A DNA stretch of 64,000 bases from Candidatus Aminicenantes bacterium (GTDB lineage Bacteria; Acidobacteriota; Aminicenantia; Aminicenantales; Aminicenantaceae). Position numbers and translations under genes: made by a program. Of the stretch, positions 1 to 64,000 are shown piece after piece; position 1 is the first letter of the stretch, and the number at the start of each line of letters is the position of its first letter. The stretch covers positions 2,693 to 66,692 of the forward strand of contig DRHQ01000056.1 in assembly GCA_011049545.1 (NCBI GenBank). Direction: 5' to 3'. The notes beneath the pieces are model-generated. The model searched no databases and was not told where the DNA came from. It worked only from the letters and a program-made list of their open reading frames with translations.

Positions 1-361
1 TTAAGCCAAATTTATATACTCCTGTTTCATCAAAAGTGTGCTTGGGAGTAAATATTCCATCTCTTATCGGATGATCTGCCCGAGCCACAGATTTTTGGCC
101 TGAACTTTCATTAATAAATTCTAATTCCAAAACACCTTCAGTAATGGGCTTGAAATCAGAAAGATCTGTTAAATGAACCCCAAAACTTATCTCTTCTCCG
201 GGAGTGGGCATCTGGTATTCCATAAATACTTCCAGTTTTTCGCTCCACTCAGTCAAAGCAACAGAGTATTCATCGTCTCTGGCGGCATCTTTTTTTGATG
301 TGCATCCGAATGCAGTCAGGAAAACCAAAACCACAAGGAAACATATGATTTTATCTTTCAT
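1..361 (-). CDS. Lipoprotein, probable N-terminus of a heavy-metal RND efflux periplasmic adaptor (CzcB/CusB-like); runs off the window edge
   Basis: Read manually (absent from ORF track): GGAG RBS, ATG at 361, MKDKIICFLVVLVFLTAFGC (lipobox) ...TEWSEKLEVFMEY...FGVHLTDLSDFKPITEG...GIFTP, open to position 1. Confidence 0.6.
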   Translation of the reverse strand, partial: MKDKIICFLVVLVFLTAFGCTSKKDAARDDEYSVALTEWSEKLEVFMEYQMPTPGEEISFGVHLTDLSDFKPITEGVLELEFINESSGQKSVARADHPIRDGIFTPKHTFDETGVYKFGL

Positions 362-509
362 TACATTTTCTCCACATTTAGTTCTGTACAAACCAATTTT
401 TCGATACTAAATACTGAAATATTACTTTGCAGTGTATGATCAATGAATTCAATTATATTTTCCTTCCTCTTTTCCAATCTGTAATTTATCAAACCTTCTA
501 ATCTGCCAT

Positions 510-538
510 AATTTAGACGTTATAAGATATTATGTCAA
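510..538 (-). promoter_or_regulatory. sigma70-like promoter for the 361 ORF
   Basis: Minus strand TTGACA-17 nt-TAAATT. Confidence 0.5.
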
Positions 539-737
539 GAAACTGAATAAAACCTCTAGTCCCCTCAATCCATTGAGGGCTTTATTAACCGGCTTCACCC
601 ATTCGGGGAGTGTGTACAGCTCCTCCTTTTGGCTCATGGGAAGAAGTTAGATGGTCTAATAAATGGGTTATGAGAAAAGCATGCGGTTAACGTATAAAGG
701 AGCCTCAAAGACCTGGTACACTTTGGATGCTTCTGAC

Positions 738-1610
738 TTAATTAAAACTCCGGTACCAGTCAACCACCTCTTTGCCGATCTCATCGGGGAGGTCTTCTTG
801 AAGGTAATGTTTTCCTTTACCCAGATACACATCCTTCAGGTTCTTGAAATCTTGCTTGATCTGATCGACTTCCTTTTTTTTGGTGATGGCTCCGGGTTTC
901 GCCCAGAGTAACAATTTGGGTATGTCGGATTGTTTCAGTTTCTCGTAATATCGCTGAACGATTTCTGCGTTATCCGCTGGATGGCCGTCGATCGGGATCT
1001 CATTAGGCCAAACCAGCACCGGCTTCCGACTTGATTCCTCAAGAAAAGGCTTTCGATAATGATCCATTTCCTCTTTTGTCAGTTTCCGTACCGTAAAACT
1101 TGGCAGGACTTTTTCTATAAAAAAATTATTTTTAACGATCATCTTGGGCCCTTTTGTGGGATGCCGAAATCTTTTAAAAAGAAATCGTGCCAAAAGAGGG
1201 AATTCTTTCCAGTGCACGGGCCTTGTTACTGCCTCCATGAAGACTATACCTTTGACATTGGTTTCATTATTCATGGCGTAGTTGAAGCCAATGGCTGATC
1301 CCCAGTCATGCATTACAAGAACGATGTTATTAAGATCAAGTAGTCGGATAAACTCATCGATATACCTGATATGAGTGGAAAATCTGTAGTCAATATCGGG
1401 CTTGTCCGATTTTCCCATCCCGACCAGATCGACTGCGATCACTCTTCCCAAAGGCTTGATGTGAGGAATGATATTCCTCCAGAGATAACTCGAAGTCGGG
1501 TTGCCATGCAGAAAGAGGAATGGGGTTCCCTCTCCCTCATCTATGTAATGCATTTTCGAGCCTAGGACCTCCAGAAATTTTGATTCAAACGGAAATTCTG
1601 CTGAAATCAT
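738..1610 (-). CDS. dhaA: Haloalkane dehalogenase (HLD-II subfamily)
   Basis: HGNPTSSYLWRNIIP, nucleophile HDWG, catalytic acid in FMEA, His in HYLQED; AAAGGAG RBS favours start 1610 over 1643. Confidence 0.9.
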   Translation of the reverse strand: MISAEFPFESKFLEVLGSKMHYIDEGEGTPFLFLHGNPTSSYLWRNIIPHIKPLGRVIAVDLVGMGKSDKPDIDYRFSTHIRYIDEFIRLLDLNNIVLVMHDWGSAIGFNYAMNNETNVKGIVFMEAVTRPVHWKEFPLLARFLFKRFRHPTKGPKMIVKNNFFIEKVLPSFTVRKLTKEEMDHYRKPFLEESSRKPVLVWPNEIPIDGHPADNAEIVQRYYEKLKQSDIPKLLLWAKPGAITKKKEVDQIKQDFKNLKDVYLGKGKHYLQEDLPDEIGKEVVDWYRSFN

Positions 1611-1635
1611 TTTTTCTCCTTTACCGGTGATCGGA

Positions 1636-2307
1636 TTAGCCATTGCTTAGAGCGCTAATCAAAAACTCTCTCATCGGTTTTGCAGCTAAATAATAATCCA
1701 TAAAGATATCCACCAAACTGGGGTCCAGGATCAGGTTAACATCCAGTTTGGCGTAATAATAAAAGGCTTTGTTGAATAAAAGAGGTTGTTTCTCTGCCGC
1801 GTCATTAAACTCGGCCGGGATTCGCTTGTTTTTATCGCCATGGATTCTGCCGTATTTGTCCTTAAAAACCCGGTCGGCCAACCGCTTTGAAAATGTGTCC
1901 GGATGTTCGGAAATATATTTTCTGATACTGTACAACCTGTCTTTCTCGAGAGTGTGAGCCCCTCCGTATATCATTATATTCGCTTCGCCCATGGAGAAAA
2001 AGATGCCGGGGAAATCCTTGTCTTTTTTTCCGGTCCGTGAAATGAGTGCTGACATCTGAGTCTTGTATGGAGTCTTGTCCTTGGAAAAGCGAAGGTCCCG
2101 ATTGATCCTGAAAATCGACTCTGCCGGTGTGATTTTAACTTCAGGATCATCAGCCTGTATTTTTTTGATCATCCTTTCCACGAAGGAATGGAAGGGAGTC
2201 TTTACAGAAACTTCATACCTCTTTCTGTTTTGATCGAACCATTTTTTGTTATTGTTTTGAGATAGTTCTTTAAAGAAATCGATAAAATCTGCTGTAAACA
2301 TAGCCAT
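1636..2307 (-). CDS. DUF2461 family protein
   Basis: NNNKKWF..NRKRY and IFRINRDLRFSKDKTPYKT motifs. Confidence 0.85.
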   Translation of the reverse strand: MAMFTADFIDFFKELSQNNNKKWFDQNRKRYEVSVKTPFHSFVERMIKKIQADDPEVKITPAESIFRINRDLRFSKDKTPYKTQMSALISRTGKKDKDFPGIFFSMGEANIMIYGGAHTLEKDRLYSIRKYISEHPDTFSKRLADRVFKDKYGRIHGDKNKRIPAEFNDAAEKQPLLFNKAFYYYAKLDVNLILDPSLVDIFMDYYLAAKPMREFLISALSNG

Positions 2308-2336
2308 ATTTAACTCCCTTAGATTATGAGAATCTT

Positions 2337-3023
2337 CTATGTAACTGGCTCTCCCTCTTGGGCAGATGCCTCATTTGACAGACTGACTGCGTAATAAAGT
2401 GAAGCGAAAGCCATGCTTATCCACATAATTGATAGGATGATTCCTATACCGAAGCAAATCAAACCGGCAATACAAATGGGAACGGCCAGTAAGCCGATAA
2501 GGAACACCTTCCCAGCATGCCCATTGGTCATGTTCCAGCTAGTCTTGACCGCCTCGATTACTTCCATCTTCCGATCCACCACGAGGTAAGGAGTAAAAGC
2601 CAGCTTACAGGCAAATATGATTCCGGGCACTATTAACAGAATAAACCCAATAATAACAATAACAGTTACCAGCAGGGCGGCCAAAACAGCATTCCAATAG
2701 CTTTGAAATGCTTCGAACATATTCTTTATCTCCAGCCTGTCCCCCCTGGCTGCCTTGAGATAGGAAAATGAAACGCCGTAGTTTACTGGCCAAACGAGCA
2801 GAATAGTGTAGACTGCTCCGAAAAGGCCTAGAAAAGGAACCTCTGCGCCTTTACTCCAACCACTCATCCCACTGGGGATGCCAATGACGAAGCCAATGAT
2901 ACCTATTAAGAACAGCTCCAGGAAATACTTCCAGAGTTGTCGCCACCCATTCCCATAAGACGAACCAACCCCAGGTACTAAAATACTCAATCTTTGTTCG
3001 CTCTGCTTTCTACCTTCAGCCAT
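2337..3023 (-). CDS. Integral membrane protein (DUF975-like)
   Basis: Several TM helices; GFILLIVPGII..C.LAFTPY and EAVKTSWNMTNGH pattern; AAAGGAGG RBS. Confidence 0.7.
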   Translation of the reverse strand: MAEGRKQSEQRLSILVPGVGSSYGNGWRQLWKYFLELFLIGIIGFVIGIPSGMSGWSKGAEVPFLGLFGAVYTILLVWPVNYGVSFSYLKAARGDRLEIKNMFEAFQSYWNAVLAALLVTVIVIIGFILLIVPGIIFACKLAFTPYLVVDRKMEVIEAVKTSWNMTNGHAGKVFLIGLLAVPICIAGLICFGIGIILSIMWISMAFASLYYAVSLSNEASAQEGEPVT

Positions 3024-3062
3024 ATAAGCCTCCTTTCATCCGCATTCAGATAGTTGAATTTG

Positions 3063-3091
3063 AGTTTATTTTTATCTGGTTAAATTGTCAA
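3063..3091 (-). promoter_or_regulatory. sigma70-like promoter
   Basis: Minus strand TTGACA-17 nt-TAAACT upstream of 3023. Confidence 0.5.
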
Positions 3092-3200
3092 TACTGGCGA
3101 CCTCCGCCCCTTCGAATCCAATCTCCGCTACGAAGACAAAGAAAGGAACAATTTTATTTGGTCTTTTTCATACTGAGGTGATAAATACTCAAATTTTTTT

Positions 3201-3325
3201 ATAGGAATTTGCTTTTTTGGGTTGCAACAATTCTCTCAATTTTTGTTCGGATTTCACTTACTGACACCTTTAAGATTTATATATAGAGATGAATGTCAAA
3301 TATAGGAAAAAGCAAGAATAGAGGC
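3201..3325 (-). mobile_element. Non-coding terminal remnant of an IS91-like element (copy A)
   Basis: Minus strand GGTGTCAGTAAGTGAAAT...TGAGAGAATTG...AAAAAAGCAAATTCCTAT aligns by eye with the non-coding tail of the transposase remnant at 35054-35353 and with 28977-29110. Confidence 0.55.
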
Positions 3326-3411
3326 GATAAAAGGTAAAGATATTCTTAAAGAGGGAAAACCTGATTATTATTGATCTATTAGATAATCATAAAATTTGCT
3401 TCATTCAACGA

Positions 3412-3433
3412 ATTTGGTCACGGATTTGGTCAC
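3412..3433. repeat. Direct repeat ATTTGGTCAC x2, putative integrase arm-type sites
   Basis: Perfect 10-mer repeat with 12-bp period, 40 bp from a tRNA-Val 3' fragment. Confidence 0.55.
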
Positions 3434-3472
3434 TAAAAACGAAAGAGAGGCAGGTAAGCGATTGGAAAAAAG

Positions 3473-3500
3473 TGGTGGGCACAGGCTTTGAACCTGCGGC
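3473..3500 (-). repeat. Degenerate tRNA-Val 3'-end copy (att-like scar)
   Basis: TGGTGGGC--ACAGGCTTTGAACCTGCGGC vs TGGTGGGCGATGCAGGATTTGAACCTGCGAC at 51529. Confidence 0.65.
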
Positions 3501-3627
3501 CATTACGGTAAAACAAAATGCGAGCTTAACCTTACACTGGATTTTTGACCTTAAAAGCTTTAAATTTAGAAGTAAGGAATGAAAATTTTTTGAAATATAA
3601 AAACCAATTTCAAGAAGGAGTAATCTT

Positions 3628-4992
3628 ATGCTATCAAAATTAAGAAAATGTTTTTTGGCTATCCTTATTATGTTGGCTTTGGTCTCATCGGCCTTGGCTC
3701 CAAATGAAAAAAAAGGTGCAAACTGGCCGAGTTTCCGCGGGCAATATGCACGAGGGATAGGAGGAAATTTTTCAACTCCCGTATCCTGGAATATCGATAA
3801 TTCAAAAAATATCAAATGGATGACACCAATTCCCGGCTTAGGTCATTCAAGTCCGATTATATGGGGCAACCGGATATTCGTAACGACTGCCATCAGCGGG
3901 AAAGAAGATCCGGAATTGAAAGTAGGACTTTATGGCAGTATAAAGCCAGTAGATGATGAGACAGCCCACCAGTGGAAAGTGTATTGCCTCGACAAAAATT
4001 CAGGAAAAATATTGTGGGAAAAATTGGCACACAAGGGCATACCAAAAGTAAAGCGGCATCCCAAATCAACTCACGCCAATTCTACACCCGCAACTGATGG
4101 GAAGTATGTTGTTGCCTTTTTCGGGTCTGAAGGGCTTTATTGCTATGACATGAAAGGCAAATTGATCTGGAAAACAGATTTTGGCATTCTAGATTCGGGT
4201 TTTTTCGTCGATCCTTCAGCTCAATGGGGATTTGCCAGTTCTCCAGTCATCCATGATGGCGTTGTTGTTGTGCAGTGTGATGTTCTAAGCTTTGCATTTC
4301 TTGCCGCTCTTGATATCAAGACAGGAAAAGAAATTTGGCGGAGCCCCCGGGAAGATGTGCCTACCTGGAGTACGCCGACCATTCATGTTGGCAGCCAGAG
4401 AACACAGATTATTGTCAATGGATTTAAACATGTTGGTGGGTATGATTTTAAGACAGGAAAAGAATTGTGGAAAATAAAAGAGGGTGGCGATATTCCTGTT
4501 CCGACACCGGTAGTCGCCCATGATATGGTTTTTATAAATAGCGCTCATGGGAAGCTGTCACCCATATATGCCATAAAACTGAGTGCAAAAGGTGATATAT
4601 CCTTGCAGGCAGGAAATACATCGAACGAGTATATCGCCTGGAGCGTTAGACGCGGCGGAGCCTATCTGCAAACTCCGCTTGTTTATGGTGAATATCTCTA
4701 CAATTTAAGAGGGAACGGTTCATTAACTTGCTACCGTGCCAAGACAGGCGAGCTCGTATACCAAGAAAAACTCGGGGATATGGCCAGTTTCTCCGCGTCC
4801 GGCATTGCCGCTGATGGGAAATTATACTTTTCTGGAGAAAACGGAGATATTTTTGTTGTCAAAGCAGGGCCCGATTTTGAAGTTTTAAGTACAAATTCAA
4901 TGCAAGATATCTGTATGGCAACACCAGCTGTTTCGGAAGGTGTTTTATTTTTTAGAACGCATCATTTTCTAGCAGCTGTTTCGGATCAATGA
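3628..4992 (+). CDS. Secreted PQQ-binding-like beta-propeller protein
   Basis: Signal peptide; [24 protein letters not shown], repeated TG-K-E-x-W blade motifs. Confidence 0.85.
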   Translation: MLSKLRKCFLAILIMLALVSSALAPNEKKGANWPSFRGQYARGIGGNFSTPVSWNIDNSKNIKWMTPIPGLGHSSPIIWGNRIFVTTAISGKEDPELKVGLYGSIKPVDDETAHQWKVYCLDKNSGKILWEKLAHKGIPKVKRHPKSTHANSTPATDGKYVVAFFGSEGLYCYDMKGKLIWKTDFGILDSGFFVDPSAQWGFASSPVIHDGVVVVQCDVLSFAFLAALDIKTGKEIWRSPREDVPTWSTPTIHVGSQRTQIIVNGFKHVGGYDFKTGKELWKIKEGGDIPVPTPVVAHDMVFINSAHGKLSPIYAIKLSAKGDISLQAGNTSNEYIAWSVRRGGAYLQTPLVYGEYLYNLRGNGSLTCYRAKTGELVYQEKLGDMASFSASGIAADGKLYFSGENGDIFVVKAGPDFEVLSTNSMQDICMATPAVSEGVLFFRTHHFLAAVSDQ

Positions 4993-5019
4993 ATTTTAAG
5001 CTGAGGAAAGGTTTTAGAC

Positions 5020-6471
5020 ATGAATAAGAAGAGTAAGATTCCATTGAAAATTAAATGGCGGGTTCCTCTTTACATGAAATTTTGCATTCTATCTTTGTGC
5101 CTCATTGTTCTGGCTTTCGCCAATAAAAATGAACTTAAGGATAGTGGAAAGGATTATGCTTCGGTTCAAAAAACGTCCAAGATCATTCAAGGCAGCGGTA
5201 ACTGGCCTTCGTTTCGTGGAGAACATGCTAGGGGTGCCGTTGATTTGCAAGATCTTCCTGATACATGGGATGGAGAGAGCGGCAAAAACATTAAATGGAA
5301 GACACTTATTCCAGGGCTTGCGCATTCCAGTCCAAGCATCTGGGGTGAGAAACTTTTTGTCACTACGGCCATCACCAGCCGAAAAAACGCATCATTTCGT
5401 CATGGGCTGTATGGCGCCGGGGATGCCTCCGAAGATCGCTCTCATCATCGTTGGTGTCTCTATTGCCTAGATAAAAAAACGGGTGAATTTATCTGGCAGC
5501 GCACCGTTGTTGAAGGGATACCAAAAGACAAACGTCACATTAAATCCACATATGCGAATTCCACCCCGGCGACCGATGGTCGTTACATCGCTGTTTTTTT
5601 TGGTTCTCATGGATTGTATGTCTATGATATGAGCGGGACTTTAGTCTGGAAAAAGGATCTTGGAAAAATTGATTGCGGGGCATATGATAAACCTTCGTTT
5701 GAGTGGGGCCCTGCAAGCTCACCGATCATCTACAAAGACATGGCAATTGTCCAATGTGATACGCAAAAAGAATCATTTTTAATCGCTTGTGATATCAAAA
5801 CTGGTAGAACCCTTTGGAAAACGATGAGAGATGAACTTCCTTCCTGGGGAACACCGACAATAGTTTTAGGTGAGGAAAGAGATGAGCTGGTGACGAATTC
5901 ATCAAATTTTATTTATGGCTATGATCCGGAAACTGGAAAAGAACTTTGGCGGCTTGGAGGAAGCTCTAAAATCACGGCTCCGACACCAATATTTTTTGAA
6001 AACCTGATCGTTGTCTGCAGCGGACGACGTCCTGAGGCACCGATTTTTGTAATAAAGACAGGTGCGAGTGGCAATATTTCCCTTAAAGATAATCAAACGA
6101 GCAATGAGTTTATTGCCTGGACCGGGACTCGCCGCGGACCTTATATGCCCACGCCTATCATCTATCGAGGATACCTCTATGCCCTCCGAAACAATGGTTG
6201 GCTTGACTGTTATGATCTACGGACTGGGGAAGAAATCTACCGGAAGAGTATCCCGCATGCAGGAGGAGGCTTTAGCGCTTCTCCTGTAGCGGCTGATGGC
6301 CTATTATATCTTTCTGGTGAAGATGGAGATATCTTTGTTGTGAACTCTGGATCAGAATTCAAACTTATGGCAACAAACAAGATGGGGGAATTGCTCATGG
6401 CTACACCGGCCATTTCAAAGGGGATGATATATGTTCGAGCCGAACATCACTTATTTGCCATTGGGCGATAG
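5020..6471 (+). CDS. PQQ-binding-like beta-propeller protein (paralogue of 3628)
   Basis: [30 protein letters not shown]; N-terminal hydrophobic segment. Confidence 0.85.
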
Positions 6472-6631
6472 ATGTAGTGTGGGAAAACTTAATTCTAGTC
6501 CTAAGGTTATGTGTCAGGCAGGAAAAAAATAATTACTCGGTGAAACAGGATCTCTAATGAATAAAAATGCGGAATCAGTACTATAAAATGTCAGAATCTT
6601 TACAGGTTCGATTTCGCTCCGGTACAAAAAC

Positions 6632-6660
6632 TTGACGGAGAATAATCCCTCTAGTATATT
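6632..6660 (+). promoter_or_regulatory. sigma70-like promoter for the 6885-26506 gene run
   Basis: TTGACG-17 nt-TATATT in an AT-rich intergenic region. Confidence 0.6.
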
Positions 6661-6884
6661 ATTAATTCTGTAGGATTAGTATGAAATTATTTTTTTTATG
6701 CGAATTTCTATTGATAATAAGGCTGAATGGTTCGTAGATTAAAAAAATAAGATAATATATCAATCGGACAGAATGATCGAGAATAGGAGAAGCAGTAAAA
6801 TTTTTTGAGGTGAGATATGAGGAAAATGGTCGCCTTTACCTGCGGCACGGCGACGCTTTAATGGTCTATCATATTGCTAAATAA

Positions 6885-8318
6885 ATGAATGAAAAAGTAG
6901 TCAACCTCGTCACCGCTTCCGGGGCAACCTTCATAGGACTGGTTTTTCTTACCTGGTGGCTCCTCTATAATCCGGTCAGGGATTTCGTGGAAAGCGTTCC
7001 GGGCATGGACAACCGACCTCCGGGATTCAAAAGCCGGAGCGAAGCAGTGGATATTGGTGCCTATTTCGCCAGTTTTGACGGGATTCCTTCCGGGATTCAG
7101 GGAAGCTGGCCGAGGTTCAGGGGAGCCGATTTCGACAATATCAGCAAGGAAAAAATCAGACTTACCAGCAGTTGGGGCGATGCAGGACCGGACATTCTCT
7201 GGTCCATCGACCTGGGGGAAGGCCATGCCGCTCCAGTTGTTTCCAATGGAAGGGTTTATATCCTGGATTATGACGAAGATGAGAGGGCGGATGTTTTACG
7301 ATGTTTTTCTTTCGACGATGGAACGGAGATTTGGAGACGGGGCTACGAACTGCGTGTGAAAAGGAATCACGGGATGTCACGGACTGTTCCTGCTGTGACA
7401 GATAAATATGTTGTGACTATCGGACCGAAATGCCACGTCATGTGTGTGGATGCCGTTTCCGGTGATTTCAGGTGGGGAATCGATCTTGAAAGGGAATACG
7501 GAGCTGAGGTGCCTTTGTGGTACACCGGTCAATGCCCTCTTATAGACGATTCTTTGGCGGTTATTGCGGTTGGAGGAAGGTCGTTGATCATTGCCGTCGA
7601 TTGCGAGACCGGCGAGGTTGTCTGGGAAGTGCCTAATCCCAATGACTGGAAAATGTCACATTCGTCTATCATGCCGTTCTTTATCCAGGGGAAGAAGATG
7701 TATGTTTACTGTGCGCTAGGGGGAATTATAGGGATTTCAGCTGAGAAAGAGACAGCTGGCGAGATATTATTTGAAACCAATTTGTGGGATCGAACTGTCA
7801 TTGCTCCTTCTCCAATCCATATAGGTGATGGAAGAATCTTCGTTACGGCTGGATATGGCGCCGGAAGCATGATGTTGAAACTAAACTTTGAAGATGGTTC
7901 TTTTTCGGCAGAATCTCTTCAAGAATTAAAGCCCGGAGAGGGGATAGCATCGGAGCAGCAGACTCCGGTTTTTTATAAAGGTCATCTATTCTCTCTTTTA
8001 CCTAAAGACGCTGGACCTCTTCGCAATCAATTTGTCTGCTACCATCCGGATGACTGTAGCCAGATTCTCTGGTCCAGCGGGAAGACGAATCGCTTTGGTT
8101 TAGGACCATATATCGTTGCTGACGATAAATTCTTTATTCTAAGCGACGATGGAATTTTAACAATACTGAAGGTAAGTACCAGAGAATATGTTCAACTTGC
8201 CCGGGCAAAGGTTCTGGATGGAGTCGACGCCTGGGGGCCACTCGCTTTAGTAAGCGGCAGGCTGCTTGCCCGGGATTCGCGCCGGTTGGTCTGCATCGAC
8301 TTAAGGGCCGGTTTTTAG
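6885..8318 (+). CDS. Membrane-anchored PQQ-like beta-propeller protein
   Basis: N-terminal TM helix; WPRFRG, GEGHAAPVV, SRTVPAV, blade W motifs. Confidence 0.8.
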   Translation: MNEKVVNLVTASGATFIGLVFLTWWLLYNPVRDFVESVPGMDNRPPGFKSRSEAVDIGAYFASFDGIPSGIQGSWPRFRGADFDNISKEKIRLTSSWGDAGPDILWSIDLGEGHAAPVVSNGRVYILDYDEDERADVLRCFSFDDGTEIWRRGYELRVKRNHGMSRTVPAVTDKYVVTIGPKCHVMCVDAVSGDFRWGIDLEREYGAEVPLWYTGQCPLIDDSLAVIAVGGRSLIIAVDCETGEVVWEVPNPNDWKMSHSSIMPFFIQGKKMYVYCALGGIIGISAEKETAGEILFETNLWDRTVIAPSPIHIGDGRIFVTAGYGAGSMMLKLNFEDGSFSAESLQELKPGEGIASEQQTPVFYKGHLFSLLPKDAGPLRNQFVCYHPDDCSQILWSSGKTNRFGLGPYIVADDKFFILSDDGILTILKVSTREYVQLARAKVLDGVDAWGPLALVSGRLLARDSRRLVCIDLRAGF

Positions 8319-8333
8319 TCTGGAGGCTATGAT

Positions 8334-9323
8334 ATGCTTTCTTTTAAACAGAAAAAAAAGCGCTTGTTAACCATCGCAGTCATCGCTGTCTCGGTGGCCG
8401 GGATTCTCTACTTTGGCTATAAGGCCATCCGCGATAATTCAGCACGGAGTCAAGGGAATCCTTTCGAATACGATATTGAGGACTTTAAAAAAAGTGGTGC
8501 TGCTCTGGTTCACTACACAGAGGTCGGTCAAATACACATTGAGTTGAGGTTTGTCTCCGGAGTTTCGGTCGGCCCGGATGACAGAATTTACGTGTCTGGG
8601 GATGATTCCCTGCTCATTTTCAATGGAGACGGAATCCTTCATTCCACAATATCCATGGTTGGACCAGCATACTGTCTTTTTGTGGATAAGAACCACGATT
8701 TGTATCTGGGAATGGATGATCATGTTGAAGTTTATGATCGGAGGGGAGCCAAGAAATCCAGCTGGGAGTCATTGGGAGAGGAGGCCATAATCACTTCGAT
8801 CGCTGTTTCAGAAAATAACGTCTTTGTGGCAGATGCGGGGAATCACATTGTCTGGAAATTAGATAAATCCGGAAACCGGCTGAAAAGAATCGGTGAGAAA
8901 GACGAAGCCAGGGATATCCCCGGATTCATAATCCCCAGCCCCTTTTTCGATGTGGCTCTGGACCCGGATGGGTTTCTTTGGGTCGCCAACACCGGGCGCC
9001 ATTCGCTTGAAAATTATACAAAGGATGGAGACTTCAGAACGTCCTGGGGCGAGTTTTCCATGGAGATCGAAGGGTTTAGTGGATGCTGTAACCCGTCACA
9101 CTTTGCCATTCTAGAGGACGGCTCCTTCGTGACCAGTGAAAAGGGCCTGGCCAGAGTTAAAGTCTACAACCGGATTGGGGAGCTTGTTTCTGTTGTCGCC
9201 CTGCCGGATCAATTCATCGAAGGTACGGTCGGCCTGGATCTGGCCGTGGATTCGTCACAGAGGATCTATGTCCTGGATCCGAGGCAAAAATTAGTACGGA
9301 TATTCGAGAAAAAACAACTTTGA
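8334..9323 (+). CDS. NHL-repeat beta-propeller protein with vicinal-Cys motif (FSGCCNP)
   Basis: N-terminal TM anchor; NHL-like repeats VFVADAGNH, LWVANTGRH, IYVLDP. Confidence 0.75.
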   Translation: MLSFKQKKKRLLTIAVIAVSVAGILYFGYKAIRDNSARSQGNPFEYDIEDFKKSGAALVHYTEVGQIHIELRFVSGVSVGPDDRIYVSGDDSLLIFNGDGILHSTISMVGPAYCLFVDKNHDLYLGMDDHVEVYDRRGAKKSSWESLGEEAIITSIAVSENNVFVADAGNHIVWKLDKSGNRLKRIGEKDEARDIPGFIIPSPFFDVALDPDGFLWVANTGRHSLENYTKDGDFRTSWGEFSMEIEGFSGCCNPSHFAILEDGSFVTSEKGLARVKVYNRIGELVSVVALPDQFIEGTVGLDLAVDSSQRIYVLDPRQKLVRIFEKKQL

Positions 9324-9337
9324 GCCGGGAGAACACC

Positions 9338-9607
9338 ATGATGAAAGATTTTCAGAAGACAAAAAACAGACGTGAGTTTTTAAGGGATGGATTGCGGGCT
9401 GTCTTGTTCGGCGGTCTCGCCTTTACTGGCTTGTTCCTGGGATGGAAAGGACATTCTCTCTCGGGAATAGAACCATCCTGTCTGGTTCGTTTGCCCTGTC
9501 AGGGTTGTTCGAAACTTCCTGACTGCCAAGTGCCCAGAGCCATTGATACAAGGCAGAAGCCACATGATCCCCGAATTCAGTCTTTAAAAACGAAGAGAAA
9601 AGACTGA
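9338..9607 (+). CDS. Small Tat-motif, Cys-rich protein
   Basis: NRREFL twin-arginine motif, hydrophobic helix, C-x4-C-x2-C-x5-C; ATG 9338 follows GGGAG. Confidence 0.65.
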   Translation: MMKDFQKTKNRREFLRDGLRAVLFGGLAFTGLFLGWKGHSLSGIEPSCLVRLPCQGCSKLPDCQVPRAIDTRQKPHDPRIQSLKTKRKD

Positions 9608-9608
9608 G

Positions 9609-10196
9609 ATGATAGATAAAACATCAAAAAAACCGCTAAAGCGACGGGATTTCATCCGGAAAAGTCTCCATGCTGTGGCAGGTCTCACAATCGGAGGATT
9701 GGCTGGAATATTGTTCAGCAAGTCTTCTTCCGAAGAGATGGTCTGGCAGCTTGATCCCAATATCTGTATTCAGTGTGAAAAATGTTCGGTTAATTGTGTT
9801 TTACCTCACTCCGCTGTGAAATGTGTCCATTCCTATTCGGTGTGCGGTTATTGTGACCTTTGCAGCGGGTATCTCCAGCCTGGTACCAAAGTGAGAGATA
9901 CAGGGGCGGAAAGCCAGCTCTGTCCATCCGGTGCGCTTAAGCGGACGTACGTTGAAGATCCCTATTTTGAATACACGATCGATGAGAAATTGTGCGTCGG
10001 ATGCGGCAAATGTGTGAAGGGTTGTAATTCTTTCGGAAACGGTTCTTTATATTTACAGACACGACATGATCGCTGTCTGAACTGCAATCAATGCTCCATT
10101 GCCAGAAGGTGCCCTTCCCAGGCCTGGAATCGCGTGCCTGCCAGCCGGTCCTATATTCTCAAGGGTGATGAGAAGAAAAAGTTTTTGAAAAGCTAA
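9609..10196 (+). CDS. Tat-motif polyferredoxin (NapG/MauM-like role)
   Basis: KRRDFI motif plus hydrophobic helix; CIQCEKC, CGYCDLC, CVGCGKC, CLNCNQC..CP. Confidence 0.8.
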   Translation: MIDKTSKKPLKRRDFIRKSLHAVAGLTIGGLAGILFSKSSSEEMVWQLDPNICIQCEKCSVNCVLPHSAVKCVHSYSVCGYCDLCSGYLQPGTKVRDTGAESQLCPSGALKRTYVEDPYFEYTIDEKLCVGCGKCVKGCNSFGNGSLYLQTRHDRCLNCNQCSIARRCPSQAWNRVPASRSYILKGDEKKKFLKS

Positions 10197-10277
10197 AAAT
10201 TTTAGAGAGGCAATCCATGATAGAGTCTGAAAAAAGAGCCCCAAAGAAAAGGATATTCTGACTGAAAGGTCATTTGA

Positions 10278-11630
10278 ATGAGATATAAGTCGAGACGATC
10301 AAAGCTATTCATCGTTGCTTTGTTGTTTCTTTTCCCTCTGCTAGGACTGTCCCAGGTCCCGGAACGCGTCCCAAAGCCCGATTTTGAAACAGATTATATC
10401 CGGCCCGATTTTCTCACCCCCACACCTCGAGCCACTGCTTTGGAATACATAGATATAGGAGTCCTCATCGTGGCTCTTTTTCTGGCCACTTATTTCGCTC
10501 ACAAACAAAGATCGCGGCAGAACATCTTCCTGTTGATGGTGTTTTCTCTCGCCTATTTCGGGTTTTACAGAAAGGGATGCATTTGTCCGATCGGTGCCAT
10601 ACAGAACGTAACCTATGCGTTGTTCAACCCGGCCTACGCCATTCCTGTATTCGTCATTGTATTCTTTGTTCTTCCCCTTGTGTTGGCCTTGTTCTACGGT
10701 CGCACTTTCTGTGCCGCCGTATGTCCTCTCGGGGCGATTCAAGATGCCGTGGTCCTCAAGCCCACCAACGTACCAGGAGGGCTGGCTGCCGTCTTGAGTG
10801 TTCTTCCTTACCTTTATTTGGGACTGGCAGTCCTGCTGGCAGCAACCGGTGCAGGATTTATTATCTGTCAGTATGATCCATTCATCGGTTTCTTCCGTTT
10901 TGGCGCGGATTTTAATATGGTAATTTTTGGCCTGTCCATGCTCTTGCTGGGAACGGTTGTCGCCCGTCCATACTGCCGGTTTCTTTGTCCTTACGGCGTG
11001 CTGCTGAACTGGATGTCCCGTCTGTCAAAGAGGCATGTCGGGATTACACCAGATGAATGCAATAATTGCCGGTTGTGTGAAGAATCCTGTCCGTTTGGAG
11101 CGATAAAGAAACCTGACGAAGCGGCACCGCCGGCAAACAGAGAAGCTGAGGTCAAAAAACTTGCATTCATAATCGTTCTGCTTCCTATCGTTGTGTTTGG
11201 CAGCGGCTGGATCGGATCTCGATTAGAAATCCCGCTGTCCCGCCTGCATGCGAACGTCTCTTTGGCCGAAGAGATTCTGCTGGAGAATTCAGGCCAGAGA
11301 ACAGAGCTGACAGATGAAACAAAAGCGTTTAGAGCTTCGGGAAAGCCGACTGAAGAATTATTTGCGGAAGCAAGCGCCATTCAGCGTCAGTTTAAGGTTG
11401 GAGGATGGATTTTAGGGGGATTTATAGGATTGATCCTCTGTCTAAAGCTTATCAACCTTTTTATGCGGAGGAGACAATCGGAATATTACGTAGATAAAGG
11501 AACGTGTCTCAGCTGCGGGCGATGTTTTTCTTACTGCCCGTACGAACAGGTTCGGTTAGGAATCATAACTCCCAAAGAAGCAGAAAAAATGGGATCCAAA
11601 GAAGTGAAAATAAAACAGTTCAGGGCGTAA
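10278..11630 (+). CDS. Polytopic membrane 4Fe-4S protein (NapH/MauN/YccM family)
   Basis: Multiple TMs; GRTFCAAVCPLG, RPYCRFLCPYG, CNNCRLCEESCP, CLSCGRCFSYCP. Confidence 0.85.
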   Translation: MRYKSRRSKLFIVALLFLFPLLGLSQVPERVPKPDFETDYIRPDFLTPTPRATALEYIDIGVLIVALFLATYFAHKQRSRQNIFLLMVFSLAYFGFYRKGCICPIGAIQNVTYALFNPAYAIPVFVIVFFVLPLVLALFYGRTFCAAVCPLGAIQDAVVLKPTNVPGGLAAVLSVLPYLYLGLAVLLAATGAGFIICQYDPFIGFFRFGADFNMVIFGLSMLLLGTVVARPYCRFLCPYGVLLNWMSRLSKRHVGITPDECNNCRLCEESCPFGAIKKPDEAAPPANREAEVKKLAFIIVLLPIVVFGSGWIGSRLEIPLSRLHANVSLAEEILLENSGQRTELTDETKAFRASGKPTEELFAEASAIQRQFKVGGWILGGFIGLILCLKLINLFMRRRQSEYYVDKGTCLSCGRCFSYCPYEQVRLGIITPKEAEKMGSKEVKIKQFRA

Positions 11631-11634
11631 GATA

Positions 11635-13350
11635 ATGGCTAAACAGGCTGAAGATAATAGAAGAAAAAACAGGGCGAAACTGTGGTACAACATAGCCAAG
11701 AGGATTGCCATTGTTGCCGCCGTGCTGGCAGGGATACTCAGTGTCTTGATGATCGTCAATTACTTGCAGACTAAATCTGTCGATCCGATGAACAGCAAGG
11801 CCATCGCTCAGTTAATGACACAACTCCAGGAAAATCCAAGCGATACGGCTTTAAAGGAACAAATCCGGGCGCTTGATCTACTGGCCAGAAAAGCTTATTT
11901 CATTTATCAATGGCAGATAAGGACAGGAAGTTATCTGCTCTTTGCGTTTGTGCTTATTCTTCTGCTGGCTTTGAAATACATGAGTTCTCTGCAGCCCCGG
12001 TTACCCGACTTGAGCAAAAGCCCTGAGCCGGATGAAGCCCGGGAAAACAAGTTCATCTCTCGAAAGTACATCCTCTTTGGTGGACTGGGATTGTTTATCC
12101 TGGCCTTTATTCTCGGTATTATCTCCCAGACTGATTTGAAAAACATAGGTATCGTCAAAACTAAAGGAGGTCAGGGAGCCGCTGTTTTTCCCAGTATCGA
12201 AGAGATAAGGAATAACTGGCCCGGGTTCCGTGGTCCGGAAGGAATCGGAGTGGCCTATCACACAGATGTGCCCCCGGAATGGGATGGCCCTTCGGGTCAG
12301 AACATTCTTTGGAAAACACCAATTCCTCATCCCGGCTATAATTCACCCATCATTTGGGCAAAAAGAATCTTTCTTTCAGGAGCCGATAGAAGAACACAGA
12401 TTGTCTATTGTGTTGATGCCGATTCAGGGGAAATTCTGTGGCAAAAGGAACTCAATGACATTCCCGGATCCCCTGAGCGGCGGCCCAACGTTACAGAGGA
12501 TACAGGTTATGCCGCCCCTACGATGACGACCGACGGGCAGAGGATTTTTGTTCTGTTTGCGACCGGCGATATCGCCTGTCTCGATTTTGAAGGAAATCGG
12601 ATTTGGGCAAAAAACCTGGGAATGCCTGATAATCATTACGGGCATGGGTCGTCGTTGATTACATATCGAGATCTAGTGATTATTCAGTTCGATCAGAACA
12701 CGGGGGGGCGTCTTCTTGCCTTGAAAACCCTCACCGGAGACCTGGCGTACGACCAGCCCCGGGATGTAGAGATTTCGTGGGCTTCGCCTATACTGGTGAA
12801 TACGGGAAGCCGGACAGAGCTCATTCTCAATTCCAACCCGTTCGTGATGTCTCACGATCCACAAACTGGACAGGAGTTATGGCGAGTGAGATGCATGCAA
12901 GGGGAAATCGGCCCTTCTCCAGCTTATGCGGCGGGGATGGTCTACGTGGTTAACGACTATGCCCGTCTGGCCGCTATAAGACTTGGGGAGACTCCGGATG
13001 TAGTCTGGGAATACATCGATGACCTCTCGGAGGTATCCAGTCCTCTGGCTACAAATGATTTGGTCATCATGGCTGCCAGTTACGGGGCGGTGACATGTTT
13101 TGATAAAAAGACCGGAGAGAGATTATGGATTCAGGATTTTAGTGAGGGATTCTATTCGTCTCCGGTCTTAGTCGGTGATTCTGTTTATCTAATGGATGTG
13201 TCAGGCGTCATCTATGTCTTTAAGGCAGAGAGAGAATTCAGACTTATAAGCCAGCACGAATTAGGTGAAAGGGCAGTAACCATCCCCGCTTTCATGCACA
13301 ACCGGATCTACATCCGTGGAGAGAAGAATTTGTTTTGCATCGGAGATTAA
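11635..13350 (+). CDS. Membrane protein with C-terminal PQQ-like beta-propeller
   Basis: Three N-terminal TM helices, then WPGFRG, GYNSPII, YAAPTMTTDG. Confidence 0.8.
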   Translation: MAKQAEDNRRKNRAKLWYNIAKRIAIVAAVLAGILSVLMIVNYLQTKSVDPMNSKAIAQLMTQLQENPSDTALKEQIRALDLLARKAYFIYQWQIRTGSYLLFAFVLILLLALKYMSSLQPRLPDLSKSPEPDEARENKFISRKYILFGGLGLFILAFILGIISQTDLKNIGIVKTKGGQGAAVFPSIEEIRNNWPGFRGPEGIGVAYHTDVPPEWDGPSGQNILWKTPIPHPGYNSPIIWAKRIFLSGADRRTQIVYCVDADSGEILWQKELNDIPGSPERRPNVTEDTGYAAPTMTTDGQRIFVLFATGDIACLDFEGNRIWAKNLGMPDNHYGHGSSLITYRDLVIIQFDQNTGGRLLALKTLTGDLAYDQPRDVEISWASPILVNTGSRTELILNSNPFVMSHDPQTGQELWRVRCMQGEIGPSPAYAAGMVYVVNDYARLAAIRLGETPDVVWEYIDDLSEVSSPLATNDLVIMAASYGAVTCFDKKTGERLWIQDFSEGFYSSPVLVGDSVYLMDVSGVIYVFKAEREFRLISQHELGERAVTIPAFMHNRIYIRGEKNLFCIGD

Positions 13351-13357
13351 AACGGCT

Positions 13358-15712
13358 ATGAAACCGGAGACAGAAAGCATCAACTCTTTTATCGATCGGA
13401 TTGTCGATGAAATCGGCACTAAAGCCGGCGACGTTATCCCCATTCTGCATGCTATTCAAAGGGAATATAACTATCTTCCAGAATCGGCCCTGCGGAGGGT
13501 CTGCGATATCACGGATATATCGCCCGCTGCCATTACAGGCGTATCGACCTTCTACTCCCAATTCCGGCACACTCCGATGGGGCAGCACATCATCCGCGTC
13601 TGTGTCGGTACGGCCTGTCATGTCAAGGGCTCCGAATTGGTGCATGATGCCTTCTGCCGCGAACTGCATATCGGGGAAGGCCAGGATACTGATCCGGAAG
13701 GTCTATTCACTGTTCAAAAGATTGCTTGCCTTGGCTGCTGTACTATTGCTCCGGTTGTTCAGATCGATGATGTGACTTACGGGCATGTGAAAATAGAAGG
13801 TGTTGCCAATATTCTCCAGGATTTTTCCCATCACGAGAGCCGGAAAATAGTTGAATCCCGGGATCGCAAAATAAAAACTGAGGATGCCGGAGAGATCAAG
13901 ATCGGGCTGGGTTCCTGCTGTGTAGCCAGCGGGAGCAGCCGGGTGCAGCAGGCTCTGGAAATGTGCCTGGAGGAAACCGGCGTCCGTACTCAGGTGAAAA
14001 GGGTTGGGTGTGTGGGGATGTGTCACCGGACACCGCTCTTAGAAGTGAGTGTGCCGGACAAAGACCCGGTTCTTTATGACAGCGTCCAGCCCGAAGATGT
14101 GAGAAGCATTATCCTCAAACACTACAGACCTAAGGCTTTCGGCCAGCGGATCAAAAACGCGGCCTTCAGTCTTATTGAAAAAATCATCGATGATCCGCAT
14201 TCTGGCATGTTCACGCGTCATCCTCTTCATATGCGTGATCCGAGTATCCAGGCTTTTATGGGTAGACAGAAACATATTGCTACTGAGCATTCTGGTCAAA
14301 TCGATCCCATCGACCTTCAAGAATATTGTTCCAAAGGTGGTTTTGAAGCCTTAGAACGCAGTCTTTCGGAGTTCTCTCCTGATGATGTCATCGATCAAGT
14401 CAAATCCAGCGGGCTGAGGGGGAGAGGAGGAGCAGGGTTTCCCACCGGACAGAAATGGCAAATAACGCAGCAAGCAAAAGATAATACGAAATTTATCATT
14501 ATGAATGGCGATGAAGGAGATCCCGGGGCTTTTATGGACCGGATGATTCTGGAATCCTATCCGTTCCGGGTCATCGAAGGTATGATCATCGCTGCCTATG
14601 CCGTTGGCGCTCATGATGGATATTTTTACATTCGCGCTGAATATCCGTTAGCTGTCCAGCGGATCAAGGCGGCCCTCGAGCAGTGCCGGGAGGAAGGATT
14701 TTTAGGAGATGATATTTTAGGAAGTGGATTTTCGTTGCAGTTAAACATTTTGGAAGGAGCCGGCGCGTTTGTTTGTGGAGAGGAAACAGCGCTTATCGCT
14801 TCAATCGAGGGAAGGCGCGGCAATCCGAGCTTCCGTCCCCCTTATCCTGCTCAAAAGGGGCTGTGGGATCATCCGACGTTGGTGAGCAATTGTGAGACAT
14901 TTGCCATAGTGCCCTGGATCATCCGCAACGGGGCTGATGCATTTGCTGAGTTAGGGACGAAAGAGAGTAAGGGGACTAAAGTCTTTTCCCTGGCCGGGAA
15001 AGTTGCCCGCGGAGGACTTATTGAAGTCCCGATGGGAATCACGATTCAAGAGATTGTCAAAGACATCGGCGGCGGCATCGAAAATGGGAGACAATTCAAA
15101 GCCGTTCAGATTGGCGGGCCGTCGGGCGGCTGCATACCGGCCGAACTGGCGCATACCAGAGTCGATTACGAAGACCTCACCAAGGTAGGAGCAATGATGG
15201 GCTCCGGCGGTTTACTGGTGATGGATGATTCAGACTGCATGGTGGATATCTCCCGGTATTTTCTATCTTTTACACAAAACCAGTCCTGCGGGAAATGTAC
15301 GTTTTGCCGCATAGGTACACGCCACATGCTCCGTATTCTCGAGGACCTGTGTGCCGGTAAAGGGAAAGAGGAAGATCTTGTAAAGCTGGAGGAGATCGCC
15401 CATAAAACAAAACAGGGCAGTCTTTGCGGACTGGGGAAAACAGCCCCGAATCCTGTATTGACGACCCTGACTTATTTTAGAAAAGAGTATGAAGCTCATT
15501 TGAGAGGAACATGTCCGGCAAAGAGGTGTAAAGCTCTCATCACCTACACGATCGATGATACGTGTATCGGCTGTACAGTCTGCGCCCAGAAATGTCCGGT
15601 AGGCGCGATTGCAGTCACGCCTTATCAAAGACACATGATCGAGCAAACAGAATGCACGAAATGCGGGACCTGTAAACAGGTGTGTCCGACGGAGTCGGTG
15701 AACATCACATGA
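13358..15712 (+). CDS. Fused NuoE/HydC - NuoF/HydB NADH-binding Fe-S flavoprotein
   Basis: CVGTAC...CLGCC (2Fe-2S), second thioredoxin-like Fe-S domain, GLRGRGGAGFPTG, GDEGDPGAFMDR, GAGAFVCGEETAL, GGPSGG, SCGKCTFCR, C-terminal 2x[4Fe-4S]. Confidence 0.9.
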   Translation: MKPETESINSFIDRIVDEIGTKAGDVIPILHAIQREYNYLPESALRRVCDITDISPAAITGVSTFYSQFRHTPMGQHIIRVCVGTACHVKGSELVHDAFCRELHIGEGQDTDPEGLFTVQKIACLGCCTIAPVVQIDDVTYGHVKIEGVANILQDFSHHESRKIVESRDRKIKTEDAGEIKIGLGSCCVASGSSRVQQALEMCLEETGVRTQVKRVGCVGMCHRTPLLEVSVPDKDPVLYDSVQPEDVRSIILKHYRPKAFGQRIKNAAFSLIEKIIDDPHSGMFTRHPLHMRDPSIQAFMGRQKHIATEHSGQIDPIDLQEYCSKGGFEALERSLSEFSPDDVIDQVKSSGLRGRGGAGFPTGQKWQITQQAKDNTKFIIMNGDEGDPGAFMDRMILESYPFRVIEGMIIAAYAVGAHDGYFYIRAEYPLAVQRIKAALEQCREEGFLGDDILGSGFSLQLNILEGAGAFVCGEETALIASIEGRRGNPSFRPPYPAQKGLWDHPTLVSNCETFAIVPWIIRNGADAFAELGTKESKGTKVFSLAGKVARGGLIEVPMGITIQEIVKDIGGGIENGRQFKAVQIGGPSGGCIPAELAHTRVDYEDLTKVGAMMGSGGLLVMDDSDCMVDISRYFLSFTQNQSCGKCTFCRIGTRHMLRILEDLCAGKGKEEDLVKLEEIAHKTKQGSLCGLGKTAPNPVLTTLTYFRKEYEAHLRGTCPAKRCKALITYTIDDTCIGCTVCAQKCPVGAIAVTPYQRHMIEQTECTKCGTCKQVCPTESVNIT

Positions 15713-17310
15713 AGACCATCAAAATAACCATAGACAACCAGGACATTTCCGTTCCTGCAGACAGCTTAATCCTGGATGCAGCCAGGGAATTGAATATTAA
15801 CATTCCCACACTGTGTTATCTAAATGGATATGAGTGGTTCACGTCCTGTATGATCTGTGTCGTTCATGAGGTGGGAACAGCCCGCCTGCTCCCCTCATGT
15901 TCGGCCACGGTTGCCGAGGGGATGCGGATCGAGACCGAGAATGAAAAGGTCCTGGAGGCTCGGAAAGATGCACTGGATTTTTTATTGAGCGAGCATGTCG
16001 GAGATTGTGATGCACCGTGCCGCCGTGCCTGTCCAGCCCATATGAACATTCCTCTGATGATCAGGCAGATTAAAGATGAACAGCTCGAGGATGCGATCAG
16101 AACAGTGAAGAAAGATATCGCCTTGCCTGCGGTTTTGGGACGAATCTGTTCGGCGCCCTGTGAAAACGGGTGTCATCGAAAATCCTATGACAGCGCTGTT
16201 TCAATCTGTTCTTTGAAAAGATATGTGGCGGATGTTGATCTGGCTCAAGAGCCTCCTTTCTGCCCCGCCTCAAAAGCAAATTCAGGAAAAAAAGTCGCCA
16301 TCATCGGGGCGGGACCGGCAGGCCTATCTGCGGCCTATTATCTTCTTCAAGACGGCCATGCCTGTCATGTGTATGACAGTAACCCTCAACCAGGGGGCAT
16401 GCTTCGTTATGGTGTTCCCGATGAGGACCTGCCCCAAGCCGTCCTTGATCTGGAGATAGAACGGATTGCAGAGCTAGGAGCCGAATTTTTAATGGAGCGC
16501 GCTCTTGGCACCCAGTTGAGATGGGATGATATGAGAAAGACATACGATGTGGTCATCATAGCCGCTGGCAAAATAGACCCCCGGGTGTTTGAGACTTCAG
16601 GGCTTGAGCTTTCCCCCCGGGGCATAAGTATCAACACCAAGACTTTTGAAACGAGTGTTCCAGGTGTTTTCGCTGGCGGGAATGCCGTTTCAGAATCTCG
16701 TATGGCCATCCGGGCAGTTGCTCATGGCAAGAATCTGGCCTATTCTGTGAATCAGTTTTTAGAAACCGAAGCTGTTACCGGCCCGCCGCGGCGATTCCAT
16801 TCCAGGCTGGGAAAAATTGGTGAAGAAGAAGTAAGCGAATTCATGAAAGAGGCGGAAGGGGACGAAAGGATAATTCCGAAAGGCGGTTTAAAGGATGGTT
16901 ATAAGGATGAGGAGGCTGTCAGGGAGTCGCGACGTTGCTTTGGCTGTGACTGTCGAAAGCCGGATTCCTGCAAATTGCGGCAGTATTCAGAAGTGTATCA
17001 GGCCAATCAGCGCCGCTTCACTTTCGTAGAGAGGAAGAGATTTCAAAAAAACATCCAGCATGACCACGTCATTTATGAACCTGGAAAGTGCATCAAATGC
17101 GGATTGTGCATACAGATCACAAAAAAGGCTGGTGAAAAACTCGGTTTAACTTTTATCGACCGTGGATTCGATGTTCGCGTCGAGACTCCGTTCGGAGAGC
17201 CACTCAGCCAGGGGCTGAAAAAGGTGGCCGGAGACTGCATCTCGGCCTGTCCCACAGCAGCGCTTTCCTGGAGGGACCGGAATAGGGAAAAAGCATCTCC
17301 AATTGAGTGA
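15709..17310 (+). CDS. 2Fe-2S / GltD(NfnB)-like FAD / 2x4Fe-4S oxidoreductase subunit
   Basis: HydA/NuoG-type N-terminus (IPTLC..SCMIC..C), APCRRACP..GRICSAPCE, GAGPAGL, TSVPGVFAGG, CIKCGLC..CISACPT; ATGA overlap with upstream stop. Confidence 0.85.
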   Translation: MKTIKITIDNQDISVPADSLILDAARELNINIPTLCYLNGYEWFTSCMICVVHEVGTARLLPSCSATVAEGMRIETENEKVLEARKDALDFLLSEHVGDCDAPCRRACPAHMNIPLMIRQIKDEQLEDAIRTVKKDIALPAVLGRICSAPCENGCHRKSYDSAVSICSLKRYVADVDLAQEPPFCPASKANSGKKVAIIGAGPAGLSAAYYLLQDGHACHVYDSNPQPGGMLRYGVPDEDLPQAVLDLEIERIAELGAEFLMERALGTQLRWDDMRKTYDVVIIAAGKIDPRVFETSGLELSPRGISINTKTFETSVPGVFAGGNAVSESRMAIRAVAHGKNLAYSVNQFLETEAVTGPPRRFHSRLGKIGEEEVSEFMKEAEGDERIIPKGGLKDGYKDEEAVRESRRCFGCDCRKPDSCKLRQYSEVYQANQRRFTFVERKRFQKNIQHDHVIYEPGKCIKCGLCIQITKKAGEKLGLTFIDRGFDVRVETPFGEPLSQGLKKVAGDCISACPTAALSWRDRNREKASPIE

Positions 17311-17316
17311 TGAGAA

Positions 17317-18477
17317 ATGAGGAAATATAGATATATCGTATTCCTGTTTTTATTCTCAGTTCTATTGATAGCTTGTTCGAAAAAAGAGGTTGCCAAGAGG
17401 ATTATAGATGTTGAGAAGGTGAGTTGGCCTATTTTTCGAGGAGATTCCAGGTTATCCGGAGTGGCGGCCGATGAATTGCCTGAAGAGTTGACTTTATTGT
17501 GGTCTTTCAAGACTGAGTCATGGATAATCTCGTCCCCGGTTATGGGTTTCGGCCGAGTCTATATCGGTTCGAGCGATGGAAAAGTGTATTCGATAAACCT
17601 GATAGATGGGAGTAAAGTCTGGGAGTTCGATACCGGAGACGACATCGAAGCCTCACCTTTACTCCTGGATGGAGCCATTTACGTTGGAAATCTGAGCGGA
17701 GAGTTCTTTTCCCTGGACGCGCATACAGGACAGGTTCGATGGAAATATAAGTGCCAAAACTCCATCTACGGCTCAGCCAACTGGGTGAGAGACCCGGATA
17801 ATAAAAAACTTTTGATACTGGTAGGAAGCTATGACAACAGGTTATACTGTCTTGAGGCGGCAACAGGAAAATTGAATTGGTCGTACGAAACCGATAACTA
17901 TATCAACGGAACTCCCGCCACAGACGGTGTTCACGTTGTCTTTGGCGGCTGTGATGAATTGCTCCACATTTTATCTATCTCTGATGGAACCAAGGCAGGA
18001 GAAGTCTGGGCTGGCTCTTACATTCCCGCTTCTGCTGCCTTTGTGGAAAACAGAGCTTATCTTGGACATTATGATAATAAACTGGTTTGTATTGACACTG
18101 ATGAGAAAAAAATTGTCTGGGAGTACGAAGATAAAGACCATCCGGATGCATTTTTTTCTTCTCCTGCCGTAGGAAAAGACCGTGTTCTCATCGGGTCACG
18201 TGATGGATATCTGCATTGTGTAAACCGGAAAAACGGCGAAAAAATTTGGGCCTGGCAAAGTCGCGACGACATAGACAGTTCACCCGTTATCTCTGGAAAT
18301 AAAGTTGTAGTCGCGTCGATGGATGGAAGACTCTATGTTGTTGATCTAAAGGATGGAAAGGAAATCTGGTCTTATGAGATCGGTGCGGCCATCTTCGGCT
18401 GCCCTGCTGTGGCAGGAGGATTCATCGTTATCGGTGCCGACGATGGACGGATCTATGCCTTCGGAGAAAAGTTATGA
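17317..18477 (+). CDS. PQQ-like (BamB-fold) beta-propeller lipoprotein
   Basis: Lipobox LIAC; WPIFRG; regular SSP...GSxDG.xY...G...W repeats. Confidence 0.8.
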   Translation: MRKYRYIVFLFLFSVLLIACSKKEVAKRIIDVEKVSWPIFRGDSRLSGVAADELPEELTLLWSFKTESWIISSPVMGFGRVYIGSSDGKVYSINLIDGSKVWEFDTGDDIEASPLLLDGAIYVGNLSGEFFSLDAHTGQVRWKYKCQNSIYGSANWVRDPDNKKLLILVGSYDNRLYCLEAATGKLNWSYETDNYINGTPATDGVHVVFGGCDELLHILSISDGTKAGEVWAGSYIPASAAFVENRAYLGHYDNKLVCIDTDEKKIVWEYEDKDHPDAFFSSPAVGKDRVLIGSRDGYLHCVNRKNGEKIWAWQSRDDIDSSPVISGNKVVVASMDGRLYVVDLKDGKEIWSYEIGAAIFGCPAVAGGFIVIGADDGRIYAFGEKL

Positions 18478-19760
18478 AAGTTGCGTATGTAACCCCTGGA
18501 TCCGGCCAGAGATTCTACTGTCAGAACTGTTTCCGAGATACCGCATTACTCCAGTCGCTGGCTTCCCTCGGGCATGATGTGGTCAAGGTTCCCATGTATC
18601 TCCCTTCAGATCTGGAAGGGAATGCAAATATAACTGAAACGCCGGTATTTTATGGCGCTATCAATGTCTTTCTCAAAGAAAAATTGCCCTTTTATAGGCA
18701 TGCTCCTGAATGGATAGAACGTATGTTCGATTCTTCTGTTTTACTGCATCTGGCAGCAAAAAAATCCGGCTCAACGCGCGCCACCGGACTCGAAGAAATG
18801 ACACTATCCATGCTGCACGGGGAAAGGGGAAGGCAGGCGTCAGAGCTGGACCATCTTATCCGATACCTCAGGACTGAGATAGCTCCGGATGTCGTTCATC
18901 TCTCGAATTCCCTGTTACTCGGACTGGCCCACAGACTCAAAAATGATCTGGGGACAGGTGTAGTGTGTTCACTCCAGGATGAGAATGAATGGGTTGATTT
19001 GATGGACGAACATTACCAGAGTCAGGTCTGGAACTTAATGGCCGAAAAAGCCGTTGATGTCGACCTCTTTGTGACAGCCAGTCAGTTTTATTCCAAACAA
19101 TCTCAAAATCAGCTGAAAATGCCTGCAGACAGGATAAGGGTGATATATGGCGGGATTGATTTTAAGGGGTACCAAAGATCAACTCTTCCCTTTGACCCTC
19201 CGGTCATCGGATACTTGTGCAGGATGTCTGAATACTTCGGACTGGGGATACTCGTTGACGCTTTTATCGAGTTAAAAAAAGAGAGCCGGTTTAAGGATTT
19301 AAGATTGCACCTGACCGGCGGTTACTCGAGCGATGATAAACCTTTTGTGAACAGACAGTTGAAAAAAATATCTGAACACGGTTTCGCTGAAGATGTAAGA
19401 GTATTCAAGGACTTCTGCAAGGACAGCCGGATAAAATTTCTCAAATCCCTGACGATGCTCTCTGTGCCTGTCCCTACCGGAGAGGCATTTGGCGCCTATC
19501 AAGTCGAAGCCTTGGCAGCCGGAGTTCCTATCGTTCAGCCGAATGTGGGCTGCTATCCAGAATTTATCGAGATGACTAAAGGCGGCGTCATCTATGAACC
19601 GAATACAAGCGAAAAACTGGCGACGGCCATAGCTTCCCTTCTTTCCGATCAGGAAAAAGTGAGAAAGCTGGGCGAACAGGGAAGAAGAGTCGTGCTGGAG
19701 CAATTTTCCATGGACCAGATGGCAAAAAATATTGAGGAGATTTATAACGATGTTGCTTGA
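18474..19760 (+). CDS. Glycosyltransferase family 4 with N-terminal FYCQNC motif
   Basis: EAFGAYQVEALAAGVP (E-x7-E GT4 signature), PDVVHLSN. Confidence 0.85.
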   Translation: MKVAYVTPGSGQRFYCQNCFRDTALLQSLASLGHDVVKVPMYLPSDLEGNANITETPVFYGAINVFLKEKLPFYRHAPEWIERMFDSSVLLHLAAKKSGSTRATGLEEMTLSMLHGERGRQASELDHLIRYLRTEIAPDVVHLSNSLLLGLAHRLKNDLGTGVVCSLQDENEWVDLMDEHYQSQVWNLMAEKAVDVDLFVTASQFYSKQSQNQLKMPADRIRVIYGGIDFKGYQRSTLPFDPPVIGYLCRMSEYFGLGILVDAFIELKKESRFKDLRLHLTGGYSSDDKPFVNRQLKKISEHGFAEDVRVFKDFCKDSRIKFLKSLTMLSVPVPTGEAFGAYQVEALAAGVPIVQPNVGCYPEFIEMTKGGVIYEPNTSEKLATAIASLLSDQEKVRKLGEQGRRVVLEQFSMDQMAKNIEEIYNDVA

Positions 19761-20442
19761 ACTCAAAAATATTTCCAAAAAATATGAAATTCCGTCCGGC
19801 GAGGGTCATACAACTGTCCTTAGGGACATCTCCCTTCAGATCATCCAGGGCGAATCGGTGGCTATTGTCGGGCCATCGGGATCCGGGAAAAGCACTCTTT
19901 TGAATATCATCGGTGCACTTGATAAGCCCACCTCGGGAGTGGTGATATTTGCGGGGAAAAATCTGGCTGACCTGGATGATGCGGAACTATCTCAAATCAG
20001 AAACCAGGAGATCGGTTTTGTTTTTCAACTCCATCATCTGCTTCCCCAGTGTACGGTTTTCGAAAATGTTTTGATTCCGACGATTCCTCCTGGATTGGAA
20101 AAAGAAGATGAGGACGTTCAGGAAAGAGCCACAGATTTACTGGGAAGAGTTGGCCTTGAAAAACACAAAGATTATTTTCCGGCGCAACTGTCCGGAGGTG
20201 AGATGCAGCGTGTGGCTGTCATCAGAGCCCTCATAAACAGGCCAAAGCTGATCCTGGCGGACGAACCAACAGGTTCTCTGGACAGGGAATCCTCCGAGAA
20301 TCTTGGTCAACTTCTGGTCAAAGTGAATAAGGAAGAGGGGACAACCTTAATAACTGTCACTCATTCGATCGAGATTGCGCGGCTGATGGACAAGGTGTAC
20401 AGACTCCAGGACGGGATACTAGAGAATGATCTAATCGAATGA
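19750..20442 (+). CDS. ABC transporter ATP-binding protein (LolD/MacB-type)
   Basis: [35 protein letters not shown]. Confidence 0.9.
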
Positions 20443-23400
20443 ATCTTTGGAAATTACTCTGGCGCAGCCTTGCCTATTATCGAAAAACACATCTCTGGGT
20501 CGTCCTAGGAACCCTGATAAGCACGGCCATGCTTGTCGGTGCCCTGGTCATCGGTGATTCTGTTCGCCACAGCCTTCAACAGATTGTGTCTGACAGGCTC
20601 GGAACGACGGAGTTTGCTCTATCTTCAGAGGATCGTTTCTTCGAGGCTCGCTTGGCAGATGACCTGGCGAAATCCCTCGGAACCACCGTTGCTCCCCTGC
20701 TTCAAACGAGAGGGATGGCCATAGCTGAGGGCGGGAAGCGCCGAGTCAACAGCATTCAGGTGGTCGGGATAGATGCCCGTTTTGGAGAGATGGGCGGTGC
20801 TGAGGATTTTTACAGTCAAATTGCTCCCGATGAAGTCATCGTCAACCGTCAGCTTGCAGAACGTCTGGGGGTAGAAAAAAACGATGAGATATTACTCCGG
20901 TTTCAGAAGCTGGATGCTATGCCCAAGGATGCACCTCTTTCTTTGGATTCTGAATCCGCGGTTGCCAGGCGCTTTCGTGTGAGAGGCATTGCCTTGGATT
21001 CTGAATTCGGAAGCTTTAATCTCAAGGCGGATCAAGTCATCCCCAGCACTGCGTTTGTTTCCTTGTCTGGCATATCGCGAGAAATGGGTTTTGCCCAAAA
21101 GGCAAATGTTCTGCTTGTTTCAGAAAGAGAAGGAAATCCTCTGGACATCCAGATAGTGAATGACGCATCCCGGGACGCCTGGACGCTTGCTGATTCCGGT
21201 CTTGAATTGAGGGAAATTCACGGCAAGACCATTGTCGAACTCAGATCGAGTCGAATCTTCCTGGATCCTTCTGTTGTCGACGGCGCCTTGAGTCTAAGCG
21301 AGTCGGCTCAGCCCATACTGACATATTTTGTCAACGAACTGCGCCGAGGCGAGAGATCAACGCCATATTCCTTTATCTCTGCCCCGGGCGCTCCCGTCGT
21401 TCCTCCTGACATGAAAGATGATGAGATCATCATTAATGAATGGCTTGCCAGGGATTTACAGGCGGGTGCGGGTGACCGGCTTCAGCTGACTTATTATATA
21501 CTCGGACCAAGACGTGATCTGGAAGAGTTGAACTCTGATTTCAGGGTGAAGGCTGTAGTGCCGTTGAGAGGAATTTATGCGGATAAAGATTTACTGCCTG
21601 ATTTTCCCGGCTTAGCAGACGAGGCAAACTGCCGCGATTGGAAGCCCGGGATACCTATAGATCTGGATAAGATCCGGGATAAAGATGAGGATTATTGGGA
21701 CGATTACAGGGGAACTCCCAAAGCATTCGTGACTCTGGCCGCAGCTCAGAGGATGTGGGCCAACCGCTTCGGGAATGTTACGGCAGTACGGTTTCCAGGT
21801 TTAAAAAAGGACGATGTACAGAAGAATCTTAAGAAGGCCATAGATCCGTCCGGGCTCGGATTTATCTTCCGGGATCTTAAGAGTGAAGGGCTCCGGGCGA
21901 GTTCACAGTCCGTTAGTTTCGCTCAGCTTTTTCTTGGGCTGAGTTTCTTCATCATCGTCGCGGCTTTGTTATTGACAAGTTTACTGTTTGTTTTCAACAC
22001 AGAAAATCGAACAGAGGAAAACGGGTTGTTTCTCGCCTTAGGATTTTCCTCGAAGGCCGTGAGGCGGTTGGTGCTGCGAGAAGGTGCAGTACTCGTGGTG
22101 CTGGGCAGTTTGCTGGGGAGTTTTGCGGGAATCCTTTATAACCTGCTCATCCTCAAGGCACTGGAAACAGTCTGGCGTGGGGCTGTGGGAACATCGGTAC
22201 TCCATTTTCATTTCAAGTTATCCTCTATCCTTCTGGGGGCATCGGCCGGCATGGTTGCCGCATTGTTCACGATTTGGCTGGTGACCAGGAGACAGATCAG
22301 TCAGCCCATTTCCGGCTTGCAGAAGGGTCTGGCAAAGGTAGAGACAATCTGGAAAAAAAAGCCCGGGATGAGTCTGCTCGTCGGCATTTCATCCTTGCTT
22401 GCAGTCCTGTTCATCCTGGTAGTAACGGATGTTGGAAGAGGAGAAAACGCTTTTACGTTTTTCTTTATTGCTGGCTCCTTGCTTCTGGTCGGCGGGATGG
22501 CGTTGGCAAATGTCATGCTTTATAAATTGGGGAGAAACACAAGAGGAGTACCTCTCAGTCTTCTTAATCTCGGCGCTCGCAATAACGCAAGAAACCGGAT
22601 GCGCAGCATCACCCTGATAGGTCTTCTGGCTTGTGGTGTATTCATCGTTTTCACTGTCGGAGCCAATCGTATCAATGCCCTTAAAGATGCCGAGAGAAAG
22701 GATTCAGGCACGGGTGGATTTGCTCTCTATGGGGAAAGTTCTATTCCTGTTCTGTATGACCTTAACAGCCAAAAGGGGAAGCAGTTTTATGGATTGGAGC
22801 GCCCAGGGACAATAGATGTGAGTTATGTCCAGTTTCGTCTGAAAGAAGGGGATGACGCGAGCTGTTTGAACCTCAATCGTGTTTCAACTCCTCCGTTGAT
22901 CGGCGTCGATCCTGAAGAGCTAAGCAGGCGAAAAGCCTTTACGTTCGCTGAGACGACGGATGAGGTTAATCCGGGAAATCTCTGGTCGATCCTCGAACAA
23001 AATTTATCGGACGGGACTATCCCCGCAGTCGCCGACCAATCTGTTATCGTTTGGGGATTGGGCATGGCGGTGGGTGATTACCTGACATATCTGGATGAAA
23101 AAGGCGAGACCTTTCAACTCAAGCTTGTCGGGGGATTGGCCAATTCGATTTTTCAAGGGAAAATCATCATTTCCGAAAAAGCTTTCATTCAAAAATTTCC
23201 CTCTATAAGCGGGTACCGGCTCTTTCTTGTAGAAGCCCCCTTTGAAAAAATGGATGAAGTTAGAGAAAGCATATCCTGGGCCATGCAGGATCAAGGTCTG
23301 GATTTGATGGCTGCCTCTACCCGGCTGGCAGAGTTTAACACGGTGCAGAACACCTATCTATCCATTTTCCTGATTCTTGGCAGCTTTGGCTTATTATTGG

Positions 23401-23732
23401 GGAGTGTTGGTTTGGGGATAGTCGTCTGGCGCAATGTCAAGGAGCGACAGGGTGAACTGGCACTGCTCCGGGCTGTTGGCTTCACCAAGAAATCCATTCA
23501 AGCCATTATCTTATCTGAGCACATTGGGCTTTTAATCGCTGGGATTTTTTATGGAATTCTTGCTGCGCTGCTGGCGACTCTCCCATCCCTCTTGACTCCC
23601 GGTGCAGAAATCCCGTATCTTATTATATTCATAATATTAATAATTATAGGGCTGAACGGAACAATATGGACGTACTCGGCAGCGTATTTTGCGACGAAAA
23701 AGGATCTCATTCCAGCCCTAAGGAAGGAATAA
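20439..23732 (+). CDS. Large FtsX/MacB-family ABC permease (1097 aa)
   Basis: Two FtsX-type TM blocks (RTEENGLFLALGFS; RQGELALLRAVGF) with large extracytoplasmic domains. Confidence 0.85.
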   Translation: MNLWKLLWRSLAYYRKTHLWVVLGTLISTAMLVGALVIGDSVRHSLQQIVSDRLGTTEFALSSEDRFFEARLADDLAKSLGTTVAPLLQTRGMAIAEGGKRRVNSIQVVGIDARFGEMGGAEDFYSQIAPDEVIVNRQLAERLGVEKNDEILLRFQKLDAMPKDAPLSLDSESAVARRFRVRGIALDSEFGSFNLKADQVIPSTAFVSLSGISREMGFAQKANVLLVSEREGNPLDIQIVNDASRDAWTLADSGLELREIHGKTIVELRSSRIFLDPSVVDGALSLSESAQPILTYFVNELRRGERSTPYSFISAPGAPVVPPDMKDDEIIINEWLARDLQAGAGDRLQLTYYILGPRRDLEELNSDFRVKAVVPLRGIYADKDLLPDFPGLADEANCRDWKPGIPIDLDKIRDKDEDYWDDYRGTPKAFVTLAAAQRMWANRFGNVTAVRFPGLKKDDVQKNLKKAIDPSGLGFIFRDLKSEGLRASSQSVSFAQLFLGLSFFIIVAALLLTSLLFVFNTENRTEENGLFLALGFSSKAVRRLVLREGAVLVVLGSLLGSFAGILYNLLILKALETVWRGAVGTSVLHFHFKLSSILLGASAGMVAALFTIWLVTRRQISQPISGLQKGLAKVETIWKKKPGMSLLVGISSLLAVLFILVVTDVGRGENAFTFFFIAGSLLLVGGMALANVMLYKLGRNTRGVPLSLLNLGARNNARNRMRSITLIGLLACGVFIVFTVGANRINALKDAERKDSGTGGFALYGESSIPVLYDLNSQKGKQFYGLERPGTIDVSYVQFRLKEGDDASCLNLNRVSTPPLIGVDPEELSRRKAFTFAETTDEVNPGNLWSILEQNLSDGTIPAVADQSVIVWGLGMAVGDYLTYLDEKGETFQLKLVGGLANSIFQGKIIISEKAFIQKFPSISGYRLFLVEAPFEKMDEVRESISWAMQDQGLDLMAASTRLAEFNTVQNTYLSIFLILGSFGLLLGSVGLGIVVWRNVKERQGELALLRAVGFTKKSIQAIILSEHIGLLIAGIFYGILAALLATLPSLLTPGAEIPYLIIFIILIIIGLNGTIWTYSAAYFATKKDLIPALRKE

Positions 23733-23792
23733 GCGTTTTATACGTCTAAATAGAAAGCATGAAATGAATAAGAATCAACTTGGAGGAACGTC

Positions 23793-25145
23793 ATGAAGAG
23801 AAAGAATGTATGTGCTGTCTTGACGCTGGCCGTTTGTATGACCGCAGGTTTGGCGCAAGCGCAGGAGAACTGGCCTCACTGGCGAGGACCTCATCACAAC
23901 GGAATCAGTGATTCCACCGGCCTTCCCATGAAGTGGAGCCTGACCGAGAACATTGTCTGGAAGATATCTTTACCTTCATGGAGTGCTGCTACTCCGATAA
24001 TTTGGGGTGACCGTATATTCATCACGTCTCCCTCTAAATCCGAGCCGAAAACAGAGCCGCCAGAACAGGATCAACAACAGAGAAGACGCAGGAGACCCAG
24101 CCTTGATCCCGGAGGCCCGGAGCTATTCCTGTTCTGCATTTCTAAAAAAGATGGCAAGATACTCTGGAAACGTGAGCTGGACAATAAGAACCAGATGCAC
24201 CGCAAGCAAAACGACGCCACACCCTCACCTGTTACTGACGGGAAGCATGTCTGGGTGGTCACAGGGACAGGCAAAGTCACAGCCTTCGACATGAATGGCA
24301 AGCAAATCTGGAAGAAAGATCTTCAGCAGGAATTTGGCCCGTTCGGTCATAATTGGGGCTATGGTTCTTCGCCATTGCTGTACGACGGCAGTCTTATAGT
24401 TGAAGTCCTGCATGGCATGCGAACTGACGACCCCTCTTATATTGTATCTTTCAAGGCGAAGACAGGTAACGTTCAATGGCGGCAGGAACGGCCCACAGAT
24501 GCCCAAAGAGAATCCCCCGATGCGTATACAACTCCGGTTCTTCTCAAACAGGAGGGCAAGACCCAGTTCGTTATTTCTGGAGGGGATTATGTCACGGGGC
24601 ATGACTTCAAAACAGGAAAAGAGATTTGGCGGGCAGCCGGCTTGAATCCTTTGCGCCGGTCCAATTATCGCGTTGTTCCCACTCCCATCATCGTTGGTGG
24701 TCTGATCTATGCCCCAACCCGTAAAAAGCCTCTTTTAGCGCTGAGAGTTGGCGGGACAGGGGATATTACAGAAAGTCACCTTGCTTGGAAGTATGAGGGA
24801 TCAGGTGCCCCGGATGTTCCTTCCCCCGTGTGCGATGGAAAACATTTTTACATGGTTGATGATCGTGGGCTGGTAACATGTTTGGACGCCAAGACAGGAG
24901 CCCTGATTTGGGGACCTGAGGCAACAACGGAAGGTATCGTGAGCGCATCTCCGATACTATCTGAAGGTAAGCTTTATATCTTGAACGAGAAAGCCGTGGC
25001 TTCCATCGTTTCTGTGGGGCCGGAGTTTAAGCTGCTGGCTACGAATGAACTGGACGGAACTTACACCTTAGCGTCACCCGCGGTTTCCGGGTCCCAGCTC
25101 TTTATCAGGACTTCCACACACTTGTATTGTATAAAGTCAAAATGA
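23793..25145 (+). CDS. Secreted PQQ-like beta-propeller protein
   Basis: Signal peptide ending AQA; WPHWRG, ATPSPVTDG, GYGSSP. Confidence 0.85.
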   Translation: MKRKNVCAVLTLAVCMTAGLAQAQENWPHWRGPHHNGISDSTGLPMKWSLTENIVWKISLPSWSAATPIIWGDRIFITSPSKSEPKTEPPEQDQQQRRRRRPSLDPGGPELFLFCISKKDGKILWKRELDNKNQMHRKQNDATPSPVTDGKHVWVVTGTGKVTAFDMNGKQIWKKDLQQEFGPFGHNWGYGSSPLLYDGSLIVEVLHGMRTDDPSYIVSFKAKTGNVQWRQERPTDAQRESPDAYTTPVLLKQEGKTQFVISGGDYVTGHDFKTGKEIWRAAGLNPLRRSNYRVVPTPIIVGGLIYAPTRKKPLLALRVGGTGDITESHLAWKYEGSGAPDVPSPVCDGKHFYMVDDRGLVTCLDAKTGALIWGPEATTEGIVSASPILSEGKLYILNEKAVASIVSVGPEFKLLATNELDGTYTLASPAVSGSQLFIRTSTHLYCIKSK

Positions 25146-25159
25146 AAAGGAGAATAAAG

Positions 25160-26506
25160 ATGATGAAAAAAACTGCAGTTTTGATGGGAATTATTCTTGT
25201 TTTTTCGAATCTGTTTTTTGCTGCAGAAAAATCCTCAGATTACGAAAAATACTGGCACCAATGGCGCGGGCCCTTCATGACGGGTGAATCACCTGGAGGG
25301 GATCCACCTCTCGAGTGGAGTGAGACCAAAAACATAAAATGGAAAATCGCCATTCCCGGCACAGGCCATGCCTCTCCCGTAATTTGGGGAGACCAAATAT
25401 TTATACTGACAGCCGTTGAGACCGATAAAGTTGCTAAACCGGCTGAAGAAAGTGAACCCGCACCGCAGGCTCATCGCGGCATGCCGATTAACAGAACCAC
25501 AAAGATCCATAGATTTGTTATTTTTGCGATCAACCGGCATGACGGTAAAATTCTCTGGGAGCGCACAGTTAAAGAAGAAGTACCACAAGAAGGGATCCAC
25601 GAAATGGGCAGTTGGGCTTCGCATTCACCGGTGACTGATGGTGAACACATCTATGCCTACTTTGGTTCACGTGGTCTGTTTTGTTTTGATATGCTGGGAA
25701 ATCTCAAATGGGATCGGGATTTTGGTCAGCTGAACAAAAGGATGAATTTTGGCGAAGGAAGTTCCCCCGCACTTTATGGGGATAGAATTATCGTGAATTG
25801 GGATCACGAAGGACAGTCGTTTATTATTGCTCTTGATAAAAAGACAGGCAAAAACATCTGGAAGGTGGATCGAGATGAAAGAACTTCGTGGGCAACGCCC
25901 CTTGTCGTCGAGAATAATGGGAAGCTCCAGGTAGTTACAAGTGCCACCAAGCTAGTGCGGAGTTATGACTTTACCACGGGAGAATTGATCTGGGAATGCA
26001 GTGGAATGACTCTGAATGCCATACCGTCGCCTATGGCGGCTGATGGAATTCTGCATGTTATGAGCGGCTTTCGGGGGAACGCCCTGCTGGCCATAGATCT
26101 ATCAAAAGCCAAAGGTAACATCGTAGATTCCGACGCTATTGTCTGGAAACATGACAAAGACACGTCCTACGCACCTTCGGGACTGCTCTTCGATAATAAA
26201 TTGTACTTTCTCAAGAGCAACAATGGGATCCTTTCCTGTTTTGAGGCCAAGAATGGGAAAGAATACTACAGCAGGCAGAGACTTGAAGGAATAGGAAATG
26301 TATTTGCTTCACTGGTCGGAGTTAAGGACAGAGTTTATGTCGTCGGTCAAAAAGGCACAATGTATGTGATTAAGCATGGCCCTGTATTTGAAGTTCTTGC
26401 CAAGAACAAGCTGGATGATAATTTTAGTGCGTCACCTGCAATCGTGGGCAGTATGCTTTACTTACGCGGCTATAAGAATCTTTACTGTATTGAAGAGAAA
26501 AATTGA
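25160..26506 (+). CDS. Secreted PQQ-like beta-propeller protein
   Basis: AGGAG RBS before ATG 25160; signal peptide; WHQWRG, GHASPVIWG, ASHSPVTDG. Confidence 0.85.
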   Translation: MMKKTAVLMGIILVFSNLFFAAEKSSDYEKYWHQWRGPFMTGESPGGDPPLEWSETKNIKWKIAIPGTGHASPVIWGDQIFILTAVETDKVAKPAEESEPAPQAHRGMPINRTTKIHRFVIFAINRHDGKILWERTVKEEVPQEGIHEMGSWASHSPVTDGEHIYAYFGSRGLFCFDMLGNLKWDRDFGQLNKRMNFGEGSSPALYGDRIIVNWDHEGQSFIIALDKKTGKNIWKVDRDERTSWATPLVVENNGKLQVVTSATKLVRSYDFTTGELIWECSGMTLNAIPSPMAADGILHVMSGFRGNALLAIDLSKAKGNIVDSDAIVWKHDKDTSYAPSGLLFDNKLYFLKSNNGILSCFEAKNGKEYYSRQRLEGIGNVFASLVGVKDRVYVVGQKGTMYVIKHGPVFEVLAKNKLDDNFSASPAIVGSMLYLRGYKNLYCIEEKN

Positions 26507-26542
26507 ACTGAATTTAAATCGTTCGTCATATCCTGCTTCGAC

Positions 26543-26659
26543 AAAGAGCTTGCCAGAGAAACGGGACTCTCATACCAGACGCTTATTAATCTATATCTGA
26601 AGGATTGTGCTGAGAATCATAAGAAGCTAAGAGTTCAGTGGATTGAAACCAGTACTTAA
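26543..26659 (+). pseudogene. C-terminal fragment of a BrnA-like (ribbon-helix-helix) antitoxin
   Basis: Manual translation KELARETGLSYQTLINLYLKDCAENHKKLRVQW; no start codon or toxin partner seen. Confidence 0.6.
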
Positions 26660-26692
26660 TCAGCAGCTAGGTTGTTGATGGAGAAAATCATA

Positions 26693-26735
26693 TGGTGGGC
26701 GATACAGGATTTGAACCTGCGACTTCTGTAGTGTG
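26693..26735 (-). repeat. tRNA-Val 3'-end copy (att-like scar)
   Basis: TGGTGGGCGATACAGGATTTGAACCTGCGACTTCT: one mismatch in 35 nt to the tRNA at 51529. Confidence 0.85.
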
Positions 26736-26747
26736 TAGGTAGCTAGG

Positions 26748-28484
26748 TCATTTTTGCGCTTGCACTGGCCTTGTGTAGACTACCTCACCTCCGATAACTG
26801 TCATTTCTGGTTCGATCTTCCAGATATCCTCAGCCGGGATGGTCATGTAATCAACAGGAATGACCACAAAATCAGCAAGCTTCCCTACCTCGATAGATCC
26901 CAAGATGTCTTCCGCATGCATGACGTAGGCACCAGCCATGGTTGCACCCCGTAAAGCCTCTTCTCTGGTCATGGCCTGTTCTGGGAACCAGCCACCCGGA
27001 GGATTATTATCCCGGTCCTGTCTGGTTACCGCAGCGTGCAAGGTGTAAAATGGGTTGTATGGAGTTACAGAATAATCTGTCCCTGTTGCGACCACAACAC
27101 CAAGATCCAATAAATCACTCCAAATATATGCATACTTAATACGTTCAGGTCCTATCCTGGATTCAGCAAAGTGCATATCCTCAATACCACCCGATGGCTG
27201 CATTGAGGCAACAATTCCCAGCTTGGCAAGTCTGGGTATGTCATCAGGAGCAAGCACCTGACAATGCTCAAGAGCGAACCTGGCATCTTTACCGTCTATC
27301 CCAGTTGCCTTCAAAGCCCTTTCGTAGGCGTTAATTGCGATCCGATTAGCACCGTCACCAATGCAATGTATCCTCATATTGAAACCAATTTTTAGCAACT
27401 CGGTCGCAGATTTAGCTAATTCGTCTTCACTTCGTCTAGGTTCCCCATAAAAACCCGGATAGTCGCTGTACTCCTCAAGGAGATGTGCACCCCTTGACCC
27501 TAAAGCTCCATCTGCAAAAGCCTTGACTGATCGGACGAAGTATTTGTTATTATGATTTAGCGGTTTGCCCAGCTTTTTCGCCGCATCCTCCCTAACCATC
27601 TCGTTGATCCTTATTCTGAGCAAACCCACCTCGTAGAGTTTTATTCGTCTTTGAATCTCTTTATAGCCCGTCATGCCGGCACCATGGATAGTCGTGAGTC
27701 CGCTGGCTACGGCCAATTGAGTCCCTTCTACGAGGTTACGACTTCTTTCATAATCGGTCATTGGAGGTAAGGGTGGAATAAGACTTGTTAATTGCGCCGG
27801 TGCCCTTTCTACGAATTCGCCTGTGGGCTCCCCGTTCTTGTCCTTCTTAATATGACCACCCGGAGGATCGGGAGTGTCGCGGGTAATGCCAGCAAGCTCT
27901 AGGGCTTTGCTATTGGCACCGCTGCCATGCGTGTATCGGCGAATATAAACAGGATTATCAGGGGCTACGGCATCAATCAGCTCCTTACGGAATTCTGGCG
28001 GATCCCAAACATCTGACATCCAACCACCTAATACTAACCACCGTGGCTCAGACCCTGGCCGCATTCCTTCCCCAGTAGCCAAACAACGCTTTATCACTTC
28101 CTGCATTCGCTCTACAGAAGCCCACTCACCAATTGCAGCCCTGATGTCTGGAGTTCGTGGATGCAAAATATCTTCTCCCCAACTAATGTGTATATGGGCA
28201 TCATGTAAACCAGGGATTACTGTTTTGCCTTCCAGGTCGAAAACAAAAGTAAGAGGCCCAATATAGGCCTGTGCTCCAGCATCATCCCCCACGTAGATGA
28301 ACTGACCATCTTTTACTGCAATGGCAGAAGCTGTGCTGAATTCTTCATCAACAGTATAGATGTTACCATTGACGTATACTCTATCAGCTTCTTGAGCGTC
28401 ACTAGCCGCTGCCGGTGCTAGTATGAACGATACAAGCAGCACAAAAATAGATAAAATACCGGACAATCTTTTCATTATATTCAT
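26748..28484 (-). CDS. Exported metal-dependent amidohydrolase (YtcJ-like, Amidohydro_3)
   Basis: Signal peptide; PGLHDAHIH, KAFADGALGSRGA, HCIGD, EHCQ, GTD, GSIEVGKLADFV. Confidence 0.9.
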   Translation of the reverse strand: MNIMKRLSGILSIFVLLVSFILAPAAASDAQEADRVYVNGNIYTVDEEFSTASAIAVKDGQFIYVGDDAGAQAYIGPLTFVFDLEGKTVIPGLHDAHIHISWGEDILHPRTPDIRAAIGEWASVERMQEVIKRCLATGEGMRPGSEPRWLVLGGWMSDVWDPPEFRKELIDAVAPDNPVYIRRYTHGSGANSKALELAGITRDTPDPPGGHIKKDKNGEPTGEFVERAPAQLTSLIPPLPPMTDYERSRNLVEGTQLAVASGLTTIHGAGMTGYKEIQRRIKLYEVGLLRIRINEMVREDAAKKLGKPLNHNNKYFVRSVKAFADGALGSRGAHLLEEYSDYPGFYGEPRRSEDELAKSATELLKIGFNMRIHCIGDGANRIAINAYERALKATGIDGKDARFALEHCQVLAPDDIPRLAKLGIVASMQPSGGIEDMHFAESRIGPERIKYAYIWSDLLDLGVVVATGTDYSVTPYNPFYTLHAAVTRQDRDNNPPGGWFPEQAMTREEALRGATMAGAYVMHAEDILGSIEVGKLADFVVIPVDYMTIPAEDIWKIEPEMTVIGGEVVYTRPVQAQK

Positions 28485-28521
28485 CTTATCTGCTCCTTTA
28501 TTCCCTTATCGGAATTACAGT

Positions 28522-28550
28522 AAGATAATAATTATTGCAGGATTTGTCAA
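28522..28550 (-). promoter_or_regulatory. sigma70-like promoter for the amidohydrolase
   Basis: Minus strand TTGACA-17 nt-TATCTT, followed by AAGGAG RBS. Confidence 0.6.
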
Positions 28551-28562
28551 GTTGAATCGAAG

Positions 28563-28605
28563 TGGTGGGCGATGCAGGATTTGAACCTGCGGCTTCTACC
28601 GTGTG
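28563..28605 (-). repeat. tRNA-Val 3'-end copy (att-like scar)
   Basis: TGGTGGGCGATGCAGGATTTGAACCTGCGGCTTCTACCGTGTG: two mismatches in 43 nt, ending in the anticodon loop. Confidence 0.9.
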
Positions 28606-28734
28606 TAAGAAGCATAAAAAGAAGGGAAAGCAGAAAATATAAGGGGTGACCTCTGTAAAACGTTGACTTTTTAGGACATTAGGTTTTCGATATATTTCGA
28701 TATTTTTGCAGATATTTCGATATTCTTGACATAT

Positions 28735-28756
28735 TTTGGGCACAGTTTGGGCACAG
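28735..28756. repeat. Direct repeat TTTGGGCACAG x2, putative integrase arm-type sites
   Basis: Perfect 11-bp tandem repeat; related motif at 51448-51480; three TTTCGATAT units just upstream (28685-28724). Confidence 0.6.
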
Positions 28757-28976
28757 TTTACTCAATACGTCGTGAAATAATTGATTTCGCGCCATATTGT
28801 TCATAAATATTTTGAGATATTTCCGTGGTCACACCACCACTAGTTGTCAAGATGGACCATCTATCGTCAACATCTGGTTACATCCAAGGCAAACTAGTCT
28901 GACTTTTGGCTTAAGCTTACCAGGCTTATCTGGTTTTTGAGGCTCTTTTCTACCTCTTGGCCAATTCCATGAAATT

Positions 28977-29110
28977 CTCTATTTCTTGCGATTTTCTTGT
29001 TGACACTATATCTTTTTCCCAAGTAGTATTGTTGAGACTGTAGCTCAAAGGGTGATAATTTGAAAATATTGAGCGGAGTTTGTTTTGAATAAAAAACCAA
29101 ATTCCTATCC
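28977..29110 (+). mobile_element. Non-coding terminal remnant of an IS91-like element (copy B)
   Basis: Ends in AAAAAACCAAATTCCTATCC; shares CTCTAT(T)TCTTGC..TTTTC..TTGACA with copy A. Confidence 0.5.
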
Positions 29111-29182
29111 TGTAAATTTATATCCTGTAAAAAATCCTTTAAAAACGATTGAACTATCAATTTGAGTCACGAGGCCTAAACT

Positions 29183-30619
29183 TTGGAAATCCTTTTACGA
29201 GTACTTTCAGAAGATGAAAAAACGCAAGTACATGAACGCTCCTTAAAAATCCTTTCTGAAACTGGCGTCAAAGTCAATACGGCCAAAGGACGCCAATATC
29301 TCAAAGATGCTGGGGCCGAGGTTGATGAGAATTCAAAAATTGTAAAATTCCCGCGTGCAATGGTTGAAGAGTCTCTGCGCCTGGCACCCAAAGATTTCAC
29401 CTTGGGCGCTCGCAGACCTGGCTGGGACCTATCCATGAATGCTGGTGAATGCACCCTGATTCCTGACGGGGAAGGCATTTCGGTTATTGACCGCAAGACT
29501 GGTGAACACCGGCCATCGACTTTTAATGATTGGTTGGAAGCTACTCGTTTGATCGATGCCCTGGATGAAGTCGGGGTGTATTGGGATATGGTTTGGGGTG
29601 GTGATGCTGAAGAGTCAATCTCAAGTGCAGTCAAAACCTGGCGGCATATTTTCAGCAGCTTTTCCAAACATGTGCAAGATTCCTCACCAAATGCTGAATT
29701 CAGCCCGTGGTTGCTAGAAATTATTCAAGCTATCTTTGGTGATAAAGAAACTGTTCGCCGAACACACCCTTTCTCATTTTTAGTATGTCCTTCATCTCCT
29801 TTGGAAATCGAAGAGCAGCATACTGACGCTTACCTAGAGCTCTTAGGATGGGATATCCCGATTGCCGTGATGCCGATGCCCTTGATGGGAGGTACGGGGC
29901 CAGGGAATATGATATCAATGACGATTCTCGGCAATTGTGAAATTTTGGCGATGCTGTGTTTAATCCAGGCCGCCGATCCAGGAACGCCGTTCATCTATGC
30001 ACCAGCCCTGGCTGTGATGAACCCGCGAACTGGAGCGTATAATGCCGGGGCTATCGAGAATGGATTGCTCAGTTCAGCGGGGATTGAAATGGCGCGTTTT
30101 TATGGTTTGCCTGTGGAAGGAACTGGTGGGGGAACCGACACTTATGCTCCTGGTATTCAGGCAAGTTATGAGCGTGCCATGAATTTTTTGATACCCATGT
30201 TATCCTGGCCTGACTTGTTTGTTGGCTCGGGATTGTTGGGTGGCTCGATGATTCTGAGCCTTGAGCAATTGGTTATTGATGCCGAAGTCTTCCGGATGAG
30301 TAAACAAGCTCACCGGGGCATCCTGACAAATGATGAAATGTGGTTGGATGATGTGATTCAGCGGGTTGGCCCGGGTGGACATTTCCTGGGTGAAAAATCC
30401 ACAGTCGCCAATATGCGCTCCGGGGAGTGGCTGATTCCCCGTCTAGGCGTTCATGGAGCACAAGAATCGTGGGAGATGGCAGGTAAGAAAAATATCTTAG
30501 AAGAAGCCCGCGAAAAAGTGGAAAATCTGCTTTCAACGCATAAGCCACTGCCTCTCTCAGATGAGGTAGAAAAAGAACTTGATAAAATTCAAAAACGAGC
30601 AAATCAGAGCTCAGATTAA
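29183..30619 (+). CDS. Trimethylamine methyltransferase (MttB) superfamily protein, pyrrolysine-free
   Basis: VHERSLKILSETGV, SKHV, CPSSPL, MGGTGP, EMARFYGLP, SLEQLVID, VGPGGHFL; no in-frame stop. Confidence 0.9.
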   Translation: MEILLRVLSEDEKTQVHERSLKILSETGVKVNTAKGRQYLKDAGAEVDENSKIVKFPRAMVEESLRLAPKDFTLGARRPGWDLSMNAGECTLIPDGEGISVIDRKTGEHRPSTFNDWLEATRLIDALDEVGVYWDMVWGGDAEESISSAVKTWRHIFSSFSKHVQDSSPNAEFSPWLLEIIQAIFGDKETVRRTHPFSFLVCPSSPLEIEEQHTDAYLELLGWDIPIAVMPMPLMGGTGPGNMISMTILGNCEILAMLCLIQAADPGTPFIYAPALAVMNPRTGAYNAGAIENGLLSSAGIEMARFYGLPVEGTGGGTDTYAPGIQASYERAMNFLIPMLSWPDLFVGSGLLGGSMILSLEQLVIDAEVFRMSKQAHRGILTNDEMWLDDVIQRVGPGGHFLGEKSTVANMRSGEWLIPRLGVHGAQESWEMAGKKNILEEAREKVENLLSTHKPLPLSDEVEKELDKIQKRANQSSD

Positions 30620-30631
30620 AGGAATTCCTAA

Positions 30632-31948
30632 TTGAGCACCAGTGACACACAGCACCACCCGAGGCGCGTGCTGGGCAGCGGTTTCACATTGGCTGTCGTC
30701 ATCGGCGGCACCATTGGGCTGGGTATTTTGCGCACGCCAGGGGAAATTGCAACGGTTGTTACCGATCCGTTGATGTTTGTATCCCTCTGGGTGTTGGGCG
30801 GCCTGTTTTCACTATTATGCGCGTTTGTCCTGGCCGAACTGATCGGAATGACGCCGCGATCCGGAGGAACCTACGCCCTGGTACGGCGTGCCTACGGGCC
30901 CTTCTCCGGTTTCGTCATTGGCTGGGTCGACTGGTTGTGCTTTGTCGGTGACATAGCCTTAAAGGCAGTCGTGGTCACTGAATTTGCCGCAATGTTAATT
31001 CCAGCAGCGGGTCAATGGAAAACACCGCTGGCAATCATAGTGTCCTCGGTGTTCGCCGCGCTGCAATTACGGGGCATTGCCCTTGGCGCGAAAATCCAGC
31101 AGATCGCTGCTGCCGCCCTAGCACTGATTGTTGTCGGCTTCACCCTGGCGCTGGTATTCGCAGAGTCGGCGGTGAGCAGTGGTACGGCTTTGGTTCCCCA
31201 TGCGGTTAACGGACTCGGCGCCTGGAGCCTCGTGTTCGCATCCATTTTTTATACTTACGATGGCTGGGATTATCCCGCCTATTTCGGCGGTGAAATAAAA
31301 GGCGGCGGTGGAGCTGTGGCGCGCTCCATGATCAAAGGTGTGGTAATTTTAACTCTGCTCTATGTATTCCTGGTCGCGGCGTTGGTCTGGAAGGTGCCCC
31401 TGGCCAGCCTGGCCGGCAAGGAATTGGCATTGGCCAGCGCCCTGGAGATGGTCATCTCCCCGCTCGCGTCAACCGTCGTACTGGTTGCGGCCATAATCAT
31501 ATTGCTGGCCCACCAGAACCTGATATACATGAGCACGCCCCGAATTCTCCAGGCAATGGCGGTCGATGGCCTGGCCGTCAGGCGCGCAGGGGAAATCTCA
31601 AAAGGTGGCAATCCGATGTTTGCGGTGCTACTGAGTTGGGGCTTTTCGGTCGGCCTGATCATGATCGGCGGATTCCATTTCCTGCTGTACCTTCTCATGT
31701 TTTTCGTCCTGTTCATAACTGTAGTGTTGATCGCGGGAGTCATTATCCTTCGTTCGCGCCAGCCGGACGCTGACCGCCCGTACCGGGCCTGGGGTCACCC
31801 CTGGAGCACATATACATGTCTTGTCGGTTGTATACTTCTCACCCTGTTCCAGGCAGTTGCCCAAATTCATACCGCCGCTTACGCCGCGATTTTTGTGGCG
31901 ATATCCTGGCCGGTGTACCGGTACCTTGTGCGCTCCCGATCGAACTGA
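30632..31948 (+). CDS. APC-family amino acid/polyamine permease (copy 1)
   Basis: GGTIGLGI (TM1), PRSGGTY, TYDGW (TM6), RPYRAWGHP; about 12 TMs; TTG start. Confidence 0.9.
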   Translation: MSTSDTQHHPRRVLGSGFTLAVVIGGTIGLGILRTPGEIATVVTDPLMFVSLWVLGGLFSLLCAFVLAELIGMTPRSGGTYALVRRAYGPFSGFVIGWVDWLCFVGDIALKAVVVTEFAAMLIPAAGQWKTPLAIIVSSVFAALQLRGIALGAKIQQIAAAALALIVVGFTLALVFAESAVSSGTALVPHAVNGLGAWSLVFASIFYTYDGWDYPAYFGGEIKGGGGAVARSMIKGVVILTLLYVFLVAALVWKVPLASLAGKELALASALEMVISPLASTVVLVAAIIILLAHQNLIYMSTPRILQAMAVDGLAVRRAGEISKGGNPMFAVLLSWGFSVGLIMIGGFHFLLYLLMFFVLFITVVLIAGVIILRSRQPDADRPYRAWGHPWSTYTCLVGCILLTLFQAVAQIHTAAYAAIFVAISWPVYRYLVRSRSN

Positions 31949-31983
31949 CTCGGGACGACTTAGTAGTTATAGGAGGTAGTTAT

Positions 31984-33396
31984 ATGAGAACCGAGTTGAA
32001 AGAAGCGTTGCATGGGTCCAAGAATATGCCTCTGTGGCTGGACCGATCCGATCGACCCCATACTGCGCCGTGTCTTTCCGCTAGAGTAGAGACTGAGCTA
32101 GCCATCGTGGGTGCGGGGTTTACCGGCCTATGGGCGGCGCTTCTTGCCAAGGAAGCGCATCCGGACCTCGATGTGGTTTTGATAGAAGCGGGTTCGGTGG
32201 GAGATGGAGCCTCGGGTCGAAACGGCGGATGTGTCAGTACGACTCTGACTCACTATCAGAGTAACCGTGATCTGGGTCTTCCGGAGGGTGAACCGGAGAT
32301 GGCGACTCTCGGTCGGCAAAACGCCGAAGGCTTTCTGGATGACCTGAAACGTTACCGTATGCAGGTGGACTATGAGCCCACAGGCTATTTGCATGTAGCG
32401 GTCCAGGCAGATCAAATACGAGCGCTTCAGGCCTTGTATGAGCTCGATCAAAAGAGCGGGACGGCTTCAGTATTGCTGGATCGGGAAGCGGTGCAAAAGG
32501 AGGTGGCTTCTCCTGCCTTTCTGGCGGGGCATTGGGATAAGCAGACACGCTTGGGTATATTGCATCCCGGCAAGCTCGTTGATGGTCTTCGAGAGGCAGC
32601 TTGCAAACGCGGTGTCAGCCTTTATGAAAACAGCCCGCTAACTCAATTGGCAGCCGCGGACTCTGGATCAGATATCTTGCTGACTTCGGCGCATGGACAG
32701 ATCCGTGCCAGGAAAGTGTTCCTTGCTACTCATGCCTATCCCAGTCTTATACCCCAAACGCGATGCTCTCTGATGGCACCCATCTGGGAGTACGCACTGG
32801 CCACGGAACCCCTGAGTGAAGCGCAGATGGCTTCTATTGCCTGGTCGGGACGACAATGTATATCAGGCGAGGAGAACTTTTTTCATTACTACCGCTTGAC
32901 CTCTGACAATCGAATCATGATTGGAGGTGGTGTTCCTGACTTTTTCTTGAGTAATTCAGGGCGATTCATCGACCAGGATGATCCTGCAAGTTTTGAAGGC
33001 ATTGCGTTTTATTTTTTCACAATCTTTCCTCAACTGAAGGGTTTGCGATTCTCTCATCGTTGGAGTGGAGCTATCGGCGCTTCCAGAGACCATTCCCTGC
33101 ATTTCGGACAGGCCATGAATGATCGGGTGGTTTGGGTTCAAGGTTATAGCGGACAGGGGGTCACGCCTTGTCGATTCGGTGCCCGTGGAGGTCTGGCGCT
33201 TTTGGGTCTCGGAGAAACGGAACTCGCGCGCCTAGCATTCGTTCAGAGAAGGCCAGTGCACTGGCCTCCACATCTTCTGCGATGGCTTGGAGCGAACGTC
33301 ACTTTTTCCGCTCTGGAAAAAGCGGACCGAAATCAAGGCAAGAAAGGGCTTTGGCTCAAGATGCTAGACCGGACAGGTTTCGGCATCAAGATTTAG
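31984..33396 (+). CDS. FAD-dependent amine oxidoreductase (PuuB/DadA family)
   Basis: IVGAGFTGLWAA, GASGRNGG, HPGKL, LATEPL, YYRLT, GYSGQGV; AGGAGG RBS before ATG 31984. Confidence 0.85.
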   Translation: MRTELKEALHGSKNMPLWLDRSDRPHTAPCLSARVETELAIVGAGFTGLWAALLAKEAHPDLDVVLIEAGSVGDGASGRNGGCVSTTLTHYQSNRDLGLPEGEPEMATLGRQNAEGFLDDLKRYRMQVDYEPTGYLHVAVQADQIRALQALYELDQKSGTASVLLDREAVQKEVASPAFLAGHWDKQTRLGILHPGKLVDGLREAACKRGVSLYENSPLTQLAAADSGSDILLTSAHGQIRARKVFLATHAYPSLIPQTRCSLMAPIWEYALATEPLSEAQMASIAWSGRQCISGEENFFHYYRLTSDNRIMIGGGVPDFFLSNSGRFIDQDDPASFEGIAFYFFTIFPQLKGLRFSHRWSGAIGASRDHSLHFGQAMNDRVVWVQGYSGQGVTPCRFGARGGLALLGLGETELARLAFVQRRPVHWPPHLLRWLGANVTFSALEKADRNQGKKGLWLKMLDRTGFGIKI

Positions 33397-33446
33397 TCTT
33401 CCCTTTGGTGAAGATAAGTTCACCGGCAAGTTGCCCGGCAAAGTCC

Positions 33447-33741
33447 TAAGAAATGCTCCCCACTCCCCTCGGCTGCCATAAGAAACTCCTGCTGATGAGG
33501 CGGAGGCGGCCGTTCGGCTTCAAAGGTCAGCTCGAGATGGCGGATGATCCGGTCGATGGTCTTAGTTTCTTCGATAAAAGAGATGATTCTCATCTGGCCA
33601 CCACATGCGGGGCAACGCAGGGGATCCACTTCATAGACCTTGCGGATCACCCTGACCCAACCTAATCCCAGCTCAACCTTTGGAAGGGAGATGATATTCT
33701 CCTTCAATGATAGGAGGCTGAGAAGAACCAACCCCAGCTTT
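33447..33741 (-). mobile_element. IS91-family transposase C-terminal remnant (copy C)
   Basis: IRKVYEVDPLRCPACGGQMRIISFIEE..IDRIIRHL..ERPPP zinc-finger tail; stop/frameshift after PSKG. Confidence 0.75.
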
Positions 33742-34026
33742 ATCGGTCATGTCATCAACAGGATCTAATACCTTCCCTACTGCCAGAAAAACTCCCACAC
33801 CTGCCGGATTGAGCTCTATATCTGAATCTTTTACAACCGAAACTCCCGCGTTAACCAGTCTGCAGGCTGCATATGAAACACCTGCCTTTTTTATAGCTAT
33901 ATCAAAGTAGGAGTCAGCAAAACTGTCTATAACCGGTATATTGAAACCTGTTACAAGAATCAGCAGTATTCCGATTGCTATACCGGATATGGATTTTAAT
34001 AATTTAATTTTGTTTTCGTTATACAT
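33742..34026 (-). pseudogene. Hypothetical membrane protein truncated by the IS91-like remnant
   Basis: N-terminal TM; the ORF runs into transposase-derived sequence after LDPVDDMTD. Confidence 0.5.
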
Positions 34027-34043
34027 TTTTTTATCTGTTAAAA

Positions 34044-34763
34044 TTATTTCTTAGTGCTTTTTTTGTTCTTAAATCCTTTAAGCTTTGCTTTCCGTGTATC
34101 CATTACTTTACTTAAAATTTTTCCTGTTTCTCTGGCATCTTTTATCAGGTTACGTTCCTCATGCGGCAAATCCGGGTTTTCGGGATATTGATTTGTAAGT
34201 GAGGGGATGATTTCCGGTTTTATTTTTGTACCCAGGGGAAACATATCCACAAAGCCGCCAACAGGGCAGTGGTTGCCATGTCCGCATGAAAAGCAGGCAT
34301 ATTCTCCCTGAACTGATATTTCTTTAACAGTATGCATTCTGGCATCTTCAAAATATGTTTCAATATCATCGACAACAGGTTCACCATTGCCCGTGCCTGC
34401 CACAGCAGCAATAACCCCCATCTTTCCTTCCAGGGGAAATAGAGAATTGTGACGGCCTGAAAAACAGACTCGTTCCCAGAAAGCCTGGCCCTTTGCATTC
34501 ATATGATCCCAGTAGTTTGGCGCGCCAAATACAATTGCTTCAGCCTGATAGCATTTTTCCATCACTTCCTGGAAATCATCATCAAGAATGCACCGGTTAT
34601 TTTTCACACACCCATTACATGCTTCGCAGGGCCTGATCAGTTTTCCTGAAAGACTGACAAATTCATATTCCCTGCCTGATCCCTCAAGAATGGCCCTGAC
34701 TAATGATTCAGTGACTTTATTTTTTCTTCCTGCACTTATGCCAATTACTTCAGCCATTAGCAT
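34044..34763 (-). CDS. Iron-sulfur flavoprotein / flavodoxin-family protein (Isf-like)
   Basis: PCEACNGCVKNNRC (C-x2-C-x2-C-x5-C), AIVFGAPNYW, extra CFSCGHGNHC. Confidence 0.8.
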   Translation of the reverse strand: MLMAEVIGISAGRKNKVTESLVRAILEGSGREYEFVSLSGKLIRPCEACNGCVKNNRCILDDDFQEVMEKCYQAEAIVFGAPNYWDHMNAKGQAFWERVCFSGRHNSLFPLEGKMGVIAAVAGTGNGEPVVDDIETYFEDARMHTVKEISVQGEYACFSCGHGNHCPVGGFVDMFPLGTKIKPEIIPSLTNQYPENPDLPHEERNLIKDARETGKILSKVMDTRKAKLKGFKNKKSTKK

Positions 34764-34895
34764 CTCCCTTTATTTTTAATTTAATATTTAAAACGCTCTT
34801 TTTGTCACGCTTAAATGCGTAGAATTATTTAACAGAGTTTGTCTCATATAAGCTGTTTTGATCAAATTTTAAAACCATATTCAGGTATACGCAAT

Positions 34896-34927
34896 AAAAA
34901 AAGGAGCAGGTATTATTACCCTACTCC
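34896..34927 (-). terminator. Rho-independent terminator
   Basis: Minus strand GGAGTAGG-loop-CCTGCTCC followed by T7. Confidence 0.6.
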
Positions 34928-35053
34928 CATATTTTCATGCTTCTATTTGTTTAAACGAGATCCGACCCCAAATTCCTTGTGTCAAGAATGAAGACCTGGC
35001 CCCTATGTTTTTTATGTTTTCTTATTGACAAAATTTTATTTTATAATATTAAA

Positions 35054-35353
35054 GATAAGAATTTCGTTTTTGGGCTTACTGCAAATCTCTCATAATTTTT
35101 CCAAATTTCCACCTACTGACATCCTAGAATGAGGTTATCACACTGAAACCGACGAGGTCAATGACTCAAAAAGCGACACAAATTCCCCGAGATCTCCAAG
35201 CCGTCAAGTTCAATATAGACTCGGCCCTCCAATAGACAGAGGATAACCAAAAAAGCCCTCAGAAATACTCCCCACTCTCCTCGGCTGCTATCAGGAGATC
35301 CTGCTGAACAACACGAGGTGGAGGCGGCCGTTCGGCTTCAAAGGTCAGCTCGA
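35054..35353 (-). mobile_element. IS91-like element 3' end remnant (copy D)
   Basis: Encodes ELTFEAERPPPPRVVQQDLLIAAEESGEYF-stop plus about 200 bp non-coding tail ending AAAAACGAAATTCTTATC. Confidence 0.75.
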
Positions 35354-35742
35354 AATAGTGAAAAAACACCCGATAAAAAACAGTGTGTTCTGGATGACGC
35401 TGTCTGTACATCCCTGCCATGGAAGGGAGGATGATTCACAAAATGGACCAGGTACAAAAAAGAGCCTCAAAGACCCTTTAAGCCTTGGAAATCTTAACCA
35501 TAAGCCAGGCAATTTTTGTAAGGATGTAATCAGATGTTGACGACGGAAGGTCAATTCTGACAACAAAAGATTTCGGAAAATAACTTTCCCCATATGAGTT
35601 CCTTGACTCTCATCATGGATTGAGTATATATAAAAAGGCGGCGACTGCTTTATTATTTTTTTCCTATGAGACCAAAGAAGACTTTGTTAGGGAAATGTCT
35701 GGAATTTATGATTTCCAAATTTCAAGCCTCAGGGGTTTTTAG

Positions 35743-37080
35743 ATGAGCACCAGTGACACACAGCACCACCCGAGGCGCGTACTAAGCAGCAGATTCACAT
35801 TGGCGGTCATCGTCGGTGGCATCATTGGGCTGGGTATCTTACGCACGCCCGGGGAAGTTGCAGCGGTTGTTCCCGATCCTTTGATGTTTGTGTCCCTCTG
35901 GGTATTGGGCGGCCTGTTCATACTATTGAGCGCGGCAGTGGTAGCCGAACTGGTGGGTATGACGCCGCGATCTGGGGGGGCCTACCCCCTGGTGCGGCGT
36001 GCCTACGGGCCGTTCCCTGGTTTCGTCATTGGCTGGGTCGACTGGTTGACCTTTGTCGCTGACATAGCCTTCAAGGCAGTCGTGGTCACTGAATTTGCCG
36101 CATTGTTAATTCCAGCAGCGGGTCAATGGAAAACACCACTGGCAATCATGGTGTCCTCGGTGTTCGCGGCGCTGCAATTACGGAGCGTTGCCCTGAGCGC
36201 GAAAATCCAGCAGATCGCTGCTGCCGCCTTGGCACTGATCGTTGTCGGCTTCACACTGGCGCTGGTATTCGCAGAGTCGGCGGTGAGCAGTGGTACGGCT
36301 TTGGTTCCCCATGCGGCTAACGGACTCGGTGCCTGGAGCCTCGTCATCGCATCCATCATTTATACTTACGACGGCTGGTATTATGCTGCCTATTTCAGCG
36401 GTGAAATCAAAGGCGGCGGTGGAGCTGTGGCGCGCGCCTGTATCAAGGGTACGATCATTGTCATTGTGCTCTATGTATTCCTGGCTGCGGCGTTGGCCTG
36501 GAAGGTACCTCTGGCCAGCCTGGCTGGCAACGAACTGGCATTGGCCGGCGCCCTGGAGATGGTCATCTCCCCGCTCGCGTCAACCATCGTACTGGTGGCG
36601 GCAATAATCATGTTGCTGGCCTACCAGAACCTGCTGTACATGGCCACGCCCCGAATTATCCAGGCACTGGCGGTCGATGGCCTGTTCGTCAGGCGCGCAG
36701 GGGAAATCTCAAAAGGTGGCAATCCGATCTTTGCGGTGCTGCTGTCCTGGGGGCTTTCGGTCGGCCTGATCATAATCGGTGGATTCCATTTCCTGCTGCA
36801 CCTTTCCGTATTTTTTTACCTGTTCTTATATGTATTGCTGATCGCGGGAGTCATCATCCTGCGTTCGCGCCAGCCGGACACTGACCGCCCGTACCGGGCC
36901 TGGGGTTACCCCTGGAGCACATATACATGTCTTTTCGGTTGGATACTTATCGCCCTGTTCCAGGTAGGTGTCGAAATAGACACCGCCGCTTACGCCGCGA
37001 TTTTTGTGGCGATATCCTGGCCGGTGTACCGGGTCCTGATGCGATCTGGTCGAACTATAAAATTAAACCATAAGGAGTGA
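35743..37080 (+). CDS. APC-family amino acid/polyamine permease (copy 2)
   Basis: Close paralogue of 30632-31948 with long identical nucleotide tracts. Confidence 0.9.
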   Translation: MSTSDTQHHPRRVLSSRFTLAVIVGGIIGLGILRTPGEVAAVVPDPLMFVSLWVLGGLFILLSAAVVAELVGMTPRSGGAYPLVRRAYGPFPGFVIGWVDWLTFVADIAFKAVVVTEFAALLIPAAGQWKTPLAIMVSSVFAALQLRSVALSAKIQQIAAAALALIVVGFTLALVFAESAVSSGTALVPHAANGLGAWSLVIASIIYTYDGWYYAAYFSGEIKGGGGAVARACIKGTIIVIVLYVFLAAALAWKVPLASLAGNELALAGALEMVISPLASTIVLVAAIIMLLAYQNLLYMATPRIIQALAVDGLFVRRAGEISKGGNPIFAVLLSWGLSVGLIIIGGFHFLLHLSVFFYLFLYVLLIAGVIILRSRQPDTDRPYRAWGYPWSTYTCLFGWILIALFQVGVEIDTAAYAAIFVAISWPVYRVLMRSGRTIKLNHKE

Positions 37081-39164
37081 TCATGGCACGAAACCCATAC
37101 TTTGATATTCTATTTGAACCGGTAAGAATTGGTCCGGTTACGACTAAAAACAGGTTTTACCAGGTACCTCACTGTTCCGGTATGGGATATAAAATGCCCA
37201 ATACACTTGCTGGCATGCGGGGAATGAAGGCAGAAGGCGGATGGGGCGTGGTCCATACCGAATACTGCTCCATTCATCCAACATCAGATGATACGCCGTA
37301 CCCTCATGGAAGAATCTGGGATGATGCAGATATTGCTGCGCACGCCTTGATGGTTGAAAAAGTACACGAACACGGGGCGCTGGCAGGAATTCAATTGTGG
37401 CATGGTGGCGCTTCGGTTGCCAATTTGCATTCACGTGAAGCCCCTATGGGCGCAGAGAGCGGACGTGCTGTATATAATGATCCTGTTCAAAGTCGGATTG
37501 TTAATAAATCTGATATTAAAGAGATCCGGAGATGGCATGTGGCAGCGGCCAGACGAGCCAAAGCGGCTGGTTTTGATATCATTTGTGTATATGCAACGCA
37601 TGACTTTCTGATTCAAAGCTTCTTATCCTCTAAGAGGAACTTTCGGTCAGATGAGTATGGCGGATCAGTTGAAAACAGGGTGCGCTTGCTCCGAGAGTTG
37701 ATTGAAGAGGCCAAAAATGCGGTTGGTGACACATGTGCAGTTGTTGTGCGCTTTTGTGCCGATGACGGTTATGCCAGGGCTAATGCAATACGTGATGGGA
37801 GCGTGCCACAGGTCGAGGAACAGAAGGAGATGCTGAGTATTTTGGCAGAGTTGCCGGATCTTTGGGATCTGACAGTGAGTGACTATTCCTTAGAAATGGG
37901 AGCTTCCCGTTTTGTTAAGGAAGCTTCACTTGAAAATTATGTTTCATATGTCAAATCCATTACTTCAAAACCTGTTGTGTGTGTCGGACGGTTTACATCA
38001 CCGAATACAATGGTGGCACAGGTGAAAAGCGGTATCGTGGACCTGATCGGTGCTGCACGTCCATCCATTGCCGACCCGTTTCTGCCCAACAAAATCAATG
38101 AGGGACGGGAGGATGAAATCAGGGAATGTATCGGGTGTAATATCTGTTATGCACATGATAATCGCGGTGCACCCATTCGATGTACACAAAATCCGACAAT
38201 GGGTGAAGAGTGGCGCCGGGACTGGCATCCTGAAAAAATAGGCCCAAAAAAATCAGATGACGAGATTTTGATTGTAGGTGCCGGACCTGCCGGTATGGAA
38301 GCGGCTGTTTCATTGGGAAAACGCGGGTATCATGTTTACCTGGCGGAGGCGAGGCGCGAACTGGGCGGCCGGGTTTCGACAGAATCAATGCTGCCGACAC
38401 TCAGTGAATGGAACAGGGTATATGAATATCGAATAGTGCAGCTTGAGAAACTAAATAATGTTGAGGTGTATCGTGAAAGCAAGACAACCGTAGATGACAT
38501 TCTGGAAATGGGTTCGCCACATGTTGTTATTGCAACCGGAGCCTCATGGCGCAAGGATGGTTTCGGTTTATATAATAGCCGGCCCATATATCCGCCACTA
38601 TCAAGTAACGGGATTTATACGCCCGATGATATTATTGATGGTCATTATCCGGCCGGCAGCGTGATGATTTTTGATGACGATCATTATTACATGGGAAGTG
38701 TGATAGCTGAAAAACTGATAGAACAGGGATGCCGGGTTGATTTTGTATCAACAAACAGTAATGCTGCAGCATGGACACGGCATACAGTCGAACAAGAGAG
38801 AATTCAGGCAAGATTGATTAATCTGGGTATTAACATCATTCCATCACGAAACCTTAAGGCATTTGATGGAAACAGAGTTACCCTTGAATGTGTTTACACT
38901 GGGAGTGAAGAAGAAATGCAGGTTGACGGCCTTGTCATGATTACGGCACGGGTTCCGAACGATGACTTGTATTATGAATTGGAATCTCAGGCCGATGCAT
39001 TATCTGCTGCCGGTATTAAATCGTTAGTCCGCATAGGTGATTGTCTTGCACCGGGCACAATTGCCAGCGCAGTTTTTTCCGGACATAAATTTGCCCGTGA
39101 GTTTGATGAACCTGATCCGGGAGATGTTCCTTTTAAGAGTGAGAGAAATGTTCTTGGACTTTAA
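37077..39164 (+). CDS. Trimethylamine/histamine dehydrogenase family iron-sulfur flavoprotein
   Basis: NRFYQVPHC (6-S-cysteinyl-FMN Cys), KAEGGW, ARPSIADP, CIGCNIC..CTQN, GEEWRRDWHPE, GAGPAG. Confidence 0.9.
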   Translation: MIMARNPYFDILFEPVRIGPVTTKNRFYQVPHCSGMGYKMPNTLAGMRGMKAEGGWGVVHTEYCSIHPTSDDTPYPHGRIWDDADIAAHALMVEKVHEHGALAGIQLWHGGASVANLHSREAPMGAESGRAVYNDPVQSRIVNKSDIKEIRRWHVAAARRAKAAGFDIICVYATHDFLIQSFLSSKRNFRSDEYGGSVENRVRLLRELIEEAKNAVGDTCAVVVRFCADDGYARANAIRDGSVPQVEEQKEMLSILAELPDLWDLTVSDYSLEMGASRFVKEASLENYVSYVKSITSKPVVCVGRFTSPNTMVAQVKSGIVDLIGAARPSIADPFLPNKINEGREDEIRECIGCNICYAHDNRGAPIRCTQNPTMGEEWRRDWHPEKIGPKKSDDEILIVGAGPAGMEAAVSLGKRGYHVYLAEARRELGGRVSTESMLPTLSEWNRVYEYRIVQLEKLNNVEVYRESKTTVDDILEMGSPHVVIATGASWRKDGFGLYNSRPIYPPLSSNGIYTPDDIIDGHYPAGSVMIFDDDHYYMGSVIAEKLIEQGCRVDFVSTNSNAAAWTRHTVEQERIQARLINLGINIIPSRNLKAFDGNRVTLECVYTGSEEEMQVDGLVMITARVPNDDLYYELESQADALSAAGIKSLVRIGDCLAPGTIASAVFSGHKFAREFDEPDPGDVPFKSERNVLGL

Positions 39165-39433
39165 CATAGGAAAGAAAGATGACATGATCCCTACTGCGAT
39201 GTTCCTTTCTTATTTGGATGGGCGCGCTCCATGCCAATAGGCGGCCGAGCTTACAGCTCCAAAAAAACCATTCGATCGTCGGAAATCATGCCCTACGGAA
39301 CCGCAATATTCAACCAACAATTTATAATCGCAGAATGAACTCGCAATTAATAGTTGACAAACATTCAAAACAACAACACAATTTATCCGACACGCGAATC
39401 TGTTGAATTTCATATTTTACTTTTGATATTTAA

Positions 39434-42298
39434 ATGAGAGGTATTGTTATGAAAACAAGTGCGATACATTTGCGATCAAAACACCAGAGTCGCCGCTCTT
39501 CAGCGACCGAAATTCTGGCAATGAGTTTGAGCTTTATTCTGTTGTGCGGATGTGGAGCGTTAAGCGCCGCGGAGGCTGAAGAAAGACCTCAATCCCTCAT
39601 TCCCTTTGTGGATCCAGCGACAATAAACCCAAAGATCCCCCCGCCGTCTTCCATCATCGGGTATGAAGTGGGTGAGAAGGCTGTTCGATACGATCCGCTG
39701 ATGCGTTATCTCGAGGTGTTGGCGGCTTCCTCGGACCGCATCACAATGAATCCCTTTGGCAAGTCCCACGAGGGTCGAACGCTGGTCCACTTGATCATTA
39801 CCAGCCCCAAAAACCACCAGCGCCTGGAGCAAATCAAAGCCGGCAACGCAAAACTCGCCGACCCGCGAAAACTCCCAAATCCCGGGGCCGGGAAAAAACT
39901 CCTCCAGAGCCATCCGGCAACGGCGATCATGACATACAGCATCCACGGCGACGAACTTTCCAGCACCGACGCGGCCATGCAACTTGCCTATCAGCTCGTG
40001 GCCGGAACCGACGACCGAACGAAATCCCTCCTGGATCAAGTCGTTACCATCATCGATCCCCTACAGAACCCCGACGGACACGAGCGCCATTTGGCCTCCA
40101 TCGAACAGCGCACCGGGGTGATTTCCAGCCCCGACGGCCAACACATACAGCACAATGCCATAAACGGCAGAACCAATCACTATCGATTCGACATGAATCG
40201 CGATATGGCATCTCTAGTGACCCTCGAGAATCAAGCCCGCATGAAAGTCATCACCGAGTGGAAGCCCCATTTCATGGTCGACTCCCACGAGATGGGTTCG
40301 CTGGAAACCTACCTGATGGATCCCCCGCGCCAACCCCTGAACCCCCTGTTTCCAAAGAAAAACTTATACTGGCGAGAACAATTCGGTTTCGACCAGGCCG
40401 CCACCTTCGACGCCCACGGCTGGAGCTATTATGCCAAGGATTGGAACACAGAATTTGCGCCAATTTACAACGCCTCCTGGATCAACTACAGCGGCGGCGC
40501 CGGGCTTCTCTACGAGCAAGCCGGTGTCTCCAGCGCGGCGTACAAGCAGGAAACCGGACACATCTTAACTTATCGCGAAGCCGTTCATCACCAGCTCGTC
40601 AGTTCGCTGGCCAACCTCAACACTTTGAAAAACAATCGCCAAGAAATACTCGCTGACTACCTCGCGGACCACATCGAAGCCGTCAACGGCGACGGCGCCC
40701 TGACAGGGACATTCCTCATGCCTCCCCACCCCGACCGAGCCCGCGTTGCTCGCTTCATCGAACTCCTGGGCCGCCAATCCGTGGAATACAGTTTCACCCG
40801 GGAATCCGCTCACATTAAAAACGCCACCGACCTCTTTGGAAACAAAACCGACCATCTGGAACTCCCCGCCGGCACCCTGGTTGTAAAGTCCGACCAGCCG
40901 TTTCGACGCGTGGCTCACGTGCTCTTACGCTTCGACATACGCCCAGACAGCAAATATCTGAAGATCGAACGAGAAGAATTGGAGAACCATCGAGGCTCGC
41001 GGTTTTACGACGTCACAGCCTGGAACCTCCCCATGGCATTCGGCCTGGAGTCCTATTGGGTCGATAAAATCCCGGATCTCAAACTCGATTCGAAACCGCC
41101 GCAGCCCGCGGAGAAAACCCTCGATTGGCCAAGCAAACCCAAATACGGTTACATCATCGAGTTTTCAAGCGCGGTGATTTACGACGTCATGGTTCGACTC
41201 TTCGAGCAGAACTGCCATTTGCGCGCGGCCACAAAACCCTTCGTTTTCCAGGGCCACAACTACCGCCCCGGAGCCATCGTCCTGCGCGGCCACGAGAATC
41301 CCGAAAATCTCGGCGATATCTTGCAAAAAATCGCCCGCAACTTCGACGTCAACATCCGCCCGGCGCAAACGGCATCGGTCGGAAAAGTAGGTCCGGACCT
41401 CGGAGGCCCCAAGTTCGTTCTCTTACACGCCCCGCGTGTCGCCATCATGGCCGGCAACATGTCAAACTCGGCCGGAGCCGTATGGCACCTCTTGGACTAC
41501 CGCCTCAAGATGCGCGTCTCTCCCATCGAAAGAAGTAGAGATCTACGCAAGTACAACGTATTGATACTCCCCGGTGGCGGTCCCGTTTCAGACGGCGTCA
41601 AAAAATGGGTCGAGGACGGCGGCACATTAATCGCCCTCGGCCAAGCCGCATACTCGATAGCAAGAAAAGACAGTAAATTCTCGTCCGTCAGAAGGCGGCG
41701 GGACGTACTTGACAAGCTGGACGTCTATCAGGAAGACCTTGATAGAGAACAACAAGCCGACAACATCAAAATCGACTTTAAAGACCTCTGGGGCGATGGG
41801 AAAGCAAAAAAAGGCCGGAAGAAGAATGCCAGCCAAAAGGAAACCATGGACAAGGAAGAAAAATCGAAAAGATCGCCCTCCTCAGGCAAGCTTGAGAAAC
41901 TCAAACGCATCGACGAATGGCAGAGAATCTTCATCCCATCCGGCGTCTTCGTCAAAGCCTGTCTTGACCAGCGGCACTGGCTTGGTTCCGGACTCGGCAA
42001 GTTCTTGCCCGTCATGGTCAGAGGCGGCAGCGTAATGATGTCAAAGCACCCGATCCAGACGCCGGTCCGGCTCGTCGACGAGGATGACTTGCGCCTGAGC
42101 GGTCTGCTGTGGCCGGAAGCTAGAAAACGGCTCGCCAATTCGTCCTTGGCGACTGTCGAACGCCATGGCCGCGGACAGGTGATACTTTTCGCTTCAAATC
42201 CAACGTATCGTGGCTGGTATCCGGCAATGGAAAGGCTGTTTTTGAATGCTGTTTTTCTGGGTCCGGGCATGGGTACAAACCAGAAAATGCCTTGGTAG
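39434..42298 (+). CDS. Secreted M14-family zinc carboxypeptidase-like protein
   Basis: Signal peptide; IHGDE, QNPDG, FDMNRD, DSHEM; C-terminal GATase-like domain; GC-richer than neighbours. Confidence 0.85.
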   Translation: MRGIVMKTSAIHLRSKHQSRRSSATEILAMSLSFILLCGCGALSAAEAEERPQSLIPFVDPATINPKIPPPSSIIGYEVGEKAVRYDPLMRYLEVLAASSDRITMNPFGKSHEGRTLVHLIITSPKNHQRLEQIKAGNAKLADPRKLPNPGAGKKLLQSHPATAIMTYSIHGDELSSTDAAMQLAYQLVAGTDDRTKSLLDQVVTIIDPLQNPDGHERHLASIEQRTGVISSPDGQHIQHNAINGRTNHYRFDMNRDMASLVTLENQARMKVITEWKPHFMVDSHEMGSLETYLMDPPRQPLNPLFPKKNLYWREQFGFDQAATFDAHGWSYYAKDWNTEFAPIYNASWINYSGGAGLLYEQAGVSSAAYKQETGHILTYREAVHHQLVSSLANLNTLKNNRQEILADYLADHIEAVNGDGALTGTFLMPPHPDRARVARFIELLGRQSVEYSFTRESAHIKNATDLFGNKTDHLELPAGTLVVKSDQPFRRVAHVLLRFDIRPDSKYLKIEREELENHRGSRFYDVTAWNLPMAFGLESYWVDKIPDLKLDSKPPQPAEKTLDWPSKPKYGYIIEFSSAVIYDVMVRLFEQNCHLRAATKPFVFQGHNYRPGAIVLRGHENPENLGDILQKIARNFDVNIRPAQTASVGKVGPDLGGPKFVLLHAPRVAIMAGNMSNSAGAVWHLLDYRLKMRVSPIERSRDLRKYNVLILPGGGPVSDGVKKWVEDGGTLIALGQAAYSIARKDSKFSSVRRRRDVLDKLDVYQEDLDREQQADNIKIDFKDLWGDGKAKKGRKKNASQKETMDKEEKSKRSPSSGKLEKLKRIDEWQRIFIPSGVFVKACLDQRHWLGSGLGKFLPVMVRGGSVMMSKHPIQTPVRLVDEDDLRLSGLLWPEARKRLANSSLATVERHGRGQVILFASNPTYRGWYPAMERLFLNAVFLGPGMGTNQKMPW

Positions 42299-42663
42299 CG
42301 CAGGCCGGATGAGAATCATCTCTTTTATCGAAGAACCGAAGAAAATCGACAGGATCATCCGCCATCTCAAGCTCAGCTCCCAGGCCGAACAGCCACCCCC
42401 ACCTCGTGTTGTCCAACAGGAACTTCTGATGGCAGTTGAGGAGAAGGGGGAGTATTTTTGAGAGCCTCTGTGGCTGCTTCTTGTTGATTCGAGGGTGAAG
42501 TCTATCTGAAACCTGATGTTTTGGAGGCACTGGTTGATCTGCTATGCTTTTTGAGCCGTTGACCTTGCCGTTTTGGATGTGATATTGTTATTTTAGGATG
42601 TTAATGGGTTGTAAATGGGGAAAATTGTAATCGATGGGGGTGAAATCGCCTGAAAGAGAAATT
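42299..42663 (+). mobile_element. IS91-like element 3' end remnant (copy E)
   Basis: MRIISFIEEPKKIDRIIRHLKL..PPPPRVVQQELLMAVEEKGEYF-stop plus non-coding tail homologous to copy D. Confidence 0.75.
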
Positions 42664-44163
42664 ATGAATCATACAGAAAACGATAAGATACGATCGGCTG
42701 TTTCGAGACTTGATTTTCGAACACAGGCCTTTATTGATGGAAAATTTGTTGATGTGGCTTGCGGCAAATCATTTGTTACGGAAAATCCTGCCACAGGTAA
42801 ACCTCTGGCCGAGATAGCAGCATGTGACAAGGAAGATATAGATCGGGCTGTTGAAGCTGCACGCAGTGCTTTTGAAAAAGGCAGCTGGTCTAAAATGTCT
42901 CCGGATGATCGCAAAAAAGTCTTACTCAAATTTGCCGACCTTCTTGAAACTCATACCGATGAATTAGCCTTGCTGGACTGCCTGGAAGCAGGTAAACCCA
43001 TTCAAGATTGCAGCACTTTTGATATTCCGGAAACAGTGAAATGTATCCGATGGCATGCTGAGGCCATAGATAAGCTTTATGATCATGTATCGACAACAAG
43101 TTCTGATAACTTAGGACTGATCCTTCGTGAGCCTATTGGAGTCGTAGGTGCGGTTATTCCCTGGAACTTCCCTGCTTTAATGGCGGCTTGGAAGATCGGG
43201 CCAGCCCTTGCTGCCGGAAACAGCGTTCTGTTAAAACCTTCAGAGCTGACATCTCTCAGCGCATTGCGAATGGGAGAATTAGCCGGAGAAGCCGGAGTGC
43301 CACAGGGAGTTTTTAATGTGTTGCCAGGTCTTGGTGAAACCGCCGGGCAAGCGATTGGATTGCACATGGATATTGACATGGTTGCTTTTACGGGTTCTAC
43401 GGAAGTGGGGCGTCTGTGTTTGAGTTACGCAGCAAAGTCCAATTTAAAAAGAATTATTCTTGAATGTGGTGGGAAGAGTCCGCAGGTAGTTATGGCTGAT
43501 GCACCAGAAATCGATAGGATTGCTGTAAATGTTCTGAACAGTGCATTCTGGAACATGGGGGAAAACTGCAGTTGCGGATCTCGACTAATAATTCATGAAT
43601 CTCTTAAGGATCCCTTACTGGATCGGCTTATTGAGCTCTGCAAGGAGTGGCCCGTTGGAGATCCCTTGAATCCTGAAACCAGGGTCGGGTCAATGATTGG
43701 AAAGGCTCATATGGAAAAAGTACTTGGATACATCGAGGCGGGAAATTCAGAGGGCGCGCAGTTGGTACTGGGAGGCCGGCGCGTACTTGAAGAGACAGGC
43801 GGATATTTTATTGAACCGACGATTTTTGACAAGGTTAGCAATGACATGAAAATTGCTCGCGAGGAAATCTTTGGCCCGGTATTATCCGTTATTACTTTTA
43901 CCAGCGAAGAGCAGGCAATCTCCATTGCAAATGACACAAACTATGGTCTCGCCGCCTCTGTTTATACACAAGATGTGAATGCTGTTCATCGTATCAGCCG
44001 CGCATTGAAAGCCGGAACAGTTTCCGTTAACTGCTTCTCTGAGGGGGATATGACAACGCCCTTTGGAGGATTTAAAGAGTCGGGCTTTTTTGGGCGTGAC
44101 AAGTCGATTTGGGCTCATGAGCAATATACCCAGCTCAAAACGGTTTGGATGCAGCTTGACTGA
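42664..44163 (+). CDS. Aldehyde dehydrogenase (PuuC-like)
   Basis: PWNFP, FTGST, LECGGKSP, GENCSCG, EEIFGP, PFGGFKESG. Confidence 0.9.
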   Translation: MNHTENDKIRSAVSRLDFRTQAFIDGKFVDVACGKSFVTENPATGKPLAEIAACDKEDIDRAVEAARSAFEKGSWSKMSPDDRKKVLLKFADLLETHTDELALLDCLEAGKPIQDCSTFDIPETVKCIRWHAEAIDKLYDHVSTTSSDNLGLILREPIGVVGAVIPWNFPALMAAWKIGPALAAGNSVLLKPSELTSLSALRMGELAGEAGVPQGVFNVLPGLGETAGQAIGLHMDIDMVAFTGSTEVGRLCLSYAAKSNLKRIILECGGKSPQVVMADAPEIDRIAVNVLNSAFWNMGENCSCGSRLIIHESLKDPLLDRLIELCKEWPVGDPLNPETRVGSMIGKAHMEKVLGYIEAGNSEGAQLVLGGRRVLEETGGYFIEPTIFDKVSNDMKIAREEIFGPVLSVITFTSEEQAISIANDTNYGLAASVYTQDVNAVHRISRALKAGTVSVNCFSEGDMTTPFGGFKESGFFGRDKSIWAHEQYTQLKTVWMQLD

Positions 44164-44314
44164 TAAGGTCCAAATCGCTGATTTACTTTATTTTCAAAAG
44201 TAATAAAATCGGAGCACAGAAACGTTGCAAGTGTTCATTTCGTTGTTTAGGAGATTCTAAAGGGATTAAGATATGAATATTAAAAAAAAGAACGGTTTAA
44301 AAGGAATATTTGCT

Positions 44315-44974
44315 ATGAAAAAAGAGGAAATATTAAAAAATCTGTTCGATGCCGTTGTAGAGATGAATGTACAAAAAGGTAAAGATGCTGCCACGCTACT
44401 TATTAAAGAAAATTGTAATCCTTTGGAGGGTATCGAGGACGGTTTGTTAAAGGGGATGAAAGTTACAGGAGAGAAATTTAATAAACTTGAAATATATTTA
44501 CCAGAACTTATGATGGCTGCAAGAGTATTCAATTCAGCAATGACTATCTTAAAACCTCATATTTCAGCGGACAGCAAAAGTACCCAAAAAGGTACCGTGC
44601 TAATTGGCACAGTTAAAGGTGACATACACCAAATCGGCAAAGATCTTGTTGCTATGTTGTTAGAAACAGGGGGGTTTGATGTCCACAATATCGGTGAAGA
44701 TGTATCCACTTCTACTTTTATAGAGGAAGCTGGTAGAGTTGATGCTGATATTATAGCCTTATCATCGCTCTTGACTACTACTATGGCATCCCAGAAAGAT
44801 CTCATCGACATTCTAAAAGAAACAGGTCAAAGAGAAAAATATTTAGTTATGATAGGCGGAGCCCCAACTTCGCAAAAATGGGCTGATGATATTGGAGCTG
44901 ATATATATGGAGAAAACGCTGAAAGAGCAGTTTCACTTGCTTTAGAATTTATGTCAAAAAAACAAAAATCATAA
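44315..44974 (+). CDS. Methyltransferase cognate corrinoid protein (MtmC/MttC-like)
   Basis: GTVKGDIHQIGK (DxHxxG), SSLLTTT, MIGGAP; N-terminal cap domain. Confidence 0.92.
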   Translation: MKKEEILKNLFDAVVEMNVQKGKDAATLLIKENCNPLEGIEDGLLKGMKVTGEKFNKLEIYLPELMMAARVFNSAMTILKPHISADSKSTQKGTVLIGTVKGDIHQIGKDLVAMLLETGGFDVHNIGEDVSTSTFIEEAGRVDADIIALSSLLTTTMASQKDLIDILKETGQREKYLVMIGGAPTSQKWADDIGADIYGENAERAVSLALEFMSKKQKS

Positions 44975-44984
44975 GAAGGTAAAA

Positions 44985-46358
44985 ATGGTAAATCTTATAG
45001 AAATCATAGATAGGGCATTGGAAGGACCCTACACTCCTGAAAAAGACTTTGATTTAAATATCTTTGTTCCAAAGCTAAGGGAAGCAATAAAAAAATATGA
45101 AATTAAGTATGACCCTGAAAATCCTTTGTCCTGTGATGACGATTTGGCAGATCGTGTTTTTAAGGCAGGAATAGAGTTATTTGCCGATGTAGGAATATAC
45201 TGTGTCGATACAGAACGTATAATAAAATTTACCGGGGAAGAAATTCTGGAAAGTTTGGCCGAAGCTCCTAGCTGCCCGGTATTTGGCGAAGGAAGTGATG
45301 CCAAGGCTCTGGTAGCTCGTAAGCCCGAAAGCGATATTGCTCCGTGGTGCTTTCTAGGAGCAGGTGGAGCAGCCGTGTCCAATGAAACGCTTTTTGAAAG
45401 TATTTTAGAGGCCTATGCGTTATTTCTTCCTTTGGCCAATTCCATCACCACTCCGTCAATTAAGCATATTGAAGGAAGACTTGTTCGTACTAAAACTCCT
45501 TTGGAAATCCTTGCCTGCATGCGATCCAGTACTTTAGCCAGGGAAGCTTTGCGAAAAGGTGGCCGTGCGGGTCTGCCTATTATGAATTCAATAGCTTCTG
45601 CAGTTTCGGATACAGCTAAAATTGCAGGAAGTCAATTTGGCCTTAGGCCAACTGATGGTTGGCTGATCGGTACTATGGCGGAGATGAAGATTAATTTTGA
45701 GAGATTAAATGAGATTACTTATGTTATGAATTTAGGAGGTAATATAGTTGCCGAAAGCGCACCCATTTTAGGTGGTTATTGTGGCGGGCCGGAAGGAACT
45801 GCTGTAACCAATGTTGCTTACCACCTTAATTCTATACTCTTAATGAAAGGTTCTTGCCAACTCACATTTCCAATTCATGTCCATCATGGATGCACAAGTG
45901 TTAGGGATATTTTATGGGCCAATAGCGTTAGTGCACAGGCTATTAGCAGAAACAGCCATTTCCCCTTCTTTATTCTTAATTATGTGGCGGCCGGTCCGAT
46001 GACGGAAATGTGCCTATATGAAATCGCAGCGACTGTGATAAACGCTGTTGTTTCCGGAGCATCTATAGAATTTGGAGGTGTTGCAAAGGCCGTTGAAGTT
46101 GACCATTTCACGCCGATGGAACCAAAATGGGCTTCGGAAATAGCGCATGGCGTAATCGGGATGACTCGTTCACAAGGAAATGAGATTGTTAAAAAATTGT
46201 TGGCAAAATATGAAGATAATATTCCAAATGTGCCAAAAGGCAAAACCTATGAACAGTGTTGGGATATGAAAACAAAACAGCCGATTCGGGAATATAAACA
46301 ATTATATCAAAAAATCAAAGCGGAATTAGCTGAATTAGGTGTCCGATTCAAGTTTTAA
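44985..46358 (+). CDS. mtmB: Monomethylamine:corrinoid methyltransferase (MtmB) homologue, pyrrolysine-free
   Basis: DDDLADRVFKAG, YCVDTERIIKFT, PILGGYCGGPEG, AGPMTEMCL, PKGKTYEQCWD match the archaeal MtmB pattern as recalled; no amber codon. Confidence 0.85.
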   Translation: MVNLIEIIDRALEGPYTPEKDFDLNIFVPKLREAIKKYEIKYDPENPLSCDDDLADRVFKAGIELFADVGIYCVDTERIIKFTGEEILESLAEAPSCPVFGEGSDAKALVARKPESDIAPWCFLGAGGAAVSNETLFESILEAYALFLPLANSITTPSIKHIEGRLVRTKTPLEILACMRSSTLAREALRKGGRAGLPIMNSIASAVSDTAKIAGSQFGLRPTDGWLIGTMAEMKINFERLNEITYVMNLGGNIVAESAPILGGYCGGPEGTAVTNVAYHLNSILLMKGSCQLTFPIHVHHGCTSVRDILWANSVSAQAISRNSHFPFFILNYVAAGPMTEMCLYEIAATVINAVVSGASIEFGGVAKAVEVDHFTPMEPKWASEIAHGVIGMTRSQGNEIVKKLLAKYEDNIPNVPKGKTYEQCWDMKTKQPIREYKQLYQKIKAELAELGVRFKF

Positions 46359-46401
46359 ACAATCTGTTAGGTGCGCACATTTATAGAAGAAGGAGATTAT
46401 T

Positions 46402-47880
46402 GTGAGTATAAAAATTGTCAAGAATTATGTTAACGGTCAATGGCGAGAAGCAGAAAACACCGGCTACTTAGATGTGGAAAACCCAAGTACCGGTGAAATT
46501 CTTGCTAAAACGCCTTTATCAAGCCAGGCGGAAGTAAACCAGGCAATAGATGCCGCATACGAAGCTTACAAAAGCTGGAAGAACCTTCCGGTTGCACGTC
46601 GTGTTCAGCCTTTATATAAACTTGTTGATTTACTTCGTCAAAATGAAGACAAGATTGCTCGGCTGCTGGTTTCCGAAATGGGCAAATCAATTCCTGATGC
46701 TATAGCTGAAATGAAACGTATATTCGAAAATATTGAAGTTGCCTGCGGAATGCCGGTTCTTCAACAGGGAGACAAGCTCATTGGTGCTTCATTCGGAATT
46801 GACGGCGAAGTAATCCGTCTTCCTTTAGGCGTTTTTGCAATGGTAGCGCCCTTTAATTTTCCAGCTATGGTGCCTTTCTGGTTTTTGCCATATGCATTAG
46901 CAACGGGCAATACCTATATCGTAAAAGCCTCTGAACAAGTGCCGTTAACCATGCAATTGATAACCGAATATATTGACCAGTGTGACTTTCCGCCCGGAGT
47001 GTTTAACCTTGTTAATGGTGACAAGATTGCAGTTGATACATTTATGGAAAGTCCCAAGGTAAAGGGCGTATCTTTGGTAGGCTCAAGTAATACATGTAAA
47101 ATTATTGCCGAAAAATGTGCTAAGGCTAATAAGCGTTTCCAGGCAATGGGATCAGCCAAAAATCATCTCGTTGCTATGCCCGATGCCAAAATGGATGATA
47201 TGATTCGTAACATGATTAGTTCCTGTTACGGCTGTGCAGGCCAGAGATGTATGGCTTCTTCTGCTATTGTTGCCGTTGGCGATAATATGTACAAAAAGGT
47301 CTGCGAAAAGTTTGTCAAAGGCTCAAAAGAGGTTATCGTAGCCAATCCTCTTGATCCCAAAGTAGCTGATGAGCAAATGGTCATGGGGCCGGTCATTTCT
47401 GCCAAGAGTAAGAAGTTCATCCTGGAGATGATTGAAAAAGGCATAAAAGAAGGCGCTACTCTTGCTTTAGATGGTCGTGATTTGGTAATATCCGGTTGTG
47501 AAAAAGGTCATTTTGTCGGACCGACAGTCTTTACTGATGTAAAACCCGGCATGGATATTCATAACACCGAGATATTTGGCCCTGTAGTTGTGATACTCAA
47601 AGCCGATACTATTGATGAAGCGATCAATATAATAAATGAACATCAATATGGTAACGGTGCTTCCATCTATACCCAGAACGGATATTGGGCGAGAAAGTTT
47701 AAGCTTGATACAGAATGCGGCATGATAGGTATTAACGTCGGCATTCCCGCCCCTGTCTCATATCTACCTTTCGGTGGCATGAAAAAATCACAATATTCCG
47801 ACATTAAAGCCCAAGGCAAAGCTGTAATTAATTTCTTCACTGAAGATAAAATCATTACCGAAAGATACTGGCCGGAGTAA
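46402..47880 (+). CDS. mmsA: CoA-acylating (methyl)malonate-semialdehyde dehydrogenase
   Basis: PFNFPAMVPFW, VGS, AKNH, GCAGQRCMA, EIFGPV, YGNGASI, GINVGIPAP. Confidence 0.9.
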   Translation: MSIKIVKNYVNGQWREAENTGYLDVENPSTGEILAKTPLSSQAEVNQAIDAAYEAYKSWKNLPVARRVQPLYKLVDLLRQNEDKIARLLVSEMGKSIPDAIAEMKRIFENIEVACGMPVLQQGDKLIGASFGIDGEVIRLPLGVFAMVAPFNFPAMVPFWFLPYALATGNTYIVKASEQVPLTMQLITEYIDQCDFPPGVFNLVNGDKIAVDTFMESPKVKGVSLVGSSNTCKIIAEKCAKANKRFQAMGSAKNHLVAMPDAKMDDMIRNMISSCYGCAGQRCMASSAIVAVGDNMYKKVCEKFVKGSKEVIVANPLDPKVADEQMVMGPVISAKSKKFILEMIEKGIKEGATLALDGRDLVISGCEKGHFVGPTVFTDVKPGMDIHNTEIFGPVVVILKADTIDEAINIINEHQYGNGASIYTQNGYWARKFKLDTECGMIGINVGIPAPVSYLPFGGMKKSQYSDIKAQGKAVINFFTEDKIITERYWPE

Positions 47881-47907
47881 AAATATTTGAAAGGAGATGA
47901 AGATAGT

Positions 47908-49188
47908 ATGAATGCCAAACAATTATATGATGAATATATGATTACGAGTATGGTGGCTGGTTTTGAGCCGGTTACTGTAGAGCAGGCGTCAGGTTGTGTT
48001 ATCATTGACACAGAGGGCAGGGAGTATTTGGATTGTTTCAGCGGGATAGCTGTTTGTAATGCCGGCCACGGCCATCCAAAAATAGTTGACGCTGCTCACC
48101 GGCAGCTAGACAAGCTGATACATTGCTGCACATACGTTTATTACAATCCCCGTGCCGCTGAGCTGGCTCGAAAATTGGCCCAAATAACTCCGGGCGCTTT
48201 ACAAAAAAGTTTTTTTGGCAATAGCGGTGCAGAGGCGCTTGAAGGCGCTATGCGGTTAGCCAAGCAATTTACTAATCGTACAGAACTTGTTTGCTTGACA
48301 ATGAGTTTCCATGGACGAACGGTAGGAACATTGTCTATCACTGGAGACTACAGTCGAAAAAAAGGAACTGGGCCTTATCTATCAGGAATTGCCTTTGCGC
48401 CTGCACCATATTGCTATCGTTGCCCATTTAAGTTGGAATATCCACAATGCGGCGTTGCCTGTGCTGAGTTTCTTGAGCATGTCTTTCGTTATCAAACTGC
48501 TGGAGGCGTGGCGGCTTTCATTGCTGAACCGGTATTGGGAGAAGGCGGTATCATAATACCACCACCTGAATATTTCAAAAAAGCAATGGAAATAGTTAGG
48601 GATAACGGGGCACTTTTTATTGCAGATGAAGTGCAAAGTGGGTTTGGTCGTACCGGGAAATTGTTTGCTATCGAACATTATGATGTCGAACCTGATATTA
48701 TGTGTATGGCTAAAGGTATTGCCAATGGTTTTCCGCTCGGCGCATTTATTGCTCGTCCAGATATAGCTGAAGCTTTTAATCCTGGTGATCATTTATCAAC
48801 TTTTGGCGGAAATCCTGTTAGTTGTGCAGCTGCAATGGCCAATATTGATGTTATGTCAGATGAAAGACTACCACGGAACGCAACGGTTCGGGGGGATGAA
48901 CTGATGAACAGCCTTATTGAGTTTAAGGAAAAGTATTCTTTGGTGGGTGATGTGCGAGGTAAGGGGTTAATGATCGGTATCGAACTGATTAAAGATAAAA
49001 ACAAGACTCCTGCGTCTGAGGAGGCCAAACAGATTCGCAAGCTTTGTCGTGAAGCTGGTGTTCTTATCGGAGTAGGAGGGGTGTTTGGAAATGTTCTGCG
49101 TCTTCAGCCACCTCTTGTTTTAACCGCAGAAGAAGGCCAGAGAGTTTTAGATGTGCTTGAGAAATCACTCTGCCCGATGTCAGATTAA
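47908..49188 (+). CDS. Class III PLP aminotransferase (GabT/omega-amino acid type)
   Basis: NSGAEA, SFHGRT, FIADEVQSGFGRTG, MAKGIANG, STFGGNP; AAAGGAG RBS. Confidence 0.9.
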   Translation: MNAKQLYDEYMITSMVAGFEPVTVEQASGCVIIDTEGREYLDCFSGIAVCNAGHGHPKIVDAAHRQLDKLIHCCTYVYYNPRAAELARKLAQITPGALQKSFFGNSGAEALEGAMRLAKQFTNRTELVCLTMSFHGRTVGTLSITGDYSRKKGTGPYLSGIAFAPAPYCYRCPFKLEYPQCGVACAEFLEHVFRYQTAGGVAAFIAEPVLGEGGIIIPPPEYFKKAMEIVRDNGALFIADEVQSGFGRTGKLFAIEHYDVEPDIMCMAKGIANGFPLGAFIARPDIAEAFNPGDHLSTFGGNPVSCAAAMANIDVMSDERLPRNATVRGDELMNSLIEFKEKYSLVGDVRGKGLMIGIELIKDKNKTPASEEAKQIRKLCREAGVLIGVGGVFGNVLRLQPPLVLTAEEGQRVLDVLEKSLCPMSD

Positions 49189-49261
49189 GCGATTAATTAA
49201 CCATTGTTTTAGGGAAAGGATTCCCAGAGAGTGAAATACATATTTATTTGGAGACACAAAA

Positions 49262-50692
49262 ATGGCCAAGGCAAAGACAGTTTTCTTAAACCAACAAGAG
49301 ATGGATCTGATTCATGCTCAAAGTATAAAAAGCCTGCAGGAAATTGGCATAAAAGTTCACAGCAAGCCCGTTCTTGAAATACTTGAGAAGAACGGAGCGA
49401 GTGTGGATTACAAGGCGATGGTTGCTAAAATTCCTGAAAAGATGGTTAACCAGGCTCTTGAAAGCGTTCAAAAGGAATTTACACTATGCGCCCGCGATCC
49501 AAAGCGTGATCTGAAGGTTCCTACAAAAACATATCCGTGGATGACTACCAGCGGACTTGCAGTTTTTGTTAATGATTATAACACTGGAGAGTATCGTGAT
49601 TCCACCAGAAAGGATATTGCTGCGTTTACAAGACTTGGAGATGCCGTTGATTCAGCTGATTTTCTCTGGACGGCATTAACCGCAAGAGATGTAACACCTC
49701 TTGCCCATGGCCCCCATGAATTATGGGTGACCATGCAAAATACGACCAAGCATGTTCAGGGTGTTACAGTGCAAAGTGCTGAAGATGCAAAAGTGCAGAT
49801 TGAGCTGGCAGCTCTTATAGCAGGAGGAAAAGAAGAATTAAAAAAACGTCCTCTCTTTTCTGTAATTGCATGCCCGATCGCACCATTGACCTATGAGCAA
49901 GGCTCCATTGAGGCGCAGGTCGAACTGGCAAAAGCCGGAATACCGGTTGCTTCCATGTCCATGTCAAATGGTGGTGTATCTTCTCCTCTTCCAGTGGCGG
50001 GAATATTGGTAAATGCTAACACGGAAAATCTGGGAGGTATTGTAATCTCACAAATGGCAGCACCTGGTGCACCCCACATTTATTGTTCCGAGTCAGCGCC
50101 AATGGATATGACAACAGGCAGCATGAACTATAATTCAGTTGATAAGAGTTTTCTAAGCATCGGGCTGGCACAAATGGCAAAAAGATACAGTCTGCCATCT
50201 CTTGTTGCTGATGCCGGATGGGGTGACCAGACAGAAGCCTGCGTTTCCGGAGTGTTGACGCCTGTTACTCAACTTACAGGAATAATGGGAGGATCAGACC
50301 TTGTTACCGGTTTGGGGAGTATTGATTCTGCTAAAGGAATCTCTTTTGAACAGTTTATTGTTGATTCATATATGTGGGATTGCTGCAAGAACTATCTGCA
50401 TGAAGTGGAAATATCGGAAGAGAAGATAGGTTTGGATGCTGTTAAAGAAGTTGGGCATGGCCATGATTTCCTGACGCATCCTCACACTCTGAAATATCTT
50501 AGAGGCGAGCTCACATTCTGGGATAGAGAAAAACTTGACCTGCTGGAGATGGACGATAAAGAAGTGCCTGCAGAAGCTAACAGAATAGTGAAGAGCATAT
50601 TGGATAAGCATCAGGTTGAGCCGCTTGCAAATGACCTCATTGAAAAGGGCGATTCAATTATTGCGAAGTATGAAGATATAGTGGGTAATTAA
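49262..50692 (+). CDS. MttB superfamily methyltransferase, pyrrolysine-free (second copy)
   Basis: IHAQSIKSLQEIGI, TTKHV, CPIAPL, AQMAKRYSLP, SFEQFIVD, VGHGHDFL; no in-frame stop. Confidence 0.9.
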   Translation: MAKAKTVFLNQQEMDLIHAQSIKSLQEIGIKVHSKPVLEILEKNGASVDYKAMVAKIPEKMVNQALESVQKEFTLCARDPKRDLKVPTKTYPWMTTSGLAVFVNDYNTGEYRDSTRKDIAAFTRLGDAVDSADFLWTALTARDVTPLAHGPHELWVTMQNTTKHVQGVTVQSAEDAKVQIELAALIAGGKEELKKRPLFSVIACPIAPLTYEQGSIEAQVELAKAGIPVASMSMSNGGVSSPLPVAGILVNANTENLGGIVISQMAAPGAPHIYCSESAPMDMTTGSMNYNSVDKSFLSIGLAQMAKRYSLPSLVADAGWGDQTEACVSGVLTPVTQLTGIMGGSDLVTGLGSIDSAKGISFEQFIVDSYMWDCCKNYLHEVEISEEKIGLDAVKEVGHGHDFLTHPHTLKYLRGELTFWDREKLDLLEMDDKEVPAEANRIVKSILDKHQVEPLANDLIEKGDSIIAKYEDIVGN

Positions 50693-50886
50693 GATATTTG
50701 AACTGAAGTGTAATAGCTACTCAAACCAGCGGCCTGGTGTGACCTGACCCCTACTATTCGTTCTACAAAATCTGACGGCAATATAAATTCTCAGGCAGGA
50801 TTATTGCTATGTAATATGAACATTGATAGGATATTGCATCGTTATCTAATCGGGAACCCTCGGCCTTTTCCATTGGAGTGTCAATA

Positions 50887-51378
50887 ATGAAAATCGAAAC
50901 GCAAATTACCAAATTTGACCAAAGCATCGAAGATTTTGTACATTGTGTGGCTTCTCTAAATGAAGAGTTATTCCTCAAGAGACTTAATCATTGGTCTCCA
51001 AGAGACGTCGTGGCTCATTTGATTGGCTGGAACCGCTACATCATAGAAGGGAGCAATCAAATAAGGAGAGGAGAACTTCCTTTTTATGACATTGATCCCG
51101 GAGAGGATTATAGCAAGGTGAATGCTGTGCTTGTCCTGGAATACTCATCCACGGACAGACAAGAAATGCTTGATGAACTCCAGGTCACAGCTCAAGAGTT
51201 GATGCGATTCATACGATCACTTGATTCCAGTGAATGGAGTCGGGATTATGGTGTGAGGCACAAAGGAGCTATCATAACTATTCAAAATACTGTCGATGAA
51301 TTTATTGAGGATTACGACATACATAAAGAGCGGATCAAGGAATGGGTAAGAAGAGAAAGCAGTCGAAGACAGGACTAA
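50887..51378 (+). CDS. DinB/ClbS-like four-helix bundle protein
   Basis: WSPRDVVAHLIGWN and C-terminal DYxxH. Confidence 0.7.
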   Translation: MKIETQITKFDQSIEDFVHCVASLNEELFLKRLNHWSPRDVVAHLIGWNRYIIEGSNQIRRGELPFYDIDPGEDYSKVNAVLVLEYSSTDRQEMLDELQVTAQELMRFIRSLDSSEWSRDYGVRHKGAIITIQNTVDEFIEDYDIHKERIKEWVRRESSRRQD

Positions 51379-51447
51379 TAAGTCCTCACAGTTCAATTAG
51401 TCGTTAATCTTCTGTCTTATAAGCAGTTCTTTCAGACATCAGATGAC

Positions 51448-51480
51448 CTGGGCCCAATTTGGGCGCAGTTTTGGGTACAC
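51448..51480. repeat. Three imperfect TTTGGGC-type repeats, putative arm-type sites
   Basis: CTGGGCCCAA / TTTGGGCGCAG / TTTGGGTACAC about 50 bp from the tRNA 3' end. Confidence 0.55.
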
Positions 51481-51528
51481 CTTACATTTTAGAAGGGCGA
51501 AAAATTGTGGAAGTTATTGAAAACAATA

Positions 51529-51603
51529 TGGTGGGCGATGCAGGATTTGAACCTGCGACTTCTTCCGTGTGAAGGAAGCGCTCTACCCCTGAGCTAATCG
51601 CCC
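51529..51603 (-). tRNA. tRNA-Val(CAC)
   Basis: GGGCGATTAGCTCAGGGGTAGAGCGCTTCCTTCACACGGAAGAAGTCGCAGGTTCAAATCCTGCATCGCCCACCA: full cloverleaf, anticodon CAC, encoded CCA. Confidence 0.97.
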
Positions 51604-51610
51604 GCATCTA

Positions 51611-51639
51611 TTTTTATTCAATTTACTCTTTGTTGTCAA
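51611..51639 (-). promoter_or_regulatory. Promoter for tRNA-Val
   Basis: Minus strand TTGACA-17 nt-TAAAAA just upstream of the tRNA. Confidence 0.55.
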
Positions 51640-51687
51640 TTTTTCCTTTTTCTTAGCCTGAAACAAGTAAATTCCGAATAACTTGGA

Positions 51688-51716
51688 TTGACAAGATTTC
51701 ATTTTAATTTTATAAA
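51688..51716 (+). promoter_or_regulatory. sigma70-like promoter, divergent from the tRNA
   Basis: TTGACA-17 nt-TATAAA. Confidence 0.65.
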
Positions 51717-51723
51717 TATGGTA

Positions 51724-53268
51724 ATGGCAATAAGAAGGTGTCCATACTGTAAAGCCATAATAGATGGGGTTGCCGAATACTGTTCAAACTGCGGCACCCA
51801 ACTTCTTTTTCCCGAAGATGAATTTAAAGAAGAAGAAATCCCTGGAGATAAAATCGTAGAGGAAGAAGAGAAAGAAGAAGGGACTTTAGAAGCGGAAGAA
51901 ACGGAAGAAGCGCAAGAAGCGGAATCAGAAAAAAAAGAGCCTTCTCCTGAAAGTGCAGAGGAAGAGGAAGGAAAAGAAGAAGAGATTTTAGAGGCGAAAG
52001 AGGAGGCATTAGAAAAAGAAGAGCCTTCTCCTGAAAGTGCAGAGGAAGAAGAAGGGGAAAAAGAAGATGAAGAGAGAGAGGAAGAGGAAAAAACTGTCAC
52101 TCCTCCTCAAGTTGAAGATAATGATATCAAGGAAGCAAATGCGCTGAAAATGAAGGAGGCGAGAGAAATAGTGAAAAAAGAGACCGAGAAACTCTGGCAA
52201 TCTGTCGGGACGGGAGACGTGGGAAGACCTCCAAACGTGGATATAGAATTCCCTATGCCTCCTGAAGAAGAAAACGCCCCAGAAAGCGAAGAAGAACCTA
52301 AAGTTGAAGAAGAAAAGGAAGAGATAGATATAAGGAGCATAAGGATAAGGAGAACCCCTGATTCTGAAGAGAGGGAAAAAGAAGAGATTGATAGATTCAT
52401 GGAATCCGTCAAAGAAGAAAGAGGAAAGGAGACTCAACCTGCAGAAGAAGAAATCCCTCCGTCTGAAGAAAAAGAAAGGGAAGAGAGAGAGGAGATAGAT
52501 TTAAGGAGCATAAGGATAGGGAGAACTCCCGATACTGAAAAGATGGAAAAAGTGGAGATTGAGAAATTTGTTGAATCCATCAAGAAAGAAAGGGAAAGAG
52601 TTCGGGAATCTTTTACTCCAGAAGAAGAAATTCTTGCTCCTAAAGAAATGGGCGAGGAAACTTCAGAAATTAAGGAGAAAATTCCTCCGTGGGCAGAGAA
52701 GATAAAAAAAGAGCCGCCTCAGGAACTTGGAGATAAGGAAGAAGAGAGAAAGGTAGAAAAGCCTGTAGAGTCGGGAGAGGATTTTCAAGAGAAGGAGAAA
52801 AAAACTCCAGTAGATGAGCCTCTCACTGAAGAAGATAAGCCTCTTTCACCAACAGATGAGCCCCTCCCTGAAGAAGATAAACCTCTTTCCCCAACAGATG
52901 AGCTTCTTCCTCCAATAGATAAGCCTACTCTCTCAGAAAAAGAGATCGGTTTCCCTGAAGAAGTGGACCAGAAAACTCCCTTTGCCAGGGAAATTAGAGA
53001 AAAAAGAAAAAGAGCAGTGAAACGCCGTCGTTCCAAATATTATGCCTGGTTAAAAGCCAGGGTTTTTGACTTTTTTTTCATCGCCGCTTTCTGCGTCATC
53101 TGCCTCGGGCTTGCTTCTCGTTTGATGGAGGTCTCTATATTTAGATTGATTTCAGCCTCAGGACCTCCAGTTCTTGTTTTTTATTTTGTTCTTCTGTTGT
53201 TTTATTTTGGTTTTTTTATCCTTTTTCTGGGAGAGACTCCTGGCGATCGCCTCTTTCCTCGTGATTAG
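51724..53268 (+). CDS. Zinc-ribbon + long Glu-rich disordered linker + C-terminal RDD-like membrane domain protein
   Basis: CPYC..CSNCG; internal repeats; ARVFD..TM..TM..GETPG. Confidence 0.75.
   Translation: MAIRRCPYCKAIIDGVAEYCSNCGTQLLFPEDEFKEEEIPGDKIVEEEEKEEGTLEAEETEEAQEAESEKKEPSPESAEEEEGKEEEILEAKEEALEKEEPSPESAEEEEGEKEDEEREEEEKTVTPPQVEDNDIKEANALKMKEAREIVKKETEKLWQSVGTGDVGRPPNVDIEFPMPPEEENAPESEEEPKVEEEKEEIDIRSIRIRRTPDSEEREKEEIDRFMESVKEERGKETQPAEEEIPPSEEKEREEREEIDLRSIRIGRTPDTEKMEKVEIEKFVESIKKERERVRESFTPEEEILAPKEMGEETSEIKEKIPPWAEKIKKEPPQELGDKEEERKVEKPVESGEDFQEKEKKTPVDEPLTEEDKPLSPTDEPLPEEDKPLSPTDELLPPIDKPTLSEKEIGFPEEVDQKTPFAREIREKRKRAVKRRRSKYYAWLKARVFDFFFIAAFCVICLGLASRLMEVSIFRLISASGPPVLVFYFVLLLFYFGFFILFLGETPGDRLFPRD
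52813..52926 (+). repeat. 42-bp coding tandem repeat (DEPLxEEDKPLSPT)
   Basis: Two full and one partial unit; other internal repeats at 51937/52021 and 52321/52492. Confidence 0.8.
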
Positions 53269-54008
53269 TTAACCTTCACTTCATCGCCTAACTTGAAGCT
53301 TTTTCCAAAAAACTTTTCTTTTGCCATCTCATCTGAAGCGATATCTTTAGGATTGCCTTTGATCAGTATTTTACCCTCATCAATGATGTAGGCGCGGTCA
53401 GATATTTTGAAGGTATCCTGGACATTGTGGTCGGAGAGGATGATTCCTATTCCTTTGTTTTTCAGCTTCAGCATTATTTTTTGAAGCTCGGTTATGGTCA
53501 AAGGATCAATTCCCGTGAAAGGCTCATCAAGAAGGAGGAATTTCGGCTTTATAAGGAGGGAGCGGCAGATTTCCAATCTTCTTCTTTCGCCCCCGGATAG
53601 GCTGTGGGCAGGCTGCTTTTCTAGATCATGGAGCCCAAGCTCCTCCAGAAGCTCTCTGATAATTTTTTTTCGCTCTTCTTTTCGTATTGGTTGGAGCTCA
53701 AGAATTAGCCTAAGGTTATTCGCCACAGATGCCTTTAGGAAGACAGAATGTTCTTGAGGAAGATAAGTAATGCCCTCCGCAGCTCTGAGGTGGCTTGAAT
53801 ATTGTGAAATATTTTTCTCATCCAGAAAAATGTCACCACTGTCAGGCTTAATGAGTCCCACGATCATCTGAAAAGTTGTTGTCTTCCCGGCTCCATTTCT
53901 TCCTAGAAGGCTTATTATCTCACCTGAGCTTATTTCAATATTCACACCCTTGACTACAAGGCGGAAATTGAAGCTCTTTGTCAGGTTTTCTGATTTGAGC
54001 ACAGACAT
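53265..54008 (-). CDS. lptB: LPS export ABC transporter ATP-binding protein
   Basis: GRNGAGKTT, YLPQE.SVF, LSGGERRRLEI, LLDEPFTGIDP, SDHNV. Confidence 0.9.
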   Translation of the reverse strand: MSVLKSENLTKSFNFRLVVKGVNIEISSGEIISLLGRNGAGKTTTFQMIVGLIKPDSGDIFLDEKNISQYSSHLRAAEGITYLPQEHSVFLKASVANNLRLILELQPIRKEERKKIIRELLEELGLHDLEKQPAHSLSGGERRRLEICRSLLIKPKFLLLDEPFTGIDPLTITELQKIMLKLKNKGIGIILSDHNVQDTFKISDRAYIIDEGKILIKGNPKDIASDEMAKEKFFGKSFKLGDEVKVN

Positions 54009-54012
54009 TGTT

Positions 54013-54507
54013 TTACGGCTTTTCAAGACGGAGGAGGAATTTTTTGAGATCGAGTCCGCCAGTGAAGCCTCCTATGCTTCCGTCAGAGGAGAGAACTCTG
54101 TGGCAGGGAATAACAATAAGCAGGGGATTCTGGGATAGAGCTTGACCAATGCTCCTGTAGCCCCGGTGATTCAATTTTTCGGCAATAAATTTATAAGTTT
54201 GCGTTTTCCCATAGGGGATTTTTCTTGTTTCCAGCCAGACTTTCCTCTGATAAGGAGTTCCAGAAATAAAGTCAAGAGGAAGGGAGGTGAAGTCTTCTTT
54301 CTTCCCCTCGAAATATTGGCTAAAGAGTTTTTCTTCCCGGTGAAATTCCTTTCTCTGAAGCTCAAGAAGAATTGACTTTCTTTTAAAGAATTCAGTAATC
54401 TCTTCGAAACGGTTTCGGTTCTTCAGGGACGAAGCGAGGCTTAATCCCTTTTCACTCTTGGCAAGGAAGATTTTACCCAGGGGGAAATCAAGGATCGTGT
54501 AGAACAT
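54013..54507 (-). CDS. ogt: Methylated-DNA--protein-cysteine methyltransferase
   Basis: IPYG.T.TY, NPLLIVIPCHRV, GGFTGG. Confidence 0.92.
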   Translation of the reverse strand: MFYTILDFPLGKIFLAKSEKGLSLASSLKNRNRFEEITEFFKRKSILLELQRKEFHREEKLFSQYFEGKKEDFTSLPLDFISGTPYQRKVWLETRKIPYGKTQTYKFIAEKLNHRGYRSIGQALSQNPLLIVIPCHRVLSSDGSIGGFTGGLDLKKFLLRLEKP

Positions 54508-54515
54508 GCGGTTTT

Positions 54516-55265
54516 CTAGATACCTAAGGAGAGTCTTTCTGCAAGAGGAGAAGGCAAGCCCTCCTTCAGGATTTTTCTTTGAGCTTCTTCAATATCATAC
54601 TCCATGCGGTAGAAATTGACTTTTCTTGCTTTGGAATCATAGATGGCGCATGCTGAGAGTGGGCTTCTATCCCGTGGTTGTCCAAGCGCACCCGGATTAA
54701 TAAGGTATTTAATGCCTTTTTCAATTTTAACCTCGTTGGAGTTGCCTGTCATAAAAGTTCCATCCACAGCATCCGCATTAGGATCTTTTTTAGTGTATAC
54801 AAACGGGAAGTGGGTATGACCAAAGAAACAGATGGGAGTGGTTATATGTTCGAAAGCTTCTGCGGCGTCGAATTCTCCAAAAATATAATGATCTTCGTCA
54901 AAAGGCGCGCCATGGCAGATCATTATTTCCTTGTTGATAATCTGTGGCCCAGTTTTTAGACGGTTGAGAAAATCCAAGTTTTTCTTCATGATGTGATCCG
55001 CAGTCCAGTGAATGGCAGAGGCGGCAATGGGATTAAAGGTCTGGACAGAGTCGAGGCCGCAGACAGCCTTATCGTGGTTTCCTCGGATTATAGAGAGGGG
55101 TTTAAGAGCGCGAACTTTTTGAATGATTTCGTTAGGAGAGGCGCCGTAGCCAACCAGATCGCCGAGAAAAATGTAATGGTCAATTTTCTTTTTCTGGATA
55201 AGTTTATGAAGTGCAAGATAAGATTCTAAATTTCCGTGGATGTCAGTAAAGATCAAATAGCGCAT
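54516..55265 (-). CDS. Metallophosphoesterase
   Basis: DIHGN, LGDLVGYG, RGNHD, FGHTH, INPG..GQPRD. Confidence 0.9.
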   Translation of the reverse strand: MRYLIFTDIHGNLESYLALHKLIQKKKIDHYIFLGDLVGYGASPNEIIQKVRALKPLSIIRGNHDKAVCGLDSVQTFNPIAASAIHWTADHIMKKNLDFLNRLKTGPQIINKEIMICHGAPFDEDHYIFGEFDAAEAFEHITTPICFFGHTHFPFVYTKKDPNADAVDGTFMTGNSNEVKIEKGIKYLINPGALGQPRDRSPLSACAIYDSKARKVNFYRMEYDIEEAQRKILKEGLPSPLAERLSLGI

Positions 55266-56164
55266 TTTTCGATTCCTTTGGCTTTTTCTTGTAATGAATT
55301 ATACATTTTATGGGCCTTGTAAGAGCTTCTCACCAGAGGGCCTGATTCAACATCCCTGAACCCGAAATCTAAAGCGATTCTTTTCAAATGTTCGAACTCA
55401 GGAGGGGAATAGTATTTCCGGACAGGTGCGTGTGTTTTTGAAGGCTGGAGGTACTGGCCTATGGTTAAGAGATCGCAGAAGACTTCCCTCAGGTCAGAAA
55501 AGGATTGGATGATTTCTTCTTTTTTCTCTCCCAAGCCAACCATGAGCCCTGATTTGGTCACAGCAGCCATTCCTTTCGCCTTTTTCAGAACATCTAAGGA
55601 CCGATTGTAATTTTTTCTGGGGCGGTTTATTTGAGTGTAGAGGCGCTCTGTTGTCTCCAGATTATGATTTAAGATATCTGGCTGGGCTCGAGAGACTTGT
55701 TCCAGAGCATTCTCATCGCCCTTGAAATCTGGTATCAAGGCCTCTACTTTGACCCCGGGTGTTCTCTCTTTTATCGCCCTTATTGTTGCGGCAAAGAGAG
55801 AAGCTCCGCCGTCAGATAGATCATCCCTTGTCACCGAAGTTATGACTGCATAGCGGAGACCAAGCAAAGAGACAGCCTCTGCTACATGCTCAGGCTCGTC
55901 CGGGAAAGGGGGTGAGGGGAATCCTTTTTCCACCGCACAAAATGCACATCCCCGCGTGCAGGTTTCTCCAAGAATCAGGAAAGCAGCTGTCTTACGGGAC
56001 CAGCACTCAGCGACATTAGGACATTTTGCACTGCGGCAGATTGTGTTGAGCCTCCCTTTTTTAAGGGTGTTAGAGACGTAGAAAAAATTCTCGTGAGAGG
56101 GGAATTTAACCTTAAGCCAATTCGGCTTTTTTGTTGGTTGTATTTCCGGGAGGGACGACACCAT
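55253..56164 (-). CDS. lipA: Lipoyl synthase
   Basis: C-x4-C-x5-C (CRSAKCPNVAEC), CTRGCAFC radical-SAM motif, VRSSY. Confidence 0.95.
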   Translation of the reverse strand: MVSSLPEIQPTKKPNWLKVKFPSHENFFYVSNTLKKGRLNTICRSAKCPNVAECWSRKTAAFLILGETCTRGCAFCAVEKGFPSPPFPDEPEHVAEAVSLLGLRYAVITSVTRDDLSDGGASLFAATIRAIKERTPGVKVEALIPDFKGDENALEQVSRAQPDILNHNLETTERLYTQINRPRKNYNRSLDVLKKAKGMAAVTKSGLMVGLGEKKEEIIQSFSDLREVFCDLLTIGQYLQPSKTHAPVRKYYSPPEFEHLKRIALDFGFRDVESGPLVRSSYKAHKMYNSLQEKAKGIEKCAI

Positions 56165-56235
56165 TCCTGCTCTGGAGAAAAATAATTGTTTAACCTAAAT
56201 TGAAAATAGTTTCCTCTTAAAGTCGAGGCGAAATA

Positions 56236-56442
56236 TTAATACTCTAATTCTTTATCTCTCTTCATGCGTCTCCGCATCCTTTTGCGTGCCAGGGCATCCT
56301 TCATTCTTCTTTTCTCACCGGGCTTATAGTAGACAGAATGTTTTTTAATCTCTTTGATTATTGCTTGCTGTTGAACTTTTCTTTTGAATCTTCGAAGAGC
56401 ACTTTCTATTGATTCGCCTTCTTCAACAACTATGAACGCCAA
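56236..56442 (-). CDS. rpsU: 30S ribosomal protein S21
   Basis: ESIESALRRFKRKV...YYKPGEKRR; AAGGAGG RBS, TTG start. Confidence 0.95.
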   Translation of the reverse strand: MAFIVVEEGESIESALRRFKRKVQQQAIIKEIKKHSVYYKPGEKRRMKDALARKRMRRRMKRDKELEY

Positions 56443-56478
56443 GAATATTCACCTCCTTAGATGTGTTAATATCAACCT

Positions 56479-56507
56479 CTTATATCTGAATCTTCCTGTC
56501 ATGTCAA
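56479..56507 (-). promoter_or_regulatory. Promoter for the rpsU-lipA run
   Basis: Minus strand TTGACA-17 nt-TATAAG. Confidence 0.65.
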
Positions 56508-56524
56508 GGCAAAATCAGAAAAAC

Positions 56525-56636
56525 GCAGGGGCTTGGTTTATCTTGTAGGGGCTTGATTTATCAAGCCCACCTTTATGTTTTAATCAATTAGATCTATCCA
56601 TATATTATTCTTTAGGAGCTTAATTCATCAAATCCA
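56525..56636. repeat. GTAG-type REP-like palindrome cluster
   Basis: GTAG-GGGCTTGAT-TT-ATCAAGCCC at 56545-56568, degenerate copies at 56525 and 56612. Confidence 0.55.
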
Positions 56637-56766
56637 CATAGATGCCTTCACCGACTAAGCTTCGCTTATTTTTCTGCATTGACTCTCTATTTTGTCTGTG
56701 ATATTTCTGTTCTTCACTTCAGTTTAAAATAGAAGCAATGATTAATATCGGATCGAGGAGGGGATT

Positions 56767-57426
56767 ATGGATGATTCTCTGAAGTTTGCGAAGAGATGGG
56801 TTATAACCGGAATTGTCTGCGGTTTTTTGGCAGGCGTCTCTTATGCTGTTTCGATAGCTATTTCCCTGTCGCCGCGCATTGCCTATCCTGTATTCTGGGC
56901 CTTTGGTCCGCTTTTATGTGCGAGTGCTCCGGGTTTTTACTACTTTGTAAAGCATTATCGGAAGTCCATTCCCCTTCAAATCGGGATACTGTTTTTAATT
57001 ATTGCCGGTGCCTCTGTCACGATGATGGGCACGATGCAGGCCGCAGGTCGGGCTGTGTTTCGGGCTGTTCCCCTGGAAGGAGCCAGCGAGGTCACGAAGG
57101 AGGCTTGGGAGCTGGCTTATAAAGCAGCCAATGCCGTTCAAATGGGAGCTGATGTTGCCTGGGATATATTCATTTTCACCAGTGTCTTTCTTTTGGGAAT
57201 TGTCATGTTCAAACATCCGAAGCTGGGGTGGATATTTGGAACGCTCGGCTGCATCATAGGCCTTTTGGGCTTGGCTTTTAATATTTACACTTTTCCTAAT
57301 AATCCGGGAACGCAAGGGCTTGTTGATATGGGACCGTTTGTGGGCCTTTGGTTTACGACCGTTAACATAAAAGTATTAGTTTCTCTAAAGTGGATGGACA
57401 CAAAAGTAGAAATCAGCCCAAATTGA
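56767..57426 (+). CDS. Hypothetical polytopic membrane protein (DUF4386-like)
   Basis: About six TM helices; GAGGAGG RBS. Confidence 0.65.
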   Translation: MDDSLKFAKRWVITGIVCGFLAGVSYAVSIAISLSPRIAYPVFWAFGPLLCASAPGFYYFVKHYRKSIPLQIGILFLIIAGASVTMMGTMQAAGRAVFRAVPLEGASEVTKEAWELAYKAANAVQMGADVAWDIFIFTSVFLLGIVMFKHPKLGWIFGTLGCIIGLLGLAFNIYTFPNNPGTQGLVDMGPFVGLWFTTVNIKVLVSLKWMDTKVEISPN

Positions 57427-57450
57427 ACGAATAATATAGGATTAGGGCCC

Positions 57451-57771
57451 ATGTATCACAAACAGAATAAGATGTTTGTGGGTTACGTCAATAGTCTAAA
57501 CCCTGAGGCTTTCAAGAATTTGGTTTTGGCCGTCCAGAGAGGAGAAGCATTTTCTGAGTCCTTCCTTACATACTTCGAGATGAGCCCGGAGGAGATGTGG
57601 ACTCGGTTTAAAAACGAACTTTTACCGACCGTAAACAAAGGTTCGGGGACATTCCCTTACCGTTCCTCAAGGGCCTACAAGCAAAGAACTGGCAGCCGCA
57701 ATCCGAAAGATGTTTGCCTATCCCAAAGTCGCTGCTATCGGGATCGCATCACTCCCCTTTGGCCAGCGTGA
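57451..57771 (+). pseudogene. Possible C-terminal gene fragment
   Basis: First ~57 aa look like a helical protein C-terminus; weak start context and random-looking tail. Confidence 0.3.
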
Positions 57772-57975
57772 TAAAGAGGGAATTTCCCTTAAAGCTGCTT
57801 ACCGCCTGATCGAGGGTGCAGTAAAAGGAGTCAGGGGAAGATAACAGGCTTAATTTGTAAAAATAAGAATCCCTGCATAGATTTTTGATTTTTCTCTCCG
57901 ATGGATTTTTAGGCTTGAACCCTGATTTTTTTTCTATATGATAATGAAAATCTTCATGAAAAGGAGAAGGATATT

Positions 57976-58152
57976 ATGAAATTATGTTTCTGTCGTTTTT
58001 TGTTATCTGCAGGCATCTTCGTTGTTGCCCTTGTCTGGTGGCCTGAAACCTGGGCAAAATGGGTTATTGTTGTTGTCGCCGGCCTCATGGCCATCTTAAG
58101 TCTTTTTTTTAATGTATGCTGCTGTTCCATGAAGAAGAAGGAAGAGAAATAA
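57976..58152 (+). CDS. 58-aa two-TM membrane protein with Cys-rich termini
   Basis: Manual: AAGGAG RBS; MKLCFCRFLLSAGIFVVALVWWPETWAKWVIVVVAGLMAILSLFFNVCCCSMKKKEEK. Confidence 0.65.
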   Translation: MKLCFCRFLLSAGIFVVALVWWPETWAKWVIVVVAGLMAILSLFFNVCCCSMKKKEEK

Positions 58153-58374
58153 CTTTTTCTGTTCATAACCAGCCCAAGAAAAAAAGAATAGAGTAGTAGA
58201 ATCAGCACCTTCTCGGTTTCTCCGCATCCATGACATCCAGCCATCTGCACGCCCGTATATCTCCTATCTTGGCTTTATTATACTCAGACCTTAGCCTATG
58301 AAATGTCATGAGTTCCAAATTCTTTTTACACAAAACATGATATAATTTCGTATTACAATTAGAGGAAAGAACCT

Positions 58375-59631
58375 GTGATTAAAAACTATATCTTGATTGC
58401 AATCAGAAATCTGTGGAAAAGAAAGCTTTTTTCATTGATAAACGTCATCGGGCTTTCGGTGGGGATCGCCTGTTTTTTCCTCATCGCGGCAAACCTCATG
58501 GATGAGTTTTCCTACGACAATTTCCATGAGAACCAAGATAACTTATACCGTGTTGCCCTTAAAAGGATTTACCCTGATAACGTGGTCTACTATGCCATCA
58601 TCCCTTTCTCACTCGGTGAGGCCATGTTGAACGATTTTCCTGAAGTCGAGAATATGACTCGAGTCTTTAAGGTATTTCAGAAAGCAGTTTTTCGCTACGA
58701 GGACAAAACTTATGAAGAGGACAAGATCTTTTTTGTCGAGCCAAAGTTCTTCGAGATATTCAACATCCCTCTAGTCGAAGGAAATGCAACCCAGGTGTTT
58801 TCTAATCCGAATTCCCTGGTGATAACCCGGGATACAGCGCTTAAATATTTCGGGGACGAGAAAGCTTTGGGTAAAAACATCTCCACTCCCCAGGGGGAAT
58901 TCCTGGTGTCTGGTGTTTGTGAAAACGTGCCCAAGAATTCTCACCTGGAGTTTGATTTTGCTGCTTCTCTGAACTTATTGGATTTCAACAGACAACCGAA
59001 TTATGTGTCTTTTTCTGTGTATACCTATATCGTCCTGCGCGACGGTACTGACCCGGAGGGGATTGAGGACAAGATGCCGGCGCTTGTGGAGCATTACGCT
59101 GCTGGCCCTATTCAGGCAAGCTCAGGAATATCTTACAAGGAATACATTGCTGCCGGGAACGGCTACGACTACTTTCTGCAGCCCATCCGCGATATCCACC
59201 TCCGCTCCCACCTGACCAACGAAATGAAACCCAACGGGAACATTACCTATGTCTACATCCTGATCGCTATTGCCCTTTTCTTGATAGTCATCGCCTGTAT
59301 CGGTCTATTCGGACTTTCGACCTACATGGCCGAGCAGCGCACAAAGGAGGTCGGAATCCGTAAAGTACTGGGATCGACGGCTTCAAAGATTGTGGTTCTG
59401 ATGTCCAAAGATTTTGCAAAGCTGGTGGCTGTGGCTTTTCTGATCGCCGTACCAGTTGCTTATTATACCATGATCAAGTGGCTCCAAAGCTTTTCCTTCC
59501 GGACTAGTGTCCCGCTCTGGATATTTCTCCTGGCTGGAGTCGTAGCTTTGGTAGTGGCTCAGTTCACTATCAGCTTTCAGGCTTTGAAAGCGGCCAACTC
59601 CAACCCAGCCGACTCCCTTCGCTTCGAATAA
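58375..59631 (+). CDS. MacB/FtsX-family ABC permease, half-length
   Basis: FSLINVIGLSVG.AC, periplasmic core, LQPIRDIHL, AEQRTKEVGIRKVLG, NPADSLRFE. Confidence 0.8.
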   Translation: MIKNYILIAIRNLWKRKLFSLINVIGLSVGIACFFLIAANLMDEFSYDNFHENQDNLYRVALKRIYPDNVVYYAIIPFSLGEAMLNDFPEVENMTRVFKVFQKAVFRYEDKTYEEDKIFFVEPKFFEIFNIPLVEGNATQVFSNPNSLVITRDTALKYFGDEKALGKNISTPQGEFLVSGVCENVPKNSHLEFDFAASLNLLDFNRQPNYVSFSVYTYIVLRDGTDPEGIEDKMPALVEHYAAGPIQASSGISYKEYIAAGNGYDYFLQPIRDIHLRSHLTNEMKPNGNITYVYILIAIALFLIVIACIGLFGLSTYMAEQRTKEVGIRKVLGSTASKIVVLMSKDFAKLVAVAFLIAVPVAYYTMIKWLQSFSFRTSVPLWIFLLAGVVALVVAQFTISFQALKAANSNPADSLRFE

Positions 59632-59664
59632 AATTGGGTCACAATAATTAAGGGATTTATTAAG

Positions 59665-61314
59665 ATGAAAGCCTGTTTAAAAGATATAGCCGAGGATTAT
59701 TTTAATTTCCTGGCTAAATCCTTCCCTGTTATGTGTGCCAGCGATGAATTCCATTTTCTTCCCCGGGCCCAAGCCGCGGGAAAATATTTAGACCGGATGG
59801 AAGACCTTCAGAAGGGCTCTATCTTTGATACCATCTCCTTTCTGAAGGAATTTCGGAATGGACTTGACGGCCTTTCCATCCACGAAAGTGAAATCGAAGA
59901 GTACACTGACCTCGAATTATTAAAATCCAGTGTTGCTGGTGCCCTGGTTGAGCTGGAAGTGTACCAGCCCTGGCGGCATAATCCTTTATTGTATTTGAAG
60001 ATAGCTTTTATAGGTCTTGATCAGACCATTAACAAACCCGCTTCCGGTGAAAATGAGAGGCGGGGAAGAATTCAGGCCCGCCTCGAGGGGATCCCTCGAC
60101 TTTTGAGGCAGGCTATGAATAATTTGGAGGAAGTGCCTGAAACTTATCTCCAAGCCGCCCGAGCCATGCTGAAAGATGGCAGGCTTTATCTCCAGGAGAT
60201 AGGCAGCTCTCAAGCTGAGAGGGCTCCACTCGCCAGCATGAAAATCATTCATAAAACTTTGGATTCTCTAAATATCTTCGATAGGTTTTTAGGAGAGATC
60301 ATCCCTGTCCCTGATCGGATTATTTTTAGTCCGGCAATTAAGGAAAACTTGAAAGATTATTATTTTTCTTTCCGTACTTTGCCCGAAATATCCCAGTTAG
60401 CAGAGCAGGAGGCCCAGGAGTGCTTGATGGAGCTTGAGAAACTAGGCTCAAAGGTTGACCCTGAGAAATCCTGGCTTGAGCTTTATGATTCCTACCTGCC
60501 GGGTGAGCTGGATAAAATAGGCACCATGTCGCTTTATGACCGCGAAATAGAAAGCTTGAGTCTCTTTTTCCAAGAAAACGGTTTCGCCGAGACCGGCATG
60601 CAGACATCTTTTGAGCTGTGCGAAACTCCTACCTACCTGAGGTCGATCCGCAGTTCAGCCTCCTTCAGCGCTGCTTTAAATACCTCCGCCGGAGAAAAGG
60701 ATCTCTTTTACATAACCACTAACATGCCAGGTAAGGGAAGTCAGGCAGAAAAAGAATCTCAGAAGAAGAGGCTGCACCGCGAGTATAAATTCCTCTCTGC
60801 GCATGAGGTTGTTCCCGGGCATCATCAGCTTGATTATGAGCGAAGAAAACAGAAAAACCTTATACGTAGACAGATTGAATCTCCTCTTTTTTATGAGGGG
60901 TGGGCCTCTTATGCCGAAACCTTGTTAAGCGAATACGGTTATGTGGAAGATCCTCTTGATAGACTTGTAGATTATAAACGCAGGTTGTGGAGAGTCGCCA
61001 GATGCAAGATAGACCTGGGCTTAAACGCAGGAAACCTTTCCCGGAAAGAAGCCCTGCAAACTTTGACGGAGATGGGATTTACTCCAGGGGAGGCAGAGAG
61101 GCAGGTGAATCGGATTCAATTGAATCCAGGATACCAATTGTGCTATTTTCTTGGCCGTTATGAAATAATGAACTTGAGGAAGTGCTGCAAAAAACAGTTG
61201 GAGTTGGGACGTTTTCATCAACTGCTTTTGGAGGGAGGAGAATTGCCTTTTCGGTTGATCGAAAAACGACTCAAGGCCTTTGATATGGACAGCACTCAAT
61301 CTGAGGAGGAGTAG
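59665..61314 (+). CDS. DUF885 family protein (metallopeptidase-like), no signal peptide
   Basis: AHEVVPGHH, EGWASYAE, PGYQLCY.LG. Confidence 0.85.
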   Translation: MKACLKDIAEDYFNFLAKSFPVMCASDEFHFLPRAQAAGKYLDRMEDLQKGSIFDTISFLKEFRNGLDGLSIHESEIEEYTDLELLKSSVAGALVELEVYQPWRHNPLLYLKIAFIGLDQTINKPASGENERRGRIQARLEGIPRLLRQAMNNLEEVPETYLQAARAMLKDGRLYLQEIGSSQAERAPLASMKIIHKTLDSLNIFDRFLGEIIPVPDRIIFSPAIKENLKDYYFSFRTLPEISQLAEQEAQECLMELEKLGSKVDPEKSWLELYDSYLPGELDKIGTMSLYDREIESLSLFFQENGFAETGMQTSFELCETPTYLRSIRSSASFSAALNTSAGEKDLFYITTNMPGKGSQAEKESQKKRLHREYKFLSAHEVVPGHHQLDYERRKQKNLIRRQIESPLFYEGWASYAETLLSEYGYVEDPLDRLVDYKRRLWRVARCKIDLGLNAGNLSRKEALQTLTEMGFTPGEAERQVNRIQLNPGYQLCYFLGRYEIMNLRKCCKKQLELGRFHQLLLEGGELPFRLIEKRLKAFDMDSTQSEEE

Positions 61315-61317
61315 AAA

Positions 61318-62709
61318 ATGGAAGATTTCTTCGGATATCACTCCGAATGGAACCTCGGAAGCCCGGGCGGATGGGATTACCAGCGCACTACCCAGATAAT
61401 AGGTAAAGAGGTTTGGATAAAGCTGAATGAGATTCAGTCCATAGGAGTCGATCTGGATATGGACCATCCGCTGTTTTTTCCCTTAAATAGTTTTACAGAA
61501 ATGCTTGTTCAGGTACACAAGACACTAGCTGGCAACAATCCCGGTTTGATCGCAGTCGTTGCTGAAGAAGAAACTCTGGAGAGCGTAACCGAAAACCGGA
61601 ACCTTGCCCAACAGCTAAGTTCAATTGAAGGGATTACAGGAGTGCTGATGGCTCCGCAGGAACTTGAGCTCAAAGATTCAAAAGTCTCCTGGCGTGGCCG
61701 CCCTGTGTCCGTGCTTTTTGTGGATTTTAACACTGACGTGCTTGTCTCCCTTCACCACAAACACGACCTAACCCCGCTTCTTCAGGCTGTAAGAGAAAAC
61801 CGCGTCATCAACCCGCGGGGGACTGAACCGATAAACGTCAAAAGCATGTTCGAAGTTATTTCCGGCCCTATGAGTGATCGGTTTCACCCTGAAATCGTAA
61901 GGCGTACCCCCTGGACTCGGCAGTTCCATCCACGCATGACCTCCGGGCCCGGGGGTGAAGATATAAAAAATCTTATAGAGTGGACCCGGTCTAACTGGGA
62001 GAACCTTGTGCTTAAACCGGAGAGAGGTTATTCCGGCCAGGGGGTGTGTTTAAGTGAGATGAAAATAGAGGCCGATGAAGCAGTGAACCTGGCATTGAGC
62101 AAAGGAAATTATATCGTCCAGAAAAAAATCCCCCTTCATCTTTGGGCAGAAGATATCCCCGTTTTAAATCGCGATAAAAAAGAGATCACCATCGAGAGTT
62201 ATCAAACGGATTTCCGCTCGATCGTTGGTGCTCAGGGTCTGTTCGGATTCCTTTGTCGATTTGGAGGTGTTCCCACAAACGTTGGAAGCGGAGGGGGAGT
62301 GCAGCCGCTGGCTGTACTTCGTTCTGACTTGAGTGTAAAGGAAGCGGCCGACCGTATTAATGATGCTATCCTTAATATAGGTTACGACAATCTATTACAG
62401 GTTATTGAGATGCAAGAAAAAATGTCAAAGGATCATGATTTCACATATCTTCTCGGCCCGATTAAGATAGCTATAAGGCCAAGATTACTAACCTCGCAAC
62501 AGCTTGCCGCCTTGGAAAGATACTGTACTGCATTGTGGTCAGACTGTTTGACCCTGGAGAAGATGTGGCTTGCGGGTGAGCTTGACGAGATGATCTGTAT
62601 GTCAGAGGAGGAACTTAAAATTGCCCGTATGCAGCCCTGGCGCGGGGGGGCAGCCATTTTTGCATCCGACGGTCTTTTTAATTTCGGAACCATAAAGGAG
62701 ATCTCATGA
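61318..62709 (+). CDS. Glutathionylspermidine-synthetase-like ATP-grasp ligase, permuted
   Basis: EWNLGSPGG (ExN), LVLKPERGYSGQGV, YIVQKKI, NVGSGGG; C-terminal SDGLF. Confidence 0.65.
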   Translation: MEDFFGYHSEWNLGSPGGWDYQRTTQIIGKEVWIKLNEIQSIGVDLDMDHPLFFPLNSFTEMLVQVHKTLAGNNPGLIAVVAEEETLESVTENRNLAQQLSSIEGITGVLMAPQELELKDSKVSWRGRPVSVLFVDFNTDVLVSLHHKHDLTPLLQAVRENRVINPRGTEPINVKSMFEVISGPMSDRFHPEIVRRTPWTRQFHPRMTSGPGGEDIKNLIEWTRSNWENLVLKPERGYSGQGVCLSEMKIEADEAVNLALSKGNYIVQKKIPLHLWAEDIPVLNRDKKEITIESYQTDFRSIVGAQGLFGFLCRFGGVPTNVGSGGGVQPLAVLRSDLSVKEAADRINDAILNIGYDNLLQVIEMQEKMSKDHDFTYLLGPIKIAIRPRLLTSQQLAALERYCTALWSDCLTLEKMWLAGELDEMICMSEEELKIARMQPWRGGAAIFASDGLFNFGTIKEIS

Positions 62710-63485
62710 ATATCAAAGTTGATCCCGACTGGTGGAAGAAAATATTTGATGAGGTCTATCTTCTCACGGATGCCCGTTCGGTATGCGATGAGGAACTCAC
62801 CCGTCAAGAGGTAGACCTTATCTTAGAGATGCTGCCGGTTCGGCCGCAACATAAGATCCTTGATCTTTGCGGAGGCCATGGCCGACACAGTTTGGAGCTG
62901 TTCGCTCGGGGTTTTACAGGGGGCACAATGCTGGATTATTCCAAGTATTTGATAGATCATGCCAGGTCAAATGCCGAGATAAAGAATTATCGAATTAAAC
63001 TTATCCAAAGAGATGCAAGGGACACGGGATTACCCTCAGAAAGTTTTGATCATGTGCTTATCCTGGGAAATTCCCTGGGATATATTGCTGAATCCGAGGC
63101 TGACGCGCTGATTCTGCAAGAAGCTAAACGCGTGCTGAAGAAAAAAGGATGGATATTGATCGATGTGACCGATGGGAGCAAGGTCGAAGAGACCTTGACG
63201 CCTACCGCCTGGCATGAAATTGATGCAGATAAAGTAGTGTGCCGTCAACGGGAGCTTGTGGGCAAAAGAGTTGACGCGCGGGAACTTGTCCTTAGCAAGA
63301 AAGAAGGATTAATTCGAGACTCGACCTATTCCATTCGCATATATAGGCCCGGGGAACTTGCGGCGATGATGGAAAAAGCAGGGTTCAAGAAAGTCAGAGT
63401 TCAAAACGACTTTCGCGCCCACAAGGATAAGGGTGATTATGGATTTATGAACCGCCGCATGCTGGCCATCGGCCGCAAGCTCTGA
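62706..63485 (+). CDS. Class I SAM-dependent methyltransferase
   Basis: ILDLCGGHGRH motif I, FDHV, GNSLGY; ATGA overlap with upstream gene. Confidence 0.9.
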   Translation: MNIKVDPDWWKKIFDEVYLLTDARSVCDEELTRQEVDLILEMLPVRPQHKILDLCGGHGRHSLELFARGFTGGTMLDYSKYLIDHARSNAEIKNYRIKLIQRDARDTGLPSESFDHVLILGNSLGYIAESEADALILQEAKRVLKKKGWILIDVTDGSKVEETLTPTAWHEIDADKVVCRQRELVGKRVDARELVLSKKEGLIRDSTYSIRIYRPGELAAMMEKAGFKKVRVQNDFRAHKDKGDYGFMNRRMLAIGRKL

Positions 63486-63537
63486 GGTTGAGGACGGAAA
63501 TGTCTGCTTCGGAGTGTCGCTGGAAACTATCTCAGGT

Positions 63538-63927
63538 TTATTTCGGATTTCTCTTCATGAAGAAAATAACCGCAAGAACGATAAAAACAATACTTTGAAT
63601 CAACAGAAACATATTCCATGCGTAACCCTCGACTATCAGGTTTACCAATACTCCTTCTAAGCCGAATAGCAAAAAAACAAGCGCTACGACTGACATAGCT
63701 CCAGACATTGCTTTCTTATCTGTTAAGCTTCGCATCCAGAAAGCAAAGATTCCCAGGCAAATTTGGGCTATAGCTAACGACATATGGGTTGAAATAAGAG
63801 ACGGATTAATGGATTCAGAAGGAGTATTCAATAATTTCATTAGCGCCTCAGGGGCGAACAACCCAAACAGGCCCCAGACCCCTGCGACCACCACAGGAAT
63901 CAAAAGCAGGTTTTTCTGTAGTTTCAT
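63538..63927 (-). CDS. Small four-TM hypothetical membrane protein
   Basis: Hydrophobic helices; AAAGGAGG RBS. Confidence 0.65.
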   Translation of the reverse strand: MKLQKNLLLIPVVVAGVWGLFGLFAPEALMKLLNTPSESINPSLISTHMSLAIAQICLGIFAFWMRSLTDKKAMSGAMSVVALVFLLFGLEGVLVNLIVEGYAWNMFLLIQSIVFIVLAVIFFMKRNPK

Positions 63928-64000
63928 TTTACACCTCCTTTGTTTAAATAAACTAAGAAAGACGGCGAATCTTAGTAGAGTATTATGAAGCGAATCTTGA

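Follow-up and report, generated by a model that had tools for sequence, protein, structure and literature searches.

What is the function of a gene cluster that combines a cytoplasmic flavoenzyme, membrane and periplasmic Fe-S proteins, a series of beta-propellers, a glycosyltransferase, and an ABC system? A preliminary description of a 64,000-nucleotide stretch of Candidatus Aminicenantes DNA (contig DRHQ01000056.1; referred to as the window) reported fourteen co-directional genes of this kind. These genes (g01–g14, 6885–26506, all on the plus strand) lie as open reading frames at the coordinates given there, and their common direction and domain content are borne out by the list of open reading frames and by Pfam and NCBIfam. 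The features are as follows.

3628–4992, plus strand: u1, secreted PQQ_2-type propeller; WPSFRG opens the mature part (Pfam PQQ_2, 3.8e-23)
5020–6471, plus strand: u2, secreted PQQ_2-type propeller (Pfam; 48% identical to u1)
6632–6660, plus strand: promoter-like TTGACG-17-TATATT (10/12 positions matched)
6885–8318, plus strand: g01, membrane-anchored eight-bladed PQQ_2/BamB-like propeller with N-terminal anchor (Pfam)
8334–9323, plus strand: g02, membrane-anchored six-bladed NHL propeller with invariant GCCNP (C251, C252) (Pfam; alignment)
9338–9607, plus strand: g03, small twin-arginine protein with C-x6-C-x2-C-x5-C (motif reading)
9609–10196, plus strand: g04, twin-arginine polyferredoxin (Pfam Fer4 families; alignment A3)
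10278–11630, plus strand: g05, NapH-like polytopic Fe-S protein (Pfam Fer4_5, 2.3e-13)
11635–13350, plus strand: g06, three TM helices, then a predicted periplasmic PQQ_2 propeller (Pfam, hydropathy)
13316–15712, plus strand: g07, fused BfuC (NuoE-like) and BfuB (NuoF-like, FMN, C-terminal 2x[4Fe-4S]) (Pfam; PDB match)
15709–17310, plus strand: g08, short Nfn-type BfuA (2Fe-2S, Fer4_20, Pyr_redox, C-terminal Fe-S) (Pfam, NCBIfam; PDB matches)
17317–18477, plus strand: g09, lipoprotein propeller (Beta-prop_ACSF4/PQQ_2) with lipobox LLIAC (Pfam, 6e-60)
18474–19760, plus strand: g10, GT4 glycosyltransferase with N-terminal PGxGxxFYCxNC (Pfam)
19732–20442, plus strand: g11, LolD/MacB-type ABC ATPase (TIGR02211, 249.8 bits; cut-off 307.75)
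20439–23732, plus strand: g12, duplicated FtsX/MacB-type permease, 1097 aa, 10 hydrophobic segments (domain models, hydropathy)
23793–25145, plus strand: g13, secreted PQQ_2 propeller (Pfam)
25127–26506, plus strand: g14, secreted PQQ_2 propeller (Pfam)

The start and stop codons of g07/g08, g09/g10, and g11/g12 overlap, and direct reading of the sequence confirms the ATGA overlaps reported at 15709, 18474, and 20439. The likely starts of g08 and g03 are 15709 and 9338, respectively (the g03 reading frame opens at TTG 9320), and g07 probably starts at ATG 13358, its reading frame opening at 13316. The cluster was thought to start at 6885, behind a single promoter. Two further paralogous propellers, u1 and u2, are located upstream of this position. 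u1 is a paralogue of g13 and g14, and its orthologue (66–80% identity) is found upstream of g01 in 5/12 genome loci and 9/80 metagenome loci, indicating that the cluster begins upstream of 6885. The promoter sequence is present as reported, but it counts as a sequence match and not as promoter evidence, because such sites are no commoner between 3000 and 7000 than in shuffled sequences (12 observed versus 9.2 ± 3.1).

Do these genes belong together, or are they two or three independent operons (for a transhydrogenase, a NapGH-like pair, and an ABC/GT4 set) that lie by chance amid propeller genes? The 414-bp gap before g01, which contains the promoter-like site, is consistent with chance adjacency, as are the foreign genes inserted between g06 and g07 in three loci (L073, L074, and L092). 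However, 12 genome loci and 80 metagenome loci share the order g01–g10, at identities as low as ~45%. Scattered homologues had been named as the finding that would speak against a single system, and the homologues are syntenic. Among the loci with enough room for the gene concerned, synteny is retained for g01 in 55/56, g04 in 55/58, g05 in 46/47, g06 in 36/36, g07 in 28/29, g08 in 20/22, g09 in 19/23, and g10 in 15/22. The full 14-gene order is retained in two genomes (G041 and G043), and g13 is kept after g12 in L033, L034, and L036. This gene order is seen in hundreds of contigs, with named records from at least three phyla, including Aminicenantes, Latescibacterota, and Pirellulales. In addition, cluster-type fused g07 (69–77% identity) is present in 3/41 relatives, exactly those with a g05 orthologue, and the other 38 relatives lack both, whereas other g07 paralogues (≤58% identity) are present in 41/41. 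Together with the overlapping start and stop codons, these observations make chance adjacency very improbable and support the cluster as a single conserved unit. Its carriers are anaerobic sediment bacteria. RNA is represented by short contigs of one relative in one metatranscriptome, which may include DNA carry-over.

The cytoplasmic part had been called a HydBC-type enzyme. This is correct, and the assignment can be narrowed to the Nfn-Bfu family. The best PDB match of g07 is NfnB (9n5u_B, 2.1e-213), and g08, which contains a GltD-like FAD/NAD(P)H part, matches NfnA/StnC (9bov_A, 1.1e-104; 8oh5_C; 9n5u_A). The NuoE-type 2Fe-2S site, the FMN domain, the N3-type 4Fe-4S site, and the cysteines of the C-terminal dicluster are all invariant. 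As judged from sequence, g07 and g08 thus appear to form a dedicated NfnABC/Stn-type (Bfu family) enzyme. It differs from NfnABC and StnABC in that BfuC and BfuB are in one chain and BfuA is short (~533 aa versus 963–1178 aa in the solved chains), lacking the large C-terminal domain of NfnA/StnC. Moreover, its genes are embedded in, and co-inherited with, a membrane/periplasmic cluster, whereas the described NfnABC/StnABC enzymes are soluble proteins that work with free ferredoxin (PMC9304861).

In the membrane, g05 has two CX3CP motifs, as well as two [4Fe-4S] motifs predicted to face the cytoplasm. Hydropathy and K+R counts place invariant cysteines on both predicted sides of the membrane: the K+R-rich loops hold the two [4Fe-4S] motifs, and C101, C103, and C197 are conserved in loops predicted to be periplasmic. 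In g04, R12, R13, and 16 cysteines are invariant (alignment A3), enough for four [4Fe-4S] motifs. g03 is located between g02 and g04 in 56/65 loci, is fused in frame to g04 in 16/65, and is absent from some Planctomycetota; it probably belongs to the polyferredoxin as an additional 4-Cys module. The cysteine motifs of this NapG/H-like pair, recognized as such in the preliminary description, lie on both membrane faces of the predicted topology and fit a transmembrane Fe-S path. The donor to this path could be quinol instead of the Bfu enzyme, because NapH of E. coli has been described as a subunit that oxidises quinol, and carriers contain a MenA-like gene (in G000, at 107 bits against a cut-off of 102) and genes of the futalosine pathway (in G045).

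The NapG/H-like pair raises the possibility that the cluster is a diverged copy of a characterised system: Nap, Nos, the methylamine dehydrogenase system Mau with its MauM/N proteins, or organohalide respiration involving an RdhC-like protein. In addition, NosZ and MauB are catalytic subunits built as propellers, and g03, a small Tat protein rich in cysteine, resembles MauA. Nevertheless, g05 scores 47 bits against the NapH/MauN model TIGR02163 (cut-off 213), g04 scores 19 bits against the NapG model (cut-off 269), and the NosR model is likewise far under its cut-off. Neither the cluster genes nor the recurring flank ORFs contain NapA, a NosZ cupredoxin domain, RdhA, a cytochrome, or an FMN_bind/ApbE domain, and the g03–polyferredoxin fusion in 16 loci fits an Fe-S module, not a quinone-cofactor subunit. 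A diverged copy of these systems is therefore extremely improbable. In accordance with the reported lack of a molybdoenzyme, hydrogenase, or cytochrome, no known terminal catalyst family recurs in the flanks of the 80 metagenome loci. Among 347 flank ORFs unmatched to the window's cluster genes, no other family occurs in more than three loci.

The cluster resembles NapGH, NosGH, and MauMN in the twin-arginine signal and four [4Fe-4S] motifs of g04 and in g05, which likewise has a Fer4_5 domain, a pair of CX3CP motifs, and a pair of [4Fe-4S] motifs predicted on the cytoplasmic side. It differs in the extra helices and split second cluster domain of g05, in having no NapAB, NosZ, or MADH partner, and in having the 4-Cys module g03 and an adjoining dedicated cytoplasmic flavoenzyme. 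The N2O reductase system consists of the NosZ propeller, NosR/NosGH, the NosDFY ABC system, and the NosL lipoprotein, and follows the same logic, in that one cluster supplies a periplasmic propeller enzyme along with its NapH-type donor, a lipoprotein, and an ABC system. However, the cluster described here has no cupredoxin domain, His-rich CuZ site, or NosD/NosY/NosL homologues, and its ABC system is of the FtsX/MacB type. Meheust et al. 2021 (PMC8238504) describe NapH-like proteins as modular devices for extracytosolic electron transfer, in some cases beside the propeller enzymes ExaA and NirS. The flavinylation-associated systems of that paper share a NapH-like link between internal electron pools and extracytosolic oxidoreductases. 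Their defining features are an FMN-binding domain and ApbE, neither of which is found in the cluster genes, and NuoF-like partners are mentioned there only for MsrQ-like systems (PMC8238504). Here, in contrast, a polyferredoxin would serve as the periplasmic carrier and a Bfu enzyme as the cytoplasmic partner. We rate the cluster as a variant among NapH-like extracytoplasmic electron-transfer systems. Literature searches found no published description of it, in line with the earlier statement that no characterised system has this composition.

On the periplasmic side, the loops NHGxSRTxP, WYxGQC, and QxTP of g01 are invariant (alignment A4, 32 sequences). The AF2 model of g01 (pLDDT 90.8) has BamB as the top fold, followed by tetrathionate hydrolase. 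Most of the conserved cysteines of g01 lie within its repeat motif, and a functional role is not required for them. In g02, GCCNP, D167, D206, E226, E269, K270, R274, and K276 are invariant (25 sequences, down to 45% identity); the AF2 model (pLDDT 88.8) matches NHL domains only. A TM segment anchors g02 in the window; its L117 and L118 counterparts are lipoproteins. No propeller has a recognisable cofactor site, the folds matched being BamB, NHL domains, tetrathionate hydrolase, and quinoprotein only. PqqC was not found in 5/5 carriers, in a weak search in which the control genomes were equally silent.

The motif PGxGxxFYCxNC is present in 15/15 g10 orthologues with the N-terminus read. G041 and G043 have g10, g11, and g12 side by side, and g12 orthologues (60–76% identity) are adjacent in these two and in G042 and G044. 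The g12 permease has two large predicted periplasmic domains (residues 40–500 and 743–977). The GT4/ABC half is tied less closely to the cluster than the redox half, as seen from the lower count for g10, the location of the GT4/ABC genes on another contig in the Pirellulales genome (where g10 has 32% identity), and the rearranged yet adjacent g09/g10–g11–g12 upstream of g01 in L076 and L104. With type VII ABC systems (MacB, LolCDE, YbbAP), the cluster shares an ATPase nearest to LolD, MacB, and YbbA and a permease with FtsX and MacB_PCD domains and large predicted periplasmic domains. It differs in that g12 is duplicated, all equivalog scores are under cut-off, and the cluster has no TolC-type or membrane-fusion partner.

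These likenesses could point to a machine for envelope biogenesis or maintenance, in which BamB-like propellers, the Lol/MacB-like ABC system, and the GT4 enzyme build or move an outer-envelope component and the redox half serves only to hold cysteines of the periplasm in the reduced state or to mature the propellers. The BamB chains matched by g01, the linkage of the GT4/ABC genes even where rearranged, and the seven paralogous propellers in one locus (L090 and L099 have as many as 6 more upstream), which suggest clients or scaffolds, are consistent with such a machine. We consider it quite unlikely, since an electron-bifurcating flavoenzyme and a five-centre polyferredoxin would be a heavy cost for thiol upkeep, the Pirellulales locus has the redox half without an adjoining GT4/ABC half, and the BamB, LolD, and LolCE equivalog scores are all under cut-off.

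We tentatively favor a haem-free conduit that links the cytoplasm to the periplasm and supplies propeller enzymes with electrons, the flow being outward. Composition, motifs, predicted topology, synteny, and co-occurrence are the observed basis of this model; contacts among its components, the Bfu port feeding g05, the flow direction, and the substrate are inferences. The Bfu-type enzyme would exchange electrons among NAD(P)H, ferredoxin-level carriers, and g05, which they would enter through its two cytoplasmic [4Fe-4S] centres. g05 would carry them across the membrane on Cys-bound centres, with the two CX3CP motifs inside and GCICP and C197 outside, to the Tat-exported g04 and its module g03. 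The final recipients would be membrane-tethered periplasmic propellers, the constant set being g02, g01, and g06. The vicinal Cys pair of g02 is the most likely terminal redox site, possibly for chemistry on S-S or sulfane bonds. g09, g10, g11/g12, and the extra secreted propellers may be accessory, together making up an envelope-side module. Of the earlier overall reading, the single unit and the HydBC-type enzyme (here refined to Nfn-Bfu) stand, and the sequences fit a transmembrane Fe-S path; the direction of flow, a role of the propellers as redox partners, and the production or export of a glycosylated product are still hypothetical.

The same wiring could also run inward, the propellers oxidising an external low-potential donor and passing electrons through g04/g03 and g05 to Nfn-type confurcation with NADH, yielding NADPH. 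Nfn enzymes commonly run towards NADPH, so inward flow would also fit, which counts against the outward reading. The fold of g01 resembles the cofactor-free tetrathionate hydrolase and quinoprotein dehydrogenases. NfnABC chemistry is reversible according to two reports (PMC11829005, PMC12018979), and PMC8238504 proposes that NapH-like systems adjoining periplasmic oxidases (ExaA, for example) move electrons inward. We nonetheless regard inward flow as unlikely: no propeller has a recognisable metal or quinone site, and the known periplasmic low-potential catalysts (hydrogenase, formate dehydrogenase) are absent from the cluster.

The cluster joins a cytoplasmic NAD(P)H/ferredoxin enzyme, a haem-free Fe-S path, and periplasmic propellers. 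In our reading, it is a self-contained electron-transfer system that has spread horizontally among anaerobes, apparently free of any recognisable haem- or FMN-binding component in the conduit, and outward flow through it would provide fermenters with an electron sink.

The preliminary description proposed 14 co-directional genes at 6885–26506, and the open reading frames are found just as it gave them, including the three ATGA overlaps (15709, 18474, and 20439). The promoter that it placed before them, TTGACG-17-TATATT, exists as a sequence match at 6632–6660 but carries little weight, as such matches are no commoner than in shuffles. The genes (g01–g14) and two upstream paralogs (u1 and u2) are listed below.

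Genes of the cluster and its upstream paralogs
3628–4992 and 5020–6471: u1 and u2, paralogous propeller genes upstream of g01 (Pfam)
6885–26506, + strand: g01–g14, in the following order
g01: PQQ_2 propeller with membrane anchor (Pfam/NCBIfam)
g02: NHL propeller with membrane anchor (Pfam/NCBIfam)
g03: twin-arginine protein of 89–95 aa with four Cys
g04: twin-arginine polyferredoxin (Pfam/NCBIfam)
g05: polytopic Fer4_5/NapH-like protein (Pfam/NCBIfam)
g06: three helices followed by a PQQ_2 propeller (Pfam/NCBIfam)
g07: NuoE, NuoF, and a dicluster ferredoxin domain in a single chain
g08: GltD-like protein (2Fe-2S, Fer4_20, and pyridine-nucleotide-disulfide oxidoreductase)
g09: lipoprotein propeller
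g10: GT4 glycosyltransferase
g11: LolD/MacB-like ATPase
g12: duplicated FtsX permease, 1097 aa
g13 and g14: secreted propellers

The flanking genes in the window bear no relation to the cluster; they encode hydrolases, an amidohydrolase, and an MttB-family methyltransferase (Pfam). The cluster has a G+C content of 0.45–0.50, higher than the 0.40–0.43 of the window's first 6 kb. At 29183–33396, the methyltransferase gene (Pfam 5.3e-70) precedes those for an amino-acid permease and a DAO-type oxidoreductase, and a second permease and an OYE plus Pyr_redox fusion protein lie at 35743–39164. Together they resemble a set for the use of quaternary amines or amino acids, with no link to the cluster.

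The preliminary description treated these genes as one unit, a claim at odds with scattered homologs, and the homologs are not scattered, either in 12 genome loci or in the best 80 metagenome loci. The genome loci come from a scan with g02, under the titles Aminicenantes, Acidobacteriota, Latescibacterota, Pirellulales, and ‘uncultured’. The order g01-g02-(g03)-g04-g05-g06-g07-g08-g09-g10 is kept in 12 of 12, as far as the contigs run. In the two extended genome loci g10-g11-g12-g13-g14 are contiguous in the window order, and a third genome holds g11–g14 together on one short contig. When metagenomes were scanned with the g02 alignment, at least 599 stretches matched, at least 517 of which encode a relative, and the best 80 of those 517 were analysed. 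Among the loci with room for the gene in question, g01 is present in 55/56, g04 in 55/58, g05 in 46/47, g06 in 36/36, g07 in 28/29, g08 in 20/22, g09 in 19/23, and g10 in 15/22. The synteny of g01–g10 persists down to about 45% identity. Chance adjacency of these genes is very improbable.

The GT4/ABC half (g10, g11, and g12) is the more loosely attached. In two loci (L076 and L104) the g09/g10-g11-g12 block precedes g01, moved with linkage retained, and in another (L069) g11-g12 directly follow g09. In the Pirellulales genome, g01–g08 have no adjoining GT4/ABC genes and are followed by an AcrB-like gene on the opposite strand; another contig carries a GT4 (32%) together with an ABC ATPase (50%) and an FtsX permease (35%; E 3.4e-156). 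Therefore, g01–g08, the redox half, form the invariant core, which the GT4/ABC half often accompanies. The ABC system belongs to the wider FtsX/MacB_PCD superfamily (Pfam) and scores below the cut-offs of the specific models (LolD, 249.8 vs 307.75 bits; lolCE, 33 vs 362; MacB, 231 vs 966). A role of the whole cluster in envelope biogenesis, with the redox proteins as a helper, seems quite unlikely. In the GT4 protein g10, the N-terminus (window 18474–18560) reads PGxGxxFYCxNCxRD in 15 of 15 orthologs. The Cys pair is unusual there, as a Gly-rich loop typically occupies this position in GT4 enzymes.

One to six additional g01-like propellers occur upstream of the cluster (L090 and L099). No further conserved partner was found in the flanks: among 347 flank ORFs (110 aa or longer) unmatched to the window cluster genes, no family occurs in more than three loci. 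Inserts and flank genes are sporadic (RDD protein, radical SAM, DUF5916/CBM9, restriction-modification pair, squalene-hopene cyclase-like, MFS, and M16 peptidase). In L092, a 1180-aa PLD/SNF2 helicase protein and an MmeI-type methylase (9047–14545) lie right after g06, at the expected place of g07; this restriction-modification pair looks like a mobile insertion splitting the cluster. A radical SAM protein and a DUF5916/CBM9 protein (L074, 14820–18702) and an RDD-family protein (L073, 15597–17411) also lie between g06 and g07, and this junction seems to be the insertion-tolerant place of the cluster.

The distribution of the cluster is patchy. An ortholog of g05 is present in 3 of 41 relatives (the genome of the window, G000, together with G009 and G024). 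Of 401 genomes sampled from the phylum of the window, 3 encode the NHL-GCCNP protein (g02), as do 42 of 301 sampled from the Planctomycetota, to which the Pirellulales carrier belongs; the former count was made at E ≤ 1e-60 with five candidates scored per genome. Atlas clusters neighbouring g02 bear the labels Latescibacterota, Planctomycetota, Bacteroidota, and Acidobacteriota. Near-identical DNA is present in sediments and cold seeps. Together with the 60–80% identity between Aminicenantes and Latescibacterota records, this patchiness points to horizontal spread.

On the cytoplasmic side, g07 and g08 resemble the Nfn type (NfnABC/StnABC) of the electron-bifurcating Bfu family. The best PDB match of g07 is NfnB (9n5u_B, 2.1e-213), followed by 9bov_B and 8oh5_B, and g08 matches 9bov_A, 8oh5_C, and NfnA (9n5u_A). 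As the best solved-structure matches are NfnB and NfnA/StnC, sequence comparison places g07 and, more tentatively, g08 in the Nfn type. In accordance, g07 has the features of the BfuB subunit (Complex1_51K, 2.5e-44; NADH_4Fe-4S, 6.4e-31; Fer4_21, 6.9e-9; Pfam) and of the BfuC subunit (2Fe-2S_thioredx, 8.5e-47, residues 26–170; Pfam). The protein g08 contains Fer2_4, Fer4_20, and Pyr_redox_2 (Pfam). Residues C96, C101, C138, and C142 in the NuoE-like [2Fe-2S] part of g07 are invariant, as are C658/661/664/704, C750–760, and C780–790 (7 sequences), which correspond to an N3-type [4Fe-4S] and a C-terminal 2x[4Fe-4S]. However, BfuC and BfuB are fused in g07, unlike in the solved enzymes, and g08 (~533 aa) lacks the C-terminal domain of the solved BfuA chains (963–1178 aa).

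All 41 relatives carry two to six NuoF/HydB paralogs each, with at most 58% identity to g07. The fused, cluster-type g07 (69–77% identity) occurs only in the three that also have g05, and the g07/g08 copy is therefore predicted to be dedicated to the cluster. The genome of the window has four more NuoF/HydB-type genes with 38–55% identity to g07 (contigs C154, C104, C148, and C54); one set has separate NuoE and NuoF, and one gene is a probable complex I NuoF.

The membrane protein g05 shows the traits of the NapH family: it is polytopic, with two CX3CP motifs and, in the predicted topology, cytoplasmic [4Fe-4S] motifs. Its invariant Cys occur in alternating loops. GCICP (C101 and C103) and C197 lie in K+R-poor loops, whereas the invariant CX3CP motifs (C145-x3-C149-P and C233-x3-C237-P) and the [4Fe-4S] motifs (C261–C271 and C410–C420) lie in K+R-rich loops. 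In our reading, which includes a weak helix at about 83–99 assigned by eye rather than by script, the Fe-S motifs would face the cytoplasm. The Fe-S motifs of NapH are likewise described as facing the cytoplasm. The scores of g05 are below the cut-offs of the NapH/MauN/NosR models (TIGR02163, 47.3 vs 213 bits; PRK09477, 45.4 vs 234; NosR, 44.8 vs 1000), and NapAB, NosZ, and methylamine dehydrogenase are absent from the cluster and from the flanks of the 80 metagenome loci.

In the polyferredoxin g04, the RR and 16 Cys are invariant (25 sequences). The protein scores 19.4 against a NapG cut-off of 269 bits and appears to be like NapG in kind, not its ortholog. The small protein g03 has RR and C-x6-C-x2-C-x5-C motifs. 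Of 65 loci, 56 have a g03-type gene in the interval from g02 to g04, and in 16 it forms an in-frame fusion with g04; we therefore read g03 as a putative fifth metal centre of the periplasmic wire. Some of the nine loci scored without g03 carry an RK variant of the signal. In two Planctomycetota loci, L117 and L118 (genomes G723 and G596), g03 is missing and g04 has its own Tat signal.

The mature parts of the seven PQQ_2-type propellers of the window open with W-P/H-x-F/W-R-G, and the proteins form three groups: u1/u2/g13/g14/g06 (26–48% identity), g01, and g09. The model of g01 (pLDDT 90.8) is eight-bladed; its nearest fold is BamB, with tetrathionate hydrolase and a quinoprotein dehydrogenase next. 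The loops that are invariant in the alignment (NHGxSRTxP, WYxGQC, and QxTP) look like a site rather than scaffold, with no cofactor nameable. A [4Fe-4S] site in g01 was considered and rejected, as C140, C187, C385, and C470 belong to a repeated xCxD blade-strand motif. The model of g02 (pLDDT 88.8) is a six-bladed NHL propeller, in which GCCNP, just before an inner strand, and D167, D206, E226, E269, K270, R274, and K276 are invariant. One locus (L102) has two tandem NHL copies between the g02 and g04 positions, one with GCHNP instead of GCCNP. As g02 has a helix anchor in the window and is a lipobox lipoprotein in L117 and L118, it is predicted to be tethered at the periplasmic face either way.

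Fold searches with the models of g01 and g02 give no enzyme-specific match, only NHL, BamB, tetrathionate-hydrolase, and quinoprotein folds of a generic kind, and a g02 profile search of PDB sequences returns NHL domains only. All propellers score below the cut-off of the BamB model (TIGR03300, 24–143 vs 285 bits); the likeness to BamB is one of fold only. Scores against the PQQ-dependent dehydrogenase model are likewise below its cut-off (TIGR03075, 30–94 vs 480 bits). PqqC, for PQQ supply, is found in 0 of 5 carriers, yet 14 control genomes are equally silent. The earlier observation that the cluster has no molybdoenzyme- or cytochrome-type catalyst holds: no cluster protein has an FMN-binding, ApbE, haem (CxxCH), molybdopterin, or cupredoxin domain, with FMN_bind/ApbE unmatched in 16 of 16 (Pfam). 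The only candidate catalysts are the eight propellers without a known cofactor, and new propeller chemistry is likely here. A complex prediction for g02 (55–329, alignment A2) and g04 (40–195, alignment A3) scored 0.01 against a mark of 0.32; run without controls, it counts neither way.

The composition and topology of the cluster, its co-inheritance, and the coupling of its genes fit a conduit between the cytoplasmic Bfu enzyme and the tethered propeller enzymes, by way of g05 and the g03/g04 wire. Outward flow along this route would provide an electron sink for fermenters. Outward flow is favoured because the carrier lineages are fermentative anaerobes and no periplasmic catalyst that could act on a low-potential donor is present. 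We put forward the outward conduit tentatively, at somewhat less than even chances; inward flow through the same wiring is unlikely. The port from the Bfu enzyme to g05 might be the ferredoxin site, with electrons at about −500 mV, or the BfuA Fe-S chain, in which case NADH and reduced ferredoxin would be confurcated, as happens in HydABC. For the terminal chemistry, the vicinal Cys pair of g02 and the tetrathionate-hydrolase-like fold give only a hint, and action on S–S or sulfane bonds is a guess.

The more specific reading is doubtful. It would have a bifurcating/confurcating Bfu enzyme plugged straight into an all-Fe-S transmembrane wire, exchanging ferredoxin-level electrons, in either direction, with cofactor-poor periplasmic propellers without quinone, haem, or flavin, and the vicinal Cys-Cys of g02 catalysing the terminal step on an external substrate, for instance of the sulfane or disulfide type. 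As to quinone supply, MqnA/D (PF02621) is found only in genome G045, and MenA-like matches are at or below the cut-off in 4 of 5 genomes. The RNA evidence is weak: three RNA-labelled runs, all of them contigs, cover small shares of the window, two of them probably being DNA; in the one true metatranscriptome (X3), 14 short contigs of 90–99% likeness touch 15 of 30 bins across g01–g14.

NapH-like proteins are described as modular extracytosolic electron-transfer parts, at times beside propeller enzymes (PMC8238504). Those systems are defined by flavinylation, a feature that the present cluster lacks. Nfn-Bfu is known as a soluble transhydrogenase, and the 2022 survey proposes membrane-bound Bfu complexes; its description of Nfn-Bfu does not cover the present arrangement (PMC9304861). 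In the full-text literature we found no published description of this gene combination; the supplementary cluster tables of PMC8238504 and PMC9304861 were outside the search and might list it without comment. That the cluster is a diverged copy of a known pathway is extremely improbable. We file it among the NapH-like extracytoplasmic electron-transfer systems, as one that combines a new donor module with new uncharacterised acceptor proteins.

If the more specific reading is true, the conduit would be an unrecognised respiratory or electron-sink pathway in Planctomycetota, Aminicenantes, and Latescibacterota, with Atlas labels hinting at Bacteroidota. The cluster would also provide an instance of a bifurcating enzyme of the Bfu type connected to a process in the periplasm. 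The co-inheritance of a NapH-like protein with a cytoplasmic NAD(P)H/ferredoxin enzyme and a Tat polyferredoxin makes it a clean testable case of quinone-independent, haem-free transmembrane electron transfer, which bears on the route and donor of NapH/NosR-type proteins. The system is common in uncultured anaerobic sediment lineages, as the metagenome stretches and sampled Planctomycetota indicate, and for this reason such an electron sink or source could influence how carbon and sulfur are turned over in sediments without oxygen.

Follow-up and report, generated by a model that had tools for sequence, protein, structure and literature searches.

An NfnA/StnC-like iron-sulphur flavoprotein without an NADPH-binding domain, encoded beside membrane and periplasmic Fe-S proteins in Candidatus Aminicenantes

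Introduction

If a GltD/NfnB/StnC-type flavoprotein has no NADP(H)-binding domain, where do its electrons go? The question is raised by an open reading frame (ORF) in a 64,000-nt stretch of Candidatus Aminicenantes DNA (GCA_011049545.1 DRHQ01000056.1:2693-66692; hereafter the window, numbered from its first letter). The original prediction, made from the sequence alone, paired this protein with a HydBC-like subunit, held that it was not a normal NADPH transhydrogenase, and pointed to another electron acceptor, possibly a neighbouring membrane Fe-S protein. A literature search for this module found no paper.

Results

The target protein and its cofactor sites

Three features are central:

13316..15712, + strand: partner subunit, an NfnC-NfnB fusion (Pfam, NCBIfam and PDB matches)
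15709..17310, + strand: NfnA/StnC-like Fe-S flavoprotein of 533 aa, the target (Pfam/NCBIfam, PDB match, alignment, AlphaFold2 model)
16567..16680, + strand: junction where the domain is missing, residues ~287-324 of the target (alignment; spanned by an independent contig)

Translation of the target ORF was free of stops, and its ATG (15709) overlapped the upstream TGA as ATGA. Ligands were assigned to clusters from motifs and an alignment with NfnA: C36, C47, C50 and C64 to a [2Fe-2S] cluster; H96, C100, C415 and C421 to a NuoG-type [4Fe-4S] cluster split around an insert; C104, C108, C147, C151, C155, C410 and C413 with K170/C167 to two GltD-type [4Fe-4S] clusters; and C461, C464, C467 and C514 to a second NuoG-type [4Fe-4S] cluster. 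The GltD Fe-S motif was permuted, its RCxxC lying C-terminal to the FAD domain. The FAD Rossmann domain contained G200xG202xxG205, D223, G229 G230 and GVFAGGN325. Pfam Fer4_20 matched at 73 bits, and the protein scored below all NCBIfam GltD-type cut-offs (e.g. 183.6 against 471.75 for TIGR01316 and 134.5 against 482.95 for TIGR01318).

The sequence details on which the prediction was built held up. The run after YDVVIIAAG (279-287), claimed as about 16 residues, was 17 residues long (KIDPRVFETSGLELSPR, followed by GISINTKTFETSVPGVFAGGN). A motif scan of the 533 aa found one G.G..[GA] motif, at residue 200, and no second GxGxxG/A motif, as expected from the reported absence of a second GGGNxAxD. 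The AGGN noted in place of AGGD placed Asn325 at the canonical GD Asp position.

The AlphaFold2 (AF2) model of the target (pLDDT 93.1, pTM 0.90) was confident through the FAD domain (blocks 86-98). It superposed on NfnA of Caldicellulosiruptor saccharolyticus (9bov_A) with Z 37.1 and rmsd 2.8 Å over 523 of 533 residues, and on P. furiosus NfnI-L with Z 27 and rmsd 1.6 Å over 255 residues.

Extent and reality of the missing domain

Searches of the PDB with phmmer matched the target in two stretches to each solved relative: residues 1-289 and 280-519 to 9bov_A 1-288 and 427-671, and residues 2-295 and 305-520 to StnC (8oh5_C) 2-294 and 451-672. This left ~138-155 residues of the solved NfnA/StnC proteins without a counterpart. 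In a MAFFT alignment, the target and five relatives shared a gap of ~145 columns against the NfnB (GGGNVAMD, AGGD) and an 839-aa GltD-bearing paralogue (GGGNVAFD) of the same genome. At the junction the target had 36 residues, polar rather than hydrophobic, in which the small beta-meander of the FAD domain was kept; NADPH-using relatives carried 146-211 extra residues there. The formate-dehydrogenase-like C-terminal domain of NfnA/StnC was also missing.

The chance that this gap is an assembly error or recent decay is negligible: the fragmented state of the window genome (161 contigs, 89.7% complete) is all that speaks for it, and it is refuted by the short form at 80/80 genome loci and in 137 of 151 representative proteins (the window protein and its best 150 matches), by a 577-nt contig from an independent run of another study (X7) that covers 16288-16864 including the junction with one mismatch, by the intact frame and by the confident AF2 model. 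Among the orthologous ORFs of public genomes, 77/80 encoded 509-579 aa and the remaining three were cut by contig ends; the best 120 database clusters were all of 485-574 aa. These results indicated that the window protein is an NfnA/StnC-type subunit that has cleanly lost the NADPH Rossmann domain. The short form is a large, old and uncharacterised family, not a local deletion. Since it is without an NADP(H) domain, the target cannot be a normal NADPH transhydrogenase.

The fused partner subunit

The stop of the partner gene overlapped the target start. Residues 26-170 of the partner were an NfnC/NuoE-like [2Fe-2S] domain (2Fe-2S_thioredx, E 8.5e-47), so that the NuoE-like BfuC part of NfnABC/StnABC is found here within the N-terminal 170 residues, fused and not separate. 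The NfnB/NuoF-like remainder comprised a Trx-like N-domain, an FMN/NADH site, NADH_4Fe-4S and a C-terminal 2x[4Fe-4S] ferredoxin domain (Pfam Complex1_51K, NADH_4Fe-4S and Fer4_21), which are the parts of a BfuB subunit in those enzymes. Its best PDB match was NfnB 9n5u_B (E 2e-213, residues 193-798), and the NfnB/StnB matches, which included 9bov_B and 8oh5_B, ranged from E 2e-213 to 7e-203. The Trx-like and ferredoxin domains both aligned to NfnB; they correspond to the additional cluster domains that BfuB has in the conserved BfuBC core and that, in the passages of Schut et al. 2022 (PMC9304861) that deal with them, are absent from non-bifurcating NuoF homologues. The NfnC-NfnB fusion was present in 60 of the 65 short-form loci with a match. 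Thus the closest solved relatives of the two subunits were NfnA/StnC and NfnB/StnB, in agreement with the predicted pairing.

Conservation of the Fe-S wire and the flavin face

Conservation was compared between 129 short-form representatives (50%-identity clusters) and 13 long forms, which keep the NADPH domain. Each Cys/His ligand was conserved in 126-129 of the 129 short forms, GxGxxG (the ADP-binding motif) in 128-129, and an acidic residue at position 223 in 125. The FRLP motif was complete in the long forms at P, F/Y and R (13/13 each); in the short forms P was found in 31/129 and R in 32/129, with no aromatic among the common residues. D240 of the window protein aligned with R239 of StnC, a residue important for activity according to the mutants described in the relevant part of PMC10482914. 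At the GD Asp position the short forms (n=129) had S (24), G (23), D (20), N (18) or A (16), and the long forms an acidic residue in 10/12. Positions 237-240 and 325 were highly variable among short forms, at least 6 representatives of the 150 listed had lost GVFAGG, and some others had junctions of only 12-18 residues. FAD-C was the least conserved folded part of the short forms (0.45 vs 0.55-0.58 for the Fe-S domains); the long forms had 0.60 vs 0.62-0.66. On these alignments, constraint on the flavin-face residues that serve NADPH-using relatives is relaxed among short forms, a second respect in which the target departs from a normal NADPH transhydrogenase.

The gene cluster and its conservation

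The target and its partner lie in a conserved, operon-like cluster. Its other genes, all on the + strand, were as follows, with their occurrence among the 46 loci whose upstream flank reached 8 kb or more, or the 45 loci whose downstream flank did so:

3628..8318, +: three PQQ_2 propeller genes at the cluster head (3628-4992, 5020-6471, 6885-8318)
8334..9323, +: membrane-anchored NHL-repeat propeller (Pfam; 36/46 loci)
9320..9607, +: small Tat-signal protein with conserved C54, C60, C63 and C69 (recognisable in only 10/46 loci)
9609..10196, +: NapG-like Tat polyferredoxin with an RRDFIR signal (39/46 loci)
10278..11630, +: NapH/NosR-like integral membrane Fe-S protein, 450 aa (39/46 loci)
11635..13350, +: PQQ_2/BamB-like propeller with three N-terminal TM helices (42/46 loci)
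17317..18477, +: PQQ_2/BamB-like propeller lipoprotein, directly 3' of the target (38/45 loci)
18474..19760, +: GT4 glycosyltransferase (35/45 loci)
19732..20442, +: ABC ATPase (36/45 loci)
20439..23732, +: FtsX/MacB-type permease, 1097 aa (34/45 loci)
23793..26506, +: two PQQ_2 propeller genes at the cluster tail (23793-25145, 25127-26506)

The genes were tightly packed, with overlapping stops and starts, and the fused partner was found at 43 of the 46 upstream loci. The NHL propeller had an invariant vicinal Cys pair (G250 C251 C252 N253 P254), and the Tat polyferredoxin 17 conserved Cys, enough for about four [4Fe-4S] clusters. The membrane protein (AF2 pLDDT 82.6) contained three CX3CP-type motifs, and two CxxCxxCxxxCP motifs with a TM hairpin between them. 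It fell below the curated cut-offs (47.3 vs 213 bits for TIGR02163 and 44.8 vs 1000 for NF046105); by curated score it is only NapH-like, not a member of the NapH/NosR family. No GltD-like gene was present within the cluster in the window. Elsewhere the window genome encoded three complete GltD-type proteins (NfnAB, a NuoF-GltD fusion and a HydA-N/GltD protein). Evidence of transcription was weak: a single RNA library yielded six short contigs, of which two were identical to the window sequence.

The NapH-like and Tat ferredoxin genes co-occurred at the same 39/46 loci. Because 7/46 well-flanked loci were without the nearby pair and a chromosome copy of the short form (L060) stands alone, this membrane pair may not be obligatory. 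In one database cluster (P0218) the short form was fused in frame to the downstream propeller via the signal/TM helix of the latter; in another (P0138, 1133 aa) it was fused to a complete GltD module (GGGFTAMD, AAGD) and a 2x[4Fe-4S] ferredoxin domain.

At the loci of NADPH-domain-bearing relatives, none of the NapH-like, membrane or propeller cluster genes was found (8/8), and separate NuoE/NuoF-like genes lay upstream in 5/8. Where neighbours were scanned against Pfam (L101 and L102), separate NuoE- and NuoF-like genes preceded the NADPH-domain-bearing gene, with complex I antiporter-type subunits downstream at L101. The relatives that keep the domain are plain NfnABC operons without membrane or propeller genes.

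Discussion

The whole NfnA electron wire was kept in the target: a [2Fe-2S] cluster, two NuoG-type and two GltD-type [4Fe-4S] clusters and an FAD-type dinucleotide fold. On balance, with confidence a little better than even, we favour an Nfn-derived NADH (possibly ferredoxin) module in which a protein partner, able to pass electrons through the membrane, has taken the place of the NADPH site. The target would be the BfuA-type subunit of this enzyme, whose ancestor would be a compact NfnABC transhydrogenase. Because an Nfn-type protein without the NADPH domain is nearly always encoded with membrane and periplasmic Fe-S and propeller proteins, the target probably delivers electrons from cytoplasmic NADH to a hitherto undescribed redox machine of the envelope. 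The conserved gene order fits the original prediction that electrons may pass to a different acceptor, perhaps the membrane Fe-S protein encoded nearby.

In the sections describing NfnA and StnC (PMC11829005, PMC10482914), FAD terminates the chain A7-A6-A3-A2-A1-B1. In the target system, the partner FMN would be the site of NADH oxidation, perhaps coupled to that of reduced ferredoxin, as when Nfn runs in reverse, and electrons would pass along B1-A1-A2-A3-A6-A7 to the flavin end. This end, which meets NADPH in NfnA/StnC, would be uncovered and would meet a protein partner, most likely the NapH-like protein by way of its cytoplasmic 2x[4Fe-4S] domain. As membrane acceptor or donor, this protein would hand electrons on through the membrane to the Tat ferredoxin and periplasmic propellers; the data allow flow the other way just as well. 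The flavin would perform no hydride chemistry and would act as a one-electron relay or docking cofactor.

A bolder form of this proposal, which we put forward tentatively, is a heme-free, quinone-independent transmembrane conduit: a confurcating Nfn-derived core (NADH + reduced ferredoxin) would send ~-400 mV electrons from the uncovered flavin/A7 through the NapH-like protein and the Tat polyferredoxin to the periplasmic propellers, with the invariant vicinal Cys-Cys of the NHL protein as a possible terminal redox centre. If true, it would represent a novel class of membrane-coupled Bfu enzyme and a novel route by which low-potential reductant reaches the cell envelope.

The relaxed flavin face and the loss of GVFAGG, together with the very short junctions and the low conservation of FAD-C, could mean that the flavin is dispensable rather than a relay. 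The FAD domain would then be a structural relic, the target would only scaffold the Fe-S wire, and its flavin end would have no redox partner; electrons would leave elsewhere, e.g. to a soluble ferredoxin at the ferredoxin-like domain of NfnB or from NuoG-type clusters that became exposed once the Fdh-like domain was lost. We think this rather unlikely. The A6/A7 branch leads only to flavin in the available descriptions of NfnA/StnC, yet its seven Cys are kept in 126-129/129 short forms; such tight conservation is not expected of a dead-end branch, and the near-universal ADP-binding motif and the confident AF2 model of the FAD domain argue the same way.

Less probable again is an uncovered flavin that reacts with a small molecule, for instance menaquinone at the membrane surface, or an oxidant such as O2, H2O2 or polysulfide. 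The pair would be an NADH (plus ferredoxin):acceptor oxidoreductase, and the NapH-like protein a separate quinol dehydrogenase, like NapH; NCBIfam names NapH-family proteins quinol dehydrogenases. With the NADPH domain gone, the flavin face should be open, to go by the portions of the NfnA/StnC descriptions that concern it, and quinone- and peroxide-linked Bfu enzymes are predicted in part of Schut et al. 2022 (PMC9304861). However, a catalytic flavin site is expected to be conserved near the isoalloxazine, where 237-240 and 325 vary widely, the junction is not hydrophobic, and no quinone-site motif was noticed.

Use of NADPH might also be retained in trans, with NADPH supplied by a distinct, complete GltD/NfnB-like protein docked onto the short form. 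The P0138 fusion and the GltD-type proteins elsewhere in the genome lend this some colour, but only one cluster of the 150 representatives carries the fusion, the window cluster is without a GltD-like gene and the other copies belong to units of their own, which makes it very unlikely.

Comparison with known systems

Among the closest known systems to the target is NfnA (C. saccharolyticus, 9BOV/9BP5, PMC11829005; T. sibiricus, 9N5U/9N5V, PMC12018979), by sequence (E 1e-104 for 9bov_A, 1e-88 for 9n5u_A) and by fold (Z 37.1 and 34.6 over 520-523 residues). Both have the BfuA architecture of NfnABC/StnABC, i.e. an N-terminal [2Fe-2S] domain and NuoG-type sites, with an NfnL/GltD-like module (two [4Fe-4S] clusters and an FAD fold) inserted in the NuoG-type Fe-S domain; they also share a Lys where NfnA ligates its flavin-proximal cluster, and an NfnB-like partner over the full NfnB length. 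Unlike NfnA, the target is without the NADP(H) Rossmann domain, which leaves ~138 residues of 9bov_A unpaired, and without the NuoG/Fdh-like C-terminal domain that houses further clusters in the chain past residue ~730; at the flavin site, D240 and N325 stand in place of the FRLP Arg and the GD Asp. NfnABC is a soluble three-gene unit, whereas in the window NfnC is fused to NfnB and the target is encoded alongside membrane and periplasmic proteins.

StnC of StnABC from Sporomusa ovata (8OH5, PMC10482914) has the architecture of NfnA and matched the target with E 1.5e-93 and Z 35.9. Its K170, the ligand of cluster C7, aligns with K170 of the target; the target differs in D240 for R239 and in missing the NADPH domain and the FdhF-like tetramerisation domain.

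The nearest relatives that keep the NADPH domain are compact NfnA-like proteins of ~630-720 aa (36-44% identity; NF009454/PRK12814, named 'putative NADPH-dependent glutamate synthase small subunit' in NCBIfam). They share the domain order of the target and are also without the Fdh-like tail; the target matched their 657-position profile in two stretches at 435.5 bits, against a cut-off of 916. Unlike the target, they have the 146-211 extra junction residues, P-x-[FY]-R-L-P and a mostly acidic GD residue, and the NapH/propeller cluster was at 0/8 of their loci. With GltD/NfnB of the glutamate synthase small-subunit family, the target shares Fer4_20; the NADPH fold is absent from it and its scores lie below the curated ones.

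NapGH/NosGH pairs likewise join a Tat-exported polyferredoxin to a CX3CP membrane protein whose double [4Fe-4S] domain is cytoplasmic, and the NCBIfam matches are weak (NapH 47 bits, NosR 45 bits, NapG weaker; family cut-offs 213-1000). NapGH is linked to quinol; unlike NapGH/NosGH, the pair described here lies in a cluster with no Nap or Nos catalytic subunit and is linked to an NADH-type flavoprotein.

A NfnA/StnC-like protein without an NADPH domain

The following features were located in the target gene.

15709-17310, + strand: target ORF, 533 residues, no stops in the translation
Residues 2-78: Fer2_4 domain (Pfam)
Residues 100-180: Fer4_20 domain (Pfam)
Residues 194-237: start of a FAD-type Rossmann fold (Pfam)
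Residues 459-519: NuoG-type ferredoxin-like domain (Pfam)

The upstream gene's stop and the target's start ATG overlap as ATGA, the downstream gene starts 7 bases past the target stop, and genes from 8334 to 23732 overlap or almost touch. It had been predicted from the DNA alone that the NADP(H)-binding domain was missing, with only a short stretch after YDVVIIAAG and no second GGGNxAxD-type motif. All three points held: YDVVIIAAG (279-287) was followed by 17 residues and then GISINTKTFETSVPGVFAGGN, and the only copy of the G.G..[GA] motif was at residue 200. In a phmmer search of all PDB chains the top matches were 9bov_A (NfnA of C. saccharolyticus, E 1e-104), 8oh5_C (StnC of S. ovata, E 1.5e-93) and 9n5u_A (NfnA of T. 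sibiricus, E 1.2e-88). All PDB matches came in two pieces with the NADPH domain skipped between them (e.g. query 1-289 to 9bov_A 1-288, and query 280-519 to 9bov_A 427-671). The solved NfnA/StnC chains have ~450-500 residues more, a Fdh/NuoG-like domain that the target lacks.

Alignment with an NfnB and a GltD-bearing protein left the NADPH-domain columns empty in the target. The gap, of ~145 columns, was shared by five relatives and was filled by the NfnB of the same genome (501 aa, motifs GGGNVAMD and AGGD) and by its 839-aa GltD-bearing paralogue (GGGNVAFD). In the GltD Fe-S domain, the RCxxC pair sits after the FAD domain, indicating a permuted module, as in NfnA. Another contig of this genome (C148:1-3258) carries a NuoF-GltD fusion of >1079 aa that runs off the contig, its NADPH motif intact and its long repetitive tail rich in Glu, Lys, Ala and Pro.

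An AlphaFold2 model of the target, built from an 80-sequence alignment, was confident (pLDDT 93.1, pTM 0.90). It superposed on 9bov_A (Z 37.1, rmsd 2.8 A, 523 of 533 residues), 8oh5_C (Z 35.9) and 9n5v_A (Z 34.6), with query-normalised Foldseek TM-scores of 0.85-0.88, and residues 98-353 matched P. furiosus NfnI-L (Z 27.3, rmsd 1.6 A, 255 residues). Because the model superposes on the NfnA/StnC structures, the remaining domains are predicted to keep the NfnA arrangement, with the NADPH domain cleanly excised. In the ESM Atlas the sequence was present without a model, and the nearest clusters showed the same split into short forms, without the NADPH domain, and long forms, NfnA-like relatives that keep it.

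The short form is shared by orthologues

In a search of 5.8 billion proteins, 6774 of 8000 scored candidates matched the target at E <= 1e-20, and the best 120 of these (62-93% identity) were all 485-574 aa long. Whether orthologues share the deletion was checked by scanning one genome per prokaryote species: 80 loci were obtained, with ORFs of 509-579 aa in 77 and cut by contig ends in the other 3. The stretch 9300-18500 was near-identical in runs of several marine-sediment studies. A 577-nt contig from an independent run (X7) corresponded to 16288-16864; it spans the junction, differs at one position and has no insertion listed there. Taken with the short orthologues and the confident model, this rules out an artefact as the cause of the short form. 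A possible in-frame TGA in one orthologue (genome G159) was found to lie outside the ORF; that gene is intact and the TGA is not a selenocysteine site.

When 1.84 billion representatives were scanned in full with HMMER, 20128 matched at E <= 1e-3, of which 2110 reached E <= 1e-30. The window protein and the 150 best matches (50%-identity representatives) were classified by junction length, indicating a large family: 137 of the 151 were short forms (junction <60 residues), 12 were long forms (146-211 residues, in proteins of 628-723 aa) and 2 were intermediate.

The Fe-S wire is conserved and the hydride site is relaxed

Residue conservation was examined in the 80-sequence alignment, which combined the window protein with 50 proteins from the database and 29 loci of other phyla. 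Invariant Cys and His residues were C36, C47, C50 and C64; H96 and C100; C104, C108, C147, C151 and C155; C410, C413, C415 and C421; and C461, C464, C467 and C514. By motif pattern and the nomenclature of PMC11829005, these ligands were provisionally assigned to clusters A1, A2, A3, A6 and A7. Also invariant were G200, G202, G205, G229 and G230; position 223 was D or E throughout, and K170 was present in 77 of 80. K170 aligns with K170 of StnC, the lysine that ligates the cluster nearest the flavin (PMC10482914). The change of the usual AGGD to AGGN, the remaining sequence feature of the original prediction, was matched in this alignment by a loss of Asp throughout: position 325 was N in 63, S in 8, A in 4, G in 3 and E in 2 sequences, and D in none.

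Conservation in short forms (full-length representatives, n=129) and the 12 long forms
Fe-S ligands: short, 126-129/129; long, kept
GxGxxG: short, 128-129/129; long, kept
Acidic residue at 223: short, 125/129; long, kept
Position 325 (Asp of GD): short, S24 G23 D20 N18 A16; long, acidic in 10/12

The GltD motif P-x-[FY]-R-L-P was whole in all 13 long rows (12 long forms and the own-genome paralogue). In the short forms, P was kept in 31 and R in 32 of 129, with no aromatic among the common residues, and the GVFAGG motif was lost altogether in at least six representatives. The Arg of P-x-[FY]-R-L-P corresponds to R239 of StnC, and mutating that residue cripples Stn (PMC10482914); the window protein has D240 at this position. 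The target thus consists of a whole Nfn-type wire ending in a FAD-type fold, with the NADPH site gone and the hydride-site residues relaxed. The main rival explanation, that the flavin domain is a scaffold only, is opposed by the A6/A7 ligands and the ADP-binding motif, which are almost perfectly conserved.

The target gene is linked to membrane Fe-S genes

The cluster spans 3628-26506 in the window, and the following genes lie upstream of the target.

8334-9323: NHL propeller
9609-10196: Tat polyferredoxin
10278-11630: NapH-like membrane Fe-S protein
13316-15712: NfnCB fusion partner, 798 aa, a NuoE-like part (residues 26-170) joined to an NfnB-like part

Partner residues 193-798 matched 9n5u_B (E 2e-213) and 9bov_B, and residues 314-796 matched StnB (8oh5_B). 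The match to NfnB covered both the Trx-like domain at the N-terminus and the 2x[4Fe-4S] domain at the C-terminus; in T. sibiricus NfnABC, ferredoxin binds beside the latter (PMC12018979). Of 65 short-form loci with a match, 60 had the NfnC-NfnB fusion; three of the others were cut by contig ends and two had NuoF only.

Neighbours of short-form genes (sufficiently flanked loci only; >= 30% identity, >= 50% coverage)
Upstream, NfnCB fusion: 43/46 loci
Upstream, TM-anchored PQQ_2 propeller: 42/46 loci
Upstream, NapH-like membrane protein: 39/46 loci
Upstream, Tat polyferredoxin: 39/46 loci
Upstream, NHL propeller: 36/46 loci
Upstream, small Tat protein: 10/46 loci
Downstream, propeller lipoprotein: 38/45 loci
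Downstream, ABC ATPase: 36/45 loci
Downstream, GT4 glycosyltransferase: 35/45 loci
Downstream, FtsX/MacB permease: 34/45 loci

The target is therefore linked in gene order to membrane Fe-S genes. The NapH-like protein had about eight hydrophobic helices, conserved Cys residues (C101/C103, C145/C149, C197 and C233/C237) and two CxxCxxCxxxCP motifs (261-272 and 410-421), both to one side of a TM hairpin and probably cytoplasmic by the positive-inside rule. By sequence it gave generic ferredoxin-motif matches only to solved structures, and its AlphaFold2 model (pLDDT 82.6) had no structural precedent among them (Foldseek, 0 matches at E <= 0.001).

Eight propeller genes lie in the cluster, seven PQQ_2/BamB-like and one NHL, several with TM anchors or lipoprotein signals. 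The NHL propeller has a vicinal Cys pair (G250-C251-C252-N253-P254) in >= 90% of 39 orthologues, which might form a redox-active disulfide where the chain ends in the periplasm. Against the PDB, the NHL propeller and the propeller lipoprotein matched only generic or designed propellers and BamB, giving no functional clue. The GT4 glycosyltransferase has a conserved C16-x2-C19, and the MacB/FtsX-type permease is 1097 aa long. Just past the cluster, an MttB-family (trimethylamine methyltransferase-like) gene (29183-30619) adjoins an amino-acid permease and a DAO-type flavoprotein. Six short RNA contigs were found in one metatranscriptome-labelled run, two of them identical to the window (14575-14760 and 17482-17675), which is too little for claiming expression of the cluster.

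Long-form loci and exceptions

A metagenome scan seeded with long forms yielded eight long-form and five short-form loci. The NapH-like protein, Tat ferredoxin, propeller, NHL and GT4 had no match in any of the eight long-form loci. A NuoF-like gene was upstream in five of the eight, the other three beginning at a contig end, and the two loci inspected were plain NuoE, NuoF and long NfnA-like units. In one long-form locus (L101:3339-12811), the long NfnA-like gene and separate NuoE and NuoF are immediately followed by two complex I antiporter-type (Proton_antipo_M) genes. Two of the five short-form loci had the membrane cluster, one was a short contig with the fusion only and two had neither. 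From the contrast between long and short loci, therefore, the membrane cluster and the fusion of NfnC with NfnB go together with the loss of the NADPH domain.

Two short-form loci without the cluster had neighbours indicating no alternative partner. In one (L060) these are glycan-degradation genes. In the other (L054:8212-14631; genome labelled Cloacimonetes) the short form has MurJ, the lipid II flippase, on one side and propeller-GT4-DUF2062 on the other, a neighbourhood that hints at a link to envelope synthesis; the NfnCB fusion was not found in the ~6 kb inspected upstream or by blastp over the 10-kb upstream flank.

History and distribution

A FastTree tree of 148 rows was built with junction columns removed; four fragments and an outgroup that had misaligned were left out. 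Of the short forms, 130 grouped with one intermediate in a clade of 131 rows (SH-like support 98), and 11 of the 12 long forms fell within a 13-row group (support 94). The tree did not resolve three basal rows and requires at least four changes of state. In an AU test on a 61-row subsample, monophyly of all 46 short rows was not rejected (p 0.354), the group having been chosen after seeing the tree. The simplest reading is that the NADPH domain was lost in one old event, with perhaps a few more.

The short form occurs in sediment and gut lineages, in genomes labelled Aminicenantes, Zixibacteria, KSB1, Latescibacterota, Bacteroidota, Verrucomicrobiota, Kiritimatiellae, Lentisphaerae, Spirochaetes, Cloacimonetes and Armatimonadia. 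One carrier genome is labelled Victivallis vadensis and several are labelled Draconibacterium, making the family bench-testable. The distribution of the gene is patchy: none of six same-genus genomes (76-87% complete) had it, 2 of 24 same-family genomes did (these six counted in), and it was missing from 16 other genomes of the same order. In a sample of 150 other genomes from the phylum, with nine candidates scored for each, one had it at E <= 1e-100. This patchiness and the spread over many phyla suggest an accessory, transferable cluster. G+C was 0.47-0.50 across the cluster versus 0.40-0.43 in the first 6 kb of the window and at 28-30 kb; the higher value, with the absence of the gene from most close relatives, is consistent with horizontal acquisition.

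A proposed electron path

NADH, perhaps with reduced ferredoxin, would feed the FMN/B1/C1 site, from which electrons would run through A1-A2-A3-A6-A7 to the flavin end, where the chain also terminates in NfnA and StnC (PMC11829005, PMC10482914). A protein partner may stand in for NADPH there. The best candidate is the ferredoxin-like domain that the NapH-like protein would expose to the cytoplasm, and this protein might hand electrons on to the Tat polyferredoxin and propellers; the reverse direction is possible. Two database fusions, a short form joined via a TM helix to the downstream propeller (P0218, 867 aa) and one joined to a complete NADPH-type GltD module and a 2x[4Fe-4S] domain (P0138, 1133 aa), fit a protein partner at the membrane, each being one cluster and possibly a gene-calling accident. 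In a further protein (P0140, 951 aa), the short form is joined to a URO-D/methyltransferase-like domain.

Comparison with known systems

No description of an NADPH-domain-less NfnA, or of its gene cluster, was found in full-text searches of openly accessible literature. The family might be among the unassigned clades in the supplementary tables of Schut et al. 2022 (PMC9304861), who describe the function of BfuB clades 1-17 as not obvious. Across many anaerobic phyla, the short-form genes occur together with those of a membrane and periplasmic Fe-S system. Should a membrane partner dock at the flavin end, the short-form module would be the first of the Nfn type to be coupled to electron transfer across a membrane, and NADH- or ferredoxin-derived electrons could reach the periplasm without quinones or cytochromes. 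We file the short-form module with the Bfu/Nfn enzymes. Bfu-type enzymes are defined by a "third substrate". In the short form, an Nfn enzyme has lost its site for this substrate, yet strong selection preserves the wire toward it; the short form is also a natural experiment on the contribution of the non-bifurcating FAD in NfnA and StnC.

Follow-up and report, generated by a model that had tools for sequence, protein, structure and literature searches.

A candidate modular locus for oxygen-independent catabolism of an N-methylated amine, with pyrrolysine-free methyltransferases, in a Candidatus Aminicenantes bacterium

We propose, with about even confidence, that an operon of corrinoid methyltransferase genes in a sediment bacterium belongs to a modular locus for the oxygen-independent catabolism of an N-methylated amine. 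A B12-dependent enzyme set would probably strip methyl groups anaerobically, after which the C3 skeleton would be oxidised via beta-alanine. The window, that is, the whole stretch of DNA analysed, comprises 64,000 nt of Candidatus Aminicenantes bacterium (GCA_011049545.1, contig DRHQ01000056.1, 2,693-66,692, forward strand), from a genome assembly that is 89.7% complete. It contains the following features.

35743..37080, + strand: APC-family permease (Perm_b), candidate importer (PF13520, E 5.3e-44)
37077..39164, + strand: iron-sulfur flavoprotein amine dehydrogenase of the histamine/trimethylamine dehydrogenase family (PDB 3K30, E 1e-213)
39434..42298, + strand: 954-aa protein with a partial M14 carboxypeptidase domain (PF00246, E 9.7e-15, residues 91-257 only)
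42634..44163, + strand: KauB/PauC/PuuC-type (amino)aldehyde dehydrogenase, ALDH1 (PF00171, E 5.3e-169)
44273..44974, + strand: cognate corrinoid (cobalamin-binding) protein, CorP (PF02310 and PF02607)
44985..46358, + strand: pyrrolysine-free MtmB-family methyltransferase, MT1 (PF05369, E 4e-98, positions 2-449 of 450)
46402..47880, + strand: CoA-acylating (methyl)malonate-semialdehyde dehydrogenase, MMSDH (TIGR01722, 492.9 bits, above the 448.5 cut-off)
47887..49188, + strand: GabT-like class III (omega-amino acid:2-oxoglutarate type) aminotransferase, AT3 (PF00202, E 3.3e-119)
49262..50692, + strand: pyrrolysine-free MttB-superfamily methyltransferase, MT1 (PF06253, E 6.7e-62)

The last five genes form the operon, in the order CorP, MtmB homologue, MMSDH, AT3 and MttB homologue, with intergenic gaps of 10, 43, 6 and 73 nt. 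The first-pass annotation had described this run, and all five genes were found on the + strand at the positions it gave; only the CorP start differs (44273 here, the alternative ATG at 44315 there). CorP possesses the cobalamin motifs DIHQIG (DxHxxG), SSL (SxL) and GG, scores 209.1 bits against TIGR02370 (under the cut-off of 215.3) and adjoins the MtmB homologue in most of 158 related loci.

No in-frame stop interrupts the MtmB homologue. In a HMMER alignment (E 1.7e-66), the pyrrolysine 'X' of Methanosarcina barkeri MtmB (1L2Q) falls opposite M200 in GRAGLPIMN, and the DNA at this position reads ctg cct att ATG aat. Alignment and DNA thus agree with the earlier claim of an MtmB without amber codon that carries an ATG (45582, codon 200) at the pyrrolysine site. 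The equivalent column is Met in 136 of 177 aligned homologues. An AlphaFold model of the protein (pLDDT 87.3) superposed on 1NTH with a TM score of 0.91 and an rmsd of 2.5 Å over 455 columns, which bears out the structural alignment suggested as a check. The likeness to MtmB/MtmC of M. barkeri (1L2Q, 1NTH) extends to a common fold over the full length, 30-31% identity and an adjacent corrinoid protein; the differences are Met200 in place of pyrrolysine, a bacterial, non-methanogenic host and the lack of any detected Pyl machinery. A search of the 89.7%-complete assembly found no tRNA(CUA) among 51 tRNAs (aragorn) and no match above cut-off to PylD or PylS, in keeping with a pyrrolysine-free reading.

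The annotation knew of no substrate assigned to any MtmB lacking pyrrolysine. This is out of date, as MtqB of Methanococcoides methylutens Q3c, a non-Pyl MtmB homologue, is reported to demethylate tetramethylammonium and choline, quaternary amines whose end products are tertiary amines (PMC13044021). According to the same paper, most of the 1,061 MtmB-family members considered there are without known function, and the MtqB clade bears a conserved Met/Cys/aromatic pocket signature. The window protein is likened to MtqB by family and by CorP adjacency; the 158 loci include none from Methanococcoides or Methanosarcina. As in MtqB/MtqC, a pyrrolysine-free MtmB family member is combined with its own adjoining corrinoid protein, and it would be expected to work in the same way, with Co(I) attacking an N-methyl group. 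MtqB/MtqC differs in being a methanogen system that passes methyl groups to coenzyme M, without an aminotransferase/MMSDH context.

The MttB homologue scores 373.2 bits against TIGR02369, under the cut-off of 525, and its G319 aligns with the Pyl 'X' of 7XCL. It scores higher against this Pyl-MttB (204 bits) than against MtgB 9YCE (155.9 bits). It shares the non-Pyl MttB fold with MtgB, MtcB, MtpB, MtyB and MthB (PMC13080624, PMC12155760, PMC8604678), here within the corrinoid methyltransferase operon of an anaerobe. Unlike MtgB-type demethylases, it lacks both the acid-binding arginine and the MtgB aromatic pair (Y97/F356): when aligned to 9YCE, all four glycine-betaine-binding residues of MtgB are absent, with R312 replaced by L314, H348 by a gap, Y97 by S97 and F356 by alanine. 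R312, which forms a salt bridge to the acidic group of the substrate, is reported as conserved in all characterised acidic-quaternary-amine demethylases (MtcB, MtpB, MthB and MtyB; PMC13080624). Its loss therefore disfavours beta-alanine betaine as a substrate of the MttB homologue, and would fit a non-acidic amine.

MMSDH matches 5TJR (1.1e-121) and 1T90 (8.2e-118) among solved structures. Its 'QRCM' lies opposite the catalytic 'ERCM' of 5TJR and 9Q0D, and its 'GSAKNH' opposite the 'GGAKNH' of solved MMSDHs; the ELGGK glutamate is absent in the CoA-acylating MMSDH class. AT3 scored under every NCBIfam cut-off, and its best PDB match is 7VNO (1.3e-85). Equivalents of E. coli GabT I50, R141, E211, K268 and R398 are kept in the alignment; of these we take K268 to be the PLP lysine and R141, E211 and R398 the recognition residues. 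The PLP lysine and recognition residues are kept in AT3 but are absent from the aminotransferases of two related loci, L109 and L132. Since AT3 is GabT-like and the dehydrogenase a bona fide member of the MMSDH family, an end-route from beta-alanine or 3-aminoisobutyrate through (methyl)malonate semialdehyde to acyl-CoA appears reasonable, as does the transamination to malonate semialdehyde and onward conversion to acetyl-CoA that had been suggested at the outset.

Upstream of the operon lie the permease, the amine dehydrogenase, the M14-domain protein and ALDH1; the frame of the first-pass annotation had left out the permease and the two dehydrogenases. The permease gene overlaps the start of the amine dehydrogenase gene by 4 nt, and in L087 a 93% identical permease adjoins an amine dehydrogenase upstream of CorP-MtmB. 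The amine dehydrogenase matches histamine dehydrogenase 3K30 from residue 9 to 690 as a full-length, three-domain protein of a family that carries FMN, 4Fe-4S and ADP. Further matches are histamine dehydrogenase 6DE6 (E 1.4e-207) and trimethylamine dehydrogenase 1DJN (E 3.6e-159), and the flavin-linking Cys ('PHC') and Fe-S cysteines ('CIGCNIC...C', a CxxCxxC...C block) are kept in the alignment. In L126 its gene stands immediately 5' of CorP, and L087 and L101 also have it in the vicinity. The M14-domain stretch is GC-rich (GC 0.55), with 95% identical copies of the protein encoded upstream in L083 and L085. ALDH1 falls under the NCBIfam PuuC equivalog cut-off (591.7 bits against 850); its closest solved relatives are 7UYY (3.5e-185), KauB 6B4R (9.7e-176) and PuuC 4LIH (2.2e-168). 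A tungsten-type aldehyde:ferredoxin oxidoreductase module replaces it upstream of CorP in L083, L086 and L101, which suggests functional replacement.

In Pseudomonas, KauB/PauC, a beta-alanine aminotransferase and an MmsA-type dehydrogenase serve polyamine/beta-alanine catabolism; the mammalian counterpart of the latter pair is ABAT and ALDH6A1. The enzyme set of the window would similarly lead from aminopropanal to beta-alanine, malonate semialdehyde and acetyl-CoA. It differs from these routes in three ways: corrinoid methyltransferase genes lie among its own, its first enzyme is an iron-sulfur flavoprotein amine dehydrogenase, and its aminotransferase is of the 2-oxoglutarate (GabT) type.

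A synteny survey had been set beforehand as a test of the proposed association. Linkage was scored where an MMSDH and/or a class III aminotransferase lay within 6 kb of the best MtmB homologue of each of the 158 loci. Linked loci numbered 10 of 27 at MtmB identities of at least 85%, 10 of 16 at 70-85%, 13 of 57 at 50-70% and 6 of 58 below 50%. The refuting outcome named beforehand, a lack of conserved linkage, is thus not borne out: the linkage recurs in many uncultured relatives, and in 20 of the 43 loci whose MtmB homologue is at least 70% identical. A FastTree phylogeny covering 165 homologues placed 15 of the 19 MMSDH-linked rows in one 40-row set that includes the window. Gene orders vary, from MtmB-MMSDH-AT in the window to AT-MMSDH-x-CorP-MtmB (L125) and CorP-MtmB-MtmB-AT-MMSDH (L132), and an archaeal version exists (L079). 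The linked MMSDH is 83-99% identical to that of the window in some loci and 39-47% in others; in L128 it is of a divergent type (the 39-43% group) while AT3 is 90% identical. Overall, the pairing spans MtmB identities of 39-100%, bacteria and archaea, and non-orthologous MMSDHs. Paralogues on another contig of the same genome (regulator-CorP-MtmB-CorP-MtmB-class I/II aminotransferase) provide a second example, such that two classes of aminotransferase come after MtmB homologues within this one genome.

Four metatranscriptomic runs yielded contigs covering the operon from CorP to the MttB homologue (27 of 30 bins in X14). One 2330-nt contig joins AT3 and the MttB homologue; such contigs may contain DNA, and a single transcript is not thereby proven.

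The genes upstream would complete a route from a diamine through beta-alanine to acetyl-CoA, and move our best guess to N-methylated propylamines and diamines. The APC permease would import the methylated compound, and the MtmB-type and MttB-type enzymes would pass N-methyl groups to Co(I) of one shared corrinoid protein, from which C1 metabolism would take them up; an acetyl-CoA synthase cluster is encoded in the genome. A terminal aminopropyl group would be converted to beta-alanine by the amine dehydrogenase together with the KauB-type aldehyde dehydrogenase, AT3 would yield malonate semialdehyde and MMSDH acetyl-CoA. We infer the order of steps, the substrate, the sharing of one CorP by both methyltransferases and the action of the MtmB homologue on a secondary rather than a quaternary amine; the preferred substrate class would be N-methylated 1,3-diaminopropane/propylamine units or N-methyl-beta-alanine. 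The original suggestion of demethylation of an N-methylated C3 amine is therefore favoured in its propylamine/diamine example, but disfavoured for beta-alanine betaine, given the missing arginine of the MttB homologue. More tentatively, the MtmB homologue may demethylate a secondary N-methyl amine independently of pyrrolysine, with MttB/MtmB demethylation, amine dehydrogenase, aminoaldehyde oxidation and the beta-alanine end forming one route. Candidates under this doubtful extension include N-methyl-beta-alanine, or N-methyl-aminopropyl units as in the N-methylated long-chain polyamines of diatom silica.

Several observations count against the main proposal. MtqB, the sole non-Pyl MtmB to have been characterised, acts on quaternary and not on secondary amines (PMC13044021). 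It is also not obvious how two methyltransferases could take off three methyl groups, and their stepwise removal would be pure conjecture. The stretch from amine dehydrogenase through M14 to ALDH1 and the MtmB operon are of unlike composition, and ALDH1 occurs in only two related loci, L102 (100%) and L149 (87%). Of the activities whose genes had been suggested for a search, one RamA/RACo-type activase was present, within the acetyl-CoA synthase cluster, but a methyl-corrinoid:acceptor methyltransferase (MT2, corrinoid:THF) was not found in the 89.7%-complete genome. As candidates for MT2, the sole pterin-binding protein, which adjoins ftsH and resembles FolP, and the single PF02574 protein, which sits in the acetyl-CoA synthase cluster, were rejected; the genome has no URO-D family member.

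The AT3-MMSDH pair can also be uncoupled from the methyltransferases. Ten close relatives carry CorP-MtmB-MttB without it, which counts against the main proposal, and the pair-less form is present in one RNA library too (joint 46363>49255). In G041 (1.8 Mb, pair-less) the top aminotransferase match reaches 36% identity. Conversely, the pair stands alone in two genomes of the same order, G025 and G033 (57-58% and 47% identity), corrinoid methyltransferase genes being absent for about 7 kb around it. The two enzymes thus appear to act together on a primary amine, and the pair would be a general module, one that might handle beta-alanine of other origin, again contrary to the main proposal. These data, together with the MtqB precedent (PMC13044021), the mosaic composition of the island and the failure to find the MtmB homologue in any of 40 relatives, lend themselves to a doubtful alternative, whereby the methyltransferases do no more than take methyl groups from quaternary amines, releasing a partly methylated product, while AT3 and MMSDH form an independent beta-alanine/3-aminoisobutyrate module in the same island. 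Yet eight of the ten pair-less loci still carry 115-147 nt from the start of the cassette (a 5' mmsA remnant) at 86-97% identity, indicating that pair-less relatives are mostly deletion derivatives that arose by secondary loss. That the pairing recurs under various gene orders and with MMSDHs that are not orthologous, in bacteria and archaea, and that two aminotransferase classes follow MtmB homologues in this genome, likewise argues against mere co-residence.

Beta-alanine betaine is an unlikely substrate. It would be demethylated three times, by the MttB homologue first and the MtmB homologue later, before beta-alanine is converted to acetyl-CoA. The gene content of 44273-50692 fits, AT3 and MMSDH constitute the classical beta-alanine route, the linkage counts apply as they do to the main proposal, and in L109 and L019 a TRAP (organic-anion type) transporter adjoins MtmB homologues of 63-75% identity. 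Against this stand the Leu at MtgB R312 and the loss of the other three betaine-binding residues (PMC13080624); moreover, the upstream amine and aminoaldehyde dehydrogenases are left without a role, and import in the window would fall to an APC permease rather than to a BCCT or ABC system of the betaine type. Methylated histidine-derived compounds (anserine-type beta-alanyl-methylhistidine dipeptides or N-methylhistamine) are highly improbable. Here the M14 peptidase would free beta-alanine for AT3 and MMSDH, the methyltransferases would take the ring or side-chain N-methyl group and the dehydrogenases would handle the histamine part. True histamine dehydrogenases (3K30, 6DE6) are the best solved relatives of the amine dehydrogenase, and the M14-domain protein, 95% identical in L083 and L085, lies between it and ALDH1. 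The M14 match, however, is confined to residues 91-257 of the 954-residue protein, the presence of M14 and ALDH1 varies between loci, and no histidine decarboxylase or hut genes occur in the window.

If true, the more tentative reading, in which the MtmB homologue demethylates a secondary N-methyl amine independently of pyrrolysine, would make the locus the first complete anaerobic route from a methylated polyamine-type compound to methyl-corrinoid and acetyl-CoA.

Five plus-strand genes spanning 44273-50692 were assigned to families from Pfam and NCBIfam profile matches:

44273-44974, plus strand: corrinoid protein CorP (PF02310 and PF02607); the start used in the first-pass annotation is an inner ATG at 44315
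44985-46358, plus strand: MtmB-family protein (PF05369, E 4e-98)
46402-47880, plus strand: CoA-acylating (methyl)malonate-semialdehyde dehydrogenase, MMSDH (TIGR01722, 492.9 bits, above the cut-off of 448.5)
47887-49188, plus strand: class III aminotransferase (PF00202)
49262-50692, plus strand: MttB-family protein (PF06253)

The intergenic gaps from CorP through the MttB homologue measure 10, 43, 6 and 73 nt. A corrinoid protein and a methyltransferase form a textbook pair, and the cobalamin motifs DxHxxG, SxL and GG are all present in CorP. Scans of 35000-54000 returned 44 promoter-like sites (28.0 expected) and 28 terminator-like sites (20.7 expected); none was convincing within the intergenic gaps, and no clear unit boundaries emerged.

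The first-pass annotation had described this five-gene run as containing an MtmB homologue free of pyrrolysine, with an ATG at 45582 in its place. Both the profiles and a HMMER alignment to M. barkeri MtmB (1L2Q, E 1.7e-66) bore this out: the ATG encodes Met200 (GRAGLPIMN), which stands opposite the pyrrolysine 'X'. A predicted structure of the homologue (input of 17 homologues; pLDDT 87.3, pTM 0.90) aligned with the archaeal structures 1NTH, 1L2Q and 1TV2 at a TM of 0.91 and an rmsd of 2.5 Å over 455 columns, which is consistent with the same fold; MttB and MtgB structures were next best, with a TM of approximately 0.5. In the MttB homologue, the pyrrolysine position is occupied by Gly319. 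The organism's own assembly (161 contigs, 3.24 Mb, 89.7% complete) contains no tRNA(CUA) among 51 tRNAs and gave no match to PylD or PylS above cut-off, and no in-frame stop was present in any of its three MtmB homologues or its eight full and two partial MttB homologues. Aragorn detected a tRNA-Sec (tca) gene in the same genome, so the organism probably uses selenocysteine, though without pyrrolysine.

MtqB (locus tag ACT9XH_RS04775) of Methanococcoides methylutens Q3c uses tetramethylammonium and choline as methyl donors to cobalamin (PMC13044021), and the earlier statement that no substrate is assigned to any pyrrolysine-free MtmB is therefore outdated. According to that paper, the only one to characterise a pyrrolysine-free member, most of the 1,061 members collected for the MtmB family lack a known function, as do all clades but one of the more than 1,000 pyrrolysine-free homologues; the window's own clade is still without an assigned substrate.

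Linkage of MtmB homologues to MMSDH and aminotransferase genes was surveyed in 158 loci (79 from species genomes and 79 from metagenomes) by comparing stop-to-stop ORFs with the window proteins. The best MtmB homologue of each locus served as the anchor.

Table. Loci with MMSDH and/or aminotransferase no more than 6 kb from the MtmB anchor, by MtmB identity. The counts include many short loci and a few non-independent rows (L102 is identical to the window; L111 lies on the same contig as L004).
At least 85%: 10 of 27 loci
70-85%: 10 of 16 loci
50-70%: 13 of 57 loci, nearly all aminotransferase only
Below 50%: 6 of 58 loci

Where loci of at least 85% identity offered at least 1.5 kb of downstream sequence (n=17), MMSDH was found in 8, the aminotransferase in 8 and the MttB homologue in 13. 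The conserved linkage anticipated by the first-pass annotation thus recurs, in differing gene orders:

MtmB-MMSDH-aminotransferase-MttB: window, L083-L086, L096, L098
MtmB-MMSDH (42-43%)-small ORF-aminotransferase: L109, L128, L151
Aminotransferase-MMSDH (39%)-small ORF-CorP-MtmB: L125
CorP-MtmB-MtmB-aminotransferase-MMSDH: L132
CorP-MtmB ... aminotransferase (56%)-MMSDH (41%)-MttB: L079, a Methanomethylicia archaeon

In a FastTree phylogeny of 165 homologues, which left out MtqB, the window protein falls in a 22-row clade with a support of 100, and 15 of the 19 MMSDH-linked rows lie within one starred set of 40 rows. Our literature search, which covered papers without their supplementary files (where relevant clade lists may stand, above all for PMC13044021), found no published description of MtmB-aminotransferase-MMSDH coupling.

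Several further features were observed at these loci. A conserved helical ORF of approximately 150 aa, missing from the window, follows the 39-43%-type MMSDH beside MtmB homologues in bacteria and one archaeon (L109 10893-11336; L151 2257-2700; L128 2697-3176; L125 6267-6734; L079 17625-18074; L019 10199-10639) and matched no Pfam family. In L109 and L019 (Dehalococcoidales), a TRAP transporter (DctPQM), a saccharopine-dehydrogenase-like protein and a flavin amine oxidoreductase (PF01593) lie between two MtmB homologues (63% and 75%); this set, of polyamine or opine flavour, is followed by MMSDH and an aminotransferase. In L098, L100, L101 and L129, the MttB homologue is followed by a glycerate-2-kinase-like protein (DUF4147 and MOFRL) and an enolase; in L151 the two come after the aminotransferase, along with a LarA-like protein. 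This set recalls the conversion of glyceraldehyde via glycerate and 2-phosphoglycerate to PEP, and may reflect a hydroxylated C3 skeleton. An aldehyde:ferredoxin oxidoreductase is also found beside it in L100 and L101.

The window aminotransferase retains the equivalents of E. coli GabT I50, R141, E211, K268 and R398, and their conservation points to an omega-aminotransferase of the 2-oxoglutarate type. The same residues occur in the 56-58% homologues adjoining MtmB genes in L151, L125 and L079 and are absent from the aminotransferases of L109 and L132. No cut-off of a curated NCBIfam equivalog was reached. Assigning a substrate from PDB neighbours was rejected, as GABA-, putrescine- and ornithine-type enzymes, racemases and a phospho-lyase score alike. 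The alignment of MMSDH to solved members of its family (5TJR, 1.1e-121) is full-length and includes the catalytic Cys motif. The two other MtmB homologues of the organism are 36-39% identical to that of the window. They lie on another of its contigs (C61; locus L164, 7995-14380, minus strand) in a PAS-LuxR regulator-CorP-MtmB-CorP-MtmB-class I/II aminotransferase cluster, which repeats the theme of MtmB and aminotransferase with another aminotransferase class. One MtmB homologue of this cluster has His (GRPTIPIHN) at the pyrrolysine-equivalent position, and a comparable double CorP-MtmB pair lies downstream of MtmB-MttB genes in L008, L091 and L126.

The first-pass annotation, which began at 44315, missed four plus-strand genes upstream:

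35743-37080, plus strand: APC permease
37077-39164, plus strand: full-length 695-aa member of the histamine/trimethylamine dehydrogenase family (3K30, E 1e-213; 6DE6, 1.4e-207; TMADH 1DJN, 3.6e-159)
39434-42298, plus strand: 954-aa GC-rich protein with a partial M14 peptidase domain
42634-44163, plus strand: aldehyde dehydrogenase ALDH1 (closest solved relatives KauB 6B4R, 9.7e-176, and PuuC 4LIH, 2.2e-168)

The flavin-linking Cys and the Fe-S cysteines of the amine dehydrogenase are conserved; a Pfam reading as OYE-like was overruled by the full-length family match. Its gene immediately precedes the corrinoid gene in L126 and is nearby in L087 and L101. By analogy with trimethylamine dehydrogenase, the enzyme could itself be an oxidative N-demethylase; no relevant literature tying this family to anaerobic corrinoid systems was found. 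ALDH1 scored 591.7 bits against NCBIfam PuuC, under the cut-off of 850. Relatives without ALDH1 (L083, L086, L101) carry a tungsten-type aldehyde:ferredoxin oxidoreductase, a ferredoxin and a pyridine-nucleotide oxidoreductase upstream of CorP. This module is a functional replacement of ALDH1, a swap that speaks for aldehyde oxidation as part of the pathway. Taken alone, the amine dehydrogenase, an aminoaldehyde dehydrogenase, the omega-aminotransferase and MMSDH would constitute a route from a diamine via aminopropanal, beta-alanine and malonate semialdehyde to acetyl-CoA, for which Pseudomonas polyamine catabolism provides the comparison. A search excluding supplementary files found no published bacterial breakdown of N-methylated long-chain polyamines.

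The M14 carboxypeptidase match of the 954-aa ORF, which lies between the amine dehydrogenase and ALDH1, covers only residues 91-257; the ORF has a GC content of approximately 0.55 and negative GC skew, with 95% identical copies in L083 and L085. Further upstream, the stretch 29183-33396 encodes a second pyrrolysine-free MttB homologue (29183-30619; PF06253, E 5.3e-70), with no corrinoid protein of its own nearby, then an APC permease and a DAO-family FAD oxidoreductase (31816-33396) that matched no PDB sequence at E<=1e-10. Copies of this MttB homologue (96%) and its permease (85-91%) lie near the MtmB operon in L129, L100, L101 and L126.

We considered whether the operon might harvest methyl groups only, the aminotransferase-MMSDH pair being unrelated. 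Ten close relatives have CorP-MtmB-MttB without the pair, and two genomes of the same order carry the pair on its own (57-58% and 47% identity), having neither an MtmB homologue nor, within approximately 7 kb of the pair, a corrinoid methyltransferase. The pair is therefore a portable two-enzyme unit acting on a primary amine, for which beta-alanine or 3-aminoisobutyrate is the simplest candidate. Eight of the ten pair-less relatives retain 115-147 nt from the start of the cassette (the spacer and the mmsA 5' end) at 86-97% identity, the rest having gone; the pair is therefore ancestral in the window's MtmB clade and secondarily lost, rather than a window insertion. We regard harvest alone as rather unlikely. 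The informative part is the recruitment of the pair beside MtmB homologues. The repeated association of this MtmB clade with an aminotransferase and a semialdehyde dehydrogenase predicts a primary amine as its product.

The first-pass annotation had favoured N-methylated C3 amines such as beta-alanine betaine, a substrate that would lead into the same end-route. MtgB binds glycine betaine through cation-pi contacts from Y97 and F356 and carboxylate contacts from R312 and H348, and MtcB, MtpB, MthB and MtyB, all of which act on acidic substrates, are reported to share R312 (PMC13080624). When the window MttB homologue was aligned to 9YCE (chain index two below the paper's numbering, as confirmed for each of the four residues), Y97, F356, R312 and H348 corresponded to Ser, Ala, Leu314 and a gap. 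The homologue also scored 204 bits against pyrrolysine MttB and 155.9 bits against MtgB. The missing residues and these scores speak for a non-acidic methylated amine and against an acidic betaine such as beta-alanine betaine as its substrate. We consider the beta-alanine betaine version improbable. The family match of the upstream dehydrogenase brings to mind a methyl-histidine/histamine version, which we consider very improbable.

An activase of the RACo/RamA type is present in the organism's genome, solely in the acetyl-CoA synthase cluster; no candidate methyl-corrinoid:acceptor methyltransferase was found in the 89.7%-complete assembly using PF00809, PF01208 and PF02574 and ten neighbours of other corrinoid proteins. 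The single PF00809 protein adjoins ftsH and a cdaA-like gene and was read as FolP, PF01208 gave no match, and the one PF02574 match lies inside the acetyl-CoA synthase cluster. There (locus L162 on contig C112, 409-8695), AcsB-CooC-AcsD-AcsC-RACo precede this stand-alone 300-aa protein of the homocysteine S-methyltransferase type, which occupies the place expected for the pterin-binding AcsE. On two further contigs (locus L166 on C51, 4680-5363; locus L167 on C54, 5562-6176), genes directly after corrinoid genes encode proteins of 204-227 aa that weakly match the MetH reactivation domain (PF02965). These are possible RamA-independent reactivation factors.

Among the organism's genome and those of 40 relatives, MttB homologues occur in 39 of 41 and the MtmB homologue, at E<=1e-50, in the organism's own only. 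The 90% cluster of the latter comprises records labelled Marinimicrobia, Thermodesulfobacteriota, marine sediment and Tara source, and the genome locus closest to it belongs to a Neomarinimicrobiota MAG (92%). Acetyl-CoA synthase cluster proteins, on another contig, fall in 90% clusters together with Candidatus Aminicenantes records. Of 73 contigs, only one is more atypical in tetranucleotide use than the window's, in which 5-45 kb is unlike the genome. Horizontal acquisition is the simplest reading of this distribution and composition. As the contig ends and the operon stretch (45-53 kb) resemble the genome (r 0.94-0.96), mis-binning is unlikely. A long plus-strand run (3628-26506) is atypical in composition as well (r 0.70-0.87). 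In it, eight PQQ_2/beta-propeller paralogues are interspersed with 4Fe-4S proteins, a NuoE-NuoF-like fusion (13316-15712), a GltD-like Fe-S flavoprotein, a glycosyltransferase and an ABC/FtsX exporter. Matches to the NuoF-like gene, present in 12 relatives, reach only 46-57%.

Near-identical DNA was detected in 13 DNA runs, each with half or more of the sampled words, and parts of it in six RNA runs. The DNA runs are labelled as metagenomes from marine sediment, sediment, seawater and the subsurface, and one of them is possibly the source sample. Contigs of four metatranscriptomic runs cover CorP to MttB at 90-99% identity (27, 21, 20 and 8 of 30 bins for X14, X15, X16 and X17), and in X17 a single contig of 2330 nt bridges the aminotransferase and MttB genes. 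X14 also carries a deleted form with a joint at 46363>49255. No RNA-library contig lies on ALDH1 (43268-44218), a gap that carries no inference. Since such contigs may include DNA, and do not imply a single transcript, they are supportive of expression only.

Taken together, the locus is a real and conserved corrinoid-dependent methylated-amine methyltransferase system of known kind in a new configuration, and is probably expressed. Whether this configuration carries out complete pyrrolysine-independent demethylation coupled to a beta-alanine-type end-route, as it predicts, we judge evenly balanced; the order of steps, the identity of the substrate and the removal of as many as three methyl groups by two methyltransferases are what we infer from the gene set. 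Pyrrolysine is thought to enable methanogens to activate the methyl group of simple, non-quaternary methylamines. A primary-amine product, if true, would mean that complete N-demethylation is possible without it. The locus suggests that methylated nitrogen compounds have an unrecognised sink in anoxic marine sediments, and narrows its candidate substrates to a short, concrete list.
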